From: an uncultured delta proteobacterium
GTDB taxonomy: Bacteria > Desulfobacterota > Desulfobacteria > Desulfobacterales > JAHEIW01
Length of the DNA stretch: 64,000 nt
Direction of reading: 5' to 3'
Assembly (NCBI GenBank): GCA_963706575.1
Contig: CAVPNL010000015.1
Location: 96,001 to 160,000 of the forward strand
Shown here: positions 1 to 64,000 of the stretch, in pieces
Layout of the letters: each line of letters opens with the position of its first letter
Numbering within the stretch: the stretch's first letter is position 1
The notes under the pieces: generated by a model
Seen by the model: the letters and a program-made list of their open reading frames with translations, nothing else
What the model was told of the DNA's origin: nothing
The model's database searches: none
Position numbers and translations under genes: made by a program

Positions 1-689
1 GAGCCTTCGAATTTAACGATTAAATTGGGGCAAAAGGGTCGGGCCGAAATTTTGCTGACTGTCAAAGGAATACCCGCCCATGCGGCCTTTCCCGCTCGCG
101 GCAAAAATCCGATTCTTCTTGCCGCAAAAGGCGTTGGATGCACTGGAGAAAATCGAATTGCCGGAAGATCCTTTTATGGGGGAAGCCATCCTTGTGGCAA
201 CGGACATCATCAGTGATCCGTATCCATCGATCTCACTTATCCCCCCCCGGGTGGCAGTCCGTTTCGACCGGCGCACCCTACCGGGGGAAACTGAAGAAAT
301 CATTCTCAATCAAATCCTTAACGCACTCAAAAGCGTTGATGAAAATGCCTTTTCTCTTTCGGTAACCCGGGATACGGTCCAGACGTACACGGGAAAGGTT
401 ATCGAGGCTCCGCGTCTATTCGCGGCCTGGAAAGTAGAAAGGGACATCCCCCTGGTCAAAGCGGCGCAGGCCGGCGTAATTGCAGCAGGGCTGGAACCCC
501 AGTTCGGTTTTTGGGGATTCTGCACGAACGGCTCAGAAACTGCCGGAAAAAGAAAGATCCCCACGATCGGGCTGGGGCCCGGCCTAGAGGATGATGCGCA
601 CATTACCGATGAGTCCATCAGTGTTGAGGCATTGAGGCAAGCGAAAATCGCATATGAACATCTAGATGCTGAACCTTGCCACCGACTAA
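1..689 (+). CDS. M20/M25/M40 metallohydrolase (YgeY-like), 5'-partial, frameshifted
   Basis: Frame 1 reads EPSNLTIKLGQKGRAEILLTVKGIPAHAAFP. A +1 shift at ~126-131 (aaaagg) continues into ...FCTNGSETAGKRKIPTIGLGPGLEDDAHITDE, a typical M20 C-terminus. A probable second +1 shift at ~664 gives a TAA at 687-689. Confidence 0.75.
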
Positions 690-696
690 AAATGGT

Positions 697-877
697 TTCA
701 GGTGTCAGGTGTCAGTATAAAGATGACAGAAGACAGAGAAAAGATAGAAGTAGGGTCGGCCTCCGTGCCGACTTCAGATCGGCGGGCACCGAGACCCGCC
801 CTACCAGTCAATGCTGACACCTGAACACTGACACCCGCCTGCGCGGCCGTAGCCGCTTCGGCGCGGCGAAGGCCCGA
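697..877. repeat. Composite intergenic repeat: ggtgtca/tgacacc arms enclosing a GTAG-type REP doublet
   Basis: tcaggtgtcaggtgtcag ... ctgacacctgaacactgacacc enclosing gtagggtcggcctccgtgccgac and its inverted partner ggcgggcaccgagacccgccctac. Confidence 0.7.
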
Positions 878-907
878 AACCTTAAATAAAGAAAGGGTTG
901 TAGACCC

Positions 908-2092
908 ATGGATCACGTCCTCTGGTGTAATCGGCATCCGCTGGTATTACCGGATATCGTCAAAGGTGAAGGCTGCTACCTGTATGACCTTCAGGGCCGC
1001 AAATATCTCGATTTGGAATCGGGGATCTGGTGCCTGCCGCTCGGCCACTGCCACCCCCAAATTAATGATGCCATCCTGGCACAGGCCGGTATACTCGCGC
1101 ATTCCGGGTACTGCTACGCAAATCCAATTATGGAACAGGCATCCAGCACCGTATTGGACATTTTAAATATGCCGGATGGCAAGTGCGTATTTCTGAGCTC
1201 GGGGAGTGAGGCGGTGGAATTCGGGGTCCAGGCGCTGCAAAAAATTACGGACAAGCCGCTGATCCTCACCCTTTCCGACTCTTTTCTGGGGTCCTATGGC
1301 TCGGCCGGAAACAAGCGCAAGGATGAATGGTATCTATTTGATTGGCAGGAATGTTCGATTTGCAATTCTTCAGAAAAATGTAACCCGGAATGTCGCTATT
1401 TTTCAGAAATTCCGTTTAGTCGCATCGGGGGATTCGTATTTGAGCCCGGCAGTTCGTCGGGTCTTGTCAGGTTTCCGCCAAAATCATTCATCCAGAATAT
1501 CGTAAAATTTATCCGTCAGCATGATGGTTTCATACAGATCAATGAAATAACAACCGGGCTCGGGCGAACCGGCAAATGGTTCGGGTTTCAGCATTATGAC
1601 ATCAATCCCGATATTGCTTCCATGGGCAAGGGCCTGGGCAACGGTTATCCGGTAAGCGCCATCGCGATGACGCCGGAAATCATCGAACATTTGAGCAACA
1701 AGTCATTCTATTACTACCAATCTCATCAGAACGATCCGCTCGGATGTGCGGTCGCAAAAGCCGTTATCGAAATCCTGCATGAAGAAAAAATAATTGAAAA
1801 AAGTAAAGCGGTTGCAGACTATTTTCTTAACGAGCTGCAGCAATTAAAACAAAAATATTCAATCATTCAGGAAATCAGAGGCCGGGGGCTGATGTTCGCC
1901 ATTGAGTTTGAAGACACGCTGGCAGATGATTTATTATCTGATCTTTACGTGCAATGTATTCAGCGGGGGTTTATTCTGGCAAAGCGCCCGGGATTGAATG
2001 TATTTCGCCTGGATCCCCCCTTAATTATCCAGAAAGAAGATATCGATCAATTTCTGGAAACATTTGATCAACTTTTGGATGAATTAGGCTGA
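908..2092 (+). CDS. Class III PLP-dependent aminotransferase
   Basis: GEGCYLYDLQGRKYLD, LGHCHP, SGSEAVE, NEITTGLGRTG, MGKGLGNG (PLP Lys), RGRGLM. Confidence 0.9.
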   Translation: MDHVLWCNRHPLVLPDIVKGEGCYLYDLQGRKYLDLESGIWCLPLGHCHPQINDAILAQAGILAHSGYCYANPIMEQASSTVLDILNMPDGKCVFLSSGSEAVEFGVQALQKITDKPLILTLSDSFLGSYGSAGNKRKDEWYLFDWQECSICNSSEKCNPECRYFSEIPFSRIGGFVFEPGSSSGLVRFPPKSFIQNIVKFIRQHDGFIQINEITTGLGRTGKWFGFQHYDINPDIASMGKGLGNGYPVSAIAMTPEIIEHLSNKSFYYYQSHQNDPLGCAVAKAVIEILHEEKIIEKSKAVADYFLNELQQLKQKYSIIQEIRGRGLMFAIEFEDTLADDLLSDLYVQCIQRGFILAKRPGLNVFRLDPPLIIQKEDIDQFLETFDQLLDELG

Positions 2093-2309
2093 TGATGGGT
2101 CGCCGATGAGGCTTTTTCATGCATGAGATCGCATCGATTGCCGGTAAATCAGCCGGAATCATATCGCTTGCGGCATAAGTTCCTTTGTCAACCTGTTTGC
2201 CATTGAAAAGTGGATTTTCTCCATGGCCGTGTATCCGGTGTCAATGATTTTTCTAATCGGCATTGTGACGGTTTTTGTGTTGTGGACCAAGAGCTGCGGA
2301 TACTGAGGC

Positions 2310-2580
2310 GTGTTGCCCATCCGTCATTCCCGCGCAGCAGACTGTGTCATAATTCAAAAAATCGGTTGATTCTTGCCCGTCATGCCGGACTGATCCGGCA
2401 TCCAGTAGCATAACATACTGAAAGAAAGATGATTCGGGTCAAGCCCGGAATGACAAATCAGCAGGAATTGTCGCTTTGTCAATTGCGACACAGTCTGGCA
2501 GGCGGGAATCCAGGCGTCTTTGAACTGGACTCCCGCCTGCGCGGGAGTGACGTTTTGTAACTTATTTGTAGGACACTACA
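2310..2580. mobile_element. Palindromic MITE-like element (copy 1) interrupted by a 160-bp nested MITE (2338-2497)
   Basis: Matches 7271-7380. The inner element has 17-bp TIRs cagactgtgtcataatt / aattgcgacacagtctg and a GCAG target duplication at 2334-2337 and 2498-2501. Confidence 0.8.
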
Positions 2581-4065
2581 TTAAGCATCAATGCCCTTTT
2601 CTTTTTCATAGGCAGCGACAATCTCTTTCATGCGATCGGCAGCGCCTTCGGGCAACGCCCTGGGCTCGTGATTAGACAGCAGTTCTGTCGCTTTTTCCCT
2701 GGCGCGTTCATACAAGCTCTGGCGGCCTGCGCCGACCCACTGCTCATAACCCGTGCGGCAGAAAAGACCGGCTTCAGACATATCGCGCATATGATTGAAC
2801 GTATGGTCATGCTGCAAATAATTGCCACCGGGCCCCACCTGATCGATAACATCAAGAGCCAGCGTCTCCTCGTTTATCTGGATGCCTTCGATCATCTTGC
2901 GAATGTAACGAAACATTTCATGGTCAATCACCATTTTGCCATAGTCAAAGGTGAGTATGGAGTTGATGCTGCCGCCGCCCATAATGATGTTTGCACCGGC
3001 GAGGGCTAAAAACAGGGCGTTCAGGGTACCTTCAAGAATCGCCTGGGCATCGACGATCTTGCTGTCGTTATACCCGGCCCCCCCAGCCCAGTATGGCAAT
3101 CGATAGTATTGGGCTAACTGGGCGCTGGCCGCGTTGATTAGGCCCGTCTCAGGGGCGCCGAGGGCACCGAGACCGGTTTTGAGGTCCATCATCACGCTGG
3201 TCTGTGAATAGGTGTAAGGCGCCCCCTTGTTGGCCAACTGGTTCAGCACCAGCAGGCTGAGAATCTCGGCGTTGGATTGCACCAGCGTCCCGGCCAGCGT
3301 CACCGGTGAGGTTCCCCCGGCCATCGTCATGGAAATACCGACCACATTAACGCCCTGGCGGGCAGCCGCAATGGTGATATCAGAGCAAGTCGCCAGGATG
3401 AACAGGGGCGAGCTGACCGTTAAATTCATCGTAATGCAGGGCCGATCGTTGAACGTATCAAGGCTACCGCAGCACTCGGCAGCCATCTGAACAATACGGT
3501 TGAATTTTTCGACACTGCCGGCACAGCCCATAATATGCTTGGAGGTGTTAGCCAGCATGGCTTCAAAGTTATGCAGCTGGATGCTTTCAGTCGGGCAATC
3601 GGTCGGCAGTCCCGCCCGCTCGAAAACCATCACTTCGTCCAGCGCATCACATAACCTGGCGACATCGGCGCTGTCCTGCTTTACAAACGGCCGCGTATCA
3701 CCGCTTTTCAGATCGACCACACTGGGAACCACGCCGACGTTTGTGAAACTATAACGATTGGGTTCGGCCACAAAGTCATCTTCAGGCGTTCGGCCATAAA
3801 ACGTAATGGTGCTCGGAGCGGATTGAATGCTGTCCTCAACCAGGTGGGCCGGAATTTTTACCAGGGCATATCCATCACTTTTCTGCACCGCGGCACCGCC
3901 GGATTCGAATAATTCGGCTGCCAGCCGGCTTTCGACTTTGACGCCCGTTCTTTTGAGTACCTGCAGCGTGGCATAATGCAGTGAGTCAAGCTCATCATTG
4001 GATAACAGTTTTAATCCACTGGATGCCATTGAATCAAACCCGGCTTTGGTTCCATATTTGGCCAT
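2581..4065 (-). CDS. Trimethylamine methyltransferase (MttB) superfamily protein, non-pyrrolysine
   Basis: SPVTLAGTLVQSNAEIL, GAPETGLI, DSKIVDAQA, ETLALDVIDQVGPGGNYL. Tyr (TAT, 3070-3072) is at the approximate Pyl position and there is no in-frame TAG. Confidence 0.92.
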   Translation of the reverse strand: MAKYGTKAGFDSMASSGLKLLSNDELDSLHYATLQVLKRTGVKVESRLAAELFESGGAAVQKSDGYALVKIPAHLVEDSIQSAPSTITFYGRTPEDDFVAEPNRYSFTNVGVVPSVVDLKSGDTRPFVKQDSADVARLCDALDEVMVFERAGLPTDCPTESIQLHNFEAMLANTSKHIMGCAGSVEKFNRIVQMAAECCGSLDTFNDRPCITMNLTVSSPLFILATCSDITIAAARQGVNVVGISMTMAGGTSPVTLAGTLVQSNAEILSLLVLNQLANKGAPYTYSQTSVMMDLKTGLGALGAPETGLINAASAQLAQYYRLPYWAGGAGYNDSKIVDAQAILEGTLNALFLALAGANIIMGGGSINSILTFDYGKMVIDHEMFRYIRKMIEGIQINEETLALDVIDQVGPGGNYLQHDHTFNHMRDMSEAGLFCRTGYEQWVGAGRQSLYERAREKATELLSNHEPRALPEGAADRMKEIVAAYEKEKGIDA

Positions 4066-4172
4066 GGTGATTTTCCTTTCTTTAAGGTTTGCTCCCGTTT
4101 AACCATCACCGGGAGCAAAAATCAATCCAAAGTCTGAAAAGAAATATATGTAATTAATACAGATAGCTAATA

Positions 4173-4328
4173 TAAATTTACGGATCTATAACCAATAAAA
4201 AGGATTAATAATAATTAATTGTAATTTCTATGGGTTATAGGACATTGAGATGCCTACTGGGAAAATTCCAAATTCTTTAGTTTTTAAAGCGTTACGAAAA
4301 TTTAGTCTTCTTTTGGGTTATAGTTCCG
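4173..4328. mobile_element. IS-end remnant / mini-element
   Basis: cggatctataaccaataaaaagg (4181) and inverted ttttgggttatagttccg (4311-4328); same end sequence as 6665-6957. Confidence 0.65.
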
Positions 4329-4513
4329 AAATATTATAACCGATTTAATTTCAAGCGGCGCGAAATTTGAGTTTTATGTTGGAATTAAAGCATCCTTATA
4401 CAAGGCAACCTAAAATAATCACCTGTATGTATACCCATCAAACTGCTGCTTCCCCCAAGAGGATACGCACATAAAAAACGAGGCACTTCTTTTATGATAT
4501 TGATTATTTTTTC

Positions 4514-4557
4514 TTGACAAGATGGTGTAGTGATATAGTGATGTCATCACTATATCA
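4514..4557 (+). promoter_or_regulatory. TTGACA box plus perfect 13-bp inverted repeat, probable GntR/FadR operator
   Basis: TTGACA at 4514-4519; tgatatagtgatg-t-catcactatatca at 4531-4557, upstream of the GntR gene. Confidence 0.6.
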
Positions 4558-4602
4558 TTCATAAGCTAAATAGTAACCATAAGACTCACGGAGGGGAGCA
4601 CA

Positions 4603-5307
4603 ATGTTTAAAACAATGGAAAGACCACGAAAAATTTACTGCGATGTTGCGCTACAAATTGAAGACGCTATTGTTTCTGGAGAACTCCGCGAGGACGAAAT
4701 ACTTCCCAGCGAACGAAGTCTTGCCATAACATTTGGAATAAGCCAGAGGACACTTAGGGAAGCGCTGCGAATACTAGAGGAGAAGGGGCTTGTTGAAACC
4801 AAACAAACCGGTAACATGGTTAAGTTGCCGACCACAGATAAAATTAGTCAGAGTTTGGATCTATTAATCAGGTTGAATAAAGTTTCCGCGGCTCATCTTC
4901 TCGAATTACGTGATCACCTTGACCCAGGCATAGCAAAAAAAGCCGCTCAGCGTGCTAGCGCAGAGGACATAAAGAAACTAGAACAATATCTTTCAGATAT
5001 AGAACGAAACCTAAATAGCCCGGAATTTGATTGGGATCTGATGTTAGAGAATGACCGAAAAATGCACATCTGTATAGCCGAAATAACTGGGAATCAACTT
5101 TATGTTTGGCTAACAACAACTCTTATTGATCAGTTTTATAATTATATCAATAGTTGGAAGAATGAAGATATGGTAACCGCAAGTGAAAACTTTCAGTCTC
5201 TCTCTCGGATAGTAGACGCATTAAGAAGTCGAGACCCCAAGGCGGCATTATTAGAGGCTAAAAAACATGTTAAAATAGGTAAGAAGCATATAAAAGTTGT
5301 TGCCTGA
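4603..5307 (+). CDS. GntR/FadR family transcriptional regulator
   Basis: wHTH LPSERSLAITFGISQRTLREAL plus C-terminal FCD domain. Confidence 0.92.
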   Translation: MFKTMERPRKIYCDVALQIEDAIVSGELREDEILPSERSLAITFGISQRTLREALRILEEKGLVETKQTGNMVKLPTTDKISQSLDLLIRLNKVSAAHLLELRDHLDPGIAKKAAQRASAEDIKKLEQYLSDIERNLNSPEFDWDLMLENDRKMHICIAEITGNQLYVWLTTTLIDQFYNYINSWKNEDMVTASENFQSLSRIVDALRSRDPKAALLEAKKHVKIGKKHIKVVA

Positions 5308-5397
5308 TAGGACTACAAAGAATTCGTATGTGTTTTGGAGGATGTTACTTAAAATATAATAATGTAGCCCTAATAAATTAAAAGAAAGGAGATTGCA

Positions 5398-6492
5398 ATG
5401 ATTGACAAAAGAAGAATTGCAGTTCTGGGTGGAGGGCATGGCGCTCACGCGATGGCCGCCGATTTTGTATCGCGAGGATTCAAAGTAAACATGTATGAGA
5501 TGCCTGAGTTTAAAGATAATATTAAGCAGCTATTTGAAACAAAAACGATTGAAGCAGAAGGAAGTATAAAGGGTAAGTATGCTATAGAAAAAATAACATC
5601 AGATATTGAAGAAGCAATTGAAGGTGTAGGATATATTACCGTCGTTACGCCTGCTTTTGCCCATAAAGGGTATGCCAACCTACTTAAGGGGAAAGTTAGC
5701 AAAGAACAGATAATAGTACTTTATCCAGGGGCATTTGGCGGGCTAATATTCAAGAATATATTTGGAGAAAATGAATGTCCGATAATCGCTGAAACAAATA
5801 CTCTGCCCTATGATACGCGATTGAGTGGCCCCTGCAAGGTGATCATACATGGTTTCAATGATACAAATATTGCATTTATGCCGGGAGAGAAGGGACCGGA
5901 ATTGCTTGATGAATTACGGAAGCTTCATCCCTTCGTTAGGGCGTATAATGATATAATGGAGGCAGGCTTGAGTAATATAAATCCGACTGTTCATGCAGGC
6001 CTCTGCCTTTTTAGTATAAATGATATTGAGAATTGGCCCAAAAGACCATTCTTTTTATATGAGCATGGTGTGACTAGGTCTTCAGCAAAATTTGATCTCG
6101 TTCTTGAGAATGAACGAAAAATGATTGGGGAAAAATTTGGATATAAACTTACGGCTCTTAATGATCTTTTAGGCTTAAGGGAAGGATACGCTTGGCAAGA
6201 CCTGTATCAAGGCATTCATGGTAATATTTCTTTAACTCCGATTAGTGGACCTCATGATATATTTAATCGATATTTTACGGAAGATGTGCCATATGGTTTT
6301 GTTCCGTGGAGTTACTTGGGGAGGTTGGTTGGTGTTGAAACAAAATATATGGATATAGTAGTCAATATTTACAATATAATCCATGACAAGGATTGGTGGA
6401 AAGAAGGGTGGAATATTAGTGATCTCGGTCTGGAGGGAATGAATGTTCCACAGATAAAGAATTATTTGACTACAGGCAAGAAAAACATTTAA
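5398..6492 (+). CDS. NAD/NADP octopine/nopaline (opine) dehydrogenase family protein
   Basis: Rossmann motif VLGGGHGAHAMAAD, LSNINPTVH, RYFTEDVPYG. Confidence 0.9.
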   Translation: MIDKRRIAVLGGGHGAHAMAADFVSRGFKVNMYEMPEFKDNIKQLFETKTIEAEGSIKGKYAIEKITSDIEEAIEGVGYITVVTPAFAHKGYANLLKGKVSKEQIIVLYPGAFGGLIFKNIFGENECPIIAETNTLPYDTRLSGPCKVIIHGFNDTNIAFMPGEKGPELLDELRKLHPFVRAYNDIMEAGLSNINPTVHAGLCLFSINDIENWPKRPFFLYEHGVTRSSAKFDLVLENERKMIGEKFGYKLTALNDLLGLREGYAWQDLYQGIHGNISLTPISGPHDIFNRYFTEDVPYGFVPWSYLGRLVGVETKYMDIVVNIYNIIHDKDWWKEGWNISDLGLEGMNVPQIKNYLTTGKKNI

Positions 6493-6506
6493 GGAAAGGA
6501 GGAAAT

Positions 6507-6698
6507 ATGAATACGTCTAAAATGAAAGGAATCGCTATTTTATTGGTTTTTGCCGTTTGTATGATCGTGGTGCCCGTAATCAGCCAGGCAGCTGAGGCGA
6601 AATATAAGATAAAATTAGGTTCTCATCACCCAGATAGTCATGCAGCTATTCAAACATTAAAAAACGGAATTATAACCCATAAAAAGGCTGCTTTTTAG
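6507..6698 (+). pseudogene. Truncated TRAP (DctP-like) substrate-binding protein
   Basis: Strong RBS, signal peptide and YKIKLGSHHPDSH N-terminus, cut off at the IS-like end at 6665. Confidence 0.65.
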
Positions 6699-6957
6699 TC
6701 AAACAGGTTCAAGGCACAAAATACCGCCATTTAATGATCTTCGTAACTGTCTACCGGAAGCACGAGATAGAAGTGATTTAAACTTTATTATAACCGACAT
6801 TGGTTTCATGACCAGTTTGAGGTCACCTTTGCAAATTTTGCTCTGAGTGATCGATGTTCATAATATCTCCTCCTTTTTTTGAGGAGATATTACCAAACTA
6901 GTTTGTCACATCAGGACAATTTGCAGCCTTTTTCTGGGTTATAGTTCCGTAAATTTA
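6665..6957. mobile_element. Internally deleted IS / MITE
   Basis: 27-bp TIRs cggaattataacccataaaaaggctgc (6665) / gcagcctttttctgggttatagttccg (6923-6949). An RBS and ATG remnant lie inside on the - strand. Confidence 0.75.
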
Positions 6958-6976
6958 AGGCTCAACCCGTTTTTTG

Positions 6977-7206
6977 TTGATGCTAAATTGCATCAATAAA
7001 AAATTAAGTGTTTGAAAATAATTAGTTTTTTTATTTGTTATCCTTGATGCTATATGGCATCAAAAAATCTATCAGTATCTCAGAGAGTTATTTTTATTGC
7101 GATGCGAGTTTGCATCAAAGCTACTGTGGCCCTTTTCCCTAAACAAACGTAACTATTTATAATTACATAAAATTTTTTATTAACCCATCATTGGCATGCA
7201 TTTTGT
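6977..7206 (+). promoter_or_regulatory. Sigma54-type promoter with three upstream palindromic enhancer-like sites
   Basis: (T)GATGC-N6-GCATCAA at 6977-6996, 7044-7063 and 7099-7118; TGGCATGCATTTTGT at 7192-7206 (GG-N10-GT, -24/-12 spacing). Confidence 0.7.
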
Positions 7207-7220
7207 TAATTAATTTATGA

Positions 7221-7385
7221 TAGTGCTGTGTCCCAGAAATATTGTCTAAAATATTACTAGGTACTGAGACGTGTTACCCATCCGTCATTCCCGCGCAGGC
7301 GGGAATCCAGGCGTCTTTGAACTGGACTCCCGCTTGGGCGGGAGTGATGATCATTTTGTAACTTATTTGTAGGACACAACACTAG
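7221..7385. mobile_element. Palindromic MITE-like element (copy 2, uninterrupted)
   Basis: Ends tagtgctgtgtcccagaaata / tatttgtaggacacaacactag; core gtcattcccgcgcaggcgggaatccag...ctggactcccgcttgggcgggagtga. Confidence 0.75.
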
Positions 7386-7437
7386 TGGCAAAATTTAAAT
7401 TCTCTTTCCCCCTAATAAACGATTGATAGACTTATAA

Positions 7438-8745
7438 GTGATGAATCAGCAAGGCTCTCGTAAACGCTGGCGGCATTTGGTCATTGGCAACAGTGCGGCA
7501 GCCCTGAACGCGGTTAAAGCCATACGCGAAAACAATTCCACTGACCACATCACATTGGTTTCGGCCGAGAGTCATTATGCCTATTCACCGGTTCTGCTAC
7601 CCTACTATGTTTCCAAAAAAATCAAAAGATCAGCCCTGTTTCTGGCGGATGAAAGCTTTTATCAACAAAATGGGGTTGAGCTGATCCTTGGCAATCCGGC
7701 CACCCGGGTCGATCCGAAAAACCGGCAAGTGGCCCTCGCCAATGACGATGTTTTGGAATACGACAATTTGCTGATTGCAACGGGATCTTCTCCCAAACCG
7801 CTGGGCATACCGGGCGAAGAACTGGCGGGCGTATTCACCTTAAAAACCGTTGACGATGCCGATAAACTGGTCAAGGCCGCCGCTGGGATGGCGGACATTG
7901 TCATCATCGGGGGAGGTTTGATCGGTTTGCAGGCGGCAAACGCCTTATACGCGGCGGGCCGCAATATCAGGATTGTTATCGGCTCCAGACAACCGCTTTC
8001 GCGCAACGTGGACCCTTCCTGTGCTGAAAATGTCTGCCAGGGTATCCGCGAATGCGGGATGTCCATTTTATTTGAAACCCACGCCGTCTCCATTGGAAAA
8101 GCAAAAAACAAATTGAACGTCGAGTTGAGTTCAAATAATACACTCGAGGCCGACGCCGTTATTATCGGAAAGGGCGTCAGCGCCAATACGCAGCTCGTTG
8201 CCGAAAGTGAAATTGAAGTCAACTACGGCATCCTCGTTGATGAAACCATGCGCACCAATGTGCCGAATGTTTTTGCCGCCGGCGATGTCGCCGAGGGGTT
8301 AAATTTAATTACCGGGCAAAGACAGGTGATTGCCACCTGGCCGAATGCCTGTTCACAGGGCCGAACCGCCGGGATCAACATGGCGGGCGGTGTGGACAAA
8401 AACGAGGGCCTCAGCAGCAACATCTGCGGTTTTTTAGGAAGTACGGTTGCATCGGTGGGAATTACGAATCCTGAAAATGGTGATTTTGAAGAGGTGGTCT
8501 TCCAAGATCCGGCCAAAGGGCGGTATCGAAAACTGGTCTGGAATAAAAACGACGAACTGGTGGGTGCCGTCTTAATGGGCAAGGTCGCAGATATCGGGGT
8601 TATCACTAGCCTAATCAGGAACCGGGTCAAGGTCCCCAGAGAAAAGCGGGATCAAATGGCTCGATCGACCATAAAATATGGGGATTACTTCTCACAAAAG
8701 ACTGGTCGCTTGAATATCGCGGCAAGATGCCGCTCCCACAATTGA
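7438..8745 (+). CDS. NAD(P)/FAD-dependent oxidoreductase (AorC-like)
   Basis: VIGNSAAA, YDNLLIATGS, IIGGGLIG, TNVPNVFAAGDVAE. Confidence 0.9.
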   Translation: MMNQQGSRKRWRHLVIGNSAAALNAVKAIRENNSTDHITLVSAESHYAYSPVLLPYYVSKKIKRSALFLADESFYQQNGVELILGNPATRVDPKNRQVALANDDVLEYDNLLIATGSSPKPLGIPGEELAGVFTLKTVDDADKLVKAAAGMADIVIIGGGLIGLQAANALYAAGRNIRIVIGSRQPLSRNVDPSCAENVCQGIRECGMSILFETHAVSIGKAKNKLNVELSSNNTLEADAVIIGKGVSANTQLVAESEIEVNYGILVDETMRTNVPNVFAAGDVAEGLNLITGQRQVIATWPNACSQGRTAGINMAGGVDKNEGLSSNICGFLGSTVASVGITNPENGDFEEVVFQDPAKGRYRKLVWNKNDELVGAVLMGKVADIGVITSLIRNRVKVPREKRDQMARSTIKYGDYFSQKTGRLNIAARCRSHN

Positions 8746-8835
8746 CAAGGCGATGTGTGGATCCCGCTAAACGGGAGAATAATTGCCGTGATCTACCATC
8801 TTTGAGATGGGTCTAATAAAAATGGGAAGTTTGAG

Positions 8836-9084
8836 ATGATCTCGATAACGGTTAAAATCCACCACGGCTTCAAAAAATTATTGCCGGCCGGTATGAAGAC
8901 GGGCGACCCTTTTGATATTTCCCTTGAGGACAATACGGCCGTCGGGGATTTGCTGCGGGACAAAATCAAACTTCCAGTGGATATGCCAAAATTAATTTTA
9001 ATAAATGGCCTGCACAGCAAAGAAAAGCAAGCTCTGAAAGATGGAGATAAAGTCAGTTTATTCATGCCGATGGCGGGGGGCTGA
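8836..9084 (+). CDS. MoaD/ThiS family sulfur carrier
   Basis: Ubiquitin-like size; C-terminus LKDGDKVSLFMPMAGG. Confidence 0.9.
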   Translation: MISITVKIHHGFKKLLPAGMKTGDPFDISLEDNTAVGDLLRDKIKLPVDMPKLILINGLHSKEKQALKDGDKVSLFMPMAGG

Positions 9085-9269
9085 GTGCAGATTTGTTCTC
9101 GGAACAACACCAGTCAGCTGTAGGCACGAATCGTAATAATCTCAACCTCGTATTAATTTTCATGCATATTTTAGAGTTAATTTTAGATAGAAGTGGTTTC
9201 AAAACCTCAGATCAGGTTTCCCGCTTTAACGCGGGATTGCACATCTTTTTAAGCAAATTAAGGTGTGCA

Positions 9270-9426
9270 TCAAGGCAAGGCGTCACGCGAATTGAAAGTC
9301 GTGTGTCCGAGCGTACACGTTAGTACGTGAGTATTTTAATTCGTGGGACAACGCAGCCATTGGACCTTTTGAGCCCCTTAACTAATCTTTCAATTAGATG
9401 CGAAATCCCGCTTCATTAAGCGGGGA
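9270..9426 (+). repeat. Intergenic repeat with gagcgtac-N-gtacgtgag core (degenerate copy)
   Basis: caaggcg...gagcgtacacgttagtacgtgagtatttt...caacgcagccattg, shared with copies at 40764, 59074, 61009 and 63627. Confidence 0.7.
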
Positions 9427-9468
9427 GATGGGGTTTTGAAGCCGCTTCTTAAAGAAAGGAGTGTAACT

Positions 9469-9948
9469 ATGTCCAAGGCCCTTATCGTCAATCTGGATAA
9501 ATGCACGGGCTGCAGATATTGCGAATTGGCCTGCTCGTTCGCACATCACGGGGAATACAATCCCGCCAAATCCAATATTCAGGTCAGTGTTTTTACCGAA
9601 GATGCCTTCTATGTCCCCATGGTCTGTACCCAGTGCGACCGACCCTTCTGTGGTGAAGTTTGTCCAACCGGAGCCATCTCTGCCGATGAAGTCAACGGCG
9701 CTTATGTTGTCCTGGTGGATCCGGAAAAGTGTGTCGGGTGCAAGATGTGCACCATGGCCTGTCCGTTTGGCGCGATTACCTACCAGAGTTCGGGGAAGGT
9801 ACAAAAATGTGATTTGTGCGGCGGCAAACCCGAATGTGTGGCGTTTTGCGTCCCCAATGCGCTGGAATTTAAGGACCCGGAATTAACAAATGTCCGTAAA
9901 TCCAGGGCATACGCCAAAAAAATCTACCATCAGAAGGAGGAAGACTAA
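9469..9948 (+). CDS. 4Fe-4S dicluster protein (AOR electron-transfer subunit)
   Basis: CTGCRYCELAC, CTQCDRPFCGEVCP, CVGCKMCTMACP, KCDLCGGKPECVAFC; RBS aagga. Confidence 0.92.
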   Translation: MSKALIVNLDKCTGCRYCELACSFAHHGEYNPAKSNIQVSVFTEDAFYVPMVCTQCDRPFCGEVCPTGAISADEVNGAYVVLVDPEKCVGCKMCTMACPFGAITYQSSGKVQKCDLCGGKPECVAFCVPNALEFKDPELTNVRKSRAYAKKIYHQKEED

Positions 9949-11789
9949 TGAATGCATGGGTGGGTAAGATTTTAAGAGTCAATTTAACGAAGGGGGCTAC
10001 ATCGGTTGAGGAACTAAACGAGGAATTTGCCCGTGATTATATCGGCGGACGGGGCTTGGGTGTCAAATACCTTTACGATGAGATCGATCCCAAAGTCGAT
10101 CCGTTGGATCCCGGTAATAAGCTCATCATGGTGACCGGCCCAATGACCGGCACGGGTGCCCTGGCGGGTGGCCGCTATACCGCTGTCACGAAATCCCCTT
10201 TAACCGGAGCGATAGCCAATTCGAATTCAGGAGGATATTTTGGTGCTGAATTGAAATATGCGGGTTACGACATGATCATATTGGAGGGCAAGGCCAAAAC
10301 GCCGGTTTATCTGTGGATCGAAAATGACAGCATCGAAATTCGCAAGGCCAAGCATCTCTGGGGCATGGAAACGCAGCAGACAACCGAAACAATTCTATCC
10401 GAAACGGATGTGGAAGCCAAAGTGGCCTGTATCGGACCGGCGGGTGAAAATCTGGTTAAATTTGCATGCATTATGAACGATAACGGCAGGGCCGCCGGAC
10501 GATCGGGTGTCGGAGCTGTGATGGGATCCAAGAATCTCAAAGCCGTGGCGGTCAGAGGGACCCAGGGCGTTACGGTGGCCGACCCTGAAGGTTTCAGAGC
10601 CGCCGTATTGGATGCCATCAAAGAGTTTCATGATCCGTATATGTCAGAAGTTCTGGCACAGTACGGCACTTCGGATGTGGTCGAGTTTTCAAACGAGGTT
10701 GGTCTGCTTCCCACCCGCAATTATCAGACCGGCGTATTTGAGGGGGCATCGAAGATCGGCGGTACGGTGATTGCGAAATACAATCTCAGAGGTGCCGCCA
10801 AAACCAAGGCCTGCTTCGGGTGCCCCCTGGCCTGCGGCCGGGTGACCCGTGTCGCGGATGGAGAATTTAAAGGCGCGGGCGAAGGGCCGGAATATGAAAC
10901 ATTGGGCGCCTTCGGCTCTGCCTGCGGGGTCGACAACCCCGAAGCCGTCATCAAAGCCAATTATATTTGCAACCGCATGGGCATGGATACAATTTCGACC
11001 GGTGTTACGATTGCCTGCGCTATGGAACTTTTTGAAAAGGGTTATTTACCTGAGAAAAAGGTGGGGCGCAAACTGGCTTTCGGTGATGGCCAGGCGGTGG
11101 TTGAATTAGTCGAAAAGGCCGCCCGGCGGGAGGGTTTTGGCAATGAGATCGCCGAAGGATCCTATCGGCTGGCAACAAAGTATGGCCATCCCGAGTTATC
11201 CATGTCCGCCAAGAAGCTGGAATTTCCCAGTTATGACCCCAGAGGCGGGCAGGGTTTTGCCCTGGCATATGCGACCTCAAACCGGGGCGGGTGTCACATC
11301 CGCAACGAAGTTCATTGTGTCGAATTTTTTGGCATCTCGCTGATGGGTATTGTCAAAACAGGTGATAATTTAGATCGCTTTAGCACCAAAGGCAAACCGG
11401 CGGTTGCCAAAAAGATTCAGGATTTTTATACGATGATCGACTCATCCGGAATCTGCAATTTTATCATCATTGGTTCACCGGATGCCAATGTCTTTATCAA
11501 TCTCATGGAAAAAGGGACAGGCTTAGATTTCGGCGGATTGAACGGTTTTCTGAAAACGGGCGAACGGATCTATAATATCGAAAGGCTTTTTAATCTCAAG
11601 GCCGGCCTGACGGCTAAAGATGACACCTTACCGAAGCGTATGTTAACAGAACCGATGCCCGAAGGTCCCGGCAAAGGCGAGGTGGTTCATTTAAGTGAGA
11701 TGCTGCCGGAGTATTACAAGCTTCGGGGGTGGACCGTAAAGGGGGTCCCCTCTGCAAAGAAGCTGGCGGAACTCGGAATCGCTACTTAA
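9948..11789 (+). CDS. aor: Aldehyde ferredoxin oxidoreductase (W-AOR family) 1
   Basis: GKILRVNLT, KSPLTG, AAGRSGVGAVMGSKNLKA, CFGCPLAC, EGPEYET, YDPR, NRGGCH. Confidence 0.95.
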   Translation: MNAWVGKILRVNLTKGATSVEELNEEFARDYIGGRGLGVKYLYDEIDPKVDPLDPGNKLIMVTGPMTGTGALAGGRYTAVTKSPLTGAIANSNSGGYFGAELKYAGYDMIILEGKAKTPVYLWIENDSIEIRKAKHLWGMETQQTTETILSETDVEAKVACIGPAGENLVKFACIMNDNGRAAGRSGVGAVMGSKNLKAVAVRGTQGVTVADPEGFRAAVLDAIKEFHDPYMSEVLAQYGTSDVVEFSNEVGLLPTRNYQTGVFEGASKIGGTVIAKYNLRGAAKTKACFGCPLACGRVTRVADGEFKGAGEGPEYETLGAFGSACGVDNPEAVIKANYICNRMGMDTISTGVTIACAMELFEKGYLPEKKVGRKLAFGDGQAVVELVEKAARREGFGNEIAEGSYRLATKYGHPELSMSAKKLEFPSYDPRGGQGFALAYATSNRGGCHIRNEVHCVEFFGISLMGIVKTGDNLDRFSTKGKPAVAKKIQDFYTMIDSSGICNFIIIGSPDANVFINLMEKGTGLDFGGLNGFLKTGERIYNIERLFNLKAGLTAKDDTLPKRMLTEPMPEGPGKGEVVHLSEMLPEYYKLRGWTVKGVPSAKKLAELGIAT

Positions 11790-12041
11790 ACTGAGAACGG
11801 CGAATCACGAAGACGGCATCCGCTGCAATCCCGCCGAAGATAAGGATTTAACTTACAAAGCGTCGACATAGAGGAAAACTGAAAGAAAGGAGGTGAAAAA
11901 GGACTCGCGATCGAGGGGACAGGTATTCAGGGATACTTTCAAATGGATAAATACTGACTTTAGGGGACCGCTGACCGATTATTCATTTGATTGTAAATTC
12001 TATACTTTCAATAAGAAACACCTAAAAAGGAGTACAAACCG

Positions 12042-13280
12042 ATGAAAACTAAACGTTTTTTTATAATTGCTGGTTTAATGGTTTCAATTTTATTCAGCCT
12101 CCAGGCAATGGCGGCGGAACCGATTAAAGTGGGCGCACCCAATCCGCTTACTGGGGCCTACGCTTCTGACGGCAATGTGATGTTGAACGCGACGGAAATG
12201 GCCGTGGCCGATATTAATGCCAAGGGCGGGCTATTGGGGCGAAAACTCGAAGTTGTCTCTTTTGATGTCGAAGATATGCTGCCTGAAAAACTGATTTCGG
12301 CTGCAGAAGTCCTGGTCGTAAAGGAAAAAGTTGATATGGTCGTCACCGCCTGCAATGCCATGGGTCCGGACGTACAGGCTTTTGGCAAGTACGATGTCCC
12401 TTACATCAACAATAATGCCTCCACTGTTGCCACGGGAATGGTGAAAGATGATCCCGCTACCTATTTTAATGTCTTCCAGGCCGGTGATAACGAGCCGGCT
12501 TATGTTTCAAAAACCATCGAAACATTCATGGGCTTTGGTTACAAACTGCCCAACAAGAAGATGGCCGTGGTTTACAGTGAATACGATTGGGATAAAAAGA
12601 TCGCAGGGGCCTTAAAAGAACAGGCCAAGCAATACGGTCTCGATCTGGTCATATATGAACAGACGCCCGCCGCCACCAATGCCTGGGGCCCCATCCTGAC
12701 AAAAATTCGGGCCCATGACCCCGCTCTGGTATTTTTGAGCATCTACGCCCCTGAAAGCATTGCCGCTTTTGCAGATCAATACCTGCAAAACCCGACGAAT
12801 TCTCTGGTGGACCTGGGCTATGCCGTCTCCATCCCCTCATTTATGGAGATTGCCAGCAAATACGCCGATGGGTTTACCGGCTATGCGGCCCTGGCAATTC
12901 CACCCGAAATGACGGCAGAAGGTCAGGCCCTGGAAGCCAGATACAAAAAAATGTTTAAAACCGATTCCATGCCATTCAGCGTTGTACCCTGTGTATATGA
13001 CGGCGTAATGGCCTGGGCGGCAGCGGTTGAAAAGGTCGGTGATGTAAAAGATTACAAAGCCGTATCGGTCACCATGAAGACCAATCGCTATAAAGGCATC
13101 GGCGGGGTATACGACTTTAATAATCCGCGCCAGGCTGCCAGAGCTGGGGACGATCTGTTACCGGTCAATCTTTTTCAAGCCCAAAACGGCAAACTCGTGC
13201 TGCGCAACCTGGGTAGTAAGACAATATCGCCATATCAGCTGCCGCCTTGGTTAAAAGAACCGTGGCCAAAGGCTCAGTAA
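12042..13280 (+). CDS. ABC transporter substrate-binding protein (LivJ/HAAT family)
   Basis: Signal peptide; PIKVGAPNPLTG, INAKGGLLGRKLE. Confidence 0.9.
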   Translation: MKTKRFFIIAGLMVSILFSLQAMAAEPIKVGAPNPLTGAYASDGNVMLNATEMAVADINAKGGLLGRKLEVVSFDVEDMLPEKLISAAEVLVVKEKVDMVVTACNAMGPDVQAFGKYDVPYINNNASTVATGMVKDDPATYFNVFQAGDNEPAYVSKTIETFMGFGYKLPNKKMAVVYSEYDWDKKIAGALKEQAKQYGLDLVIYEQTPAATNAWGPILTKIRAHDPALVFLSIYAPESIAAFADQYLQNPTNSLVDLGYAVSIPSFMEIASKYADGFTGYAALAIPPEMTAEGQALEARYKKMFKTDSMPFSVVPCVYDGVMAWAAAVEKVGDVKDYKAVSVTMKTNRYKGIGGVYDFNNPRQAARAGDDLLPVNLFQAQNGKLVLRNLGSKTISPYQLPPWLKEPWPKAQ

Positions 13281-14044
13281 TGGCAAGCAGCGCGAATTTT
13301 AATCCCAAAGATGGACAGATGGGGGCGCAAGCCCCCATCCTTCAAGTCCGGAATCTCTCCAAGGCCTTTGGGGCCATGATGGCCGTCAACAATTTAAGCT
13401 TTGAGATTCCCGCCGGCGAAGTATTTGGTATTGCCGGACCCAATGGCGCCGGAAAAACGACGGTCTTCAACCTGATCACCGGGTTTTTACAGGGGACCGG
13501 CGAAGTGCGCTTCGAAGATAAAAATGTGACGAATCTCAAACCGTATCAGATTTGTCACCGGGGAATCGCACGGACGCTTCAAATTCCGCAGGTCTTCACA
13601 ACCCTTGATGTGTTTAACAATGTCAGATTTGGCGCCCATTTCGGCAACAAACGGCTAACGGATGGGAATGAAGCGGAAATTATCCACCGGGCCTTAGATT
13701 TCGTTGGATTGCAGGATGACAAAACAGCAATCGCCGAGAATATGGACCTGTTTCATAAGAAGCTGATTATGATCGCAGCGGCGCTTGCGACCCAGCCACG
13801 CTTATTGTTACTCGATGAGCCCATCGGCGGTCTGAGCCCGACGGAGATCGATCCGCTCATGGAACTCATCCGCAAGATCAACCAGGAATTGAACATCACC
13901 GTCATTATTATCGAGCATTTAATGAAGGTGCTTAAAAAGCTGTCGCATCGCCTGATGATCCTGCACTACGGGGAAGAGATTCGAACCGGACCCCCGGCGG
14001 AAGTCATGGAAGATGAAAAAGTAAAAGAAGTTTATCTGGGTTAG
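13280..14044 (+). CDS. livG: ABC ATPase, LivG-like
   Basis: GPNGAGKTT, GIARTLQ, LLLLDEP. Confidence 0.88.
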   Translation: MASSANFNPKDGQMGAQAPILQVRNLSKAFGAMMAVNNLSFEIPAGEVFGIAGPNGAGKTTVFNLITGFLQGTGEVRFEDKNVTNLKPYQICHRGIARTLQIPQVFTTLDVFNNVRFGAHFGNKRLTDGNEAEIIHRALDFVGLQDDKTAIAENMDLFHKKLIMIAAALATQPRLLLLDEPIGGLSPTEIDPLMELIRKINQELNITVIIIEHLMKVLKKLSHRLMILHYGEEIRTGPPAEVMEDEKVKEVYLG

Positions 14045-14054
14045 GAGAACCGTT

Positions 14055-14759
14055 TTGCTCGAATTAAAGCACATCAATACCTATTACGGCCAATTTCATG
14101 CCATCAGAGACGTTTCCTTTAAAATTAATCAAGGCGATTTATTCCTGGTTGTGGGGCCCAACGGGCATGGAAAGAGCACTTTGCTGAAAACGATATGCGG
14201 CTTGCTGCGGACGGCTTCAGGTCAAATCGTTTTTAACTCGACCGAAATTACCCGATTGGCGACGGATCAAATCGTGGCGATGGGCCTGGTTTATGTGGCC
14301 GAGGAACGCCATCTCTTTCCCCAGATGACCGTTCTCGACAACTTGAAGCTCGGTGCCTATAACATGCAGGCCCGGGCCAAAGAACGCGAAACCCTCGAAT
14401 ACGTCTTTCATTTATTTCCGCGTTTAAGCGAATTTCAAAATAGATATGCAGCAACCCTGAGTGGTGGTGAAGCAAGGATGTTAACCCTGGGCCGGGGCAT
14501 CATGTCCTGTGCCAAGCTGTTGGCGATCGATGAGCCGTCCTTTGGGTTAGCCCCCATTCTCAGAAATGACGTATTTGATAAGATCAATGAGATCAATTCC
14601 AATGGGTTGACCGTTCTTCTGGTAGAGCAAAACGTTAATCAGGTAGTGGACTTCGCTGACAGAATCTGCCTGATCGAAGACGGATGTATCGTCTTCGACG
14701 GCCCCAGAGAAGAAGCCCTGCTGAACGAACATGTTAAAAATGTATTTCTAGGTGGATAA
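14055..14759 (+). CDS. livF: ABC ATPase, LivF-like
   Basis: GPNGHGKST, LSGGE, IDEPSFGL, LLVEQN. Confidence 0.88.
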   Translation: MLELKHINTYYGQFHAIRDVSFKINQGDLFLVVGPNGHGKSTLLKTICGLLRTASGQIVFNSTEITRLATDQIVAMGLVYVAEERHLFPQMTVLDNLKLGAYNMQARAKERETLEYVFHLFPRLSEFQNRYAATLSGGEARMLTLGRGIMSCAKLLAIDEPSFGLAPILRNDVFDKINEINSNGLTVLLVEQNVNQVVDFADRICLIEDGCIVFDGPREEALLNEHVKNVFLGG

Positions 14760-14764
14760 TATAA

Positions 14765-15646
14765 ATGAATATTTGGGTTCAACAGATCATTCAAGTGATT
14801 ATTAGTGGGATTGTGACGGCTTCGGCATATGCAATTATGGGTATCGGATTATCGGTCATCTATGGCATATCACGCGTATTTAATTTTGCATACGGGTCGT
14901 TTTTTACCTGGGGGGCCTATTTTGCCTGGTTTTTATTCGCCACATTTTCGTGGATGAATTATCCGCTGGTTTTTTTGATTGTGGTGCCCGGTATGTTTTT
15001 TCTAGGAATGGGTACCGAACGCGTCGTGGTCCGGTCCCTGCGCTGGCGCAAAAACTGGCAGGTGACTACCATGATGGTTACGCTGGGGCTGGCTTTTTTT
15101 ATGGACAATCTGGCGATGGTCGTTTTCGGCGGATTTGCCAAACCGCTGCCCCCTCTTTTTCGCGGCGCCATAAACCCTTTTGGTTTCACCTTAAGCGTGC
15201 AGGATTTGGCCATGCTGATTATCGCCATATTGGTGATCGTCGTCTTTGGCTTATTTCTGTCCAGAACCCGGGTGGGAAGATGCATGCAAGCCATCTCTCA
15301 GGATATGACCGGAGCCGAAATCGTCGGAATTCCGATAAAAAAAATATTCAGCTACACCTTCGGATTATCAACCGCGCTGGTGGGAACCGGTGGCATTCTG
15401 CTGGCACCGAGGTATTTCATTACCCCCCACGGCGGCTGGGCACCTTTTTTTCGGGTTTTTGTTATCGTTGCTTTCGGCGGCCTGGGTAGCATTCGGGGAA
15501 CCCTCTATGCGGCATTTATCCTGGCTATTTTTGAGTCCTTTATTTCCTGGGGGCTGGGCGCCACCTGGGTAATGCCTTTCTGGTTTTTGGTCTTCTTGGG
15601 GGTGCTGGCATTTCGACCTTCAGGATTAATGGGAACGTGGGGTTAA
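14765..15646 (+). CDS. livH: ABC permease, LivH-like
   Basis: GLSVIYGISRVFNFAYG, FGGLGS, RPSGLMG. Confidence 0.88.
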   Translation: MNIWVQQIIQVIISGIVTASAYAIMGIGLSVIYGISRVFNFAYGSFFTWGAYFAWFLFATFSWMNYPLVFLIVVPGMFFLGMGTERVVVRSLRWRKNWQVTTMMVTLGLAFFMDNLAMVVFGGFAKPLPPLFRGAINPFGFTLSVQDLAMLIIAILVIVVFGLFLSRTRVGRCMQAISQDMTGAEIVGIPIKKIFSYTFGLSTALVGTGGILLAPRYFITPHGGWAPFFRVFVIVAFGGLGSIRGTLYAAFILAIFESFISWGLGATWVMPFWFLVFLGVLAFRPSGLMGTWG

Positions 15647-15651
15647 GGGGA

Positions 15652-16665
15652 ATGATGAAAATACAAATGCGACAAGAACTGGTCGTCTTTTTGGCCATGT
15701 ACCTCATTTTGCTTTTTTTGCCTGTGTTTCTATACAAGGATGCATATGTCATTGGGATTCTCATCACCTGTATGATCTGGGGGGCGATGGCATCGGTTTG
15801 GAATTTTACCATGGGGTATGCCGGTATCTTCACCTTCGGTCAGTTTGGTTTTTTCGTTGTGGCCGCGTATACCTCCGGCATGGTGACCAAATACCTGGGA
15901 ATATCTCCCTGGCTGGGCATTTTGATAGGTGGATTGATGGCCGCGCTGGTGGGTGTCCTCATCGGCCTGCCGTGTATGAAATTAAAAGGAGCCTACATCG
16001 CTTTAATTACCTTTGCACTGCACCTGGTTGTGGCGCCGATGATAAAAGTGGCCGACCCGCTGGGCACCGGCGGCAGCACCGGCCTGATGTCCATTCCAAG
16101 TTTAAATCTGGGCGCATATACGTTTTCGCGTACCGATCTTATTCCGTGGTATTATACCGCTCTGGTAATATCCTTTTTGGTCCTTTTTGTTGTTTATAAA
16201 ATCATTTTTTCCTCGGTTGGTTTAGGATTTATCGGTCTGCGTGATTCCGAGGACTTTGCCAAAACCCTGGGGATAAATGAATATAAGTACAAACTGCTGG
16301 TATTTGGCCTTTCGGCTTTTTTAACCGGAATCATGGGAGGGTTTTATGCGCATTATGCCGGCATCATATCTCCCCGATTGTTGGGTCTTGATATCTTTCT
16401 TTTGGTGATGCTCATGCTGATTATCGGGGGCATGGGGATATTTCCAGGCGCCTTTTTAGGCGGGTTTATTATTCTTTTCTTAAATGAGTTTTTACGTCCG
16501 TTGGCGGCCTATCGTTTCCTGATTTTTGGTGCGATTGTGATTGTGGCAATTAAACTGATGCCGGAAGGGATTCTGGGCCATCTCAACATTTTCAAGAACC
16601 GAATGGGAAAGCGTTTGCTGGGCAGACCTGCTGAAGCGGAATCGACCAGAGGCCAAAATGTTTAA
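15652..16665 (+). CDS. livM: ABC permease, LivM-like
   Basis: WNFTMGYAG, LKGAYIALIT, IIGGMG, MPEGILG. Confidence 0.88.
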   Translation: MMKIQMRQELVVFLAMYLILLFLPVFLYKDAYVIGILITCMIWGAMASVWNFTMGYAGIFTFGQFGFFVVAAYTSGMVTKYLGISPWLGILIGGLMAALVGVLIGLPCMKLKGAYIALITFALHLVVAPMIKVADPLGTGGSTGLMSIPSLNLGAYTFSRTDLIPWYYTALVISFLVLFVVYKIIFSSVGLGFIGLRDSEDFAKTLGINEYKYKLLVFGLSAFLTGIMGGFYAHYAGIISPRLLGLDIFLLVMLMLIIGGMGIFPGAFLGGFIILFLNEFLRPLAAYRFLIFGAIVIVAIKLMPEGILGHLNIFKNRMGKRLLGRPAEAESTRGQNV

Positions 16666-16794
16666 ACGATGGCGCCCTACCCTCCGCCTCTGGTGATGGC
16701 GAACAGGAGTTTAGGACCAGGGTGAATCATGGCGCAAAGAAAAGTTTAAGCAGTATTTCAACCTTTAAAACATTTGCAGAACAGGAGAAAATTT

Positions 16795-18057
16795 ATGAGC
16801 TCTAAAGCAAAGAATGAAATTTTAAGTGAACAGCGAAACCGATTTATATCTGAAGGCGTGGCCAGTGTAACGCCCCTGTATGTCGAATCCGCCAAAGGGG
16901 CGATTATCAAGGATGTCGACGGCAGAGAATACATCGATTTCGCGGGTGGCATTGCGGTCATGAACATCGGGCACAGTCATCCCAAGGTGGTCGCGGCCAT
17001 AAAGGATCAGGCCGAAAAATTCACGCATACCTGCTTTATGGTCAATCCATATGAATCGCCGGTAGCGCTGGCAGAAAAGCTCTGTCTGCTGACGCCGGGC
17101 GATTTTGCCAAAAAGGCGATTTTCCTGAACTGTGGTGCCGAAGCAGTTGAAAATGCGGTTAAGATTGCCCGTTATTATACCAAAAGACCCGCCATTATCG
17201 TTTTTGAAAACGCCTATCACGGCCGCACCCTTCTGACCATGACGATGACGAGCAAAGTCAAGCCCTATAAATTCGGATTTGGCCCCTTTGCACCCGAGGT
17301 GTACCGCATGCCTTTCGGCGATGAAGTGGGACCCGAAAAACTCCATGATTTTTTTGTTAAACATGTCAATCCTGAAGCGGTGGCAGCTGTTGTTGCTGAA
17401 CCGGTTCAGGGTGAAGGGGGCTTCATTGCGCCACCGCCCGGCTATTTTCAGGAGTTAGCCAAGATCTGCAAAGACAATGGCATTCTTTTCGTGGCGGATG
17501 AAATTCAGAGCGGTATGGGGCGTACCGGAAAAATGTGGGCCATTGAGCACTGGGATGTCGAGCCGGACCTGATTACGGTCGCAAAAAGCCTGGCTGCCGG
17601 CATGCCGCTGGCTGCCGTCATCGGCAAACAGGAGATCATGGACGCCGTCCATCCCTGGGGGTTGGGCGGAACTTACGGCGGAAACCCGGTGGCATGTCGT
17701 GCCGCACTGGCGGTGCTGGAAGTTTTCGAGGAAGAAGGCCTGGTTGAAAAGGCAGCGGTGCTGGGGCAAAAACTGAAAGCGCGCTTTGAAAAGTGGCAGG
17801 AGCAATTCGCGATAATCGGAGAAATCAGAGGCCTGGGTGCCATGCTGGGTCTGGAGTTGATCAAGGGCGACAATCAGCAACCCGCCGCGGATGAAGCCAA
17901 ACAACTGGTGAATTTCTGCTATGAAAAAGGGCTGGTGATCCTGGCCTGCGGCAGCTACGGTAACATTATTCGGATTCTGGCACCGTTTGTGATTACGGAT
18001 GAACAATTGGAGCAGGGTCTTGCCATTATGGAGGAAGGGCTTTCGGCCCTCTCGTAA
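16795..18057 (+). CDS. gabT: 4-aminobutyrate/5-aminovalerate aminotransferase-like (class III)
   Basis: YIDFAGGIAVMNIGHSHP, THTCFMV, GAEAVENAVKIAR, YHGRT, DEIQSGMGRTG, AKSLAAG, GGTYGGNP. Confidence 0.9.
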   Translation: MSSKAKNEILSEQRNRFISEGVASVTPLYVESAKGAIIKDVDGREYIDFAGGIAVMNIGHSHPKVVAAIKDQAEKFTHTCFMVNPYESPVALAEKLCLLTPGDFAKKAIFLNCGAEAVENAVKIARYYTKRPAIIVFENAYHGRTLLTMTMTSKVKPYKFGFGPFAPEVYRMPFGDEVGPEKLHDFFVKHVNPEAVAAVVAEPVQGEGGFIAPPPGYFQELAKICKDNGILFVADEIQSGMGRTGKMWAIEHWDVEPDLITVAKSLAAGMPLAAVIGKQEIMDAVHPWGLGGTYGGNPVACRAALAVLEVFEEEGLVEKAAVLGQKLKARFEKWQEQFAIIGEIRGLGAMLGLELIKGDNQQPAADEAKQLVNFCYEKGLVILACGSYGNIIRILAPFVITDEQLEQGLAIMEEGLSALS

Positions 18058-18084
18058 CCAACAAATAAGAGGAGGAATGATATC

Positions 18085-18390
18085 TTGGCAAACTTTGCTG
18101 AGATCAAACAGAATCTGGATCCGTCTTTTCATTATATTATTTTCGAAAAGACCGTAAACCCGGCTGACGGACCGGATTTCAGCGAGATCAGCGCTTTTAT
18201 CATGCGCTATCAGAAGGCCGTGATCGAACAGGAGGTGCATCGCGATCCAACCGGAAAGCATCTTTTGCTCGTTGTTAAATTAAACGCGGATGAAGTGGAT
18301 GAGATTTCACAGGAAATCCTAAATCTTACGTTCGCGGAGGATATCACGGTTTATGTTTACGGCCGACGCCCAAGCATTGAAACCGCTTGA
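18085..18390 (+). CDS. Hypothetical protein (101 aa)
   Basis: Strong RBS gaggagg and TTG start; fills the gap between gabT and mtbB. Confidence 0.7.
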   Translation: MANFAEIKQNLDPSFHYIIFEKTVNPADGPDFSEISAFIMRYQKAVIEQEVHRDPTGKHLLLVVKLNADEVDEISQEILNLTFAEDITVYVYGRRPSIETA

Positions 18391-18429
18391 AGTAAAAAAC
18401 AATAAATCAAACGACTAAGGGAGGACATC

Positions 18430-19816
18430 ATGGGAAAAATTTTTACCCGTTACGGTGACGGGACGCCCACTGAAATGAGCGAAAGTGAGCTCAGGGCGGA
18501 TCTGGAGGCCGGCACCGCGGACGCAGCGGATCGCGGCAAAATACCGCCGTTATCCGAAGATGAGCTAAACCATCTATTCGATATTTTTAGCTCCCCCTAT
18601 AAATTTATCAGCGTGGAGCCCGGGCAGGAAATCGTTTTGACCTATGATGGCGCTCACGTGAAAATGCGGCGCCACGGAATCAATGTCGAGCGAATTCAGG
18701 GCCTGCAGATTTATGAAAAGATCATGGGTGCCGACACATTGGAACTCTGTCATGTTGACTATAGTTTCAAACCCATCAAGCCCATGATTACCTTTGAACA
18801 GCCGGTCATGGAACAGGCCCTTTTGGTCACCCATGCACCGATGTTTTACGGCGCCATGCCCAATCTTGGCCTTTACTCCCAGCCGGACGGTCCCTTCCCA
18901 AATCCGTCCGAGCTGATGCCGGCCGGAAAAATCGAAGAGGCCCAGGAGTCCCATGAGAAATCCGTCGAAGCAGCGGTCAAAGATATCGTTTTTATCGGCT
19001 GCTGCATGATTGAATGCGGGGCCGACGGGATTAACATCGACTCGACGGGCGCGGCCGGCGATGCCGATTTTCTGGCGGCGCTGTTGGCCACCCAGCAGCT
19101 TGAAGGAAAAATACCCGGACACCTGCATTGAGATCGGTATGGCCGGTGAATTTATTCTGGGGATGCATGCCGGCTTGGAATTTGAAGGCACCCGGCTGGC
19201 CGGCCTTTACCCCCACGATCAGGTAAAGCTGGTCGAAAAAGCCGGTGGAACGATCTATGGCCCGGTGGTCAACACCAATACCACCCAGTCCACCCCCTGG
19301 AATGTCGCCCGGGTGGTTACGTTCACCAAGGCGGTTGGCGAAGTCGCCAAAATCCCCATTCATGCCAATATGGGCATGGGTGTCGGTGCCGTCCCCACCT
19401 GCGATCATCCCCCCATCGATACCGTCTCCAGGGCTTCCAAGGCCATGGTCGAAATTTGCCGATTGGACGGGTTGTAGGTGGGCGTCGGCGATCCCTTCGC
19501 CATGGCGCTTGCTCACGCACACGCTTCGGGCATGGGCGGAATGCGGACCTCCGGAGATCTGGTCGCCCGCATGCAAATGACCCGCGGCATGAAAATTCAA
19601 GAAGCCAAAGAGTATGTCGCCAATAAACTAAATTTATCGATTCCCGAAATAACCGACCCGGTCATTATGACCGAGGTCAGACAGGACCTGAAGCTGGGTT
19701 GCATGTCGCCCCAGGCCGGTGATGCTCACGGAATCGAGGCCAAGTTCCGAATTGCCGAGGTTCTGGGTATCGAGATCAATTGTGTCAACAAATTTAAAAA
19801 CAAAGTTGCGTTTTAA
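18430..19816 (+). CDS. mtbB: Dimethylamine:corrinoid methyltransferase (MtbB family), pyrrolysine at TAG 19475-19477; +1 frameshift at ~19100
   Basis: TRYGDG, DYSFKPIKP, YGAMPNLGLY, IDSTGAAGDADF, EIGMAGEFILGMH, HANMGMGVG, and LDGL-TAG-VGVGDP, matching the MtbB DGI-O-IGVGDP motif; continues RTSGDLVARMQ. Confidence 0.95.
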
Positions 19817-19848
19817 TTATAAACCGCATCCTTAGAGGAGACAGGTTC

Positions 19849-20503
19849 ATGTTAGATGAAAAGATCATTGAAGAAGCAATGCAACTGATTATTCAACAGA
19901 ACAAGGAAGCGGCAGCCAAACTGGCCCAAAAGGTCATATCTGAAGGCGTCTCTCCCATTGAATTATTGAACGAAGGATTTATTCCCGGGATCAATAAGGT
20001 TGGCGATTTGTTCGGGCGCGGCGAGCTGTTTCTGCCGGAATTGATTAAAGCGGCCGATACCATGAAAACGGTTACCGATATCGTCAACGAAGCGATCGCA
20101 GATGGCCCGGACAAACCGGAGGCCCAGGCGAAGGTTGTTATCGCCACGGTCAAAGGTGATGTTCACGATATCGGCAAAGCGATCGTGGTCTCATTGATGC
20201 GAGCCAACGGATTTACCGTTTATGATCTGGGGCGCGATGTCGAAACGGATAAGATCATCGAAGAAGCGCAAAAAGGTGGATGCAGACATCATCGGCACCA
20301 GCGCCCTGCTGACGACCACCATGCCCAAGCAGAAAGAGCTTGAAGAAGCGCTCAAAAGCGCCGGCTTGAGGGATCGTTTTAAAACGGTGGTCGGCGGTGC
20401 CCCGGTGACCCCTCGCTGGGCGGCCCGGATCGGTGCCGATGCCTATGCCGAAGATGCTCAGGACGGTGTTTTGAAAGTAAAAGAGCTCCTCGCACAGTCG
20501 TAG
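19849..20503 (+). CDS. mtbC: Cognate corrinoid protein (MtbC-like); +1 frameshift at ~20270-20277
   Basis: LFLPELI, TVKGDVHDIGK (B12 His), DLGRDV, then GTSALLTTTM and VGGAPVT in the shifted frame. Confidence 0.9.
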
Positions 20504-20594
20504 GCGGCTACCGACTTTAAATCCTTGTTGACATTTATCGGATTCCATTGTCGGCGTGCCCATTACTGATGCGCCGACAATGACAGGGGGAAAC

Positions 20595-22361
20595 ATGCAC
20601 GGATTTTACAACCGAATATTAAAAATCGATTTAAGTCAGAAGAATTTTTCAATCGAAGCCCTCGGCGATGAAATCCCGCAAAGCCTGCTGGGCGGCAAAG
20701 GATTGTGTTCGCATCTTTTATTCAATCTCAATCCTCCGGGAGTCGATCCATTATCCCCGGAAAACTGTTTGATATTTGCCACCGGACCCAGCGCGGGAAG
20801 CACCATCTGGGGGTCGTGCCGCTACGGGGTGTTTACCAAGTCGCCCCAGACCGGGTTTTATTCGGAATCTTATTCCGGTGGAACGGTACCAGAGGCCATC
20901 GACAGCACCGGCTTTGATGCCATTGTCATTCAGGGAAAATGTGCCGACCGCACCGTCCTGGCGATTCACCCGGATGGTGTTGATTTCCATGATGCCGGCG
21001 ATATCTGGGGAATGGAAACATACGCCGCCGAAGATGCCGTAATGGAACGTTTCGGCAAATCCGATGATCGTTATCGGCGAAAAGGCGCGGTGGTGATCGG
21101 ACCCGCCGGTGAAAAGCTGGTCTGCTTTGCAGTGATTGAAAACAACTATTGGCGTTCGGCGGGAAGAACCGGCGTCGGCACGGTCATGGGCGCCAAACAG
21201 ATCAAAGGCATTTTGTTTCAGGGCGATCAGAAACGCTCGCTTTATGATGAAAAAGCGGTGCGCGAATTTTCAAAGAATCTGTCGGCAGAAGCCAAAGACA
21301 GCCCGGCCACCAATGCCTATAAATCGCTGGGAACGCCTATGATGGTTAAACTGATAAACACCGCCGGTGCGTTTCCGACGCGTTACTGGTCGGAAGGCGT
21401 ATATCAAGATTGGGAAAAGATCAGCGCCGATGCCTTGAATGAAAGATGCGACGTCAAGCCGCATGCCTGTCTCAAGTGTTTTATGGCCTGCGGGCGCATG
21501 AGCACCATCAAGGAGGGTCGTCATAGCGGTCTTAAGATCGAGGGCCCGGAGTATGAAACCATTTATGCCTTCGGGGGACTGTGCCTGATCGACAGCATCG
21601 AGGAAATCGCATATCTCAATGATGTTTGCGATCGCTTAGGCGTCGATACGATCACGGCCGGCAATTTATGTGCCTTTACGATTGAAGCCGCCCGGCAGGG
21701 CCGCATCGATTATAAAATCGATTACGGAGAGGTGGACTCCATTGCGGAATTACTTCATAAAATCGCCTTTAGAGAAGACATTGGTGATATACTGGCCGGC
21801 GGAATCAAGCAGGCGGCGAAACAATGGCAACTGGAAGACATAGCGGTTCACGTCAAGGGTCTGGAGCCGGCGGGATATGATCCGCGCGCGCTCAAAGGAA
21901 TGGGTCTCAGCTACGCCACCTCGGATCGCGGCGCGTGTCATTTAAGAGCGACGTTTTATAAACCGGAAATCAGTGGTATGATCCCGCCGGAGCAAATTGA
22001 AGGCAAAGCCGAGCTTTTTTTGGACTTTGAGGATCGCTTAACCCTTTTCGATACGATGATTCTTTGCCGGTTTTATCGTGACTTTTACGACTGGGATCAG
22101 CTGGCAAAGATGATTTACGCGGTGACCGGCATCGATGAAGGCAAAGAAGGGCTGCAGCAAAGGGCCCGACAAATTGCCGACCTCATCCGGCGTTTCAACT
22201 TGCGGGAAGGATTAAAGCCCGAAGATGACCGGCTGCCGAAGGTCTTTCACCGCAAACTGGAAAATTCCGGGCAGGTCATTACGGAAGAAGAGCTCGAAAC
22301 CATGCTGCAGGATTATTACCGGCTGCATGGCTGGGATCAAAACGGTATCCCTGCCAGCTGA
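20595..22361 (+). CDS. aor: Aldehyde ferredoxin oxidoreductase family 2
   Basis: GFYNRILKIDL, KSPQTG, SAGRTGVG, CLKCFMAC, EGPEYET, YDPR, DRGACH. Confidence 0.95.
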   Translation: MHGFYNRILKIDLSQKNFSIEALGDEIPQSLLGGKGLCSHLLFNLNPPGVDPLSPENCLIFATGPSAGSTIWGSCRYGVFTKSPQTGFYSESYSGGTVPEAIDSTGFDAIVIQGKCADRTVLAIHPDGVDFHDAGDIWGMETYAAEDAVMERFGKSDDRYRRKGAVVIGPAGEKLVCFAVIENNYWRSAGRTGVGTVMGAKQIKGILFQGDQKRSLYDEKAVREFSKNLSAEAKDSPATNAYKSLGTPMMVKLINTAGAFPTRYWSEGVYQDWEKISADALNERCDVKPHACLKCFMACGRMSTIKEGRHSGLKIEGPEYETIYAFGGLCLIDSIEEIAYLNDVCDRLGVDTITAGNLCAFTIEAARQGRIDYKIDYGEVDSIAELLHKIAFREDIGDILAGGIKQAAKQWQLEDIAVHVKGLEPAGYDPRALKGMGLSYATSDRGACHLRATFYKPEISGMIPPEQIEGKAELFLDFEDRLTLFDTMILCRFYRDFYDWDQLAKMIYAVTGIDEGKEGLQQRARQIADLIRRFNLREGLKPEDDRLPKVFHRKLENSGQVITEEELETMLQDYYRLHGWDQNGIPAS

Positions 22362-22431
22362 AATCATCGCAAGAATTAAAAACTGCTTCGGATCAATGAC
22401 CAATTGCAATGTCGTCACCATTTGATTCTGC

Positions 22432-22505
22432 GGGGGGTGGATCGCAATGTGATCGTGTGGACTCTAAATCCACATAGGCGGGTGCAACTCCCGTACTCCC
22501 CGCCA
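22432..22505 (+). tRNA. pylT: tRNA-Pyl (anticodon CUA, 22464-22466)
   Basis: GGGGGGT acceptor pairing with ACTCCCC-GCCA; D-stem GATC/GATC; 6-bp anticodon stem TGTGGA/TCCACA; loop CTCTAAA; 3-nt variable loop; T-loop lacking TTC; directly upstream of pylSc. Confidence 0.96.
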
Positions 22506-22557
22506 TTCAATTTTTATCAGGGTATAAATCCCTTATTCGGATCAAAAGAGGGTCTTG

Positions 22558-23400
22558 ATGGTTACATGGACAGAAACGCAACTGAGGCGCTTGCAGGAAC
22601 TGGATGTATCCGAGTCCGATTTGAATCAACACTTCGAAAATACTGATGACCGGGAAAACGCTTTTCAAGAGATCGAAAAAAAGCAAGCGCAAGAATTGCG
22701 CCAACGGCTGAAAACGTTTCGCGAAGTCGATTTCAGACCCGGACTGTGCAGGCTGGAAGCCAGATTGGCCGACACATTGATCAAACAGGGCTTCGTCCAG
22801 GTCACCACGCCGATCATGATGTCGAAAGGCCTGTTGCAAAAGATGTCTATCGATGCCAAACACCCGCTGAATTCACAGATATACTGGCTTGATAAGAATA
22901 AGTGTTTGCGCCCCATGCTGGCACCCCATCTGTATTATGTTCTGGTAGATTTGCTGCGCCTGTGGGACAAACCGGTCAAAATTTTTGAGGTCGGTCCCTG
23001 TTTTCGCAAGGAATCTCACGGTGCCCAGCATTCCAGTGAATTCACCATGCTCAATTTGGTCGAAATGGGGCTGCCCGCCGATCAACGCAAAGATAGGATA
23101 AAAGAGCTGGGGGCCCTGGTTTCAGAAGCAGCAGGCATTAGCGAATACCACTTTGAGAAGATAACCTCCGAAATTTATGGCGATACTATCGATATTGTGG
23201 CCGGAGAGGATCAGGTAGAGGTCGGTTCGGCTGCCATGGGTCCGCACCCGCTGGATCGTCCCTGGAAAATAACGGATACCTGGGTCGGAATCGGCTTTGG
23301 GCTTGAAAGGCTGCTGATGGTTGCACAAAACAGCAACAGTTTAGCAAAAATGGGCCGTAGCCTCACCTATTTAGACGGCATCCGGTTAAATATTCAATGA
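22558..23400 (+). CDS. pylSc: Pyrrolysyl-tRNA synthetase catalytic domain
   Basis: WTETQLRRL, GFVQVTTP, CLRPMLAPHLY, FEVGPCFRKESHG, EFTMLNLVEMG, YGDTIDI, GIGFGLERLL. Confidence 0.97.
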   Translation: MVTWTETQLRRLQELDVSESDLNQHFENTDDRENAFQEIEKKQAQELRQRLKTFREVDFRPGLCRLEARLADTLIKQGFVQVTTPIMMSKGLLQKMSIDAKHPLNSQIYWLDKNKCLRPMLAPHLYYVLVDLLRLWDKPVKIFEVGPCFRKESHGAQHSSEFTMLNLVEMGLPADQRKDRIKELGALVSEAAGISEYHFEKITSEIYGDTIDIVAGEDQVEVGSAAMGPHPLDRPWKITDTWVGIGFGLERLLMVAQNSNSLAKMGRSLTYLDGIRLNIQ

Positions 23401-24524
23401 GACCTAAAGTGAACGTTAAGAACAACGGGCAACATTTTGAAGCCCTCCTCGTTAAATTAAAAGCGGAAGAAAATCTTTCAAAAGCCGAGATCAGGTTTCT
23501 GCTCAACCTTGACGATGGCGATAAGATCGATGCGCTTTTTCAAGAAGCCCGTGACAGACGCCAAAAGTATTTCGGCAACAAAGTCTTCATGTATGGATTC
23601 ATTTACGCCAGCACCTATTGCCGCAATGATTGCAGCTTTTGTCTTTTTCGCCGGTCGAATTCGCAAACGAAACGATACCGGAAATCAAAACAGGAAATTG
23701 TTGCAGCCGCCTTACGCCTGGCGGATTCCGGCGTTCATTTGATCGACCTGACCATGGGTGAAGATCCCGCCATTTTAAACGGCGGTGGGGCCGGTTTTGA
23801 ACAACTGGTTGATCTGGTCAGCACATTGCAAAAAGAGACGGGTCTTCCGATAATGGTTTCTCCTGGGGTGGTCCCCACACATGCCTTGCAACAATTGGCC
23901 GCAGCAGGTGCGGTCTGGTATGCCTGTTACCAGGAAACCCACAGCAATTCACTGTTTAACAAACTGCGGCCCGGCCAGGACTATCACAACCGCATGCAGA
24001 GCAAAGTTGACGCACACCATCTCGGTTTACTGGTCGAGGAAGGGCTGCTCTGCGGGGTCGGTGAAACCACAGATCATATAGCCCGATCGATCGACGCCAT
24101 GAAAAAATTGAGAGCGGATCAGGTGCGGGTGATGAACTTTGTGCCGCAGCCGGGTACGCCGATGGCAGGACAAGCGCCGCCGGATCCGCTGAGAGAGACA
24201 TTGATTGCTGCCGTCATGCGCCTCGTTTTTCCAGATAAGCTGATTCCGGCTTCATTGGACGTGGAAGGGATTGCCGGGTTAAAGCGCCGTTTGAATTCAG
24301 GTACAAATGTGGTCACATCCATCGTGCCCCCCGGTGAAGGTCTGGTTGGGGTGGCCCAGCATTCGTTGAATATTGAAGAAGGCGGACGTACAGCGGCGTC
24401 TGTGAAAAACGTGCTGAAGCGCCTCGGGCTGGAACCGGCCACCCGCCAAGAATACCAGAACTGGGTCCGTCGCCGCCAACAGGCCATCGCCAACAGCAGA
24501 AACAGCAGGGAGGTCGCGTGTTAG
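23397..24524 (+). CDS. pylB: Methylornithine synthase (radical SAM)
   Basis: CRNDCSFC, SGVHLIDLTMGED, WYACYQETH, QVRVMNFVPQPGTP, IPASLDVEG. Confidence 0.96.
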   Translation: MRPKVNVKNNGQHFEALLVKLKAEENLSKAEIRFLLNLDDGDKIDALFQEARDRRQKYFGNKVFMYGFIYASTYCRNDCSFCLFRRSNSQTKRYRKSKQEIVAAALRLADSGVHLIDLTMGEDPAILNGGGAGFEQLVDLVSTLQKETGLPIMVSPGVVPTHALQQLAAAGAVWYACYQETHSNSLFNKLRPGQDYHNRMQSKVDAHHLGLLVEEGLLCGVGETTDHIARSIDAMKKLRADQVRVMNFVPQPGTPMAGQAPPDPLRETLIAAVMRLVFPDKLIPASLDVEGIAGLKRRLNSGTNVVTSIVPPGEGLVGVAQHSLNIEEGGRTAASVKNVLKRLGLEPATRQEYQNWVRRRQQAIANSRNSREVAC

Positions 24525-25675
24525 TCGCCGTTGCCGGCGGAAATCTTCAGGGCGTAGAAACGGCGTACCTATCGCAAAAGGCGGGCTGGGACGTTCTCGT
24601 AATGGATCGCAAACCGATGGTACCGGCAACGGGGCTATGCGATACTTTTGTTCAGCTGGATATGACCTCAGAAAAAGATTTAGCGCAGGCCCTAAGTGGT
24701 GTTGATTTGGTCATTCCCGCGCTGGAGAACGATGCTGCCCTGGCCTGTTTAGGCCGGGTGACCCGCAACAATGGGATTCCATTTGCTTTTGATCCTGCCG
24801 CTTTTGCCATATCCTCCTCCAAAATACAATCTGAGCAGCTCTTTAAGCAAACCGGTGTCCCGACTCCCGCCCGTTGGCCAAAATGCAAATTCCCGGTCGT
24901 CGCCAAACCTGACCGGGGAAGCGGCAGCCAGGGCGTAACGGTATTTAATAATATTACCGATCTGCAGAACACCCTAAAACCACCAAACCCGCAATGGCTG
25001 ATACAGGAATTTATCCACGGGCCATCGTATTCTTTAGAAGTCATCGGATCGCCGGGTCACTATACCGTGCCCCAGGTCACCGATTTAGCAATCGATGCGC
25101 AATACGACTGCAAGCGTGTGACCGCACCATCAAGCCTGGCGGGTGAGCTGATCTTAAAATTTGAAGCGCTCTCGCTGGCGCTGGCGGATGCCTTAAACCT
25201 GAACGGCATAATGGATGTGGAAGTCATTTTGTCTGAAGATGAACTAAAGGTGATTGAAATTGATGCGCGCTTACCCAGCCAAACACCGACAACGGTTTAC
25301 TGGTCGACGGGTTTGAATATGGTCCAGTTATTGGGAGACTTTTTTTTAAACCGACAGACTCGCATTCAGCCGAATTCGACTAATGAATATGGCGTGATCT
25401 ATGAACACGTGAGGGTGGCATCAAATCATCTTGAAATTGCCGGCGAACACATCATGTCCGGAACGGATGCCCTTCACGTATACCCGGATTTTTTTGGCGC
25501 AGACGAGGCCATAACGAATTATGCTACGGGCCGCGACGATTGGGTCGCCACATTGATTGTTGTTGAAAAAAATGTGGAAGCCGCCTGGGACAAACGCAAT
25601 CAAATCATTGCGGATATTAAAAAAAGGTTTAAGCTGGAAATTTATCTGGATTCAGTCACGCAAGAAAAAACTTAG
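24518..25675 (+). CDS. pylC: 3-methylornithine--L-lysine ligase (ATP-grasp)
   Basis: GGNLQGVE, GPSYSLEVIG, YDCKRV, EIDARLPSQTPT, GEHIM. Confidence 0.96.
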   Translation: MLVAVAGGNLQGVETAYLSQKAGWDVLVMDRKPMVPATGLCDTFVQLDMTSEKDLAQALSGVDLVIPALENDAALACLGRVTRNNGIPFAFDPAAFAISSSKIQSEQLFKQTGVPTPARWPKCKFPVVAKPDRGSGSQGVTVFNNITDLQNTLKPPNPQWLIQEFIHGPSYSLEVIGSPGHYTVPQVTDLAIDAQYDCKRVTAPSSLAGELILKFEALSLALADALNLNGIMDVEVILSEDELKVIEIDARLPSQTPTTVYWSTGLNMVQLLGDFFLNRQTRIQPNSTNEYGVIYEHVRVASNHLEIAGEHIMSGTDALHVYPDFFGADEAITNYATGRDDWVATLIVVEKNVEAAWDKRNQIIADIKKRFKLEIYLDSVTQEKT

Positions 25676-25685
25676 GAGACCACCT

Positions 25686-26537
25686 GTGACCCGACTGATA
25701 AGCGCTGACATCAGCGATATCGCCGCCAATTTGCAAAATTATGACAGGGAATTGGTGGCCAGAACGGGTTATTCCCTGAGCGGTATTGCCTGTCGTGCCG
25801 CTGAAATCGATGAAGCGCAGATCAAGAATTTACTGCCCGAAATTCGGGTGGGAGTCATACCGATCTCCAGCGGCGAAGGGATCATCGGCGGTTTCGGCGA
25901 TGCCGTTTTGAACATTCTTTTCCACATGGGTGCTAACGCCTTTGTAACCCGGACGACGGATGTCGCCGGAATTGTCGAATCCTATGAGAAAAAAGCAGAT
26001 ATGATAATGCTGGCCGATGATGAGCGCTTTGTGGCATTGCATATTCGAAGTCGCTCAATCGCTGACAATGCGGTTTGCACCGGCAACGCCTTTGCAACCG
26101 GATTGCGATTGATGGCCGGCAGCCTGAAAGGGCAAAAGGTGCTGGTCATCGGCTGTGGTCGGGTGGGGCGCAGCGTAACGGAGGCTTTGATCCTTATGGG
26201 TGCCCGGGTTTCAGTTTACGATGTTAAGATTGAACCGTTAAAGGAATGGGTCAAAACGGTAGATCAAACAGCTGATTCGAAGATTCAGATAGTCCAAAAA
26301 TTGGACTCCGCCTTGCAGCGTCACCAATTTATCATCGATGCTTCGCCGGCCCGCAACATTATCCATGCGCATCATATTACACCGGATACATATGTTAGCG
26401 CGCCCGGGGTTCCGTGCGGATTGGACGCCGAAGCAAAAGAGAGATTATCCAGTCGATTTTTGCACGATCCGCTTCAGCTAGGCGTCGCAACGATGCTGGT
26501 CAGTGCGGCCAAAGGCCACTGCGAGCGGCAACAATAA
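25686..26537 (+). CDS. pylD: Pyrrolysine synthase (3-methylornithyl-N6-L-lysine dehydrogenase)
   Basis: TRL N-terminus, VIPISSGEGIIGGF, TDVAGI, ADDERFVA, GCGRVG, LHDPLQLGVATM; RBS aggag. Confidence 0.95.
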   Translation: MTRLISADISDIAANLQNYDRELVARTGYSLSGIACRAAEIDEAQIKNLLPEIRVGVIPISSGEGIIGGFGDAVLNILFHMGANAFVTRTTDVAGIVESYEKKADMIMLADDERFVALHIRSRSIADNAVCTGNAFATGLRLMAGSLKGQKVLVIGCGRVGRSVTEALILMGARVSVYDVKIEPLKEWVKTVDQTADSKIQIVQKLDSALQRHQFIIDASPARNIIHAHHITPDTYVSAPGVPCGLDAEAKERLSSRFLHDPLQLGVATMLVSAAKGHCERQQ

Positions 26538-26560
26538 CAAAGAGATTCTCATCTATTTTT

Positions 26561-26923
26561 ATGCAAAATTCAGGTAAAAAAGCCGCGAAACGATTCTATC
26601 GCAAGCGCGTCGATCTTTTTCGGCTCATTGATAAAATAAAATTGTGGCCGTCGCGCAAAGGTATTTTGCATGGCATCCGGACCATTCAAAAGATAGGGGA
26701 CCAGGCCCAGATTACCACGCATTGTAACAAAACATTTCTGGCAAACGATTCCCGCAACAGCCGGGCCGCTCGCTGGTTAAGAAATAAATGGTTTAAGGAT
26801 GTCTGCCCGATCTGCCGGATTCCGGATTGGAAGCTGGAAAAATATTCATCAACCCAGTTCAAGCGCCATTACGGATCGGCTCTGCTGTCGGAGGATGAGT
26901 TGGATAAAAAAAACGGCGATTAA
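26561..26923 (+). CDS. pylSn: Pyrrolysyl-tRNA synthetase N-terminal (tRNA-binding) domain
   Basis: KIKLWPSRKGILHGIR, ITTHC, DSRNSRAARWLRNKW, CRIPDWKLEKYS. Confidence 0.96.
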   Translation: MQNSGKKAAKRFYRKRVDLFRLIDKIKLWPSRKGILHGIRTIQKIGDQAQITTHCNKTFLANDSRNSRAARWLRNKWFKDVCPICRIPDWKLEKYSSTQFKRHYGSALLSEDELDKKNGD

Positions 26924-27176
26924 ATGGTCACAGTTTCAGAGGGCAAAGGTCAGATGGCAGATGATATGCATTGACCAAGATTCGATCTTTCATTTTTCAA
27001 ATATTGTTGACTGCAATTGAGGCTCACCTATGATTAATCGAAATAATCTGCAATTTTGAGGATTTTAACTATTTGGAATTAGCAAGGATATATGTAATAA
27101 ATTGCAGTTTTCTCTACATAGCAGCTATCCACAAAATTAGAAAATTGTAGATAGTGTTTGTTAATCTAATGACAGA

Positions 27177-28457
27177 TTAAAACTTCCAGATCAGATTGAC
27201 GGCAAAAAAGTGAATTGCGTTGGTGTCGTAGTCACCCTTGAGGGGACCCTGGAGGGGCCCGCCTTCCTGGTCGATTTCGGCCTCTCCGGCGTCCAGGTAC
27301 TCATAAGCCACTCCCACGGTCACATCCTCGTTCCAGTCGTATTGAATTCCTGTGCCGATGCGGATCTGCCTGTCCAGGGGCAAATCGGGTGTGCGGGTGT
27401 CCTCATCGGTGGGAGAGGTATCGTAGGCGACGCCCACCGACCACAGCCAGCTATCGGCAAACCGGTACTGGGTGCCCAGGGCGAAGTGCCAGGTGTCGTC
27501 ATAATCCAGATCCTTTGTGAAAGTCGTAGCGGTTGTAGAGCGCAGCGTCAGGTCTTGCTTGCCAAATTCACTCCATTGCTGCCAGCCGATGTTGCCCATG
27601 ACGGCCCAGCGCGGGTTCAGCTGGTGGTAACCGCTCAGCATCACCGCCTGCGGAATGGTCATGTCGATGTCCACCTTGCTGCCGGCAACCCCGGATGCGT
27701 TGAGCAGACCCTGCAGAACTGGGCCGATGTTTTTCAGGGAGGCTGCATCCTTGAATTCCAGATCCACTTCGGAGCGATAGGTAAGGCCGAAACGCGTGCC
27801 GTCTCGCGGTGTCAGCATTAGACCCAAATTGAAGCCGTACCCCACATCGTCGCTGTCAAGCTTAAGCTCACCGTCCGCAAATCCCGGATCCGTCACCTGG
27901 TTGTTGACGGCCGCTTTCTGGTCGAGGGTGGCGTAGAGCACGCTGAATCCCGCCCCGACTGACAGCCAGTTGTTGACCCGGTAACCTGCGCCCGGGTTGA
28001 GGCCGAAGGTCAGCAACTCTGCTTTGGTGGTGTAGTAACGGCCGGCCCAGTCATCGCCGTAATCGACCCCCAGGCCGAAGTAAGAACCTGCGCTGATCCC
28101 GAGCCTGAAATCGTCGGTGACACGATGCACGTAGTGCAGCCCGCCGCTGGGGACAAATCCCCCGGCATTGCCGCCGTCACCGCCGCCGAACCCGGACAAA
28201 TCGGTGTCAAATTTGGCATTGACATAAAGTCCCTGCACAGCCGACAGCATCTGGGAACGGTCCAGGCGCGTCATGCCGGCCGGATTGGCGCCGGCTGTTG
28301 ACGCATCAACGGCCAGGGCTGCCCGCCCGGCACCGGCCGTGCCCAGATCCGGCGTTCCGCCTTCGTAGAGCCAAACGCCACCACCCCAGGCCGCAGAAAT
28401 AAGCAAAAAGACACTTAATAGTCCCAACATCGCGCAGTGATATAATCGTGTAATCAT
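27177..28457 (-). CDS. OmpP1/FadL family outer-membrane transporter
   Basis: Signal peptide, GTAGAG, NPAGMT, C-terminal beta-barrel signature ...NLIWKF. Confidence 0.88.
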   Translation of the reverse strand: MITRLYHCAMLGLLSVFLLISAAWGGGVWLYEGGTPDLGTAGAGRAALAVDASTAGANPAGMTRLDRSQMLSAVQGLYVNAKFDTDLSGFGGGDGGNAGGFVPSGGLHYVHRVTDDFRLGISAGSYFGLGVDYGDDWAGRYYTTKAELLTFGLNPGAGYRVNNWLSVGAGFSVLYATLDQKAAVNNQVTDPGFADGELKLDSDDVGYGFNLGLMLTPRDGTRFGLTYRSEVDLEFKDAASLKNIGPVLQGLLNASGVAGSKVDIDMTIPQAVMLSGYHQLNPRWAVMGNIGWQQWSEFGKQDLTLRSTTATTFTKDLDYDDTWHFALGTQYRFADSWLWSVGVAYDTSPTDEDTRTPDLPLDRQIRIGTGIQYDWNEDVTVGVAYEYLDAGEAEIDQEGGPLQGPLKGDYDTNAIHFFAVNLIWKF

Positions 28458-28529
28458 GTTGTTTCCTAAAAAATCATTCTTATGGATGGGCATCGAGTTG
28501 TAACTTTTTTTAATAGCAGAAAAGTCTAT

Positions 28530-30206
28530 TCAGGGCAAAACCTCTGTCAGCACGCTGCCCACCGACCCGGAAGGGGGTTTAATGCCGAGATAGGCCGCAA
28601 GTGTCGCGGCGATATCGGTCGGGGCCACCCGCCGCCCGATGATTTGAGCCGGTACGCCGTTGCCCGCAAAAAAGATCGGCACATAGGTGTCGTACGCCCA
28701 GGGGGAACCATGGATCGCCGCAATCGATCCGATGCCCATCTTCTCGGCCTCCTCGGTGGAGTGCAGGAACCAGTATTGTTCCGGCACCATGTGGATGTTG
28801 CCGGAGCGCGTCGGATGAAAGCTGCGGCGGATCTGGTTCTGGACCGGTGACTCGGTGATGCGACCGGCCAAAAGATCGCCGCGGGTCATGGCGTAGGCGA
28901 TGCCGGGGATCTTCATCAATTCGTCGGCGACAAAACGCTCCACATCGGCCAGATCCAGTCCGGCCGAAGAGATGGCCTCCAGGTTCAGGTAGAGATACGG
29001 GTGGCTGTGGCCGGAGATCAGATCATCCCGACCGAATTTTTTCTGCAGGGCTTCTGTCAGAGGCCCTTCGGTCTTGAACCAGTCAAACGCAAACCGACCG
29101 GTGGAAAGCCCCAGGGTGGCCATGTATTCCGGCGCCTCGGGCGCTCCGTGGTCGGCGCTGAGCACAATCAGGGTGTTGCCCAGGCCCACCTTCTCATCGA
29201 CGAACCGAAAGAGCTCCGCCAGGGTCCGGTCCAGGCGCAGGATATTGTCTTCGGTCTCCAGGCTGGACGGCCCGAACAGGTGCCCGATGTAGTCGGTGGA
29301 AGAAAAACTGATCTGGAGGTAGTCCGGCGCGCCGGTATCGTTTTGACCCAGCTTTTCGTTTTCGATCAGGGCCTTGGCGAAATCGAGCGTAAGCATGTCG
29401 CCAACCGGTGTCAGGGTAAGAAACAGGTAGAAATATTTGGTATCGCCGCCCAACGGGTGGGGAAAAGTGCGGCCCAGAGGCTTGAGGTCGGCTTCGTAAG
29501 GCCGGTCGTCCATCTGGCCGTGAACGTAGGTGGCGCGATCGTTCAGCAATTCCCAGGATTTTCCCTTGAACGCATCAGCCGGTTTGGCGGCGTTCCACTG
29601 TTTCACCCATGCCGGATAGTCATCGTAGTAATAGGTGCTGGTCACGAAATTGCCGCTGCTCTTGGAAAACCAGAACGCCTTGCCGGCGTGCCCGCCCGGC
29701 AGGATAGCGCCCCGGTCTTTAACCGAAACACTGAACACCCGCGAGCGGCCGCCGTTATGGACCACCAGCTCATCTCCAAAGGTGGAGGCCGCCAGGTTGC
29801 GCGGAGAAACCCCCTCGTGGGCTTTGGGCTCTCGCCCAATGATGTGGTGGCGGTCGTCCTCGGTGTTGTAGACGAACGCACCGGTTTTTTGATCAATCCA
29901 ATCGTTGGCGACGATGCCGTGCCGGGAGGGATCTGCGCCGGTCGCCAGGGTCGCGTGGCCCACGGCGGTTTCGGTATTGGCGTGCTGGTAGTGGGCATCG
30001 ATATACCAGGTGCCCTCTTCCATCAGATAACGGAATCCTCCGTCGGTGAGACGATCGGCATAACGAGCGGGCAGGTCGCCGCGCAGTTGATCCACGGTGA
30101 TCTGCAGCACCAGACGGGGAGTTGAAGAAGCTGCAAGCATTGGCGCTGCAGCTACCAATACCGCCAGCGCTGCAATCAGCAGCGCGCTGCTTTTTACAAT
30201 TTTCAT
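28530..30206 (-). CDS. Alkaline phosphatase superfamily protein (PafA/NPP-like)
   Basis: VDQLRGD, TETAVGHATLATG (Thr nucleophile), SVKDRGA, DYIGH, SADHG, HGSPWAYD. Confidence 0.9.
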   Translation of the reverse strand: MKIVKSSALLIAALAVLVAAAPMLAASSTPRLVLQITVDQLRGDLPARYADRLTDGGFRYLMEEGTWYIDAHYQHANTETAVGHATLATGADPSRHGIVANDWIDQKTGAFVYNTEDDRHHIIGREPKAHEGVSPRNLAASTFGDELVVHNGGRSRVFSVSVKDRGAILPGGHAGKAFWFSKSSGNFVTSTYYYDDYPAWVKQWNAAKPADAFKGKSWELLNDRATYVHGQMDDRPYEADLKPLGRTFPHPLGGDTKYFYLFLTLTPVGDMLTLDFAKALIENEKLGQNDTGAPDYLQISFSSTDYIGHLFGPSSLETEDNILRLDRTLAELFRFVDEKVGLGNTLIVLSADHGAPEAPEYMATLGLSTGRFAFDWFKTEGPLTEALQKKFGRDDLISGHSHPYLYLNLEAISSAGLDLADVERFVADELMKIPGIAYAMTRGDLLAGRITESPVQNQIRRSFHPTRSGNIHMVPEQYWFLHSTEEAEKMGIGSIAAIHGSPWAYDTYVPIFFAGNGVPAQIIGRRVAPTDIAATLAAYLGIKPPSGSVGSVLTEVLP

Positions 30207-30305
30207 GGTTACACCTCCCGGGCAGCCCGGCTCGGTGACGACGCCGGGCTTGCCGGTAAAGCAATGGATGATTTACCAAGATTTCCCGCAACGTTGACGC
30301 AAAGG

Positions 30306-31883
30306 TTATTGCGCCCCGGCCGGTTTTTGCATCATTTCCATGACCTGATCAAGACTGAAGCTGGCCGCCTTCATACGGGGCGGATAGTCCTTGAATGTCA
30401 TCAGAAAGTTTCCGACGTATGCCTGCGCTGGAACCAGCAGGAAGGCGCGATCAATCATCCAGTCAAAATAGGTGTTGGAAGTCATCTCAGCTCTTTCGTA
30501 TGGGTCACGCCGCAGGTTTTCAATCAAAGGCACGCGCAGCGGCACGAAAGGCTCCATCCATACTCGGAAGGTCCCGACAGTCTTCTGCTCCATGAAGATG
30601 AGTTTCCAGTCTTCATAGCGCAATGCCGTCAGGTCGCCGTCATCAGAGAAATAGAAAATTTCCTTGCGCGGACTGGATACATTGTCCGGGTTCTTCAGAT
30701 GCTCAGTGATGTCATAGCCATCCAGGTGCACCTTGTAGTCGCGCCCGAGCGCTTTTGAATGATAGCCATCGAGCAAATCCTGCTTGATGTCCTTCTTGCC
30801 GGCAGCGGCAACAAAGGTTGGCAGCCAGTCCATGTGATGAACAACACCGTTACTGACTGAGCCGGGCTTGACGACGCCTGGCCAGCGAACAGCAGCCGGT
30901 ACGCGCCAGCCGCCTTCCCAGTTGGTGTTTTTCTCGCCGCGAAAAGGTGTTGCGGCTGCGTCTGGCCAGGTGTTGTAGTGAGGACCGTTGTCGGTCGAAT
31001 AATGAACAATCGTGTTATCGGCAATACCCAGGTCATCGAGCAATTTCAGGAATTTTCCGATATGCATGTCATGCTCGACCATGCCGTCCGCATACTCGTC
31101 CTGACCGCTGATGCCGCGCAGTTCCTTTTTGACATGGGTGCGGAAGTGCATGCGGGTGCCACTCCACCAGACAAACCATGGCGTGCCTGTCTCGTGCTGA
31201 CGCCGGATAAAATCAATGGCGGCATCCGAGGTTACATCATCGACGGTTTCCATGCGCTTTTTCGTCAGCGGACCGGTATCTTCGATTTTCTGTTTACCGC
31301 CGTCCTGGGCCCACGAATGGATAACGCCGCGCGGACCGAATTTCTTCTTGAGCTCGGGATTCTTGAAATAGTCCTCATTTTCCGGCTCTTCTTCTGCGTT
31401 CAGGTGATAAAGGTTGCCAAAAAACTCATCGAAACCGTGATTGGTCGGCAAGTGTTCATCGCGATCACCCAGGTGATTTTTACCAAACTGGCCGGTTGCA
31501 TAGCCTTGATCCTTCAGAAGGACCGCGATCGTGGGGTCAAGGGTATTGATACCCTCTTTCGCCCCGGGCAGACCGACTTTTGACAGGCCGCTGCGGAAGA
31601 CGCTCTGGCCGAGGATAAAGCTGGAACGCCCCGCCGTGCATGATTGCTCGCCGTAGTAATCGGTGAAAAGGATGCCTTCCTTGGCTATGCGATCGATATT
31701 GGGGGTTTTGTAACCAACCAGGCCCCGGGTGTAGGCGCTGATGTTGGACTGACCGATGTCATCACCCCAGATGACGAGGATGTTGGGTTTGTCCGCGGCC
31801 ATCGCCGCACTGCTGAAAGAGGCAATCAAAAGCAGGCAGATTGCGATAGATGCGAAAAAGTAACACCTTTTTCTCCATTTCAT
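30306..31883 (-). CDS. Arylsulfatase (Cys-type, formylglycine-dependent)
   Basis: KPNILVIWGDDIG, SCTAGR, GKNHLG, STDNG, GEKNTNWEGG. Confidence 0.92.
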   Translation of the reverse strand: MKWRKRCYFFASIAICLLLIASFSSAAMAADKPNILVIWGDDIGQSNISAYTRGLVGYKTPNIDRIAKEGILFTDYYGEQSCTAGRSSFILGQSVFRSGLSKVGLPGAKEGINTLDPTIAVLLKDQGYATGQFGKNHLGDRDEHLPTNHGFDEFFGNLYHLNAEEEPENEDYFKNPELKKKFGPRGVIHSWAQDGGKQKIEDTGPLTKKRMETVDDVTSDAAIDFIRRQHETGTPWFVWWSGTRMHFRTHVKKELRGISGQDEYADGMVEHDMHIGKFLKLLDDLGIADNTIVHYSTDNGPHYNTWPDAAATPFRGEKNTNWEGGWRVPAAVRWPGVVKPGSVSNGVVHHMDWLPTFVAAAGKKDIKQDLLDGYHSKALGRDYKVHLDGYDITEHLKNPDNVSSPRKEIFYFSDDGDLTALRYEDWKLIFMEQKTVGTFRVWMEPFVPLRVPLIENLRRDPYERAEMTSNTYFDWMIDRAFLLVPAQAYVGNFLMTFKDYPPRMKAASFSLDQVMEMMQKPAGAQ

Positions 31884-32027
31884 GGTTCACTCTCCTTTCG
31901 CCTGATGTTGAGTTCAATCGTGTTGACCCGGCTTTGACGGCTGCCCGGAGGAGCACCCGCACAACCGATCCGTCTCGCTTGGATTCCAGACCGAAAGCAC
32001 GTGGCAAACAGCTTCCCTTGTGTTGCA

Positions 32028-34127
32028 TCAACCGCCCGCAGTGTCCGCCGGCTGCTCCTGCTGAAATGGCTTCTCAGGCGGTGTGAGGTCCTTGGCGCCT
32101 GTCCCGGGCATCATCTCAAAGCCCAGGTCAAAGTGGATCAGCAGGGTCTTGAGGTCCTTGTAGACCTGCCGGTCGCCCTCGAGTTTGGCCTTGCCGGCGG
32201 AGATCTGCTCATCTAAGCTGACCGCACCCATCATCGTCTTTTCCAGATCCTTGCGGTCGATGGTCACGGTCAGATCGGCGTCGTCCGCCTGAAACCCCTC
32301 GATGTTGGTCAGGGTGCCGTTGCTCAGCTCCACCACGAAATTTTCTTTGTTGTCCGGTGTAACCAGGTTAATCTTAAACTGCTTGCCTTCGGCCTTTTTG
32401 CTGTCCAGGCGGATGCCCAAAAAGTCCAGCCAGAGCTCGGTGGTCATCGCCCGGATCATGTCCGGGCCGGACGATTTCGGCGACGCGCCGGTCGGAATTC
32501 CAGACCTGAGTTCTAAAGCGGCTGCAAGAAAACTGTTCCTTACGCTGGGGCTCTCCTGCTGGTAACCGATCTGCTCGAATACATCGGCCAAGAGGTCTTT
32601 GGCTTCCTGATTTTTTGGCTCTGCATATACTAATTTGTTTAAGATCTCCTGGGCATGGCGGTATTTCCCCTGACTGTAGAGTTTCCGGCCTTTGGCGATG
32701 ATCTTGCTCGCACCTCCCATCATTTCCACGTAAAGCGGGGCCGAGTCTTCCGGCGACAGCGGGATCAGGGTGGTGGGGTTGCCGTCCCAGTATCCCAGAT
32801 AGCGGTTGATCACCGCGCGACTGTTATGTTCCACCGAGCCGTGGTAGCTGCGCGCCGTCCACTGCTGCTGAAGGCTCTTTGGCACCTCGTACACATTATG
32901 CACCTGGTTGATCGTCACACCCTGGTTTGCCAGGTGCAGCACACCGTTGTTGAGGTGCGCATAAGTGTCCCGCTGGGCTCGCATAACCTCCTGGATGCGG
33001 TCGTTGCCCCAGCGCGGCCAACTGTGAGAGGCAAACATGACCTCGGCCTGCTGACCGTATTTGTAAAGCGCCACGTTAATCTGCTTGGACCATTCCAGGG
33101 CATCGCGCACCAGCGCGCCCCGAAGGGTGTAAATGTTGTGGATCGTGGCCACGATGTTCTCGGCCGCCCAGAAGGCCTTGAAATCGGGAAACCAGGTGTT
33201 CATCTCCGCCGGCGCCTCAGTTCCCGGCGTGTTCTGGAACTCCATGCGGACGCCATCGACAGTCAGCGACTCGAAATCCTTTGCGATGATGACGTTCGGC
33301 GGGATGAGGCCCAGGTTGCCGGCGGCCGTGTTTTTACCTATCGACTGGTCGACATGTCCAAAGGGGCTGCGCGGCAGCAATACGCCGTACTGGAAAAACA
33401 ATCGGCGGCTCATCGCATTGCCGGCATAGACGTTTTCCGATACCGCATGGTCCATAAAGCCGACCGGAGCGATGATCTTGACCTTACCACTTCTAACGTC
33501 GGCTTCATCCACCACCCCTCGCACACCGCCGAAGTGATCGGCATGGGAGTGGGAGTAGACCACCGCCACCACCGGGCGGTCACCGAGTTTCTCGTTGATG
33601 AATTCGAGCGCCGCTTTGGCGGTCTCTTTCGCGGTCAGCGGATCGAAGACGATCCAGCCGGTCTTGCCTTTGATAAAGCTGATGTTGGCCAGATCGAATC
33701 CACGCACCTGATAGATCCCGGGGATCACCTCATACAGTCCGTAGTTCATGTTCAGGATGGCCTGCCGCTGCAGCGATGGATGGATACTGTCAAAATCCTT
33801 GCCCTGCAGAAGCCACTCGTAACTGCCCATATCCCAGGCGACATGACCTGCTTCGGCCTTGATCTGTTTGTAATCAGGGGCTGCAATAAATCCCTTTTTT
33901 TGTTCCTCGAAATCCCTTTTATCGTCGAAAGGCAGGGATTGCCGCCACCTGTTCTGCAATTCTACGGTAAATTTGGACGGCATCTTTCCCTTCGGGTGGA
34001 AATGCTTACCTTCCATTGCGCCAGGGTCGGTCACTGCACCTCCACCACCTGCAGCAAAAGCCATATCTCCGAACACGCTAAAAATAGCAATAATCACCGT
34101 CAAAGCGAGTATTTTCGTAATAGTCAT
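32028..34127 (-). CDS. Alkyl sulfatase (SdsA1/YjcS-like; MBL, dimerisation and SCP2 domains)
   Basis: SLQRQA, YQVRGFD, SHSHADHFGG, TPGTEAPAEM, HNIYTLRG, YLGYWDGNP. Confidence 0.93.
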   Translation of the reverse strand: MTITKILALTVIIAIFSVFGDMAFAAGGGGAVTDPGAMEGKHFHPKGKMPSKFTVELQNRWRQSLPFDDKRDFEEQKKGFIAAPDYKQIKAEAGHVAWDMGSYEWLLQGKDFDSIHPSLQRQAILNMNYGLYEVIPGIYQVRGFDLANISFIKGKTGWIVFDPLTAKETAKAALEFINEKLGDRPVVAVVYSHSHADHFGGVRGVVDEADVRSGKVKIIAPVGFMDHAVSENVYAGNAMSRRLFFQYGVLLPRSPFGHVDQSIGKNTAAGNLGLIPPNVIIAKDFESLTVDGVRMEFQNTPGTEAPAEMNTWFPDFKAFWAAENIVATIHNIYTLRGALVRDALEWSKQINVALYKYGQQAEVMFASHSWPRWGNDRIQEVMRAQRDTYAHLNNGVLHLANQGVTINQVHNVYEVPKSLQQQWTARSYHGSVEHNSRAVINRYLGYWDGNPTTLIPLSPEDSAPLYVEMMGGASKIIAKGRKLYSQGKYRHAQEILNKLVYAEPKNQEAKDLLADVFEQIGYQQESPSVRNSFLAAALELRSGIPTGASPKSSGPDMIRAMTTELWLDFLGIRLDSKKAEGKQFKINLVTPDNKENFVVELSNGTLTNIEGFQADDADLTVTIDRKDLEKTMMGAVSLDEQISAGKAKLEGDRQVYKDLKTLLIHFDLGFEMMPGTGAKDLTPPEKPFQQEQPADTAGG

Positions 34128-34560
34128 TTTTCCTCCTCATAATATTTGCGAATCAAACCAGTTAACAATATGTGCACTAAATTGAAAATATCGTTAAACA
34201 TAGGAATTTTTTTTTACTTTTCAACGCTTAAAAGAAATTAATTATAGAATAGGAAAGGTGGATTCTCTTGCTGAAGTACTTGCTTTAGTCATTGAGTCCC
34301 CTGATTGTATGATGCATGCGCAAATCTCGAATATTTTGCAAGAACGGGATTTTTATATTTACGTGCCTGATGGAGGAATTTGGAAGGACGCGATATTTGC
34401 TGTATTTCCTGAGGTAATATAGCGGTTTGGGATTTTATGGATAGGATTAAAAAAGCTGAAATTTAATTAATTCTAGACGCTGGATATCATGACAGAAAAC
34501 CAAATGTCAGCAGATATTGATGAATAGAGAGTGTCTTTAAAAAACCATACTCTGATTACC

Positions 34561-34582
34561 TGTGATATAAAAAAATATCACA
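34561..34582. promoter_or_regulatory. Perfect palindrome TGTGATAT-N6-ATATCACA upstream of the sulfatase operon
   Basis: Seen directly, in an AT-rich intergenic region. Confidence 0.4.
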
Positions 34583-34745
34583 AATTTTCCGGACTGCAGA
34601 TATGAAGAGGGTATCAGATTCATGGCCGCTATCTACTGGTCACTGGCTTGCTGGCAAGCCTGCGACGAGCTCAGCCGAGTCGAAGTGAGAAGCAAGAAAC
34701 CAGAGGCCTAATCCCTGCTTTGTAAATTACCTGCAGAATGCAACA

Positions 34746-35063
34746 CTAAATATAACCGGGAAACCGTCTGCGAACCACAGCGCTGTAGACCCAATCTATC
34801 AGCGTTACGAAATCATAGATCGGCAGTCTGACTGCTTCCTGGACAGCCCGGGCGTGGGTGGGAAAAAGCGTGCATTCTAAAAGCATGGCTCCCACCTCCG
34901 GGTGTTCTTCCACCAAATCGCGTGCCAGCTGCATCAGCCCCTTTTCGAGCTGATAAACATTGTAATGTCCCTCACCGGCCAGAATTTTCTGCATCTCCGG
35001 CAAAACCTCTGCACCGCTGATAATCACCTGGGATGGATCATCGATCCCGCAATTTTTAAGCAC
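34746..35063 (-). pseudogene. C-terminal fragment of an aspartate/glutamate racemase-family protein
   Basis: HPEVGAMLLECTLFP, VRLPIYDF; no N-terminal half, with an in-frame TGA 7 codons upstream. Confidence 0.75.
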
Positions 35064-35111
35064 CGGTGCGCCGCGTGACGCTCAATCTTTTATAAAAATG
35101 ACAGAATGCCA

Positions 35112-35158
35112 TAACTTTAGGCATTTTAGCTCACTTTAGTCACTTTAGGCACTTTTAG
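35112..35158. repeat. Degenerate tandem ~9-mer (cactttagg)
   Basis: aactttaggcattttagctcactttagtcactttaggcacttttag; related to 57959-58090. Confidence 0.6.
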
Positions 35159-35159
35159 T

Positions 35160-36344
35160 TTAATCCAGCGGTAATCGCCGAAAGCATCCGGGATTTTCCG
35201 GGTTATAATAATGATCCATCGGGCCGTTTTCCTCATAATCCTGATGCCAGTGATTAAAGGCATCCCGATCCAGCTCGACACCGAGACCGGGGCCTTCCGG
35301 CACGGCCACCACATTGTTTTTGGGTTTAAAGGGACCGTCCTGGATGACATCGCCGATTTGCCAGCGCTTTAAGGATTGACTGGGTTCGTGTATCCATTGC
35401 ATGGCGGCGGTGACATGCAGATAGGCCGCCGTACAGATCCCCGCATCCCCGCTGTAGCACCAGAAGCCGACGCCCATTGCCTCACAGGCGCCGATAAATC
35501 GAATGGCCCGGTTGATGCCGCCCAGTACGGCGAAATTGGTCACAAATGTATCCGGTACCCCCAGCGCCACCGCCCGTCTAATGTCGGGTATGTGGGAGGA
35601 AAACGGAATGCTCGAATGCCGGCGCAGCGCTGCCATTTCCTCAAAGGTGGCCACCGGGTCTTCATAGTTGCGGATGTTATAGGGTTCGATTTCGCGCAAG
35701 ATCTGGCGGGCAGTCGACAGTGACCACGCCATGTTGGAGTCGAGCCGGAGCATCACTTCCGGGCCGAGTTTTTCACGCAGGCATTTTACCGTGGCAACTT
35801 CAAGGTGGGGATCGCCCAGAGTCAACTTGCCTTCAAACATGGTGGATCCATGTTCTTCCTTCATCTTGACACAATAGTCTGCAACTGCTTCCGGTGACAC
35901 CTCTCCGCCACGTCCATCCTTTTCCACCCGGTAAGCAAAGTATTCGGTAAATGGAATTTCCTTGCGTACGGCGCCGCCCAGCAATTCATACAAGGGCTGG
36001 TTCCATGCTTTGCCCCGGATATCCCACAGTGCAATCTCGATGCCGCCGAACGACTTGACGATGGAAGCGTCATCGGTGTTCTGGACCACACACCACTCCG
36101 GTAAGCAGCGCATCTCGCAGCCGGCGATATCGATGGGATCGCGGCCGATCAGCAGGGGTCCCATCTGGTTGTTGATCACCTCGGCGCAGTCTCCCGATGG
36201 GGACTCCCCGAGGCCGACAATCCCCTCATCGGTTTCGACCTCAATGATCGTCTTGGTCGTGCCCGGATAGGTCCCGACCGACCAGTAAATAGGAACCTCA
36301 AGGGGGATGTTGACGGGTGTCGCCCGCACTTGGGTAATTTTCAT
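35160..36344 (-). CDS. Mandelate racemase/muconate lactonizing (enolase) superfamily protein
   Basis: IEVETDEGIVGLGE, GIEIALWDIRGK, LRLDSNMAW, YEDP, PEGPGLGVELD. Confidence 0.9.
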   Translation of the reverse strand: MKITQVRATPVNIPLEVPIYWSVGTYPGTTKTIIEVETDEGIVGLGESPSGDCAEVINNQMGPLLIGRDPIDIAGCEMRCLPEWCVVQNTDDASIVKSFGGIEIALWDIRGKAWNQPLYELLGGAVRKEIPFTEYFAYRVEKDGRGGEVSPEAVADYCVKMKEEHGSTMFEGKLTLGDPHLEVATVKCLREKLGPEVMLRLDSNMAWSLSTARQILREIEPYNIRNYEDPVATFEEMAALRRHSSIPFSSHIPDIRRAVALGVPDTFVTNFAVLGGINRAIRFIGACEAMGVGFWCYSGDAGICTAAYLHVTAAMQWIHEPSQSLKRWQIGDVIQDGPFKPKNNVVAVPEGPGLGVELDRDAFNHWHQDYEENGPMDHYYNPENPGCFRRLPLD

Positions 36345-36436
36345 TTGGGGTCCTCCTTTCTTGGGATCCAAATTTATATCTGAATCTTGCGTACAAAATT
36401 CAGATTATAGCTAATTGAGGGGGCCGGGAGTTTTAC

Positions 36437-36537
36437 CGTCATGCCCGCACCAAGCGGGCATCCAGGCCTTGTCCCTGCACAAGCGGGGATCCAAAATAGA
36501 ACAACCTTTCTGGATTCCCGCCTTCGCGGGAATGACA
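36437..36537. repeat. Palindromic gtcattcccgc-type repeat
   Basis: cgtcatgcccgc...gcgggcatccag...ctggattcccgccttcgcgggaatgac; same family as the 2322 and 7284 cores. Confidence 0.65.
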
Positions 36538-36585
36538 AGTTTGCAATGAAAAAATTCTCCGACACCTGCTCTAATTATGATGTCG

Positions 36586-38478
36586 TTAATCTTGCTGTTT
36601 TGCCAGTTCACCCAGGCCCAAACGTTCCAGCGTCTCTCTGGTGGGGATTCCGTTATCATCCCAGCCCCTGGCCTTATAGTATTCATCCAGCAGAACATCG
36701 AGCTCGGCCTTTGTGAGGAAATAGCCCTCATTGGGGCCGCTGGGGATGGGTTCTTCGTAAAACCGGGCCGGAGGATAATCCAGACGGCGCCCGAAATTTT
36801 TGATTTCGCGGTTCGAAATGACACGCGTCAGATTCCATATCCGTTCGGAGACCGTCAGCAACTCCTGCCAGCTTTTCTTTTTGCCGGTGATCAGATGAAA
36901 GAGTTTCTCGTAATTTTCTTCCTCGAAACCCAGCTCCATGTACTGCAGCCGGCAAATGCCAAGGGCATCAAACAGCGGGCGAGTGTGCTGACTGTCGATC
37001 ACATATTGGGCGCATTCCGGCTTCACCACCGCTTTGGGCATTTTTTCCGAATCGCTGCCGCTGCTGATCAGTTCAGAAACACTGGTCCAGGCGCCGGTAA
37101 CATCGTAACCCAGCACCCATGCGCGGTTGTGGTGGGCGCCGATATCCGCCGTCATATAGGCCAGCATCATCGAAGGCGCGTTGCGGGTTTCATAGCCGGT
37201 CCATTCGAGGCCCTTGACATGAATGGCAAAGGCTTCGGAGCCCTTTCCAATCTTTCCCGAGGCCGCCTTGACGCCCTCGGCCAGCAGATCGCCGATTCCT
37301 TCGCGGCGGGCGATTTGATTGAGCAAAAATTCAACTGTACCCGGATCAGAAAACTGAATCTCGCGACCCACCTCTGAAGCGTTCAGGATTCCCTTTTCAA
37401 AACATTCGATGGCCCAGGAGATGACGGCGCCGGCCGAAATCGTATCGATGCCAAGTTCATCACACACATAATTTGCATAGGCCACTTCCGATATGGACTG
37501 CAGCAGGCAATTGCCCCCAAAAAGGGCGATGGTCTCATATTCCGGCCCCTCCACGTATGCGTTGCCCAGATCGGTCTTGGTATGGCCGTACTTGCCACAC
37601 GGCGTGGGGCAGCAAAAACAGCCCTTATCCGTTATTTTCAGCTGGTCGAGAATGGCTTTGCCATTGATCGATTTGTGGTGCTCGGCATAGGAGGTTTGAA
37701 AATTCCGGGTGGGAAAAACACCGACCGCGTTGGTCCAGTCGGTGATGCCGGCCGTCCCTTCGGGCGTCCACTCCTTAAATCCGGTTTTTGCAAATACCTT
37801 CTGATAGGCCTCCTTACCGGCAGCATAAGCCCGCTCCATATCAAAAACCGGCAGGCTGCCGGTGCCTTTGACGGCAATGGCTTTAATATTTTTGGACCCC
37901 AGCACGGCACCGACGCCGGTACGGCCGGCCTGGCGTCCGAAATCGTGGGAAATACAGGCAAACCGCACCCGGTTTTCTCCAGCCGGACCGATGGTCAGAA
38001 TTTGGAAATCTTCAGACAGGTCCTTTTTGAGCTGGGCTTCACACGATAAGGCACCCATTCCCCAATAGTTTTCGGCCGGGCGAATCTCCACCTGCTCATC
38101 ATCGATAAACAGATAGCTTGGCGTTGCGGCACTGCCCGTCAGCACCATCACATCATATCCGGCATATTTTAACGCCGGGCCGAAATGGCCGCCCATGTTG
38201 CTGTCCGCATACCCGCCGGTGGCCGGTGATTTGGTGCCGAAATGGGTTTTGCCGCTGGCCGGCAGAAAGTAGCCCGAAAGGGGGCCGGTCGCCGCCAGAA
38301 ACATATTTTCAGGGCTAAGGGGGTCGGTATTCGGCGGCAACTCGTCATAAAGTAATTTCGCCACGAAACCCCTGCCGCCGATATATTTATCGACCAGTTC
38401 ATCCGGCAGAGGCGTTTTGCTAACCTCACCGGAACTTAAATCTACTCTTAAAATTGATCCTGCATACCCGTCAATCAT
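36586..38478 (-). CDS. aor: Aldehyde ferredoxin oxidoreductase family 3
   Basis: GYAGSILRVDL, KSPATG, QAGRTGVG, CFCCPTPC, EGPEYET; YETR and DIGAHH replace YDPR and RGACH. Confidence 0.93.
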   Translation of the reverse strand: MIDGYAGSILRVDLSSGEVSKTPLPDELVDKYIGGRGFVAKLLYDELPPNTDPLSPENMFLAATGPLSGYFLPASGKTHFGTKSPATGGYADSNMGGHFGPALKYAGYDVMVLTGSAATPSYLFIDDEQVEIRPAENYWGMGALSCEAQLKKDLSEDFQILTIGPAGENRVRFACISHDFGRQAGRTGVGAVLGSKNIKAIAVKGTGSLPVFDMERAYAAGKEAYQKVFAKTGFKEWTPEGTAGITDWTNAVGVFPTRNFQTSYAEHHKSINGKAILDQLKITDKGCFCCPTPCGKYGHTKTDLGNAYVEGPEYETIALFGGNCLLQSISEVAYANYVCDELGIDTISAGAVISWAIECFEKGILNASEVGREIQFSDPGTVEFLLNQIARREGIGDLLAEGVKAASGKIGKGSEAFAIHVKGLEWTGYETRNAPSMMLAYMTADIGAHHNRAWVLGYDVTGAWTSVSELISSGSDSEKMPKAVVKPECAQYVIDSQHTRPLFDALGICRLQYMELGFEEENYEKLFHLITGKKKSWQELLTVSERIWNLTRVISNREIKNFGRRLDYPPARFYEEPIPSGPNEGYFLTKAELDVLLDEYYKARGWDDNGIPTRETLERLGLGELAKQQD

Positions 38479-38518
38479 ATGGAACGCTCCTCCCCTAATT
38501 CGTAAATCCAATTGGGCG

Positions 38519-38944
38519 TCATGGGTTTTGGGTCATACCGCGCTGGATCTGGCCATCGACGACCAGTTGCAAAGCCTCACGGGGACAGATCTCGGCACAC
38601 TCTCCGCAAAGGGTGCATTTGATGGGAACATCCATCTGCCGGTGCTCAAATAAAACATCATGCGGGCATTCCTCGACGCATTGCATGCAGCCCGTACATT
38701 CCTCCGGATCAATAATAAAGGCGCTGTCCTTCATTTCGATGGCCTCCACCGGACAGACTTCGGCACATATCCCGCACTGATCACACAAATGAATCCGATA
38801 GTCACCCGGCGCGGGGAACCGCCCCTCTATCCGCAGGGCCGCCTTGGCAGGATTCACCTCGCGAAAATTCTCCAGGGCGCAAACCACCCGGCACACCCCG
38901 CAGCCGGAACAGTTTTCATGAATTGCTTTAAGCTCCATTGTCAT
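38519..38944 (-). CDS. 4Fe-4S dicluster protein
   Basis: CSGCGVCRVVC, CDQCGICAEVCP, CTGCMQCVEECP, KCTLCGECAEICP. Confidence 0.9.
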   Translation of the reverse strand: MTMELKAIHENCSGCGVCRVVCALENFREVNPAKAALRIEGRFPAPGDYRIHLCDQCGICAEVCPVEAIEMKDSAFIIDPEECTGCMQCVEECPHDVLFEHRQMDVPIKCTLCGECAEICPREALQLVVDGQIQRGMTQNP

Positions 38945-38984
38945 TCTAAACTCCTTTGCTTTTCCTAGTGTTGTATCGGCGCTT

Positions 38985-39692
38985 TTAATCTTGGGTATCG
39001 ACCACGCGCTGGAGCTCAATTCCCACCAGATCCAGGTGCGCTTTCATGCAGTGTGAAGCTTTTTCAGCCTCACCGTCTTCAATGCAGGCAACAATTTGCC
39101 TGGCGGTTAAAATCGCCTGTTCCGGCGGGCATAACCGATCCGGCATAAATTTCTCGTAGGATTCATGCGATTTTTCAATGATCTGCTTCATCGTTTCACA
39201 GATCATTTCATTGTGGGTGGCTTCCGCAATGGCCACGTGAAAATCGAAATCCGGATCATAAAATTTTTTGATGTCCGCTTTGCAGGCCTGCATGCGTTCA
39301 AGCGCTTCATGTATGCGCCGGATGTCCTTCGAACTGGCCCGCTCGGCCGCCAGTTTGACCGCATTGCACTCAAGGATTTCTCTGAGCTCCATTAACTCAA
39401 TGATTTGTTCGGCTGCCAATGCGTGCTGGAGATTCGATAGCGTCAAGTCATTCACCGGAAGGTTTTTTCGGATAAACGTCCCTTTTCCCTGAGAAGACTC
39501 TAAATAGCCCGAAAGAACCAGTGCCCTGATGGCCTCCCGGATGGACGAGCGCCCGACACCGAACATTTGCGACATATCGCGCTCCGTCGGCAGTTTGTTT
39601 CCCGGCTTTAATTCTCCGGATTTGATATGCTGAATAATTTCATTGATGATGATTTCAGGGGTTGAGCTTTTCTGGATGGTTTTAAATTGCAT
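38985..39692 (-). CDS. GntR/FadR family regulator
   Basis: LPTERDMSQMFGVGRSSIREA, DFDFHVAIAEATHN. Confidence 0.92.
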   Translation of the reverse strand: MQFKTIQKSSTPEIIINEIIQHIKSGELKPGNKLPTERDMSQMFGVGRSSIREAIRALVLSGYLESSQGKGTFIRKNLPVNDLTLSNLQHALAAEQIIELMELREILECNAVKLAAERASSKDIRRIHEALERMQACKADIKKFYDPDFDFHVAIAEATHNEMICETMKQIIEKSHESYEKFMPDRLCPPEQAILTARQIVACIEDGEAEKASHCMKAHLDLVGIELQRVVDTQD

Positions 39693-39785
39693 CAATTGTG
39701 ATATCTCCCGGTTTGCTATTTCTTTATGTTTGATGAATTGACCTTCTTAATGTTGTCTTGCAGTGCAGCAAAATCACAGCAACAA

Positions 39786-40682
39786 TTAGGCCTGGGATTC
39801 CTTGCCAACACATAGCTCCTCGCGGGTAAAACGGATGCTATCGACCACGGCCTGGTACTCCCGACGGCGGGCTTCTTCGCAGTCGTCGCCGGCGGGATCG
39901 AACTCAACTTCGATATTGAGGCGTTTCATATTCGGATTGGCCCGAATGATCTCATAGGCCTGCCGCATGGGGACGTCTCCCGTTCCGGTGGCGACGCCGA
40001 CAATCCGGCAGCCGTACTGGTCAAAAACAATGCGATGATCGGAAAAATGATTGGTGTAAGATACGGGTGCCAGCTTGCGAATCGCCGTCAGCGGGTCTTC
40101 GCCCACCATGAGAGAGTTGTTGGTGTCAACACAACCGCCGACGTAAGGGTGGTTAACCCGGTTGATAATCCAGAACACTTCGTCACTGAAGGCCTCGGTA
40201 TGATTCTCGAGACATATCCGCACCCCCGCATTTTGCGCAACAGGGGCAGCGGCTTCGGCTTTGCGGGCAATCTCTTCCAGTTGCGGAATCACCGCCGGAT
40301 GAAAGGCCGAGCCGCACACCGGGTGCGGCCGGTCGATATCCATGCTGATTTTTCCGATATCCGAACCGATTTTTTCAGCGATGGCGACGCCCTCTTCCAT
40401 GGTATTCGTCAGGCGGTCATCGTATTCGGATGCGTCAAGAGAAAAATTGTATTCCAGGAATAATTCCCTTTCTTCGGCGGCCCGACGCACGTCGCGCAGG
40501 TGCGCATCATCGGTTGAGCCCAGATCGGCCGCCGTCAAATGCAGGCCGTCGAGCCCCAGTTTTTTGGCCTCGTCCATCAAACCGAAGATGTCCCAGACCG
40601 GCTCCCAGGCAAGTTTGTAACCGCCCCAGTTCTGCCCCATGCCGTGTAAATGCAAACTATACGTATGCAATCCTAATAACAT
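39786..40682 (-). CDS. Sugar phosphate isomerase/epimerase family TIM-barrel protein
   Basis: LENHTE, CVDTNN, NHFSD, GTGDVP, NIEVE. Confidence 0.85.
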   Translation of the reverse strand: MLLGLHTYSLHLHGMGQNWGGYKLAWEPVWDIFGLMDEAKKLGLDGLHLTAADLGSTDDAHLRDVRRAAEERELFLEYNFSLDASEYDDRLTNTMEEGVAIAEKIGSDIGKISMDIDRPHPVCGSAFHPAVIPQLEEIARKAEAAAPVAQNAGVRICLENHTEAFSDEVFWIINRVNHPYVGGCVDTNNSLMVGEDPLTAIRKLAPVSYTNHFSDHRIVFDQYGCRIVGVATGTGDVPMRQAYEIIRANPNMKRLNIEVEFDPAGDDCEEARRREYQAVVDSIRFTREELCVGKESQA

Positions 40683-40763
40683 CGCCTACCCTCCTCTCCG
40701 AAAATTGAATTTTTCAATACCCACGGAGTGTTACAAAAAGCACAAAAAAAATTTGAATGACCC

Positions 40764-40963
40764 AGAAGCTATCTCAAAAATAGTAGATCACGTTCAAGGG
40801 CAAGGCGTCGATTCGGTTTTTAAGCGGAGCGTACAACGGAGTACGTGAGCATTATAAACCGAATTGATGAACTCCCTAATATTCATAAAAATAGAAGTGA
40901 AATCCCGCTTTCGCGGGGCAACGCAGCCATTGAGCGTGAGATGCTGTTTTTGTGATAGCTTCT
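40764..40963 (+). repeat. Hairpin repeat with gagcgtac-N-gtacgtgag core
   Basis: TIRs agaagctatctcaaaaatag / ctgtttttgtgatagcttct (18/20); abuts the stop codon of 40962-42164. Confidence 0.75.
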
Positions 40964-42164
40964 AGTGACTCATGAGCGTCTTGCCCTTCTTCCCCAGGCC
41001 TTCTTTGTATCGCGTCGGTCTCAATGGATTGTCTTTAGGATCCATTGCGCCGGTCACCAGGTCACTGACCCATTTGCCCGCCTGGGGAGAGAGCATCACA
41101 CCGGCCCAGTAGCCGCAGTTGACATAAAAGCCGGGGACTTCGGGAACCTGGCCGATCAGCGGCTGGTCATCGGGCGTGTACATATAATATCCGGCCGAGG
41201 TGTCCATGTCGGGTTGCCTGACGGTCTTTTCAATTTCTTCGAAAAACGGCGTTAGACGCTTGACTTTGTCCAGGGTTAGGGCCGGAAACTCCCAGTCCGT
41301 CGGGACTCTCTCCGTCGGTTTACTGACCGGTTCATCCGCGTCCACCCAGCCGATAATCACACCGCCCGCTTCGGGGCGCCAGTAGCAATTGTTATTGACA
41401 TCAACTGTAAATGGCGCATCGGAAGGAATCGCCACCGAAGTTCTGACATAAACTTTTTGTCGGCGAACCGGCTCCAGCGGCAAATCCACTCCGGCCATTC
41501 GCCCGACCTCACCGGCAAACGGGCCGGCGGCATTTATCACGTTGCGGGTCTGCAGGATACCCCGATCGGTTTCCACGCCGCAGACCCCTTTTGCATCCGT
41601 TTGAATCCCGCTCGCCTTGGTGTTCAAAAAGAATCTGGCACTACTGCCTTTGGCAAATCCCTGGGTCGTTTCATGGCAGGACAGCCATCCATCCCGCTGC
41701 CGGAAAGTTGCGGCCAAAACCGAGGATGAGACAAACGGAAAGCGCTTGAGGATCTCTTCACCTTCTAAAAATTGTGAATCGGTAACCCCGAGGCTGTGTT
41801 GCTGGGTAATATTTTCTTTGAGATCATCCACGGTCTCCGGGTTATCGGTAAGAAAGAGATATCCCTGCTGCTTGATAGAAATGTTGTAGCCCGCTATCCC
41901 AATTACTTCGTCAAAATGCTCAAACATCTCGATGCTGGGTATGGCCAAAGACGCCATGGCCGGCTCCGTAAATTGCGCCCGAAAACATTCCGCTGAAGCA
42001 GGTGTGGTCAATGTTGACAGGCCATCCCGCATCTCGACTAAAACGACGTCCAATCCGGCCCTGGATAACCAGAAAGCCGTGGCCGTGCCCACAATGCCTC
42101 CGCCGATCACGACCGCATCGGTCTGGCCAAAATCGCTGTCAGTCGGTGTAAAAATCTTTCCCAT
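40962..42164 (-). CDS. FAD-dependent oxidoreductase (DAO / sarcosine oxidase beta-like)
   Basis: VVIGGGIVG, VINAAGPFA, YMYTPDDQPLIG, GVMLSPQAG. Confidence 0.9.
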   Translation of the reverse strand: MGKIFTPTDSDFGQTDAVVIGGGIVGTATAFWLSRAGLDVVLVEMRDGLSTLTTPASAECFRAQFTEPAMASLAIPSIEMFEHFDEVIGIAGYNISIKQQGYLFLTDNPETVDDLKENITQQHSLGVTDSQFLEGEEILKRFPFVSSSVLAATFRQRDGWLSCHETTQGFAKGSSARFFLNTKASGIQTDAKGVCGVETDRGILQTRNVINAAGPFAGEVGRMAGVDLPLEPVRRQKVYVRTSVAIPSDAPFTVDVNNNCYWRPEAGGVIIGWVDADEPVSKPTERVPTDWEFPALTLDKVKRLTPFFEEIEKTVRQPDMDTSAGYYMYTPDDQPLIGQVPEVPGFYVNCGYWAGVMLSPQAGKWVSDLVTGAMDPKDNPLRPTRYKEGLGKKGKTLMSH

Positions 42165-42206
42165 TTCCGCAACCCTCCTTTTATTGAAAATGCCGAATCA
42201 ATAGCA

Positions 42207-42259
42207 TCTATAACTGCATATAATTGGTATGTCAATATGTTTTTCAGATGGTCTGACCA
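42207..42259 (-). promoter_or_regulatory. Sigma70 promoter and FadR-type operator
   Basis: Minus strand TTGACA (42230-42235)-17 nt-TATAGA; palindrome TGGTCTGACCA at 42249-42259 matches the FadR-subfamily consensus. Confidence 0.7.
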
Positions 42260-42567
42260 ATTTTTAGGTTTTTTTTAGATCGGCTTCTTTTCGATAAAAT
42301 CAAACAGTGAATCTAATTAATACTTTTAATAATTATTCAGGTAGGTTGTCGGATATTAAGAAAATTAGGCCAACTGTAAAGCATATGGAGATGCAAAGAC
42401 TGGTCAGCATGATGGGGGAAAACCAATTTTGGCGGTTTTAAAGGCTCGCCTATTGAGCTGGCTGGAAAACGAGTTGTGTAAAATCCGAGATGTGAAATAT
42501 TCCATTATGGACCGGACTCAGAGACTCGCAGTGAATCGAATCAGGTTGATCTCGTTGAAACAGCCCT

Positions 42568-43776
42568 TTACTGCTTCTTTTTTTTCCTGACTTTCATTGT
42601 TCGCTTCATCAGCCAGATCAACGGTTTGGTTAAAAAGCCCTCCATATCCTCCTGCACGTCATTGAGCAAATCCGGTATGGGAAGATGCTGGGGGCATTTT
42701 TCCAGACATTCTTCGCATTGCACACACATGGAAGCCAGTGATGGCTCGTCTGTAACAATTCCGCCGTTAAAAAAAACATACATTAATTTCGCTGCCTTAT
42801 CCTTGAAAGTATGCCTGGAATTGTAAAATTCAAAACAGCTTGGAATATTCACCCCTGCCGGGCAAGGCATGCAATACTGGCATCCAGTGCATCCGACCTT
42901 CATCACCCTTCTAAATTCAGCAGCCGCATCCTCGACCAATTTTATTTCTTTTTCAGAAAAAGAGTTTGGCAGGGCTTTTTCGGCCAGGGCCAGGTTTTCG
43001 TTTATGTGGTTATCGTTATTCATCCCCGATAGAACAACAGTGACCTCGGGATGATTCCAGATCCAGCCCAACGACCAACCGGCAGGCGTTTTCTTATGAT
43101 CGGCCTTTGCCCAGATATCTTTTACGGTTGATGGTGGGGTTTTGGCCAGATTCCCACCCCGCAATGGTTCCATGATGATCACCGCCATGTCTTTGGATGC
43201 CGCATATTGTAATCCGGCTGTCCCGGCCTGATTCTGGGTGTCCAGATAATTGTACTGAATCTGGCAAAACGTCCAGTCATAGTCATCCACGATGCCGTTA
43301 AATTCTTCCGCCAACCCGTGAAATGAAAACCCGGCATTGATGATCTTGCCCTTTTTCAACGCATCATCCAAAAACTCGATGACGCCGTTCCGCTTTGCCG
43401 TTTCCCAGAGTCCACCGCTCAGACCATGGATCAGATAATAATCGATGCGGTCGGTTTTCAGTTTTGACAGCTGCGCATCCAAAATATTGTCCATATCCTC
43501 TTTGGAATGGGTTCTCCAGTGGGGAAGCTTGGTGGCGATCTTTACCTTATCCCGACAATTATTTTCAGATAGGACTTTACCCAGAAACGGCTCGCTTTTA
43601 CCGTTATGATAGGGAACTGCCGTATCAAAATAATTTACGCCCCGATCCAACGCATAAATGATCTGCTTTTCGGCAAGTTTTTGATTAATGGATTGCATCC
43701 TCACCGGGAGCCGCATACATCCATATCCAAGTACGGATAGTTTATCCCCGTTTTTGGGCACTTCGCGATAAAGCAT
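42568..43776 (-). CDS. Aldo/keto reductase with C-terminal Fe-S domain
   Basis: LGYGCMRLP, NYFDTA, KIATKLP, IMEPLRGG, CTGCQYCMPCP, CVQCEECLEKCPQ. Confidence 0.92.
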   Translation of the reverse strand: MLYREVPKNGDKLSVLGYGCMRLPVRMQSINQKLAEKQIIYALDRGVNYFDTAVPYHNGKSEPFLGKVLSENNCRDKVKIATKLPHWRTHSKEDMDNILDAQLSKLKTDRIDYYLIHGLSGGLWETAKRNGVIEFLDDALKKGKIINAGFSFHGLAEEFNGIVDDYDWTFCQIQYNYLDTQNQAGTAGLQYAASKDMAVIIMEPLRGGNLAKTPPSTVKDIWAKADHKKTPAGWSLGWIWNHPEVTVVLSGMNNDNHINENLALAEKALPNSFSEKEIKLVEDAAAEFRRVMKVGCTGCQYCMPCPAGVNIPSCFEFYNSRHTFKDKAAKLMYVFFNGGIVTDEPSLASMCVQCEECLEKCPQHLPIPDLLNDVQEDMEGFLTKPLIWLMKRTMKVRKKKKQ

Positions 43777-43802
43777 CGTAATTCTCCTTTGCAATTTTAT
43801 GC

Positions 43803-44948
43803 CTAAATATCTCCGTCTATAACAGCAGTATTGATCACACCAATAGATAATTCCATCGGCTTTTCCCACCATCTTGCAGCGGGAATACTCACACCGTAAA
43901 CGGTGGTTTCACCCACAACAGGCGTTGCGATGTTGACATTTTTAAAATTCGCTGCGGCTGTTAACCGCACCATCGGTTCATACCAGGGATGCAGCGCAAG
44001 GTTAAACGTGGCCCAGTGAATCGGGTGCAAAACGTTTCCTTTTAGATCCAGGTGCGCCTGAACGGTTTGCTCGGGAAACATGTGCACCTTCGGCCACGAT
44101 TTGCCATACGCCCCGCATTCAACAAAGGTCATGTCGAATGGACCGTACCTGTAGCCGATCTGTTTAAAGCCTTCAAAGTAACCTGAATCTCCACTGAAAA
44201 ATAGTTTGTGCGATGGCGTTTTGATGACCCATGATGCCCACAGTGTTTTATTGCGGTCGGTGATACCGCGTCCCGAAAAATGCAGTGCCGGCGTTGCAGC
44301 TACCATCAAGTTTTGATCGAGCCGGTATTCTTGCCACCAGTCCAGCTCGACGATTTTATCCCGGGTTACCCCCCAGTCTATAAGCTGAGCACCGACCGCC
44401 AGCGGGACGATAAATTTATTTGACTTTTCAATTAACCGCTGCACGGAGAACTTATTGAGATGGTCGTAGTGATCGTGGGAAATAATGACAGCGTCTATTT
44501 TTGGAATCTGCCGGATGTCCAGAGGCACATCACCGTTAAAACGGGTCGGGCCAAATACGGATATGCGCTTTTCAAACACCGGGTCAATCAGAATTTTGTA
44601 CCCGTCAATATTGATCATTAGCGATGAATGACCCAGCCATGTGACGTTTAATTGATCGCTGCCCTGGTTGTTGAAGTGCGACAAATCCACCTGTTTGACC
44701 GGCAGCTCTGTGTCCGGTGTTCGATGATTTCTGGTGAAAAGAAAATCCCAGGTGGTCGAAACATAGTCTGTGAAGGACATATTCAGTGCATTTCCCATAT
44801 GGTTAAATTTTCCGTCTTTATATTGAGGCGAATCCTCTATTTTACCCGGCATGGAATAATCGGAACTACTCGCCACCGGGGTATCGGTGTTGATACACTG
44901 CAAAATGGCAATTCCTGTGATGATGCTAATGATAATTTTTAGTTTCAT
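43803..44948 (-). CDS. MBL-fold metallohydrolase (RomA/NAPE-PLD-like)
   Basis: TWLGHSS, ISHDHYDHL, HFSGR, FSGDSGY, PIHWATF. Confidence 0.9.
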   Translation of the reverse strand: MKLKIIISIITGIAILQCINTDTPVASSSDYSMPGKIEDSPQYKDGKFNHMGNALNMSFTDYVSTTWDFLFTRNHRTPDTELPVKQVDLSHFNNQGSDQLNVTWLGHSSLMINIDGYKILIDPVFEKRISVFGPTRFNGDVPLDIRQIPKIDAVIISHDHYDHLNKFSVQRLIEKSNKFIVPLAVGAQLIDWGVTRDKIVELDWWQEYRLDQNLMVAATPALHFSGRGITDRNKTLWASWVIKTPSHKLFFSGDSGYFEGFKQIGYRYGPFDMTFVECGAYGKSWPKVHMFPEQTVQAHLDLKGNVLHPIHWATFNLALHPWYEPMVRLTAAANFKNVNIATPVVGETTVYGVSIPAARWWEKPMELSIGVINTAVIDGDI

Positions 44949-44981
44949 GCGGTTTTAGATTTCCCATTTATTCAAAATTGT

Positions 44982-44999
44982 TAAATGAACGATCATTTA
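44982..44999. promoter_or_regulatory. TetR operator (copy 2)
   Basis: TAAATGA-ACGA-TCATTTA; related to 45599-45618. Confidence 0.65.
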
Positions 45000-45016
45000 T
45001 AAATAAGGTAAATTTT

Positions 45017-45589
45017 TTATAACTTTATCGCATCCCAGGCTAACATGAATGCTGTTTCAATGTTTTCCGCGTTCAGTTCAAAATCCTGGCATAAACTTGG
45101 ATTGGCAAGAGCCGTTATGGGATAATACATGAAGGCCGTGAGAATATCAAAATTTACATTTTTAATGATCTTTTGTTCTATTCCTGTTTGCAGCACCTTG
45201 ATCAAGGGTTCATAATATTGTTCCACTTCTTGTCTATTCACTAAAGAACTGTAAGGCGAACTGGAAAATTGTTCGACAAATTTATAATATTCCAGGTTGT
45301 TAGAGATATATTCAAACATATTAAACCATACATTTCTGAATATATCCCTGATTGGCAGCTTGTCGTTAAAATCCTTAAGCAGGGCTTTGCTTAGATTCAG
45401 TTTTATTTCGATGTAGGTTGAAACTAAAAGGTCCTCTTTGTTTTTGTAATAAACATATATTGTGGCTGGAGATACACCGGCCTCCCTGGCAATTTTGGAC
45501 ACTGAACTGGAGGCGAATCCGGTTTCATTGACCAGCTTAACCGTGGCCTCAAATAGGGCTGCTTCTTTTGCATCATCCTTGGTTCTCAT
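45017..45589 (-). CDS. TetR/AcrR family regulator
   Basis: SVSKIAREAGVSPATIYVYYKNKEDL. Confidence 0.93.
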   Translation of the reverse strand: MRTKDDAKEAALFEATVKLVNETGFASSSVSKIAREAGVSPATIYVYYKNKEDLLVSTYIEIKLNLSKALLKDFNDKLPIRDIFRNVWFNMFEYISNNLEYYKFVEQFSSSPYSSLVNRQEVEQYYEPLIKVLQTGIEQKIIKNVNFDILTAFMYYPITALANPSLCQDFELNAENIETAFMLAWDAIKL

Positions 45590-45595
45590 GGTTCT

Positions 45596-45624
45596 AAAAT
45601 AAACGATCATTCATTTATTGTCAA
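45596..45624 (-). promoter_or_regulatory. Sigma70 promoter for tetR with an operator in the spacer
   Basis: TTGACA-ataaatgaatgatcgtt(17)-TATTTT-6 nt-ATG. Confidence 0.7.
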
Positions 45625-45684
45625 GCAAATTCTCTTTTTTTGAATAATAATCCGTCTCATGTTCAGTAAATTTTTAAAAAAATT

Positions 45685-45722
45685 AAGCCCCAGATCTTTA
45701 CATAGATCAGGGGCTTTTTTTC
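45685..45722. terminator. Intrinsic terminator downstream of ssb
   Basis: aagccccagatc...gatcaggggctt stem flanked by A/T tracts. Confidence 0.65.
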
Positions 45723-45802
45723 AACCTATATAGTTTTATAATTCTGTATGTTACAATCTTTTCGGGCTATCCGAATCTTTACAAAACCTGCCGGGGTTCG
45801 CT

Positions 45803-46231
45803 TCAGAACGGAATATCATCATCCTCGGGAGCCTGCATGGGCGAACCGGGTCCCGCTCCGACGTCCGGGCCACTCGGTTTATAAGCGTCTCCGGAATCCC
45901 TCGATCCCAGCATGATCATCTGAGAGGCAACGATCTCGGTGGTATATCTTTTAACACCGTCCTTGTCTTCCCAGTCCCGGGTCTGTATTCGGCCCTCGAT
46001 GTAAATCTGCTTGCCTTTGGCAAGGTATTCGCCGCAGATTTCGCCCAATTTGCCGAAGGCGACAATCCGGTGCCATTCCGTGCGGGTTTCTTTTTCGCCC
46101 TCCTTGTTGGTCCATGTCTCCGAGGTGGCAATGCTGAAATTGGCAACCGCCAGGCCGCTAGGTGTGTATCGCACCTCCGGGTCCCGGCCTAAATTTCCGA
46201 TCAGAATGGCTTTATTCAAACCGTTGGCCAT
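45803..46231 (-). CDS. ssb: Single-stranded DNA-binding protein
   Basis: [22 protein letters not shown]-terminal DDIPF. Confidence 0.97.
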
Positions 46232-46464
46232 TTTTTCCTCCCCCCTGTTGAAGTTAAAATGAATGATCTTTAGTACAAAAAAGGCAGTCCAATGTCAATC
46301 CAACCTTTTTAAAACCAAGGTGTTTTTTATCGCGAACGGAATATGGCCATTGGCAATATCTATTGCATGCCAGGGGCGAATGTGATTTTAATTCGAACCG
46401 GCACAACAATTTTGGGCGGTACCAAACCATATGAACGATCTAACCGCTGCCAGGCGAATAAATC

Positions 46465-47652
46465 ATGCCCATGACCTCTCCATTTTTCAAGCGCATCAAG
46501 CGCCATGTCATCGGCCGGGAACACACATTTTTTGCGGCAACGCCTCCCGGCTTTGAACCGCTTTGCCTCCAGGAGTTGTTGAATTTTCAGCCGGCTGTCG
46601 GCAATGCCCGGGTAACCCCCGGTGGTGTGGAATTTAAGGGGCGGCTCGATGACTGTTACCGTGCGAATTTAAATCTGCGCCTGCCCAACCGTATTTTAAT
46701 GCGCATCAGTGCATTCAAATCATCCAATTTCAGACAGCTTGAAAGAAAAGTGGGCGATACCCCCTGGGAACTGTTTCTGCACCCCGGGAGCCTTTTAAAG
46801 GTGCATGTGGCCACAAAGCATTGCCGATTGCATCATTCAGCCGCAATCTCAGAAAGATTTCAGAAAACCATCGACCGCCATCTTTCCGGACTTAATCCTG
46901 AAAAAAAGGACCCGGAGATCGCAAATGCGGAACAAAATATTTTCGTCCGCGGCAAGGATGATTGCTTCACCGTATCGATTGACAGCAGCGGCGAACTTCT
47001 TTACAAACGCGGACTGAAAAAACACACGGGCAAAGCACCGCTGCGAGAAACAATTGCGGCGGCTGCACTGCTGTTGGCAGGTTACGAGGGCAGTCAACCA
47101 CTGATTGATCCGATGTGCGGCGCCGGAACGTTTTCCCTGGAAGGCGCACTGATGGCCAAGCGCATTCCGGCGGGCTGGTTCCGCGATTTTGCGTTTGCGG
47201 GATGGCCCTCATATCTTGCGAAGCGATGGGACTATATCAGGCGTCAGGCCAAATCCGGCTTTGTGCAGCCCGAACAGCCAATGATCTTTGCTTCAGACAC
47301 GGATTCCGACGCCTGTCAAAAAATAGAGGATTGTGTTGAAGAATACAGCCTGTCCGATGCCGTCAGGGTATATCAAAAAGATTTTTTTGATCTAACTCCC
47401 CGGGAACTTACCGATCAGATGGGGGTCATTTGTATTAACCCGCCTTACGGCCGACGACTCGGCCAAAAGCATGATTCCCAAAAAATATTTTATGCCATTT
47501 GTGACAAACTCAAAAGTGATTACTGCGGATGGAAGCTGGTGCTAATTGCACCCAGCAGAAAACTGGCCGGCACGGTTCCTTTTGCGACAGAGGCTTATCC
47601 CATTGTGCACGGTGGATTGAAACTGACCTTGCTGGTTGGAAAAATCAATTGA
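46465..47652 (+). CDS. THUMP-domain RNA methyltransferase (RlmL-like)
   Basis: SIDSSGELLYKRG, APLRETIAA, DPMCGAGT, NPPYG. Confidence 0.9.
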   Translation: MPMTSPFFKRIKRHVIGREHTFFAATPPGFEPLCLQELLNFQPAVGNARVTPGGVEFKGRLDDCYRANLNLRLPNRILMRISAFKSSNFRQLERKVGDTPWELFLHPGSLLKVHVATKHCRLHHSAAISERFQKTIDRHLSGLNPEKKDPEIANAEQNIFVRGKDDCFTVSIDSSGELLYKRGLKKHTGKAPLRETIAAAALLLAGYEGSQPLIDPMCGAGTFSLEGALMAKRIPAGWFRDFAFAGWPSYLAKRWDYIRRQAKSGFVQPEQPMIFASDTDSDACQKIEDCVEEYSLSDAVRVYQKDFFDLTPRELTDQMGVICINPPYGRRLGQKHDSQKIFYAICDKLKSDYCGWKLVLIAPSRKLAGTVPFATEAYPIVHGGLKLTLLVGKIN

Positions 47653-47783
47653 AGTTTAATTAGATGGTTGTGTTTGACCAATTCACGCTTTTTTATTCAC
47701 CACAAAGGCGCGAAGACCACAAAGAGTAATACAAAAATTTTTTACTTCTTAACTTTATGTCCTTCGTGATCTTCGTGGTTAAT

Positions 47784-47990
47784 TTATAGCGGTTCGGGAC
47801 CGCAAAGATTTTCAGCCTTGGCTGCCGCACGGCCGCAATTCTTACAGACGAATTGAGGGTTGCGCACATACTTTTTGTATTCTTCCAGATTGTTTTTCAC
47901 AAATCCGACATTTTCAGCCATGCACAAATGGGCCTCATGCCCCTCATGCGGCTCCGTCAGGTGTTGGGGAAGTGGAAACCACTCGGCCAT
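47784..47990 (-). CDS. Small His/Cys-rich hypothetical protein
   Basis: RBS ggggtg; HEAHLC...FVCKNCGRAA...NLC. Confidence 0.7.
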   Translation of the reverse strand: MAEWFPLPQHLTEPHEGHEAHLCMAENVGFVKNNLEEYKKYVRNPQFVCKNCGRAAAKAENLCGPEPL

Positions 47991-48100
47991 AATCTCACCC
48001 CCTTAGTATTTTTCAGAATTTATTGAATCAACTGAAGATTCAAAACCTAATTTAAAAATAAGAACCAATATAGTGGTGTCAATTAGAGGCGATTTCATAT

Positions 48101-48129
48101 TTGACAGTCCGGCGCTTCTTATCTATTAT
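48101..48129 (+). promoter_or_regulatory. Sigma70 promoter for the amidohydrolase
   Basis: TTGACA-17 nt-TATTAT. Confidence 0.65.
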
Positions 48130-48149
48130 CACCACGAAACGACTAAAAA

Positions 48150-48256
48150 GCTGGCACAGAGGCCAGCCCTACACAAGACAAAAAATTGCATCTTGTGAAC
48201 AGTAGGGCGGCCCTCTGCGGCCGCCATTTCAAGCCCGCGCAGAAGCTCGGCCCTGC
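48150..48256. repeat. GTAG-type REP cluster
   Basis: gctggcacagaggccagccctac, gtagggcggccctctgcggccgcc, gcccgcgcagaagctcggccctgc; inverted copy of 50099-50204. Confidence 0.85.
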
Positions 48257-48303
48257 ATGTAATTTAGCAAATCTGGTCGTAATGAATTTTATGGAGGTGA
48301 CCC

Positions 48304-49545
48304 ATGGATCTTAAAAAATTGCGCGTGAACGGCAAGCGCCTGCAACAGTCTCTTGAGGAAATGGCAAAAATAGGCGCAACCCCCGGTGGGGGCGTACAGC
48401 GCCTGACCCTGTCCGATGAAGACAAACAGGCCCGGGATCTTTTTGTAAAATGGCTCAAAGAACTGGACCTGGAGATTACCATTGATGAAATGGGAAGTAT
48501 CTTCGGCAAAAGGCCTGGAAAAAACAACGACCTGGAACCGGTAATGAGCGGTTCCCATATCGATTCCCAGCCGAAGGGCGGGCGCTTTGATGGGATCTTA
48601 GGCGTCATGGGGCCCCTGGAAGTATTACGCACCCTGCACGAAAATAATATCGAAACCGAAAGACCGTTTATCATAGTGGATTGGACCAACGAAGAAGGGT
48701 CCCGATTTGCCCCGGCGATGGTGGCATCCGGGGTATGGGCCGGAGCGCTCGAACGTGATTGGGTCTATGACCGTAGCGATATTACCGGCAAACGCTTTGA
48801 AGATGAGTTGATCCGCATCGGATACAAAGGAAGCGCACCGGCAAAAAAATGGCCGGTACACTGCTATTACGAATATCATATCGAACAGGGGCCGATGCTG
48901 GAACGCGAAGGCAAACAAATCGGTGCCCCCAAAGGGATCCTGTGTCTGCACTGGTATGATGTCTATCTCGAGGGAGAGGCCAACCAGGTCGGACCGACCC
49001 CGATGGAAGGTCGGCATGATGCGCTATGCGCCACAGCCGAGATGATTTTGAAAGTTAACGAACTCCCGGACCGCATGGGGGGCAATATGGTGGCCACTGT
49101 CGGCGAAATACAGAATTATCCAAATTCCAGAAATATCATTCCGGATAAAGTTCATTTCACGGTGGACATCCGCTCCTGGGACGACGACCATGCCTTAAAG
49201 GCCTGGGAAGTCGTCCGCAAAGACTTTGAAGATATTGCGGCTCGCAGGGGCTGCCCGATCAAAATAGAAGAAACCTGGCGGGTAGAGCATTCGCCTTTTG
49301 ACGAAAAGCTGGTACAGGGCATTCTGAACGCTGCTGATGATCTGGGTTATTCCAGCCTGCACATGGTCAGCGGCGCCGGTCATGATGCCAGCTATATGAA
49401 TCAGGTTTGCCCGACCGCAATGATATTTGTCCCCAGCATCGGCGGCCGCAGCCACGTCGAAGTCGAAAACACCACCTGGGAAGACTGTGAAGCCGGCGCC
49501 AACGTTCTGCTGCATGCAATACTGCAATCGGCCAATGAGAAATAG
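48304..49545 (+). CDS. pydC: Zn-dependent amidohydrolase (beta-ureidopropionase / N-carbamoyl-L-amino acid hydrolase)
   Basis: GSHIDSQPKGGRFDG, NEEGSRF, YHIEQGP, SGAGHDA; pyrimidine-degradation context. Confidence 0.85.
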   Translation: MDLKKLRVNGKRLQQSLEEMAKIGATPGGGVQRLTLSDEDKQARDLFVKWLKELDLEITIDEMGSIFGKRPGKNNDLEPVMSGSHIDSQPKGGRFDGILGVMGPLEVLRTLHENNIETERPFIIVDWTNEEGSRFAPAMVASGVWAGALERDWVYDRSDITGKRFEDELIRIGYKGSAPAKKWPVHCYYEYHIEQGPMLEREGKQIGAPKGILCLHWYDVYLEGEANQVGPTPMEGRHDALCATAEMILKVNELPDRMGGNMVATVGEIQNYPNSRNIIPDKVHFTVDIRSWDDDHALKAWEVVRKDFEDIAARRGCPIKIEETWRVEHSPFDEKLVQGILNAADDLGYSSLHMVSGAGHDASYMNQVCPTAMIFVPSIGGRSHVEVENTTWEDCEAGANVLLHAILQSANEK

Positions 49546-49623
49546 GGCCGGTGCTTGCATCCCGACTTATGGGCGGGGCCTCCGTGCCGGCGAGGAAACG
49601 GCGGCCGCAGAGGGCCGCCCTAC
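49542..49623. repeat. REP cluster left of RAYT
   Basis: ggcggccgcagagggccgccctac at 49600-49623 plus degenerate units. Confidence 0.8.
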
Positions 49624-49643
49624 TCCAAAATTAATCGCATATT

Positions 49644-50102
49644 ATGCCATTGAGACACAGAAAAAATGTCCGCCTTAAAAAAGAAATATACTCAAATCAA
49701 AATCAAATTTTTAGCATAACCATATGCACAAAAGATAGGCGACCTATTTTCGGAAAAGAACTTTGGGCAAAGACGATTATTGAGACCTTTCAGACAGAGC
49801 ATTTCCACAAAAACACAAAATCTTATGCATATTGCCTCATGCCGGACCATTTACACCTTCTGGTTTCACCCAAAAATGACAACTTAATTGGCTTTATAAG
49901 AAGATGGAAAAGCTACACCGCAAATCTTTTGAACAAATCCGGTTTGGATGGACCTTGCTGGCAAAGAGGTTTCTATGATCATGCCTTAAGAAGGGATGAA
50001 GATATTCGAACCACCACCGAGTATATTGTTCATAATCCGGTTCGCAAACATATTACACAGCATTGGAGAGAATACCCATATTCCTGGCACAAATGGATGT
50101 AA
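49644..50102 (+). mobile_element. REP-associated tyrosine transposase (RAYT, Y1 HUH)
   Basis: FSITICTKDR, YCLMPDHLHLL (HUH), WQRGFYDHALR, YIVHNPVR; flanked by REPs. Confidence 0.9.
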
Positions 50103-50204
50103 GGCCGGGCCTCTGCGCCGGTCTAAAGAAGGCGGCCGCAGAGGGCCGCCCTACGTTTCGACAAAGACAATTTGCGGGATGTAGGGCTGGCATCCGTGCC
50201 AGCC
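50099..50204. repeat. REP cluster right of RAYT
   Basis: gtaaggccgggcctctgcgccgg, ggcggccgcagagggccgccctac (50131-50154), gtagggctggcatccgtgccagcc (50181-50204). Confidence 0.85.
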
Positions 50205-50220
50205 AGAAGTAGGCATAAAT

Positions 50221-50262
50221 AAAAAGGTGTAAGCGAAATTGTCTGCTTACACCTTTTTTTTT
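50221..50262. terminator. Bidirectional intrinsic terminator
   Basis: aaaaaggtgtaagc...gcttacacctttttttt between convergent genes. Confidence 0.8.
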
Positions 50263-50309
50263 AACCGCTAACGGGCTAACTGGACAAGGCGCTCAACCAG
50301 CTAACCCAA

Positions 50310-51701
50310 TTAAAAATTTTCGAAAGGCTCTCGTTTGATGAACCGCCCCCGGCCGATCTCACCGACAAACTCCATCTGATCGCCGTTCCACTGGGATACC
50401 TTTTTGCCGCGCGAATAAACCGCGCTGGGCATACCGGTAACCTCAAAGCCCTCATAGGGGGTATAATCAACATTCATATGCAGTTTGCTCTGGGTGACGG
50501 TAAACTTCTGGTCCGGATTAAAGACCACAATATCAGCATCCTTGCCCACCGCAATTTCACCTTTGTCTTTGAGGCCGAACATGCGGGCCGTGCCGCATGA
50601 AAGCACGTCCACCATTTTCTCAAGCGAGATGCGCCCTTTGGCCACGCCTTCTGAATGCAACATGATCAGAAGCGTTTCGATTCCCGGGGCGCCGTTGGGG
50701 ATTTTTTTGTAATCGTCTTTACCGTTCATGTCTTTTTTGCCGTTAAAATCAAAGGGGCAATGGTCGGTGGCAACGACCTGCAGATCGCCGCCGCGCAAGC
50801 CTTCCCACAGGGCCGCGTTGCTTTCCTTGGTTCTCAGCGGCGGGGACATGACATACTTGGCGCCGTTCCAGTCCGGTTCCTTGTATCGCTCTTCATCCAG
50901 CAGGAGATACTGCGGGCAGGTCTCGGCATAGATATGAATGCCCCGGTCGCGGGCCTGTTTAACAATCCAGAGGCCTTCCTTTGATGACAGGTGCACGATG
51001 TAAATTCGAGAGCCGCTCATCTCCACCATTTTAGACGCCCGGTAAATGGCCTCTTCCTCGGCCAGATTCGGCCGGCTGACCGCATGGTAATAGGGATCTA
51101 ATTTGCCTTCTTTTGCAAGCGCCGCATTCATGTGATCAATAACGTGAACGTTTTCCGCATGCACCTGGACCAGGCCGCCATACTGTTTGGTCTTTTCCAA
51201 AAGCTTGATCATGGTGGCATCATCGACCCTGAAGTCATAGACCATAAAGATCTTAAAGCTGGGGGTGCCGTAATCCTGGCAGGCGTTTTTGACTTCCTCG
51301 ATGACTTCCGGCCGGGGATCCATAACGGCCGGATGCAAAGAATAATCCACTACAACCTTTCCCTCGGCCAGCGCTTTTTTGCGCTCCAGGGCTTCGAGCA
51401 GGGTTTCGCCTTTTTGCTGCAGGTCAAAATCCACCACACAGGTCACACCGCCGCAGGCCGCTGCAATGGTTCCGGTTTCATAGTCATCCTGGGCATAGGT
51501 TCCCATAAACGGCATGCAAAGGTGTGTATGCGGGTCAATGGCGCCGGGAAGAATATAGTGTCCCTTGGCATCAACCACCTCATCTGCCGGGTTGTCCAAA
51601 CCCGTCCCGATCGTTTTTATTTTGTCGCCATCTGCAAACACATCAGCCACATAACGACCGGTGGCATTAACGATTGTACCGCCTTTAAATAACACACTCA
51701 T
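50310..51701 (-). CDS. hydA: Dihydropyrimidinase
   Basis: PGAIDPHTH, SFKIFM, VHAEN, IVHLS, AETCPQY, YVMSPPLR, ATDHCPF. Confidence 0.95.
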   Translation of the reverse strand: MSVLFKGGTIVNATGRYVADVFADGDKIKTIGTGLDNPADEVVDAKGHYILPGAIDPHTHLCMPFMGTYAQDDYETGTIAAACGGVTCVVDFDLQQKGETLLEALERKKALAEGKVVVDYSLHPAVMDPRPEVIEEVKNACQDYGTPSFKIFMVYDFRVDDATMIKLLEKTKQYGGLVQVHAENVHVIDHMNAALAKEGKLDPYYHAVSRPNLAEEEAIYRASKMVEMSGSRIYIVHLSSKEGLWIVKQARDRGIHIYAETCPQYLLLDEERYKEPDWNGAKYVMSPPLRTKESNAALWEGLRGGDLQVVATDHCPFDFNGKKDMNGKDDYKKIPNGAPGIETLLIMLHSEGVAKGRISLEKMVDVLSCGTARMFGLKDKGEIAVGKDADIVVFNPDQKFTVTQSKLHMNVDYTPYEGFEVTGMPSAVYSRGKKVSQWNGDQMEFVGEIGRGRFIKREPFENF

Positions 51702-52995
51702 CGGGGCCCTCCTTTGTAAATGGCTCTAGTTTAATGTCTTTCTCCATATTTTTATCCATAACCGCAGTTTCCTGACGGTTCCAATCCCCGGGCATTTCCT
51801 TGTAGGAAATCAGATCCGGAACCGGGCAGACAAATTTGCACAGCATACAGCTCAAGCATTTATCTTCGATCAATTTCGGCCGCCGATTTGCCGCATCCCA
51901 TTCAATGGCCTGGCCGGCAGCATCCTGACAGACGATATAGCACTGGCCGCAGCCGATGCACTGATCCAGATCATACTGGGTAATTCCCTGACGCTCCAAA
52001 TCAAAGGCCTCGGTTTCGTGGAGATTCGGCAAGGCTTTGCCCACCAGATCCGAGATCTGTTTTACACCCCTTTCGGTCATAAAATCCGAAAGACCTTCGA
52101 TCATGTCTTCAACGATGCGATAACCGTAGTGCATAATGCCGGTGGTCACCTGAATCGTTGAGGCCCCCAGCAGGATGTATTCAAAGGCATCGACCCAGGT
52201 CTCGATGCCGCCGATGCCCGAAAGCGGCAGATTCAGCTCATTATTCTGGGCCATGGAGGCGATGAAATTCAATCCGATGGGTCGCACGGCCGGACCGGAG
52301 GTCCCGGAGATGGCACCTTTGCCAAAAACGTTGGGCGTGGGAACAAAATCATCCAGACCGACTGAGGAAATGCCCCGCACCGTATTGATGGCGGAGATGG
52401 CGTCCGCGCCACCATTTTTGGCATACATGGCCGGTTCATTCATATCCGTAATATTGGGCGTCATCTTCGCCATTACCGGAATAGATACCACATCTTTAAC
52501 GGCTGCGGTAAAGCCTTCGAGCAGCTTAAAGGCCTGGCCGACCTTATGACCGGCTCCCTCGATGCACATGTGGGGGCAGGAAAAATTAAGCTCCAGTATA
52601 TCGGCTCCGTTGTCTTCGGCGGCCTTGGCCAGATAAGCCCATTCATCCGTGAAAAAACCCATGATACTGGCGATGATGGGATGATCGGGGTAATTCTTCT
52701 TTAAATACAGGAACTCGGCGAGGTTATCCTTCAAAGAACGATCGGATATCATTTCAACATTTTGCACCGCCATTGCCTTTTTGCTGCCGTAGTGCACGCA
52801 GTGCATGCGGGGCGAGGGATGGACGATCGGCAGCCGATCCGAATTCAAGGTCTTAAATACCACCCCGCTCCAGCCGGCATCAAATGATCGCGCCACCATC
52901 TCGGCACTGTTGGAAACCGGTGATGATGAGAGCAGAAACGGGTTTTTAAATTTTACTCCGCAAAAGTCTATGGATAAATCGACATTGTTAACCAC
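51685..52995 (-). CDS. preA: NAD-dependent dihydropyrimidine dehydrogenase subunit PreA
   Basis: NPFLLSSSP, ELNFSCPH, KMTPN, AINT, SGIGG, C-terminal CIGCGQC and CLSCMLC. Confidence 0.93.
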   Translation of the reverse strand: MVNNVDLSIDFCGVKFKNPFLLSSSPVSNSAEMVARSFDAGWSGVVFKTLNSDRLPIVHPSPRMHCVHYGSKKAMAVQNVEMISDRSLKDNLAEFLYLKKNYPDHPIIASIMGFFTDEWAYLAKAAEDNGADILELNFSCPHMCIEGAGHKVGQAFKLLEGFTAAVKDVVSIPVMAKMTPNITDMNEPAMYAKNGGADAISAINTVRGISSVGLDDFVPTPNVFGKGAISGTSGPAVRPIGLNFIASMAQNNELNLPLSGIGGIETWVDAFEYILLGASTIQVTTGIMHYGYRIVEDMIEGLSDFMTERGVKQISDLVGKALPNLHETEAFDLERQGITQYDLDQCIGCGQCYIVCQDAAGQAIEWDAANRRPKLIEDKCLSCMLCKFVCPVPDLISYKEMPGDWNRQETAVMDKNMEKDIKLEPFTKEGPDECVI

Positions 52996-53028
52996 GATTA
53001 TTCCTCCTTCTTCAAAGGCTCAGAGGTT

Positions 53029-53160
53029 CCGGGTTCAAGGACCTGTTCGATTGGTTTTATTGGTCTTATTGGTTAGATTGGTTGGCTTAAACCGAACCAA
53101 TTGAACGAATTAAACCAATTAAACAAATGTAACGGTTGAAAGCTGCCTGAACCCTGAACC
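53029..53160. repeat. Short-period tandem / inverted repeat block
   Basis: (ttggttttat-like)n opposed to (aaccaatta-like)n, with ggttc.../cctgaacc arms. Confidence 0.6.
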
Positions 53161-54512
53161 TACTTTTTTAGATATTCTTTAATAGCCCGGGCGGCTACTT
53201 TACCGTCCTGAACCGCCTGAACCACCAGAGCCGGCCCGCGAACGATATCACCACCGGCAAAAATGCCGTCAACCGAGGTTTTCCCGGTCTCCGGATCGGC
53301 TTTGATGAGCTTTTTACCATCAACAGCAACATTGGGATACCAGTCGGGAGATTTTTCTGGAGCAATGTTTCCAATAGCTTCAATCACGATATCGGCATCC
53401 ATGATCCATTCCGAACCTGGTATTTCTAGTGGCCTTCTTCTGCCGGATGCATCCGGTTCTCCCAATCGGGTTCGGACCAGTTTCAGTCCCTTGAGCCGAT
53501 TCTTTTTATCGGTCACATAATCCACCGGCTGATTCAGCAGCAGAAAATGAACCCCGGCTTCCTGGGCTTCAATACGCTCATCGGGCTCTGCCGGCATCTG
53601 GGAATAAGACCGCCGGTAAACCAGATAGACATCTTTGGCTCCCAGTCTGACGGCAGATTCGATGCAATCCATGGCCACCGATCCGCCGCCGATGACCGCA
53701 ACGGTTTTGTCCTTGAATTTCTTTTCCATTTGCTTGAAGCGTTCGTCGCTTAGCGCTTCCAAATAGTCTACCGACGAATACAGGCCCTCGATATTTTCCC
53801 CTTCCGGTTTGAGCGTAGCTGCATCCCACAGCCCCGGCGCCAGAAATATTGCATCAAAGCCATCTTTCAGGAGCTTTTCCGCTGCGTTCTTTCCTTCAAT
53901 CGGTGTATTGCACTGGAATTTAACGCCCAGCGCTTTAATGTCTTCCATTTCATGTTCAAGAAAATCCAGATCGAATCGGTAAAACACCACCCCGTAACGC
54001 AAAACACCGCCGGGTTCCGGTCGCGCCTCAAAAACCGTCACCTGATAGCCGTCTTTAGCCAGTTCGGCCGCACAGCTCAATCCACCCGGGCCGGAACCTA
54101 CTACCGCGACTTTTTCGGATCGCAGTTCAGGTTTTTCAAATATTTTGAAGCCTCTTTCCCAGGAATGTTCCACTAAGAAGCGCTGGATTTTACCGATCTG
54201 AATGGGCCGGTCAGCACCTTCGGGTCGATTCAGAGACTTAAACATGGCGCTGCATTTTTCTTCGCAAAGCCGCGACGTCGGGCAAAGAACCCCGCAGGCA
54301 CCTCCCATGATATTGTTTGCTTTAATGGTGCGGATGGCACCGGTGACATTTTTAAACCGCAGCTTGCGGATAAATTCACCCGGTTTCGTATCGGCCGGAC
54401 ACCCCTCTGAGCAGGGAGCGTCATGGCAAAGCAGGCAGCGGTCCGCTTCGGCAATGGCCTGGGCCAGATCAAGCCCTTTGCTCATTTTCTTAAATTTATC
54501 TAAATTACTCAC
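53160..54512 (-). CDS. preT: Dihydropyrimidine dehydrogenase subunit PreT (GltD-like)
   Basis: EADRCLLCHDAPC, CGVLCP, VVGSGPGG, IGGGSVAMD, FAGGD. Confidence 0.92.
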   Translation of the reverse strand: MSNLDKFKKMSKGLDLAQAIAEADRCLLCHDAPCSEGCPADTKPGEFIRKLRFKNVTGAIRTIKANNIMGGACGVLCPTSRLCEEKCSAMFKSLNRPEGADRPIQIGKIQRFLVEHSWERGFKIFEKPELRSEKVAVVGSGPGGLSCAAELAKDGYQVTVFEARPEPGGVLRYGVVFYRFDLDFLEHEMEDIKALGVKFQCNTPIEGKNAAEKLLKDGFDAIFLAPGLWDAATLKPEGENIEGLYSSVDYLEALSDERFKQMEKKFKDKTVAVIGGGSVAMDCIESAVRLGAKDVYLVYRRSYSQMPAEPDERIEAQEAGVHFLLLNQPVDYVTDKKNRLKGLKLVRTRLGEPDASGRRRPLEIPGSEWIMDADIVIEAIGNIAPEKSPDWYPNVAVDGKKLIKADPETGKTSVDGIFAGGDIVRGPALVVQAVQDGKVAARAIKEYLKK

Positions 54513-54910
54513 AATTCTTCCTCCTTGCGGATAATATTAGGTTCAGCAGGTTAGCAGAAAGACATTTTGCCGGTTGAGGTAATCGGGTCTTGGGATCATG
54601 GGAATTTTTCATTTGGCGAATGTAACGAGACGATTTGTTTACCAAAACTGGAAGTTTAAGCTTTTCATAAATAATTGTCAATTGCTAATCTCTTTAAAGT
54701 CTGAAGAAGGATTCCTTTAATATTTTTAATTTTAAAAAAGCTTGACGGCAAATGATGATACCCATATAAGAAAGCTAATTTATCAACCGTGAAGACCGCG
54801 ACTTTGATTCTTTAAGTCGGAACAACTGCATTTGCCTGCCAGTCAATAAAAAGCATCATTTTAAAATATAAATATCCATCTAACAATCATAACCACCTAA
54901 GGGGGAAAAG

Positions 54911-55783
54911 GTGTCCAGAATTGTAAAATGTGCCCACATCCAGGCATCCAACGCCAAACATGACGGAACACCGACTGAAATCAAGGAAGCCATGATCCGG
55001 AAACATATCCCGTTAATCGAGGAAGCCGGTAAAAAAGGCGTAAACATCCTCTGTTTGCAGGAGATTTTCTACGGCCCCTATTTTTGTGCCGAACAGGATA
55101 TCAAATGGTATCAAACCGCCGAGCCGGTTCCCGGGCCGACCACCGAACGTCTGGCCGAATATGCTAAAAAATACCAGATGGTCATGATTATCCCGGTCTA
55201 TGAAATGGAGATGGAAGGAGTTTATTTTAATACGGCCGCCGTCGTTGATGCCGACGGCTCCTACCTGGGAAAGTTTCGAAAAATTCACATCCCCCACACC
55301 TGGCCGGGATTCTGGGAAAAGTTTTATTTCAAACCGGGCAATCTGGGGTTTCCCGCCTTTGAAACCGCCTACGCCAAGATCGGCATCTATATTTGCTACG
55401 ACCGCCATTTCCCGGAGTGTGCCCGGCTGCTGGCACTCAATGGGGCCGAGATACTGTTTAACCCATCGGCAACCACATCGGGTAAATCTCAGTATTTGTG
55501 GGAACTGGAACAACCGGCTCAGGCAGTGGCCAACGGCGTATTTATCGGCGCCAATAACCGAATCGGTCTTGAAAAACCGTGGGAATTTGGCAAATTTTAC
55601 GGTTCCAGCTATTTCGTAGACCCCCGCGGCGAAATGCTGGTGAAAGGCAGCGAAGATAAAGACGAAGTCGTTATCGCCGACCTCGATCTCGAACTCATCC
55701 GCGAAGTCAGGGACGGCTGGCAGTTTTTCCGGGACCTGCGGCCGGATCAGTATACGGATCTGACGCGAACCGTCGGCTCATAA
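54911..55783 (+). CDS. Nitrilase-family carbon-nitrogen hydrolase (beta-ureidopropionase-like)
   Basis: CLQE, FRKIHIP, WEKFYFKPG, ICYDRHFPE (E-K-C triad). Confidence 0.9.
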   Translation: MSRIVKCAHIQASNAKHDGTPTEIKEAMIRKHIPLIEEAGKKGVNILCLQEIFYGPYFCAEQDIKWYQTAEPVPGPTTERLAEYAKKYQMVMIIPVYEMEMEGVYFNTAAVVDADGSYLGKFRKIHIPHTWPGFWEKFYFKPGNLGFPAFETAYAKIGIYICYDRHFPECARLLALNGAEILFNPSATTSGKSQYLWELEQPAQAVANGVFIGANNRIGLEKPWEFGKFYGSSYFVDPRGEMLVKGSEDKDEVVIADLDLELIREVRDGWQFFRDLRPDQYTDLTRTVGS

Positions 55784-55927
55784 AATAGCAAGGCAAGACT
55801 CATTATTAGGCTAATCGAATTTGAAGATGCTGCGTTTAACGCTTCAAATTCGTCAGAAGGAGGGAGGTATTCGTAATTTTTAATAATCCCCGCAAAGGGG
55901 GCAAACGGATAAGGAGGTCAACAGATA

Positions 55928-57475
55928 ATGAGCGAAGAAAACGCACAGGAAAAGCAACACTGGATTGTTTATCCGCTTGGCAGTAAACCCAAGTGGCCGC
56001 TGGCGGTATTGCTGGGCATTCAGCAATACCTGACCATGTTTGGTGCCACGGTCCTCATCCCCTTCATTGTCGGCGGGGCCATGAAACTGCCCCCGGAAGA
56101 GCTGGCATTGATGATTTCAACCATCTTTTTTACGTCCGGTCTGTGCACCCTGATCCAGCAATCAGCTCTGGGCAATAAATTACCGGTTATTCAGGGTGGT
56201 ACCTTTTCGTTTCTGGGGCCCACATTTGCCATCATCGGCATGGTGGCCGCCAAGAAACTGACCGGGGCGGAACCCATGTGGCAAATTCAGATCCAGCATG
56301 TGGCCGGTGCAATTATGATCGCCTCGGTGTTTGAAATTGTCCTGGGATATACCGGCGTCATGGGCTATGTGCGCAAAATTATCAGCCCCATTGTAATCGG
56401 CCCCGTAATCGCCATGATCGGTCTGGCACTCTACGGCATTGGTGCGCCCTGGATGGCCAGCAATTGGATCATATCACTGATAACGCTGGTTGCCCTGATT
56501 CTTTACTCCCAGGTATTTTCGCAAAAATCGAAAGTTTTTATGCTCTTTCCGGTTTTGCTTGCCATCGCAACCGGCTGGCTTGTATCGCTGATCGGCACGG
56601 TAACCGGAATGATTTCTCCTGACAGTCCGGCCTATCTGAAAACCGATCTGATTGCAGCCACCCCCTGGTTCAGCCTGAAACCGCTGGTGCCGTTTAAATG
56701 GGGTTTTCCGGATCTCGGCAGTGCAACCCTGTGGGCCGGTGCATTCGGCATGCTGGCCGGTTATCTGGCCTCCATGATCGAGTCCATCGGAGATTACTAT
56801 GCCTGTGCCCGCATATCCGAGGCGCCGGTGCCGACCGGTCGCATGATCTCCCGCGGCCTGGGGGCTGAAGGCCTGGGTTGTCTGGTGGCCGGTATCCTGC
56901 AAACCTGCAACGGGACCACCACCTATTCCGAAAATATCGGTTCTATCGGGTTGACGCGCGTCGCCAGCCGACGGGTGGTGCGCTGCGGTGCAGCGGTTAT
57001 GCTGATTATTCCCATTGTGGCCAAGTTCGGTGCTGTTCTGGCTACTTTGCCCAAACCGGTGACGGGCGCCATGTTCGTGGGACTGTTCGGAATGATTGCC
57101 TCCGTTGGTTTATCCAACCTGCAGATTGTCAACCTGAACAACTCCCGCAACCTGTTTATTATTGGACTTTCTTTCTTTGCGGGACTTTCTGTGCCCTATC
57201 ATTTCAGCCCGATGCTTTCGGCAAACGCGGTGCCGATTGACTGGAGCGCAGCCGGTGGCTTTATTAAGGTGCTCGGCGATATCCTGCAGGCCATCTTAAC
57301 GACCGGAATGGCGGTGACCGCCATCCTTGGAATAATCCTGGACAACCTCCTGCCCGGTGCCACCCGGGCGGAACGCGGCCTGGAAGTCTGGGAAAAGGAA
57401 GCTTCCGAAGAAGCATGGGCGGAAGCTGAAGCCCAATGGGCCGCGATGAAGGAAGGTGAAGCGCGACCGGTTTAA
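55928..57475 (+). CDS. NCS2 uracil/xanthine permease
   Basis: QQYLTMFG, ESIGD, TTTYSENIGSIGLTRVASR. Confidence 0.92.
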   Translation: MSEENAQEKQHWIVYPLGSKPKWPLAVLLGIQQYLTMFGATVLIPFIVGGAMKLPPEELALMISTIFFTSGLCTLIQQSALGNKLPVIQGGTFSFLGPTFAIIGMVAAKKLTGAEPMWQIQIQHVAGAIMIASVFEIVLGYTGVMGYVRKIISPIVIGPVIAMIGLALYGIGAPWMASNWIISLITLVALILYSQVFSQKSKVFMLFPVLLAIATGWLVSLIGTVTGMISPDSPAYLKTDLIAATPWFSLKPLVPFKWGFPDLGSATLWAGAFGMLAGYLASMIESIGDYYACARISEAPVPTGRMISRGLGAEGLGCLVAGILQTCNGTTTYSENIGSIGLTRVASRRVVRCGAAVMLIIPIVAKFGAVLATLPKPVTGAMFVGLFGMIASVGLSNLQIVNLNNSRNLFIIGLSFFAGLSVPYHFSPMLSANAVPIDWSAAGGFIKVLGDILQAILTTGMAVTAILGIILDNLLPGATRAERGLEVWEKEASEEAWAEAEAQWAAMKEGEARPV

Positions 57476-57567
57476 TACAGGTTGCTTGTTCATCTTATAA
57501 TTTTAAATGGGGGAAAGCGCATCGCGGCTTTTCCCCATTTTTACATTTTTCAAAGGACAGCCAAACG

Positions 57568-57948
57568 TTGCCGAAACCGCTGCTTTACATCATTTATGTT
57601 CTGATGATCATCATCGGGCTGGTGGCCATGTATTCGTTGCTGAATGCGGGCAACCCGGACAGCCTGCTGCGGCCGATTTTCCCGGACCCCAAATATGATC
57701 TGTATGTGGCCATGATCTCCTCGGTCGTGGTTTTTATTCTGGGGTTTTTTGTTTTCTTTTCGCGGGATCAGGAAAGCTTTCGGCAGCTGGTGGAACTGAA
57801 TGCTGAAAAAATAAGGGGGCTGCGCGAGGCCGGTAAAAAGGATGAAGAGATTGCCGATTCCATCCTCGCGGCCATGGGCAGCTATAGTGGATACAAGCAT
57901 AACATGGCCAGAAAGAAGTTGTTGATATATTTATCCGAGTTCAGATAA
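57568..57948 (+). CDS. Hypothetical membrane protein
   Basis: Two hydrophobic segments; RBS aagga. Confidence 0.7.
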   Translation: MPKPLLYIIYVLMIIIGLVAMYSLLNAGNPDSLLRPIFPDPKYDLYVAMISSVVVFILGFFVFFSRDQESFRQLVELNAEKIRGLREAGKKDEEIADSILAAMGSYSGYKHNMARKKLLIYLSEFR

Positions 57949-57958
57949 CAAAAGAAAG

Positions 57959-58090
57959 TGCCTAAAGTTTAAATTGCCTAAAATGCCTAGAATTCGGAAA
58001 GGGTCAAACCTAATTTAAGCATGAAGAGCACGCAAGATTCAGATCTCCTTCTGTTGATCCAATTTTAGGCATTTTAGATCATTTTAAATT
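57959..58090. repeat. Tandem/inverted tgcctaaa repeat
   Basis: tgcctaaagt...tgcctaaaatgcctagaatt and ttttaggcattttagatcatttta. Confidence 0.55.
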
Positions 58091-58165
58091 TTTACCTCAA
58101 AGGCTACCAACAAACATTCCCGTAATCTGCATCTAAAAACGGACGCAAGGAGGGATTCCGCCATA

Positions 58166-58615
58166 ATGGATTTTTTAGGTGAACAGCAGTGGATTCTTAT
58201 TGCGGTCGTCTTTTTCGGGATCATCGGCTATATTGCCTGGATGCGCTGGCGCGACCGTAAGTGGATCGACGAGCGTTTCGGCAGCCGGCCGATTCTGGCC
58301 ATGAGCTTCGGGGTGAACTTTTTCGGAAAGGCCTCGGAGCCGGGCAAACCCAGCCGCAGCAGCGGCTTCTTGCTGTTGCTCTCCGATGCGCTGTTTTACC
58401 GTAGCCGGGTTAAGAAAATTGAACTGGAGATTCCGGGGACCAGCATCGCACGGGTTTATCACGACCGATCCCACAAAGGTGTGGACCTGCATCAATCGCT
58501 GGTTAAAATCGATTTTTTAAACGACCACAACCAGAAAGACACCGCGGCATTTAAAGTCCCCTACCCGCCCCAATGGATGCAGGCAATTGAAAACGCATTC
58601 CTCAAAAAGAAGTAA
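58166..58615 (+). CDS. Hypothetical membrane-anchored protein
   Basis: N-terminal TM helix; RBS aggaggg. Confidence 0.75.
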   Translation: MDFLGEQQWILIAVVFFGIIGYIAWMRWRDRKWIDERFGSRPILAMSFGVNFFGKASEPGKPSRSSGFLLLLSDALFYRSRVKKIELEIPGTSIARVYHDRSHKGVDLHQSLVKIDFLNDHNQKDTAAFKVPYPPQWMQAIENAFLKKK

Positions 58616-58758
58616 AGATTTAAAGGTCAGGGTTGAAATTAGCCTCAAATTTTTGCGCCCGACCAGGTCCTTAATCCCGCCAAAAGATCAGTTCCGGTTG
58701 ACATCTTATTTTTCATTTTTAGGTTTAGTTAAATGATCATTTAAAAAAGGAGAATATC

Positions 58759-59076
58759 ATGGATGTCAAAGACTACTGTGAAACGATGAACAGCGAACTG
58801 GCCGCCTGGAAATCAAAGCTGAATGAAGTATCTAAAAAAACGGATGCTTTAAAGGGAGCGGACAGGGAAAACGCTGCGCCGATTGTAAAAGATCTGAAGG
58901 TCATAATGGGCGACATCGATGAGCGCATCGCAGTGCTGGCACGTGAATGTCCGTCTGAATGGAGCGATGATCAAAGCATTATCGATTCAAAAATATTCCT
59001 GGCAAAGGACAAATGGAAGGAAGTCTGGGGGGCACTGGGCGAGGATGATTCCGAATACGGCATCGGCGGCGCCTAA
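58759..59076 (+). CDS. Hypothetical protein
   Basis: RBS aaggag; MDVKDYC...WKSK...ECPSEW helical protein. Confidence 0.8.
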   Translation: MDVKDYCETMNSELAAWKSKLNEVSKKTDALKGADRENAAPIVKDLKVIMGDIDERIAVLARECPSEWSDDQSIIDSKIFLAKDKWKEVWGALGEDDSEYGIGGA

Positions 59077-59220
59077 AACTGATTTCAAAATCCCGTCTAA
59101 TGTCCGAATTCTGTGTTGAATGCCGCCTCAAAATACTCACATACTATTGTGTATGCTCCGTTATTGAGTATGCCTACGCATTGCCTTCGAATATAATCTG
59201 GGGCTTTGAAACCAGTTTTA
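59074..59220 (-). repeat. Hairpin repeat with gagcatac-N-gtatgtgag core
   Basis: TIRs taaaactgatttcaaa / tttgaaaccagtttta starting at the TAA stop. Confidence 0.75.
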
Positions 59221-59304
59221 CAATACTAGAAAAATTGCTCATTTCCAAATAGGATTGCTTAAATCCGAACTTCGCTTTATCAATTTAATTCAGTCCGTAT
59301 TCAA

Positions 59305-60795
59305 CTATTTTGTTTTTTTCTTTTCTGCAGGCATAAGCAGGCAGAGCAGAATGCAGAAGCCGGCAGCCACTGTCACCGTCCAAAAAACACCGCCGACGCC
59401 TCCCATAACTGCGTCTTGAACCATATGGCGCAGCGCATCGGGCATTGTTGCCTGAGCCTCCGGGTGCAGCAGGCTCTCTACCTGGCCGGGTAAATGACGC
59501 ATCAGGTCGGAGTTGCGCACCGATTCAAACAGGTTGGAGAATCGGGCTGCAATAAAGCTGCCGCATATGCCCACCCCCACAGCTCCCCCCAGAGTTCTGG
59601 CGAACTGGTTCGAAGAGGTGGCCACCCCCAGGTCTTTTTCATCCAGACATGATTGGACCACCAGAAGCGTGGAAAGTGCCACCCATCCCATTCCGATGCC
59701 GATCACGAAAAAATTGAAAAAAACATAATAAGTTGAGGTCGCCGGTGTAAAGGTCAAGGTCACGGCGCACCCCGCCATAAGGCACAAAGCTCCCGCCACG
59801 GCGGTTCCTTTGCGCCCCACCCGGTCGATAAATTGTCCCAGGACCAGGGCACCCAGGGACCATCCCAGGCTAAGCGAGAGCATGCTAACGCCCACTACCA
59901 TAGGAGATCGGCCTTGAGCTCCCTGTATAAATAGGGGAGCAAAGGCAAACATGGAAAAAATGACAAAACTGCTGAGAAATACCGCGGCGTTAGCGGTGCT
60001 AAATCCGCGTATGCGAAAAAAAGCGATGGACAGGATCGGATCTTTTGCTCGATGTTCAATCGCAATAAATGCGATGATGCAGGCCAGCGAAAGGATCAGC
60101 AGGCCAATGATCAGCGAGGAACTCCAGGCATAATTCCTTCCTCCCAGCAAAAAGGCGAACAGTAAAGCCAGGACAGCAGTAGACAGGCTGGCTACGCCGG
60201 CGAAGTCCATGGAAACCTTATCTTTTTTGGCCCGCACATCCAGAAGATAAGCCCCGATGCCCCAGAAGGAAATCAAGCCCAGGGGAATGTTGATAAAAAA
60301 TATCCAGCGCCACGAAAAATAGGAAACGATAAACCCACCCAATGTGGGTCCAAGAACGCTGGCAATACCCCATACTGAGCTGGCAAACGAAAGGGTGCGT
60401 CCCCGGCTCTGGGGCGGCGATACGTCCGCCAGGACGACATAAACCAGCGCAAAAATCGCTCCGGCGCCGATACCCTGAAACGCACGGGCAATGATCAATG
60501 CGATCATGTTAAAAGCGAAACCGGCAGCCACAGAAGACAAGATAAATAATCCGATTGCTGCAAGGAAGAGGCTTCGGTTTTTGTATAGATCGGCCAGTTT
60601 GCCAAAAATAGGAAGAGACACGGCTCTGGCAAGAAAATAGGACGAATACACCCAGCTGTACAGGTGCAGCCCGCCCAGTTCAGCCACGACCGTGGGCATG
60701 GCCGCAGACACCACCAGGGCATCCATGGCACCCAGAAAAAGAGCCAAAAGTGCCGCAATAATAACGGCCCAGCGCTGCGTTGGAGAAATCGTCAA
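59305..60795 (-). CDS. MFS transporter (DHA2, 14-TM)
   Basis: AMDALVVSAAMPTV, GKLADLY, ARAFQGIG, GPTLGG, WRWIFFINIP. Confidence 0.9.
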   Translation of the reverse strand: MTISPTQRWAVIIAALLALFLGAMDALVVSAAMPTVVAELGGLHLYSWVYSSYFLARAVSLPIFGKLADLYKNRSLFLAAIGLFILSSVAAGFAFNMIALIIARAFQGIGAGAIFALVYVVLADVSPPQSRGRTLSFASSVWGIASVLGPTLGGFIVSYFSWRWIFFINIPLGLISFWGIGAYLLDVRAKKDKVSMDFAGVASLSTAVLALLFAFLLGGRNYAWSSSLIIGLLILSLACIIAFIAIEHRAKDPILSIAFFRIRGFSTANAAVFLSSFVIFSMFAFAPLFIQGAQGRSPMVVGVSMLSLSLGWSLGALVLGQFIDRVGRKGTAVAGALCLMAGCAVTLTFTPATSTYYVFFNFFVIGIGMGWVALSTLLVVQSCLDEKDLGVATSSNQFARTLGGAVGVGICGSFIAARFSNLFESVRNSDLMRHLPGQVESLLHPEAQATMPDALRHMVQDAVMGGVGGVFWTVTVAAGFCILLCLLMPAEKKKTK

Positions 60796-61008
60796 AACCG
60801 GTTATCCTTACCACAAAAAATTGCTTATTTTCATAATGTTTCTCATTTAGCCGGCATCTTGCAAGGTCAGAGGCAATAATACAAGATACCCAACCGACCT
60901 TTAGGGCGTTAGATCATGTTCGAGGGCATTTTAAAAACTAAACTCGTTTCAAAACACTTAGGTTTTGGTTCAGGGCTCCCGCAAGGCGCAATAATAAATT
61001 GAAAACAT

Positions 61009-61156
61009 TAAACCGGCTTTTAAGGCCTTAGATTTTGTTCGAGGGTAAGGCGCGAGCCGATTCAAAAGCGGAGCGTACACGTGAGTACGTGAGCATTTTG
61101 AAGCGGCTTGCAACGCAGCCATTCGGGCAAAAGATGAGGCCTTAAAAGCCGGTTTA
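61009..61156 (+). repeat. Hairpin repeat with gagcgtac-N-gtacgtgag core
   Basis: TIRs taaaccggcttttaaggcct / aggccttaaaagccggttta, ending at the Lrp stop codon. Confidence 0.8.
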
Positions 61157-61639
61157 GGGGAGGGCCGTGCCCCAATCGTACCGCCGCTTAATATACTTAA
61201 GGATTAAGGATGTCTCGGTTCGAACGACGCCGTTTATTTTGTATATTTTATTAAAGATTACATCATTGAGCTCATCTAAAGACTTGGCCACAAACTCGGT
61301 GTAAATGTCCGAATCTCCCGTGGCATGAACGACAAACCAGATCGATTTGAGTTTCGACAATTCCTTTGTAACGCTCTCAATTTTGTTGATATCAACCTTA
61401 ATCCTGAGAATGCCGACAATCTTAAAACCCAGCTTTATCGGATTGCTGACCGCCACGATCTGAATGAATTCTTCTTCAATCAGGCGGTTTAACCGGCTGC
61501 GTACCGTCGCCTCCGACACCCCCAGCCTCTTGGCAATTTCGGTATTGGGTATGCGACCGTCCTTTTGCAACAGCTCGATCATCTGACAATCTATCTGATC
61601 CAGCATTTTCTTTTTATTGGATGAATTATTCCGCTTCAT
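61154..61639 (-). CDS. Lrp/AsnC family regulator
   Basis: LQKDGRIPNTEIAKRLGVSEATVRSRLNRL, TGDSD, GVVRTET; RBS ggagg. Confidence 0.93.
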   Translation of the reverse strand: MKRNNSSNKKKMLDQIDCQMIELLQKDGRIPNTEIAKRLGVSEATVRSRLNRLIEEEFIQIVAVSNPIKLGFKIVGILRIKVDINKIESVTKELSKLKSIWFVVHATGDSDIYTEFVAKSLDELNDVIFNKIYKINGVVRTETSLILKYIKRRYDWGTALP

Positions 61640-62174
61640 GGTTCCTCCAATTATGGAATGACGAATAGCTAGTTTCCATCCGGTCCGCCACAAGCGGATT
61701 TCCGGGGAACTAAAGCATAGCGCATGGCGCATGGAACAAAGCAGCATAGCGTTTTGAATAAAACGATGCGATGTATTTTTTTTCGCTCTGCGCCCTGCGC
61801 TTACCCCTTTGCGATTAAGTATGTTTCGAGGGAGACTCTACCATTGCAAAATAAAAAAAACAACAATTATTTGTTTGATAACGTTATATGTGGAACACAA
61901 ATTGATTTAATTCGTTTTTTTTTAACATTTAATTTTTATTTTTCGCAGAAAGATAAAAATTAATTCTTGACAACAAAATAGGATTTGCCTAAAGTTGCTT
62001 AAAATTGATATTGAATCAAAAACCGTTTACCCTTTCAGGGTTCAGGGTTAAGTTCGCAATCAAGATGACCCGGCTCGGCTGCCTTCGACATGAGCTCAGG
62101 CCGCAGGCTAAACGTTTAACTCTGAAAATATAAATGATCACTGAGTATAAGAAATCAGCAAAGGAGGATGCGAT

Positions 62175-63629
62175 ATGTCACTGCCATTAATGAAAAATTA
62201 CATCAACGGTGAATGGGTGGAATCCAACTCTAAAACGATGGGGGATGTATGGAACCCGGCCCAGGGAGAAAAAATCGCCCAGGTCGCCTACGGAACCAGC
62301 GAAGACGTTGATAAGGCCGTCAAAGCCGCCAAAGATGCTTACTGGGAATGGCGCACCACGCCGCCGCTGACGCGTGCCCGTTATTTGTTCAGGCTCAAAG
62401 ATGCCTTTGAGGAAAATTTCGAGGATATCGCCCGGGTTCTGACCACCGAGCAGGGTAAGTGCATCGACGAAGCGCGCGGCGAAGTCCGGCGCATGATCGA
62501 AAATGTTGAGCATGCCACCGGTGTCACCACACTGATGACCGGCTATACGCTGGAAGACATCGCCAAAGACATCGATTGCATGGGCCATCGCCAGCCGCTG
62601 GGCGTTTTCGCAGCCATTGTTCCGTATAACTTCCCGGGAATGGTGGCCTGGTGGTTTTTGCCATATGCCATTGTCTGCGGCAACACTTTTATTGTCAAGC
62701 CATCCGAACAGGTTCCCATGACCCAGACCAAAATCTTTGAGATCATCGATGAGGTCGGTTTCCCCGAAGGCGTTGTCAACATGGTCCACGGCTCCCGCGA
62801 CGTCGTCAATGGGTTGCTGGATCATCCGGACATTGAAGGCATCTCTTTTGTGGGATCCACACCCACGGCAAAATATATCTACCAGCGCTGCGGTGCAACC
62901 GGCAAACGGGTTCAGGCGCTGGGCGGAGCCAAAAACATCGTGGCGGTCATGCCGGATGCCGAACTGGAAGCGTCCATGCCCTCCATGATCACTTCGTTTT
63001 ACGGATGTACGGGGCAGCGCTGTCTGTCCGGATCGGTGCTGGTGCCGGTGGGAGACGTTGCCGACGAGCTGGTTGAAAAATTTACATCTGCGGCCAAGGT
63101 GATGAAAGTCGGCAGCGGCCTGGATGAACAGTCCGGTATGGGACCCCTGGCAACAGCAGCCCATAAAGAAAAAGTATTGGGCTACATCGAAAAAGGTATC
63201 GAAGAAGGCGCGGATCTGGTTATGGACGGGCGCGATTTTAAAGTCGCTGAATATCCGAACGGGTTTTTTGTTGGACCGACACTCTTTGACAATGTCAAAC
63301 CCGATATGACCATCGCCAAAGAAGAAATCTTCGGCCCGGTGGTCAGTGTAGTGCGCGCCAAAGATCTGGATGAGGTCATCAACCTGATCAACACGCGCGG
63401 TTTTGCCAACGCGGCCTGTATTTACACCAACGATGGAGCCACCGCCCGCGAATTCAAATACCGCGTCATACCGAGCATGGTGGGCATCAATATCGGTATC
63501 GCTGCTCCGATGAGCTTTTTCCCGTTTGGTGGTTCCGGAAATTCGATGTTTGGCGACACCAAAGCGCACGGACAGGAGATCTTTAACTTTTTTACGGATA
63601 CCAAAGTCGTCATACAACGCTGGTTCTAA
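62175..63629 (+). CDS. mmsA: CoA-acylating (methyl)malonate-semialdehyde dehydrogenase
   Basis: PYNFP, KPSEQVP, SFVGST, GKRVQALGGAKN, GQRC, EEIFGP, FPFGG. Confidence 0.9.
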   Translation: MSLPLMKNYINGEWVESNSKTMGDVWNPAQGEKIAQVAYGTSEDVDKAVKAAKDAYWEWRTTPPLTRARYLFRLKDAFEENFEDIARVLTTEQGKCIDEARGEVRRMIENVEHATGVTTLMTGYTLEDIAKDIDCMGHRQPLGVFAAIVPYNFPGMVAWWFLPYAIVCGNTFIVKPSEQVPMTQTKIFEIIDEVGFPEGVVNMVHGSRDVVNGLLDHPDIEGISFVGSTPTAKYIYQRCGATGKRVQALGGAKNIVAVMPDAELEASMPSMITSFYGCTGQRCLSGSVLVPVGDVADELVEKFTSAAKVMKVGSGLDEQSGMGPLATAAHKEKVLGYIEKGIEEGADLVMDGRDFKVAEYPNGFFVGPTLFDNVKPDMTIAKEEIFGPVVSVVRAKDLDEVINLINTRGFANAACIYTNDGATAREFKYRVIPSMVGINIGIAAPMSFFPFGGSGNSMFGDTKAHGQEIFNFFTDTKVVIQRWF

Positions 63630-63771
63630 ATTGGTTTTAAAAACTCATCTAACGCCCGCTGGCCGCGTTGCGAACCGGTCCGAAATACTCACGTACTATC
63701 GTGTAGGCTCCGTTTCCGAACCGGTTCGCGCCTTACCATCGGACATGATTTAAGCTTTTAAAACCAATTTA
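63627..63771 (-). repeat. Hairpin repeat with gagcctac-N-gtacgtgag core
   Basis: TIRs taaattggttttaaaa / ttttaaaaccaattta starting at the TAA stop. Confidence 0.8.
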
Positions 63772-63797
63772 ACTATTTTTTTTAAGGAGAGGAAATC

Positions 63798-64000
63798 ATG
63801 CCTCTGGAGAATTTTGGAAGTATACTCAATTTTGCGGAAGAGCTGGAGCTGCAGGATCTGGGGTTTTACAAAACCGTGGCGGAGAATCCGGCCTGCGCCG
63901 ATCATAAGCAACTGTTTAAAGAATTTGCAGCGGCCATCGACAAAAATGTCAAAACCGTGCAGCGAACCCGCCGCGAAAATGTGACCGAAATGATTCTGGA
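63798..64000 (+). CDS. Ferritin/rubrerythrin-like protein, 3'-partial
   Basis: RBS aaggag; MPLENFGSILNFAEELE...FY; frame open to the window end. Confidence 0.6.
   Translation, partial: MPLENFGSILNFAEELELQDLGFYKTVAENPACADHKQLFKEFAAAIDKNVKTVQRTRRENVTEMIL

Follow-up and report, generated by a model that had tools for sequence, protein, structure and literature searches.

A pyrrolysine-dependent methyltransferase gene linked to a GABA-type aminotransferase and aldehyde oxidoreductases suggests a breakdown route for larger N-methylated amines

Why should an aminotransferase, tungsten aldehyde:ferredoxin oxidoreductases (AORs) and a pyrrolysine (Pyl) methyltransferase share one gene block in a sulfate-reducer-type bacterium? 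The window analysed here is a stretch of 64,000 nucleotides, and the block within it has the order AorC-MoaD-AorA-AOR1, Liv-type ABC importer, GabT, a 101-aa ORF, mtbB, corrinoid protein, AOR2 and pylT-Sc-B-C-D-Sn. All genes lie on the + strand:

7438..8745, + strand: AorC-like FAD/NAD(P) oxidoreductase, putative electron-transfer subunit of AOR1 (Pyr_redox_2 7.7e-57, Rubredoxin_C)
8836..9084, + strand: MoaD/ThiS-like small protein, AorD-like (ThiS family 25.6 bits, cut-off 22.5)
9436..9948, + strand: AorA-like poly-ferredoxin (4Fe-4S) subunit (Fer4 families, Pfam)
9948..11789, + strand: AOR1, canonical tungsten aldehyde:ferredoxin oxidoreductase catalytic subunit (AFOR_N, AFOR_C)
12042..13280, + strand: periplasmic binding protein of a HAAT/Liv-type ABC importer (Peripla_BP_6 7.7e-43)
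13247..16665, + strand: livG, livF, livH and livM, the two ATPase and two permease genes of that importer (ABC_tran x2, BCA_ABC_TP_C, BPD_transp_2 x2)
16774..18057, + strand: GabT, 4-aminobutyrate:2-oxoglutarate-type class-III aminotransferase (TIGR00700 570.7 bits, cut-off 506.65)
18085..18390, + strand: conserved 101-aa ORF, function unassigned (no Pfam or NCBIfam family)
18430..19816, + strand: mtbB, MtbB-family Pyl methyltransferase (Dimeth_Pyl, PF09505; Pyl TAG at 19475-19477; extra base at 19099)
19475..19574, + strand: PYLIS_2-type RNA element beginning at the Pyl codon (Rfam RF02509, 65.2 bits, gathering score 36)
19849..20503, + strand: mtbC-like cognate corrinoid protein (B12-binding_2 and B12-binding over two frames; extra base at about 20268)
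20556..22361, + strand: AOR2, divergent AOR-family enzyme (AFOR_N, AFOR_C)
22432..22505, + strand: tRNA-Pyl (pylT), anticodon CUA (ARAGORN)
22555..26923, + strand: pylSc, pylB, pylC, pylD and pylSn (TIGR02367, TIGR03910, TIGR03909, TIGR03911, TIGR03912)

Searches with Pfam, NCBIfam, ARAGORN and Rfam recovered every gene of the preliminary description, on the same strand and in the same order. Its start of the block at 6977 falls in non-coding DNA, the first gene starting at 7438, and mtbB and the corrinoid gene, which it took as intact, are each frameshifted in the assembly by a 1-nt insertion. Between 7438 and 26923 there is no genuine minus-strand gene, the minus-strand ORFs being shadows of genes with strong homology, and promoter and terminator scans of the block gave chance-level signals only. 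At 6507-6698 there is no more than a 63-aa signal-peptide fragment.

The frame of mtbB runs from 18430 to 19131 (profile positions 5-234) and continues in the +1 frame from 19010 to 19816 (228-463), the halves scoring 191.8 and 300.6 bits on TIGR02368. DNA alignment with four same-genus sequences places the one extra base at 19099; the orthologues have open frames of 470-473 aa with one TAG each, and the Pyl TAG occupies the same alignment column in 79 of 80 MtbB homologues. The corrinoid gene is likewise split (19849-20343 and 20222-20503), with one extra base near 20268 relative to the three same-genus sequences that have the gene. Its N-terminal part matches TIGR02370 (2.5e-40), and the gene is intact, at 217 aa, in the same-genus genome G007. 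The longest ORFs of the pyl genes are pylSc 22555-23400, pylB 23397-24524, pylC 24518-25675, pylD 25557-26537 and pylSn 26414-26923, the true starts of the last two lying further inside, and the NCBIfam scores are all above cut-off (328.7, 485.9, 427, 252.9 and 124.7 bits, respectively). The block thus resembles the Methanosarcina MtbB/MtbC system (PF09505, TIGR02368; pylTSBCD) in protein family, Pyl column, PYLIS_2 element, adjacent cognate corrinoid protein and nearby pyl cassette. It differs in sequence, its MtbB being 45-51% identical to the archaeal rows, and in its surroundings, since archaeal loci pair MtbB/MtbC with MttB/MttC, whereas here GabT, AOR2, AorABC and a Liv-type importer are found; the methyl acceptor would presumably be tetrahydrofolate instead of CoM.

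The two AORs are different enzymes, 33% identical. AOR1 matches 9mqx (1.2e-205), 1aor (5e-193) and 8c0z chain A (2.6e-176), and chains C and E of 8c0z are the top PDB matches of the AorA-like protein (3.5e-40) and of the AorC-like protein (1.9e-48), chain E being the FAD subunit of an AOR complex. 8c0z is AorABC, the tungsten enzyme of Aromatoleum aromaticum. A MoaD-like gene is present here too, 82-83% identical to its counterparts in G007 and G005, but the order in the block is C-D-A-B, and the block also has AOR2, a separate divergent member without subunit genes of its own. The true start of AOR2 is most likely 20595, judging from the alignment with AOR1 and the G007 ORF, and its PDB matches are 9mqx (9.7e-111), 1aor (3.9e-94) and the formaldehyde:ferredoxin oxidoreductase 1b25 (6.4e-81).

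The assignment of GabT as a GABA-type aminotransferase is borne out: it passes the cut-off of TIGR00700, the GABA transaminase equivalog model, and among solved structures it is closest to genuine GABA aminotransferases (4atp, 3.7e-131; E. coli 1sf2, 5.2e-127), with which the stretches AYHGRT, EPVQGEGGF, ADEIQSG, VAKS, GGTYGGNP and GNIIRIL align. Bra/LIV-type systems import GABA, and the block pairs a GABA aminotransferase-type enzyme with a HAAT-family importer as in a GabT/GabD GABA shunt with Liv/Bra-type uptake; however, an AOR-family enzyme takes the place of the expected NAD(P)-dependent succinic semialdehyde dehydrogenase. The closest PDB match of the binding protein is 3h5l (3.6e-40), LivJ reaching merely about 1e-7, and NCBIfam models of the LivJ and urea types both score far under cut-off. 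Four same-genus genomes in which MtbB was not detected (G003, G004, G012, G021) have GabT orthologues (80-83% identity), and Liv-type genes adjoin GabT in all four, as the full SBP-livHMGF set in G004 and G012, which fits an imported omega-amino acid as the substrate of GabT.

Is the linkage conserved? G007 shows synteny over the entire block, from AorC to pylSn, and G015 over the part that its sequence covers (AorA to AOR2), at identities of 80-97%, and a third genome of the genus (G005) retains AorCDAB-GabT-orf101-mtbB-AOR2. The 101-aa ORF is 78-88% identical across four same-genus loci; in loci further removed no such ORF separates GabT from mtbB. The conserved core, GabT-MtbB-MtbC-AOR2, also occurs in other families: with MtbB at 66-74% identity it is present in the isolates Desulfocicer vacuolatum DSM 3385 and Desulforhopalus singaporensis DSM 12130, in a Desulfamplus MAG and in four uncultured Desulfobacterium MAGs, and AOR2 relatives (61-68%) adjoin MtbC in other families. 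Both isolates have a sigma-54 regulator just upstream of the module. In D. singaporensis the module is immediately preceded by a gene for a methyl-THF:corrinoid methyltransferase and followed by genes for another corrinoid protein, another methyl-THF methyltransferase and a BCCT transporter. GabT (62-67%) lies directly upstream of mtbB in five further genomes (G006, G011, G022, G023, G024); in G006, G022 and G024 a non-Pyl MttB, a Pyl-MttB and a corrinoid protein precede the pair, and in G019 the same set precedes GabT up to the contig end. Loci of other MtbB clades adjoin different aminotransferases and AORs: a class-III aminotransferase (32%) and AOR2 (57%) in Desulfobacula, LivHMGF-AOR2 (52%) in Desulfosporosinus, an aminotransferase (42%), LivFGMH-SBP (41-64%) and AorC-AorA-AOR1 (43-62%) in the Dehalococcoidales locus L141, and the order AorA-AOR1-AorC-MtbB in L118.

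A survey with one query gave 68 mtbB loci (57 bacterial, 11 archaeal), which are relatives and not independent samples. A class-III aminotransferase is found within 700 nt in 18 of the 57 bacterial loci and within 3 kb in 21, an AOR within 8 kb in 21, both partners in 14 and neither in 29, many of these last on short contigs; where both flanks extend for 3 kb or more (28 loci), the aminotransferase occurs in 10 and an AOR in 14. Within the same distances, no archaeal locus has an aminotransferase or an AOR (0/11 each). On the MtbB tree the partner labels cluster, the orthologues of the block falling in a clade of 17 rows of which ten have both partners, two the aminotransferase only (short contigs), two an AOR only and three neither; L089 and L104 have long flanks with neither partner, and L095 and L096 are without GabT. 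With about 11 paralogues of the class-III aminotransferase and 17 of the AOR in the 5.67 Mb of the source genome, simple arithmetic gives a chance of roughly 1-5% for the adjacency. The linkage of GabT, MtbB and AOR is thus beyond local chance and recurs across genera, families and phyla. The larger linked set of the preliminary description is less widespread: AorCDAB and the Liv importer stand outside the core and are linked to mtbB only in the same-genus sub-clade and in L141.

Gene identities, Pyl codon and conserved linkage are direct observations; we infer the substrate, the direction in which the pathway runs and transcription of the genes as a unit. We propose that the Liv-type system would import an N-methylated amine larger than dimethylamine, whose N-methyl group MtbB would transfer to Co(I) of the corrinoid protein MtbC and, via a pterin-binding methyltransferase, to tetrahydrofolate; a gene for such a methyltransferase is present on this contig, 80 kb upstream, and other genomes have one immediately next to the module. 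GabT would transaminate the demethylated primary amine to an aldehyde, which AOR2 and/or the AorABC-type AOR1 would oxidise to the acid with reduction of ferredoxin or NAD, the adjacent pyl cassette supplying pyrrolysine. We give an even chance to MtbB demethylating an N-methyl omega-amino acid, most likely 4-methylaminobutyrate, in which case the sequence would be GABA, succinic semialdehyde and succinate; N-methyl-beta-alanine and N-methyl-5-aminovalerate are possible alternative substrates. Where non-Pyl MttB and Pyl-MttB adjoin the module, gamma-butyrobetaine may start the chain. A comparable reaction, in which a GABA-derived amine is N-demethylated in a corrinoid-dependent manner and tetrahydrofolate receives the methyl group, is that of MtyB/MtqC/MtqA in Eubacterium limosum. 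According to PMC8604678, MtyB, a homologue of MttB without Pyl, takes one methyl group off gamma-butyrobetaine and stops at 4-dimethylaminobutyrate, the fate of which the authors call unknown, and neither 4-dimethylaminobutyrate nor 4-methylaminobutyrate supports growth of E. limosum. In contrast, the block links an MtbB-family Pyl enzyme to GabT and AOR and would complete such a route. We found no paper describing a GabT-MtbB-AOR route.

The earlier suggestion of a larger secondary amine, R-NH-CH3, is partly supported, through synteny, but gains nothing from MtbB itself, for which there is no solved structure for pocket comparison. Only 11 columns are fixed and different between 11 archaeal and 22 module-clade rows, most of these states being common to other bacterial MtbB, so that no sign of a remodelled pocket is seen at sequence level. 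The few clade-specific changes, together with the full-length match to PF09505 and TIGR02368 and the Pyl codon in the canonical column, favour an ordinary dimethylamine system, in which MtbB and MtbC make methylamine, and GabT, the AORs and the Liv genes form a separate GABA or amino-acid unit of the same island. The contig does form an island in which MttB, corrinoid and AOR genes are abundant, and GabT and Liv-type genes occur without MtbB in the four genomes above. Marine Desulfobacterales of this lineage type, such as the Olavius delta-1 symbiont (PMC1976440) and the Deltaproteobacteria with dual code expansion (PMC8318568), share with the block several MtbB/MttB paralogues and the pylT-Sc-B-C-D-Sn cassette; in the portions of these papers at hand their Pyl genes are treated as TMA/DMA methyltransferases, and the words "aminotransferase" and "aldehyde" do not occur in the main text of PMC8318568. 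We nevertheless consider this reading unlikely, since chance or the island is insufficient to account for the position of GabT immediately before mtbB and of AOR2 immediately after mtbC in several families, and differing aminotransferases stand beside other MtbB clades in three phyla, against none in the 11 archaeal loci.

Dimethylamine could also be the substrate if the GabT-like enzyme converted methylamine to formaldehyde and AOR2 oxidised this to formate, replacing a missing Pyl-MtmB. This would account for the same gene linkage; the three MtmB homologues of the genome are without an in-frame stop and are thus not Pyl enzymes, and AOR2 is about equally close to 1b25 and to 1aor. Such methylamine disposal is nonetheless very improbable, as GabT exceeds the GABA aminotransferase equivalog cut-off, keeps the stretches common to the solved enzymes, and accompanies the Liv-type importer in genomes without detected MtbB. 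We know of no methylamine transamination by the GabT family.

The frameshifts concern the state of the genes and not the pathway, so that decay is compatible with any of the above readings. True mutations in mtbB, mtbC and the Pyl-mttB, leaving the route as a remnant, are conceivable though doubtful. Three Pyl-linked genes are broken, the third at 58740-60147 of the same contig (C15). Simple arithmetic predicts about 0.05 breaks in the 2.1 kb of mtbB and mtbC, isolated 1-nt insertions of like kind breaking just 3 of the 109 other orthologues that were compared. In G005 the locus no longer has mtbC, liv and pylB, and the identity to G007 falls to 65-75% in pylB, pylC and pylD, compared with 85-92% in the genes on either side. 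However, those same three insertions elsewhere make an assembly error likely, although not proven: all five breaks aligned at the DNA level are isolated 1-nt insertions, four of them outside base runs (that of mtbC lies beside an A-run), the break in the Pyl-mttB is likewise a +1 shift, and one of the breaks falls in a gene of the shikimate dehydrogenase family, as a signature of consensus error would. Both the pyl genes and another Pyl mtbB, located on contig C3, are intact. Metagenome contigs of relatives, none from the source sample, lack the extra base wherever an indel is seen at the two sites. The insertions in mtbB and mtbC are therefore probably assembly errors; if they are real, the route would be inactive in this strain. 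For the wider group, the pairing of an aminotransferase and an AOR with MtbB in many unrelated anaerobic bacteria suggests an undescribed breakdown route for larger N-methylated amines.

Searches for tRNA genes and for Pfam and NCBIfam families recovered every gene that the preliminary description lists for the block; all are on the + strand and together span 7438-26923. The start given there, 6977, lies in non-coding DNA, and the first gene begins at 7438.

Genes of the block (window coordinates)
7438-8745, + strand, FAD/NAD oxidoreductase, which opens the block
8836-9084, + strand, MoaD/ThiS-like ORF
9436-9948, + strand, poly-ferredoxin
9948-11789, + strand, AOR1
12042-13280, + strand, binding protein of the Liv-type ABC system
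After the binding protein and up to 16665, + strand, livG, livF, livH and livM
16774-18057, + strand, class-III aminotransferase (GabT)
18085-18390, + strand, family-less 101-aa ORF (orf101)
Between orf101 and AOR2, + strand, MtbB-family gene, then corrinoid protein gene (mtbC)
20556-22361, + strand, AOR2
22432-22505, + strand, tRNA-Pyl
End of the block, to 26923, + strand, pylSc, pylB, pylC, pylD and pylSn

The bacterial pyl cassette is complete, with tRNA-Pyl and PylSc, PylB, PylC, PylD and PylSn all above cut-off. No family match to orf101 was found in Pfam or NCBIfam, and its protein atlas hits stayed below 0.9 and were unnamed. Predicted promoters (22) and terminators (27) in 7000-26990 are about as frequent as in shuffles (22.3 and 26.3), which leaves operon structure uninformed, and contigs of the metatranscriptome run X15 cover 30 of the 30 bins of the stretch, although contigs cannot demonstrate transcription.

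The methyltransferase matches the MtbB family profile (PF09505/TIGR02368) over its full length, at positions 5-234 (6e-80) and 228-463 (8.6e-110). Its in-frame TAG at 19475-19477 occupies the conserved pyrrolysine position, shares its alignment column with a TAG in 79 of 80 MtbB homologues and stands at the head of a PYLIS_2 match (65.2 bits). The sole TAG-less row of the 80, from a Clostridia bacterium MAG (L151:10001-11377), has Leu at the Pyl position and a long branch. The adjoining corrinoid protein (TIGR02370) consists of a B12-binding_2 cap and a B12-binding domain. GabT scores 570.7 bits against the equivalog cut-off of 506.65 for 4-aminobutyrate:2-oxoglutarate transaminase (TIGR00700), and among solved structures it is closest to true GABA-ATs (4atp, 3.7e-131; E. 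coli 1sf2, 5.2e-127). In the alignment with 4atp the conserved PLP and substrate stretches are present, and their individual residues presumably keep the binding roles that we assign to them. The catalytic, Fe-S and FAD subunit genes of a putative AorABC-type tungsten AOR lie together and match chains A, C and E of 8c0z, while AOR2 is a divergent member of the AOR family, 33% identical to AOR1. The HAAT (Liv-type) importer comprises a binding protein, two permeases and two ATPases in a single cluster; the binding protein is distant from LivJ (~1e-7) and closest in the PDB to 3h5l, an entry annotated as a putative branched-chain amino acid ABC transporter.

The preliminary description had taken mtbB and the corrinoid gene as intact, but each is actually divided over two frames. 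DNA alignment places one extra base at 19099 in mtbB, relative to the related genomes G007, G015, G014 and G005, so that the gene is not one continuous frame, and another at ~20268 in the corrinoid gene, relative to G007, G015 and G014, which divides the two domains of the protein. The mtbB orthologues are open frames of 470-473 aa, each with one TAG. As a check of the assembly, 164 long ORFs from ~264 kb of G007 were compared with the whole of G000, the genome of the window. Orthologues at ≥70% identity were found for 111 of the 164 (43,715 aa), and five of these 111 are frame-broken, namely mtbB, mtbC, an acyl-CoA synthetase, a shikimate-dehydrogenase-family gene and a glycosyltransferase. 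All five breaks are isolated 1-nt insertions in G000, four of them outside base runs and the one in mtbC beside an A-run. This uniform insertion signature, which also struck a housekeeping-type gene, indicates consensus errors. Contigs of four public runs, all other than the source (highest word share, 0.46), were without the extra base wherever they differed by an indel at 19099 or ~20268. On these alignments the mtbB and mtbC frameshifts are probably assembly errors. The two breaks fall within 2.1 kb of adjacent Pyl-system genes, above the prediction from the 3/109 background, and it is conceivable, if somewhat unlikely, that they are real and that the route has decayed in this strain; such decay would bear on the condition of the genes and could go with any reading of the pathway. 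We rejected programmed +1 frameshifting, since the extra base is absent from the orthologues and the same type of insertion breaks unrelated genes. Outside the window, a Pyl-mttB of G000 (contig C15:58740-60147) has a +1 frame change just 5' of its TAG, and its adjoining corrinoid gene is intact.

A synteny search upheld one part of the linkage on which the preliminary description was built and narrowed the other: the association of GabT-mtbB with AOR recurs beyond the genus, whereas that with AorCDAB (AOR1 and its AorC-, MoaD- and AorA-like partners) and the Liv genes is narrow. Synteny with G007 extends over the entire block, AorC through pylSn, and with G015 over the part present there (AorA to AOR2); a short contig of G014 carries the end of GabT, orf101, mtbB, mtbC and the start of AOR2. 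G005 (L027/L028, contig C4) keeps AorCDAB-GabT-orf101-mtbB-AOR2 with pylSc, pylC and pylD, without liv, mtbC or pylB. In five more distant genomes of the family (G006, G011, G022, G023, G024) GabT (62-67% identity) stands directly upstream of mtbB (MtbB, 72-74%), with no AOR in these GabT-mtbB stretches. A non-Pyl MttB, a Pyl-MttB and a corrinoid protein precede GabT in G006, G022 and G024, joined in G006 by a pterin-binding methyltransferase; a pterin methyltransferase homologue (76%) adjoins another corrinoid gene of G000 at C15:31037-31831. The GabT and mtbB pieces of G001 and G019 are parted by contig ends. Two further observations concern these loci: pylB, pylC and pylD (window 23397-26537) are 65-75% identical to those of G007 (L026), against 85-92% for the flanking genes, and in G023 (L052:6872-10067) the GabT-mtbB pair is preceded, at a distance of a few kb, by BMC and EutN microcompartment shell genes and an RnfC-like gene.

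We extended the comparison to one genome per species (68 loci, one query). The GabT-MtbB-MtbC-AOR2 core was found in Desulfocicer vacuolatum DSM 3385, Desulforhopalus singaporensis DSM 12130, a Desulfamplus MAG and four uncultured Desulfobacterium MAGs, at 61-72% identity to the proteins of the window. A sigma-54 regulator lies upstream of the module in both named strains; that of D. singaporensis is also preceded by a methyl-THF:corrinoid methyltransferase and followed by a second corrinoid protein, a second methyltransferase and a BCCT transporter. Loci of other MtbB clades show different combinations: an aminotransferase (32%) and AOR2 (57%) in Desulfobacula; LivHMGF and AOR2 (52%) in Desulfosporosinus; AorA-AOR1-AorC-MtbB in locus L118; and an aminotransferase (42%), LivFGMH with the binding protein (41-64%) and AorC-AorA-AOR1 (43-62%) in the Dehalococcoidales locus L141. 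Beside MtbB in the Dehalococcoidales MAGs of L141 and L135, members of another phylum, LivF is 64-66% and AOR1 62% identical to that of the window, a likeness which suggests that the gene set may have moved between phyla.

A class-III aminotransferase occurs within 700 nt of mtbB in 18 of 57 bacterial loci and within 3 kb in 21/57, an AOR within 8 kb in 21/57, both partners in 14/57 and neither in 29/57, counts to be read with the fact that at least 3 kb on each side of mtbB was available in only 28/57. None of the 11 archaeal loci has an aminotransferase or an AOR (neither partner, 11/11). Since G000 holds ~11 class-III aminotransferases and 17 AOR-family paralogues, chance adjacency comes to ~1-5% by our own arithmetic. 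The genome also has 10 non-Pyl MttB homologues and 11 corrinoid-protein genes, and many members of these large families are on C15. Archaeal rows are basal in an MtbB tree of 80 rows (quick IQ-TREE, one duplicate row removed), where the window's orthologues and the Desulfocicer/Desulforhopalus group form a 17-row clade with both partners in 10 rows, only an aminotransferase in two (short contigs), only an AOR in two and neither in three. The loci are related and come from a single query, so these counts overstate independence; the pairing of MtbB with a partner is nevertheless present in several separate clades and three phyla. What is observed is the identity of the genes, the Pyl codon and the repeated association of MtbB, corrinoid protein, GABA-type aminotransferase and AOR, and on this comparative basis the hypothesis that MtbB, aminotransferase and AOR are wired together is well supported.

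Other genes lie outside the block. Just 5' of it are a GntR/FCD regulator (4603-5307) and an octopine/nopaline-dehydrogenase-family protein (5398-6492), neither of which occurs at the corresponding position in G005; enzymes of the opine dehydrogenase type form or split secondary amines. The 63-aa ORF at 6507-6698, which has a signal peptide and lies amid non-coding DNA, looks like what is left of a gene for a periplasmic binding protein. Further upstream, 80-4065 holds a YgeY-like hydrolase fragment, another class-III aminotransferase (908-2092) and, on the minus strand, a non-Pyl MttB homologue (2581-4065) whose TIGR02369 score exceeds the cut-off though it has no TAG. A third AOR gene with its own 4Fe-4S protein and GntR regulator lies on the minus strand at 36586-39695. 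Two dihydropyrimidine-dehydrogenase-like genes, an amidohydrolase, a carbon-nitrogen hydrolase and a uracil/xanthine permease (50310-57475) look like a set for reductive pyrimidine catabolism, whose product would be beta-alanine; an IS200-like (Y1) transposase gene (49644-50102) and an aldehyde dehydrogenase (62175-63629) lie nearby. Elsewhere in G000 are three MtmB homologues without an in-frame stop and a second Pyl mtbB, intact, of 468 aa and ~60% identical (C3:351694-355291 = L004:9695-13292), next to an arylmalonate-decarboxylase-like gene, a creatinase/M24 peptidase and 2-hydroxyglutaryl-CoA-dehydratase-like genes, with no corrinoid gene adjacent; at a guess, this paralogue may act on another secondary amine, e.g. 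sarcosine.

We propose that MtbB would take the N-methyl group off an imported secondary amine and pass it via MtbC to THF, that GabT would convert the resulting primary amine to the aldehyde, and that AOR2 and/or AorABC would oxidise the aldehyde to the acid. Since both its score and its alignment mark GabT as a GABA-AT, the foremost candidate substrate is 4-methylaminobutyrate, with N-methyl-beta-alanine and N-methyl-5-aminovalerate as other candidates. AOR-family enzymes may act on succinic semialdehyde, an activity for which the literature search found no source. Plain use of dimethylamine, the GABA unit being unrelated, is in our judgement unlikely. Four genomes of the same genus in which MtbB was not found (G003, G004, G012, G021) do have a GabT orthologue of 80-83% identity, adjoined by Liv-type genes in 4/4 (in G004 and G012 a full but different SBP-livHMGF set) and with no AOR beside it. 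A search for a specificity signature in MtbB, with 11 archaeal against 22 module-clade rows, gave just 11 fixed-different columns, mostly common to other bacterial rows, and so yielded none that could be used; no solved MtbB structure exists, the top PDB match (E = 0.054) being irrelevant. The gene context argues for a substrate of MtbB other or broader than dimethylamine. That dimethylamine is used and the methylamine transaminated to formaldehyde, which AOR2 then oxidises, would bring both partners into one route, and we hold it to be highly improbable.

Beyond the demethylation of a larger N-methyl amine in this block, a wider reading is possible and is put forward tentatively. Bacterial MtbB-family Pyl enzymes and the neighbouring Pyl-MttB may be substrate-diversified demethylases of secondary and tertiary amines which, with the non-Pyl MttB, the GABA-type aminotransferase and a dedicated AOR, would enable anaerobes to remove every methyl group of betaines, gamma-butyrobetaine among them, and to consume the carbon skeleton from GABA through succinic semialdehyde to succinate, the aminotransferases of other clades marking further substrates. 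Gamma-butyrobetaine could be the start where a non-Pyl MttB and a Pyl-MttB flank the module; the non-Pyl MttB neighbours matched TIGR02369 only and no substrate-specific NCBIfam model.

To our knowledge, pyrrolysine has known functions solely in mono-, di- and trimethylamine methyltransferases. Pyl-MtbB genes of Desulfobacterales have been known since 2007 (PMC1976440; PMC8318568). We found no paper tying MtbB to an aminotransferase or an AOR, and nothing joining pyrrolysine, butyrobetaine, methyltransferase and aminobutyrate; the conserved wiring is thus absent from the literature searched and appears new. The route would differ from the MtyB system of E. limosum, in which, according to PMC8604678, demethylation stops at 4-dimethylaminobutyrate, the fate of this product is unknown, and the organism does not grow on 4-dimethylaminobutyrate or 4-methylaminobutyrate. 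The presence of the module in two cultured strains, D. vacuolatum DSM 3385 and D. singaporensis DSM 12130, makes the proposal directly testable. If true, it would carry Pyl chemistry over to N-methyl amines of larger size, would offer an answer to what becomes, under anaerobic conditions, of 4-dimethylaminobutyrate and 4-methylaminobutyrate, the demethylation products of gamma-butyrobetaine (PMC8604678), and would help to account for the up to a dozen MtbB paralogues in Desulfobacterales.

Follow-up and report, generated by a model that had tools for sequence, protein, structure and literature searches.

The window analysed here, a stretch of 64,000 nucleotides from an uncultured deltaproteobacterium of the Desulfobacterales, contains a gene of the MtbB family whose in-frame amber codon is, almost certainly, a genuine pyrrolysine (Pyl) site of a known kind. 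Pyl-dependent MtbB proteins have been known from Desulfobacterales-type bacteria since 2007; what is new is the conserved gene context described below and a proposal for the substrate. We propose, as a reading that we regard as evenly poised, that the enzyme demethylates an omega-(N-methylamino) acid, probably 4-(methylamino)butyrate or a 3-hydroxy, carnitine-derived analogue, rather than dimethylamine (DMA), and that it thereby feeds the transamination of 4-aminobutyrate (GABA).

An amber codon at the pyrrolysine position of a bacterial MtbB

The first-pass annotation had placed a TAG at the Pyl position of an MtbB-family enzyme. The features concerned are the following:

18430..19816, plus strand: mtbB-family methyltransferase gene (461 codons in orthologues; one extra base at ~19099)
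19475..19477, plus strand: in-frame TAG on the pyrrolysine column of MtbB (residue 349 in the intact orthologue, position 356 in the profile)
19475..19574, plus strand: match to Rfam PYLIS_2 (RF02509), 65.2 bits against a gathering threshold of 36

The codon stands in the frame ...EICRLDGL-TAG-VGVGDPF..., a context that fits the conserved Pyl-column motif DG[IL]-O-[IV]GVGD, and is followed by 112 sense codons and a TAA at 19814-19816. These 112 codons had been described as a continuation of MtbB, and the profiles bear this out: the read-through product of 19010-19813 covers positions 228-463 of PF09505 (E 9e-110) and 230-465 of TIGR02368, reaching the ends of both, and the TAG falls on TIGR02368 position 356, which we take to be the Pyl residue of Methanosarcina MtbB. 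Over the C-terminal half, the TAG aligns without gaps with the TAG of a Methanosarcina MtbB homologue (59% identity), a comparison put forward earlier as a check, and with that of the homologue from Methanimicrococcus blatticola (56% identity). It is the sole internal stop at the Pyl column in 93 of 94 near-full-length homologues from genomes, archaeal ones included (the remaining one carries Leu), and 79/80 metagenomic homologues contain a single TAG, the last one combining a TAG with two TAA codons; matches shorter than 380 residues were removed before every count. Both halves of the window gene pass PF09505 (270 and 368 bits; cut-off 25), and all 93 highly conserved columns are unaltered. 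Taken singly, the halves stay below the cut-off of the TIGR02368 equivalog for dimethylamine methyltransferases (192 and 301 against 369 bits), which an intact orthologue (L012, 90-91% identical to the window) exceeds with 504 bits. Judging from the sequence, the TAG is likely decoded as pyrrolysine. The PYLIS_2 match sits in coding sequence and so may reflect mtbB homology alone.

The decoding machinery, previously located about 3 kb downstream, is indeed found there: the gene for tRNA-Pyl lies 2955 bases (2.96 kb) 3' of the TAG and opens a complete pylT-Sc-B-C-D-Sn cassette.

22432..22505, plus strand: tRNA-Pyl (pylT), anticodon CUA
22555..23400, plus strand: pylSc, catalytic subunit of pyrrolysyl-tRNA synthetase (TIGR02367, 329 bits)
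23397..24524, plus strand: pylB, ending in TAG (TIGR03910, 486 bits)
24518..25675, plus strand: pylC, ending in TAG (TIGR03909, 427 bits)
25686..26537, plus strand: pylD, putative start (TIGR03911, 253 bits)
26561..26923, plus strand: pylSn (TIGR03912, 126 bits)

The genes are intact, and PylSc, PylB, PylC, PylD and PylSn each score above their own NCBIfam cut-off.

TAG also terminates 633 of the 2780 long open reading frames (ORFs) of the genome, as well as pylB, pylC and the corrinoid protein gene next to mtbB. These numbers rule out a genome-wide reassignment of the codon and, since TAG is still a normal stop, imply that its decoding is ambiguous or conditional. In a crude scan that leaves room for other Pyl proteins, the 25 longest TAG read-through extensions mostly ran into the start of the next gene.

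Frameshifts in the assembled mtbB and corrinoid protein genes

The first-pass annotation was right that the TAG interrupts the frame of mtbB, but the locus contains further splits that it had overlooked. The N-terminal half of the gene (18430-19131) lies in a different frame from the half containing the TAG, with a +1 frameshift at ~19099, and the adjacent corrinoid protein gene is split by one extra base at ~20268. As assembled, TAG read-through alone would yield no full-length MtbB.

The sequence comparisons make it very probable that both frameshifts are single-base insertions of the assembly, because relatives lack the extra bases, both mtbB halves show dN/dS values of 0.05-0.15, similar to those of the neighbouring gabT and AOR genes, and frameshifts affect 14 of 305 loci tested in the assembly (4.6%); mtbB is probably intact in life. 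The frame from the start codon to the Pyl codon, broken at ~19099 in the assembly, is open in orthologues and in the contigs of relatives. In four genomes (G005, G007, G014 and G015), the orthologous gene is intact and shares 86-95% identity with the window halves; a 2074-base query from the window corresponds to 2072 bases in G014 and G015. Among short-read contigs from eight runs, which stem from relatives and not demonstrably from the source strain, the base at 19099 is absent in 6/6 covering runs, and contigs lacking a base at 20268-20276 occur in 8/8 runs, in one of them (X16) at about half of the depth. In a first set of orthologous loci, frameshifts were found in 6/217 of the source assembly as opposed to 0/228 of G007. 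The 14 frameshifted loci of the larger test mostly concern unrelated genes, spread across five contigs, and 16 of the 17 frameshift events consist of one extra base.

An improbable alternative is that the extra bases are real and that mtbB is a recent pseudogene of the source strain, its TAG never being in frame, whatever the ancestral substrate. It would account for two frameshifts inside 1.2 kb and a third in a Pyl-MttB gene, and the contigs compared cannot be tied to the same strain. However, the same single-base-insertion signature is seen at 11 other loci on five contigs and at none of the 228 loci of the relative, selection on mtbB is not relaxed, and the pyl genes and a second mtbB gene are intact. 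Programmed frameshifting is ruled out, since neither site is shifted in relatives.

In the first 130 kb of the window's contig, 7/73 loci are frameshifted, comprising three Pyl-system genes, mtbB, mtbC and the Pyl-MttB gene at C15:59295 (54 kb upstream of mtbB), and four further genes. Three Pyl-system genes exceed the expectation from the 4.6% background, an observation that counts against assembly error.

A conserved gabT-mtbB-mtbC-AOR module

The assignment to the MtbB family stands, but a context of aminotransferase and aldehyde-oxidoreductase genes, which questions dimethylamine as the substrate, had escaped notice. The neighbouring genes are:

2581..4065, minus strand: MttB-family methyltransferase without amber codon, which may catalyse the first, quaternary-amine step
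7438..11789, plus strand: flavoprotein, ferredoxin-like protein and first aldehyde:ferredoxin oxidoreductase (AOR), a putative three-subunit aldehyde oxidoreductase
12042..16665, plus strand: branched-chain-amino-acid-type ABC transporter, five genes, 5' of gabT
16774..18057, plus strand: 4-aminobutyrate aminotransferase, gabT type (TIGR00700, 571 against 507 bits; fails PRK06918)
18085..18390, plus strand: ORF of 101 amino acids outside any known family, conserved at close orthologous loci, where it is under purifying selection
19849..20503, plus strand: cognate corrinoid protein gene (MtbC-like), extra base at ~20268, ending in TAG
20556..22361, plus strand: second AOR-family gene, directly 3' of the corrinoid protein gene

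The genes for the flavoprotein, the ferredoxin, the first AOR, the five-gene ABC transporter, the GABA transaminase, the 101-residue ORF, MtbB, the corrinoid protein and the second AOR, followed by the pyl cassette, are thus arranged on one strand. The non-Pyl mttB gene is located 14 kb upstream of mtbB on the opposite strand, a position kept in three other genomes (G007, G015 and G005), and homologues of the ABC transporter also adjoin an aminotransferase-MtbB pair in a Dehalococcoidales locus (L127). The window gabT is the only copy in the genome at E<=1e-100. For the 101-residue ORF, no Pfam or NCBIfam family was found, and its Atlas matches stay below 0.9. Contigs from three RNA-library runs span the region from gabT to pylB; since contigs cannot show transcription, they are unusable as evidence of expression.

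To place the window gene among its relatives, whose closest titled members come from Desulfobacterales or Deltaproteobacteria metagenome-assembled genomes, we used MtbB trees that were midpoint-rooted for drawing and in which orthologues 86-95% identical to it stood in for the excluded split protein. The window orthologues belong to a clade of 36 sequences (support 98 in one tree, 0.89 in another) that covers several families; Desulfocicer vacuolatum and Desulforhopalus singaporensis are among its members. All methanogen sequences form a clade of 27 together with some Desulfobacterales paralogues, apart from the bacterial side. These archaeal-like paralogues are often found in the order Pyl-mttB, mtbB, mtbC and never beside gabT, and they appear as the natural, better candidates for DMA enzymes.

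Linkage was scored for class-III aminotransferase genes on the same strand within 500 bp upstream of mtbB and for AOR genes within 2.5 kb. An aminotransferase gene precedes mtbB in 22 of the 34 testable members of the 36-sequence clade, in 18 cases encoding a protein at least 50% identical to the window GabT; AOR genes are nearby in 14/23. The corresponding values are 0/19 and 0/18 for the archaeal-like clade and 2/40 and 1/26 for the remaining MtbB sequences. All seven scanned neighbouring aminotransferases with at least 50% identity to the window GabT pass TIGR00700. A metagenomic set, fetched after the idea had formed, gave similar hand counts, with aminotransferase linkage in 7/12 clade members and 1/47 others and AOR linkage in 6/10 and 0/15, respectively; 3 of its 80 rows duplicate earlier ones, and archaeal-like sequences are absent from it. 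Here, the clade was delimited by the common ancestor of the original 36 sequences, and a narrower definition (27 rows) yields 4/4 against 4/55. As the sequences counted are kin, we claim no p-value.

The adjacent aminotransferase gene is absent in 12/34 testable clade members from genomes and 5/12 from metagenomes, and several of the members without it carry a Pyl-MttB gene directly upstream, as in a trimethylamine (TMA)/DMA operon (L081 and L082). The aminotransferase link is found mainly within one clade of kin and may represent a single inherited arrangement rather than repeated selection. Further loci extend the picture. Two of them (L047 and L052) combine genes for a non-Pyl MttB, a Pyl-MttB, a corrinoid protein, GabT and a Pyl-MtbB in one row, and both kinds of MttB are added in L047, L052, L081, L082 and L091. 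One clade locus includes a BCCT transporter. In four genomes (G001, G011, G022 and G023), mtbB is accompanied by a gene for tartrate/D-malate dehydrogenase, a paralogue that differs from the housekeeping one; no mtbB-linked D-malate dehydrogenase was found in the host genome.

Methyltransferases of the host and related genomes

The host genome encodes DsrA, acetyl-CoA synthase (ACS), a pterin-binding methyltransferase and three RACo activators. It contains a second, intact Pyl-MtbB gene (on contig C3) and one frameshifted Pyl-MttB gene, together with ten MttB genes and three MtmB homologues that all lack TAG. Neither CutC nor succinate-semialdehyde dehydrogenase was found above cut-off in the host assembly (92% complete), which fits our proposal; CutC was likewise not found above cut-off in five genomes that carry an orthologue of the window MtbB.

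The earlier view that MtbB is a less usual Pyl client in bacteria proved overstated. According to the available parts of two reports, bacterial Pyl-MtbB was described in 2007 (PMC1976440) and 2021 (PMC8318568). In our own searches, MtbB matches are present in 19 of 61 related genomes, with 1 to 12 in each, and, across the class, in 22 of 301 genomes. One related genome (G007, 97% complete) has kept the pyl genes with the window-type MtbB as the only Pyl client among MtbB, MttB and MtmB; no Pyl-MttB and no MtmB were found in it.

Dimethylamine would yield methylamine, yet an MtmB with TAG occurs in only 1 of the 19 MtbB-bearing genomes, an observation that speaks for a changed substrate.

A short basic loop at the predicted catalytic face

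An AlphaFold2 model of the G007 orthologue, with Lys placed at the Pyl position (pLDDT 91, pTM 0.91), predicts a (beta/alpha)8 TIM barrel. Among the fold matches listed, the best is the homocysteine domain of MetH (Z 18.6, rmsd 3.2, 251 residues aligned), and a Methanosarcina mazei methyltransferase (4ay8) follows with Z 17.9; MttB and MtmB structures are not among these matches, which leaves room for kinship with them. A PDB sequence search with the C-terminal half returned no solved MtbB structure and one chance match (E 0.51).

The segment after strand 1 differs between the clades. It comprises 13 residues with a net charge of +2 or +3 (K78-x-R80-R81) in 36/36 sequences of the window clade, 19-20 residues with a net charge of -1 in 11/11 methanogen MtbBs, and 19 residues with a charge of 0 to -2 in 15/15 archaeal-like bacterial MtbBs. 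In the model, Pyl349 is predicted to lie on strand 8, which, by the topology of the barrel, the strand-1 segment would adjoin on the catalytic face, and a lid of this reduced length and basic charge would match a substrate that is longer and anionic. Most other bacterial MtbBs, among them those of Bacillota in mtbB-mtbC-mttB operons, have the short basic loop as well; it therefore marks divergence from the methanogen type rather than the window substrate alone.

The substrate of the window MtbB

The conserved gabT-mtbB-mtbC-AOR module thus brings a changed substrate to roughly an even chance. In the pathway that we propose, the secondary amine would add to the imine carbon of pyrrolysine, by analogy with MttB and MtmB and in keeping with the mechanism of amine addition described in the accessible part of PMC9842639. 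The methyl group would be passed to the Co(I) form of the corrinoid protein encoded next door, from which the pterin-binding methyltransferase would hand it on to tetrahydrofolate and thus to the Wood-Ljungdahl pathway. Demethylation would leave a primary amine of the GABA type for transamination by the GabT encoded upstream, and the AOR encoded downstream would oxidise the resulting semialdehyde, to succinate in the case of butyrobetaine and, in the carnitine series, to D-malate, the product of carnitine-derived malic semialdehyde according to the available text of PMC11353897. A non-Pyl MttB would take the first methyl group off the parent betaine and a Pyl-MttB the second: a quaternary amine, having no lone pair, would call for the non-Pyl enzyme, and tertiary and secondary amines could add to the Pyl imine. 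More tentatively, and with somewhat less than even confidence, we suggest that Desulfobacterales in sediment run this three-enzyme ladder of non-Pyl MttB, Pyl-MttB and Pyl-MtbB on butyrobetaine or carnitine, followed by GABA transaminase and AOR.

It appears less likely, by comparison, that the window gene encodes an ordinary Pyl-dependent dimethylamine:corrinoid methyltransferase, converting DMA to methylamine, and that gabT and AOR lie beside it only through co-regulation or inheritance. Such a function would agree with the intact orthologue passing the TIGR02368 equivalog cut-off, with the C-terminal half being 56-59% identical to methanogen homologues, with DMA being the sole MtbB substrate given in the accessible part of the literature (PMC9842639), and with the presence of Pyl-MttB in the host genome and often close by in others. 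Moreover, in four genomes of the same genus (G003, G004, G012 and G021), in none of which MtbB was found, the nearest relatives of GabT (80-83% identity) are unaccompanied by mtbB or AOR; GabT therefore does not need a window-type MtbB. However, the same order possesses a better DMA candidate in the separate archaeal-like clade, often encoded as mttB-mtbB-mtbC. Up to 12 divergent MtbB matches per genome, adjoining unrelated catabolic genes (arginase-family, M24 peptidase and beta-oxidation), are also hard to fit to a single substrate, the five orthologue-carrying genomes yielded no CutC above cut-off, and no Pyl-MttB was found in G007.

GabT-type enzymes and AORs are known for their promiscuity. 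This property would be compatible with a Pyl demethylase for another secondary amine, such as an N-methylated polyamine, 5-(methylamino)valerate or N-methyltaurine, or with a broad-range enzyme whose substrates include DMA. Four clade members in which mtbB is paired with a different omega-aminotransferase (L094-L096 and L098) and a dimethylglycine-dehydrogenase-like gene 3' of mtbB in 8/56 clade rows point in the same direction. Nevertheless, we hold this possibility to be improbable, as the window aminotransferase passes the GABA-transaminase cut-off, the basic loop would favour an anionic tail, and the link with D-malate dehydrogenase indicates C4 chains.

If the window MtbB indeed acts on an omega-(N-methylamino) acid, it would be a Pyl enzyme with a substrate beyond mono-, di- or trimethylamine, and pyrrolysine would emerge as a general catalyst for N-methyl secondary amines. 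Bacterial MtbB paralogues would then be enzymes with differing substrates rather than copies of a dimethylamine enzyme, explaining how up to a dozen of them coexist with the near-absence of Pyl-MtmB. Demethylated butyrobetaine and carnitine would have a fate, namely anaerobic mineralisation with no trimethylamine released to methanogens, and dimethylamine use may be over-called by annotation pipelines in which any Pyl-mtbB counts towards this trait. The substrate reading is directly testable, because two cultured type strains, Desulfocicer vacuolatum DSM 3385 and Desulforhopalus singaporensis DSM 12130, share the gabT-mtbB-mtbC-AOR order.

Relation to known systems

The window MtbB shares with its counterparts from Methanosarcinales the full-length match to PF09505 and TIGR02368, the amber column and an adjacent cognate corrinoid protein gene. 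In contrast to them, it belongs to a separate bacterial clade, has a strand-1 segment that is basic and six residues shorter, and is flanked by gabT and AOR rather than by amine permease and mttB genes; moreover, its host is without Pyl-MtmB, and the methyl sink would be tetrahydrofolate instead of coenzyme M.

Further parallels exist among sulfate-reducing Deltaproteobacteria. For the delta-1 symbiont of Olavius algarvensis, six Pyl-MtbBs, two Pyl-MttBs and no Pyl-MtmB were reported in the part of the 2007 study available (PMC1976440). A 2021 survey, likewise available in part, found Pyl-dependent DMA methyltransferases to be widespread in marine Deltaproteobacteria and proposed methyl transfer to tetrahydrofolate (PMC8318568). 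The window host resembles these bacteria in being a sulfate-reducing deltaproteobacterium, in its split pylSc and pylSn genes and in its several MtbB copies; Pyl-MtmB, of which none was reported for delta-1, is missing here too, and UAG is still a common stop in the window host. In their accessible portions, both papers regard the genes as encoding methylamine or DMA methyltransferases and mention neither a linkage to aminotransferase or AOR genes nor another substrate. The literature searched, accessible in part and comprising few subscription papers and no supplements, yielded no non-DMA substrate or aminotransferase link for Pyl-MtbB and no Pyl enzyme acting beyond mono-, di- and trimethylamine.

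Eubacterium limosum demethylates butyrobetaine and carnitine with MtyB and MtcB, non-Pyl enzymes of the MttB family. The proposed pathway would have in common with them that C4 betaines lose methyl groups to a corrinoid protein and that tetrahydrofolate is the acceptor. As described in the available text of PMC8604678, this species demethylates butyrobetaine once to 4-dimethylaminobutyrate, a product for which its authors give the fate as unknown, and neither the di- nor the monomethyl product supports its growth. An enzyme resembling MtyB or MtcB would start the proposed pathway, whereas the window MtbB, a Pyl enzyme of another family, would perform its last step. A substrate shift within a methylamine-methyltransferase family has a precedent in MtqB, a non-Pyl MtmB homologue that, according to the accessible part of PMC13044021, acts on the quaternary amines tetramethylammonium and choline. 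MtqB has lost Pyl, whereas the window MtbB retains it while its substrate would change.

Additional MtbB homologues and their gene neighbourhoods

The genome under study (G000) encodes a second MtbB with an in-frame TAG at the pyrrolysine (Pyl) column, which is intact and sits on a long branch:

G000:C3:346000-355300 (locus L017), second Pyl-MtbB

Upstream of it lie genes for an M24 peptidase and an arylmalonate-decarboxylase-family protein, and the downstream genes, as recognised from sequence, resemble 2-hydroxyacyl-CoA dehydratase and its activator. Since this catabolic context differs from that of the window gene, it suggests that the second Pyl-MtbB acts on another substrate. At loci L043, L044, L045, L046, L195, L198, L202 and L203, an 814-aa dimethylglycine-dehydrogenase-like gene is found directly 3' of mtbB, often followed by a second mtbB copy. 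This dehydrogenase-like family also includes the 4-methylaminobutyrate oxidase of nicotine degraders. A single related genome of 4.3 Mb (G026; L160-L170) contains 12 MtbB matches, neighboured by arginase-family, amidohydrolase, M24 peptidase, beta-oxidation, aminotransferase and ABC-transporter genes, and thus offers a ready-made panel for screening substrates.

One homologue, from a Clostridia MAG, is a Pyl-less MtbB that passes the dimethylamine-methyltransferase profile TIGR02368 despite its Leu residue:

L137:8001-9377, full-length MtbB homologue whose Pyl column is occupied by Leu (TTG)

For the predicted fold of an intact orthologue of the window MtbB (model m03a9dc3f3192), the nearest structures among the chains listed are MetH, BHMT and MtaA-type barrels; a sequence search of the PDB for an MtbB structure found none.

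The methylated-amine island and related methyltransferases

The contig carrying the window harbours a large methylated-amine island (G000:C15:1-130000), comprising six or more genes for MttB, several for corrinoid proteins, a gene for a pterin-binding methyltransferase and dimethylglycine-dehydrogenase-like genes. It also encodes a glycyl-radical enzyme that scores below the CutC cut-off. Further genes in the window include:

908-2092, second class-III aminotransferase, flanking a non-Pyl mttB and a GntR regulator
5398-6492, opine-dehydrogenase family, flanking the same two genes
27177-31883, minus strand, FadL-type outer-membrane protein, phosphodiesterase and sulfatase, directly after the pyl cassette

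Three MtmB homologues of the same genome lack the TAG codon, and a corrinoid gene adjoins each of them:

G000:C12:17244
G000:C4:159896
G000:C13:86199

The TAG codon is likewise missing from 35 of the 36 MtmB matches in the 61 related genomes. By analogy with MtqB, a quaternary-amine enzyme (PMC13044021), the three proteins are possibly MtqB-like quaternary-amine enzymes.

Assembly quality and use of the amber codon

Single-base insertions affect ~4.6% of the tested genes across the whole assembly, with one at window position ~104, so that its pseudogene calls are unreliable. TAG serves as the terminal stop of pylB and pylC (window 23397-25675) and of the corrinoid gene (window 19849-20503); judged from these sequences, amber suppression would therefore add C-terminal tails to proteins of the Pyl pathway itself. 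In addition to tRNA-Pyl, the genome encodes a second non-standard tRNA:

G000:C3:141925-142022, tRNA-Sec

In possessing both, it resembles the dual-code Deltaproteobacteria described in PMC8318568.
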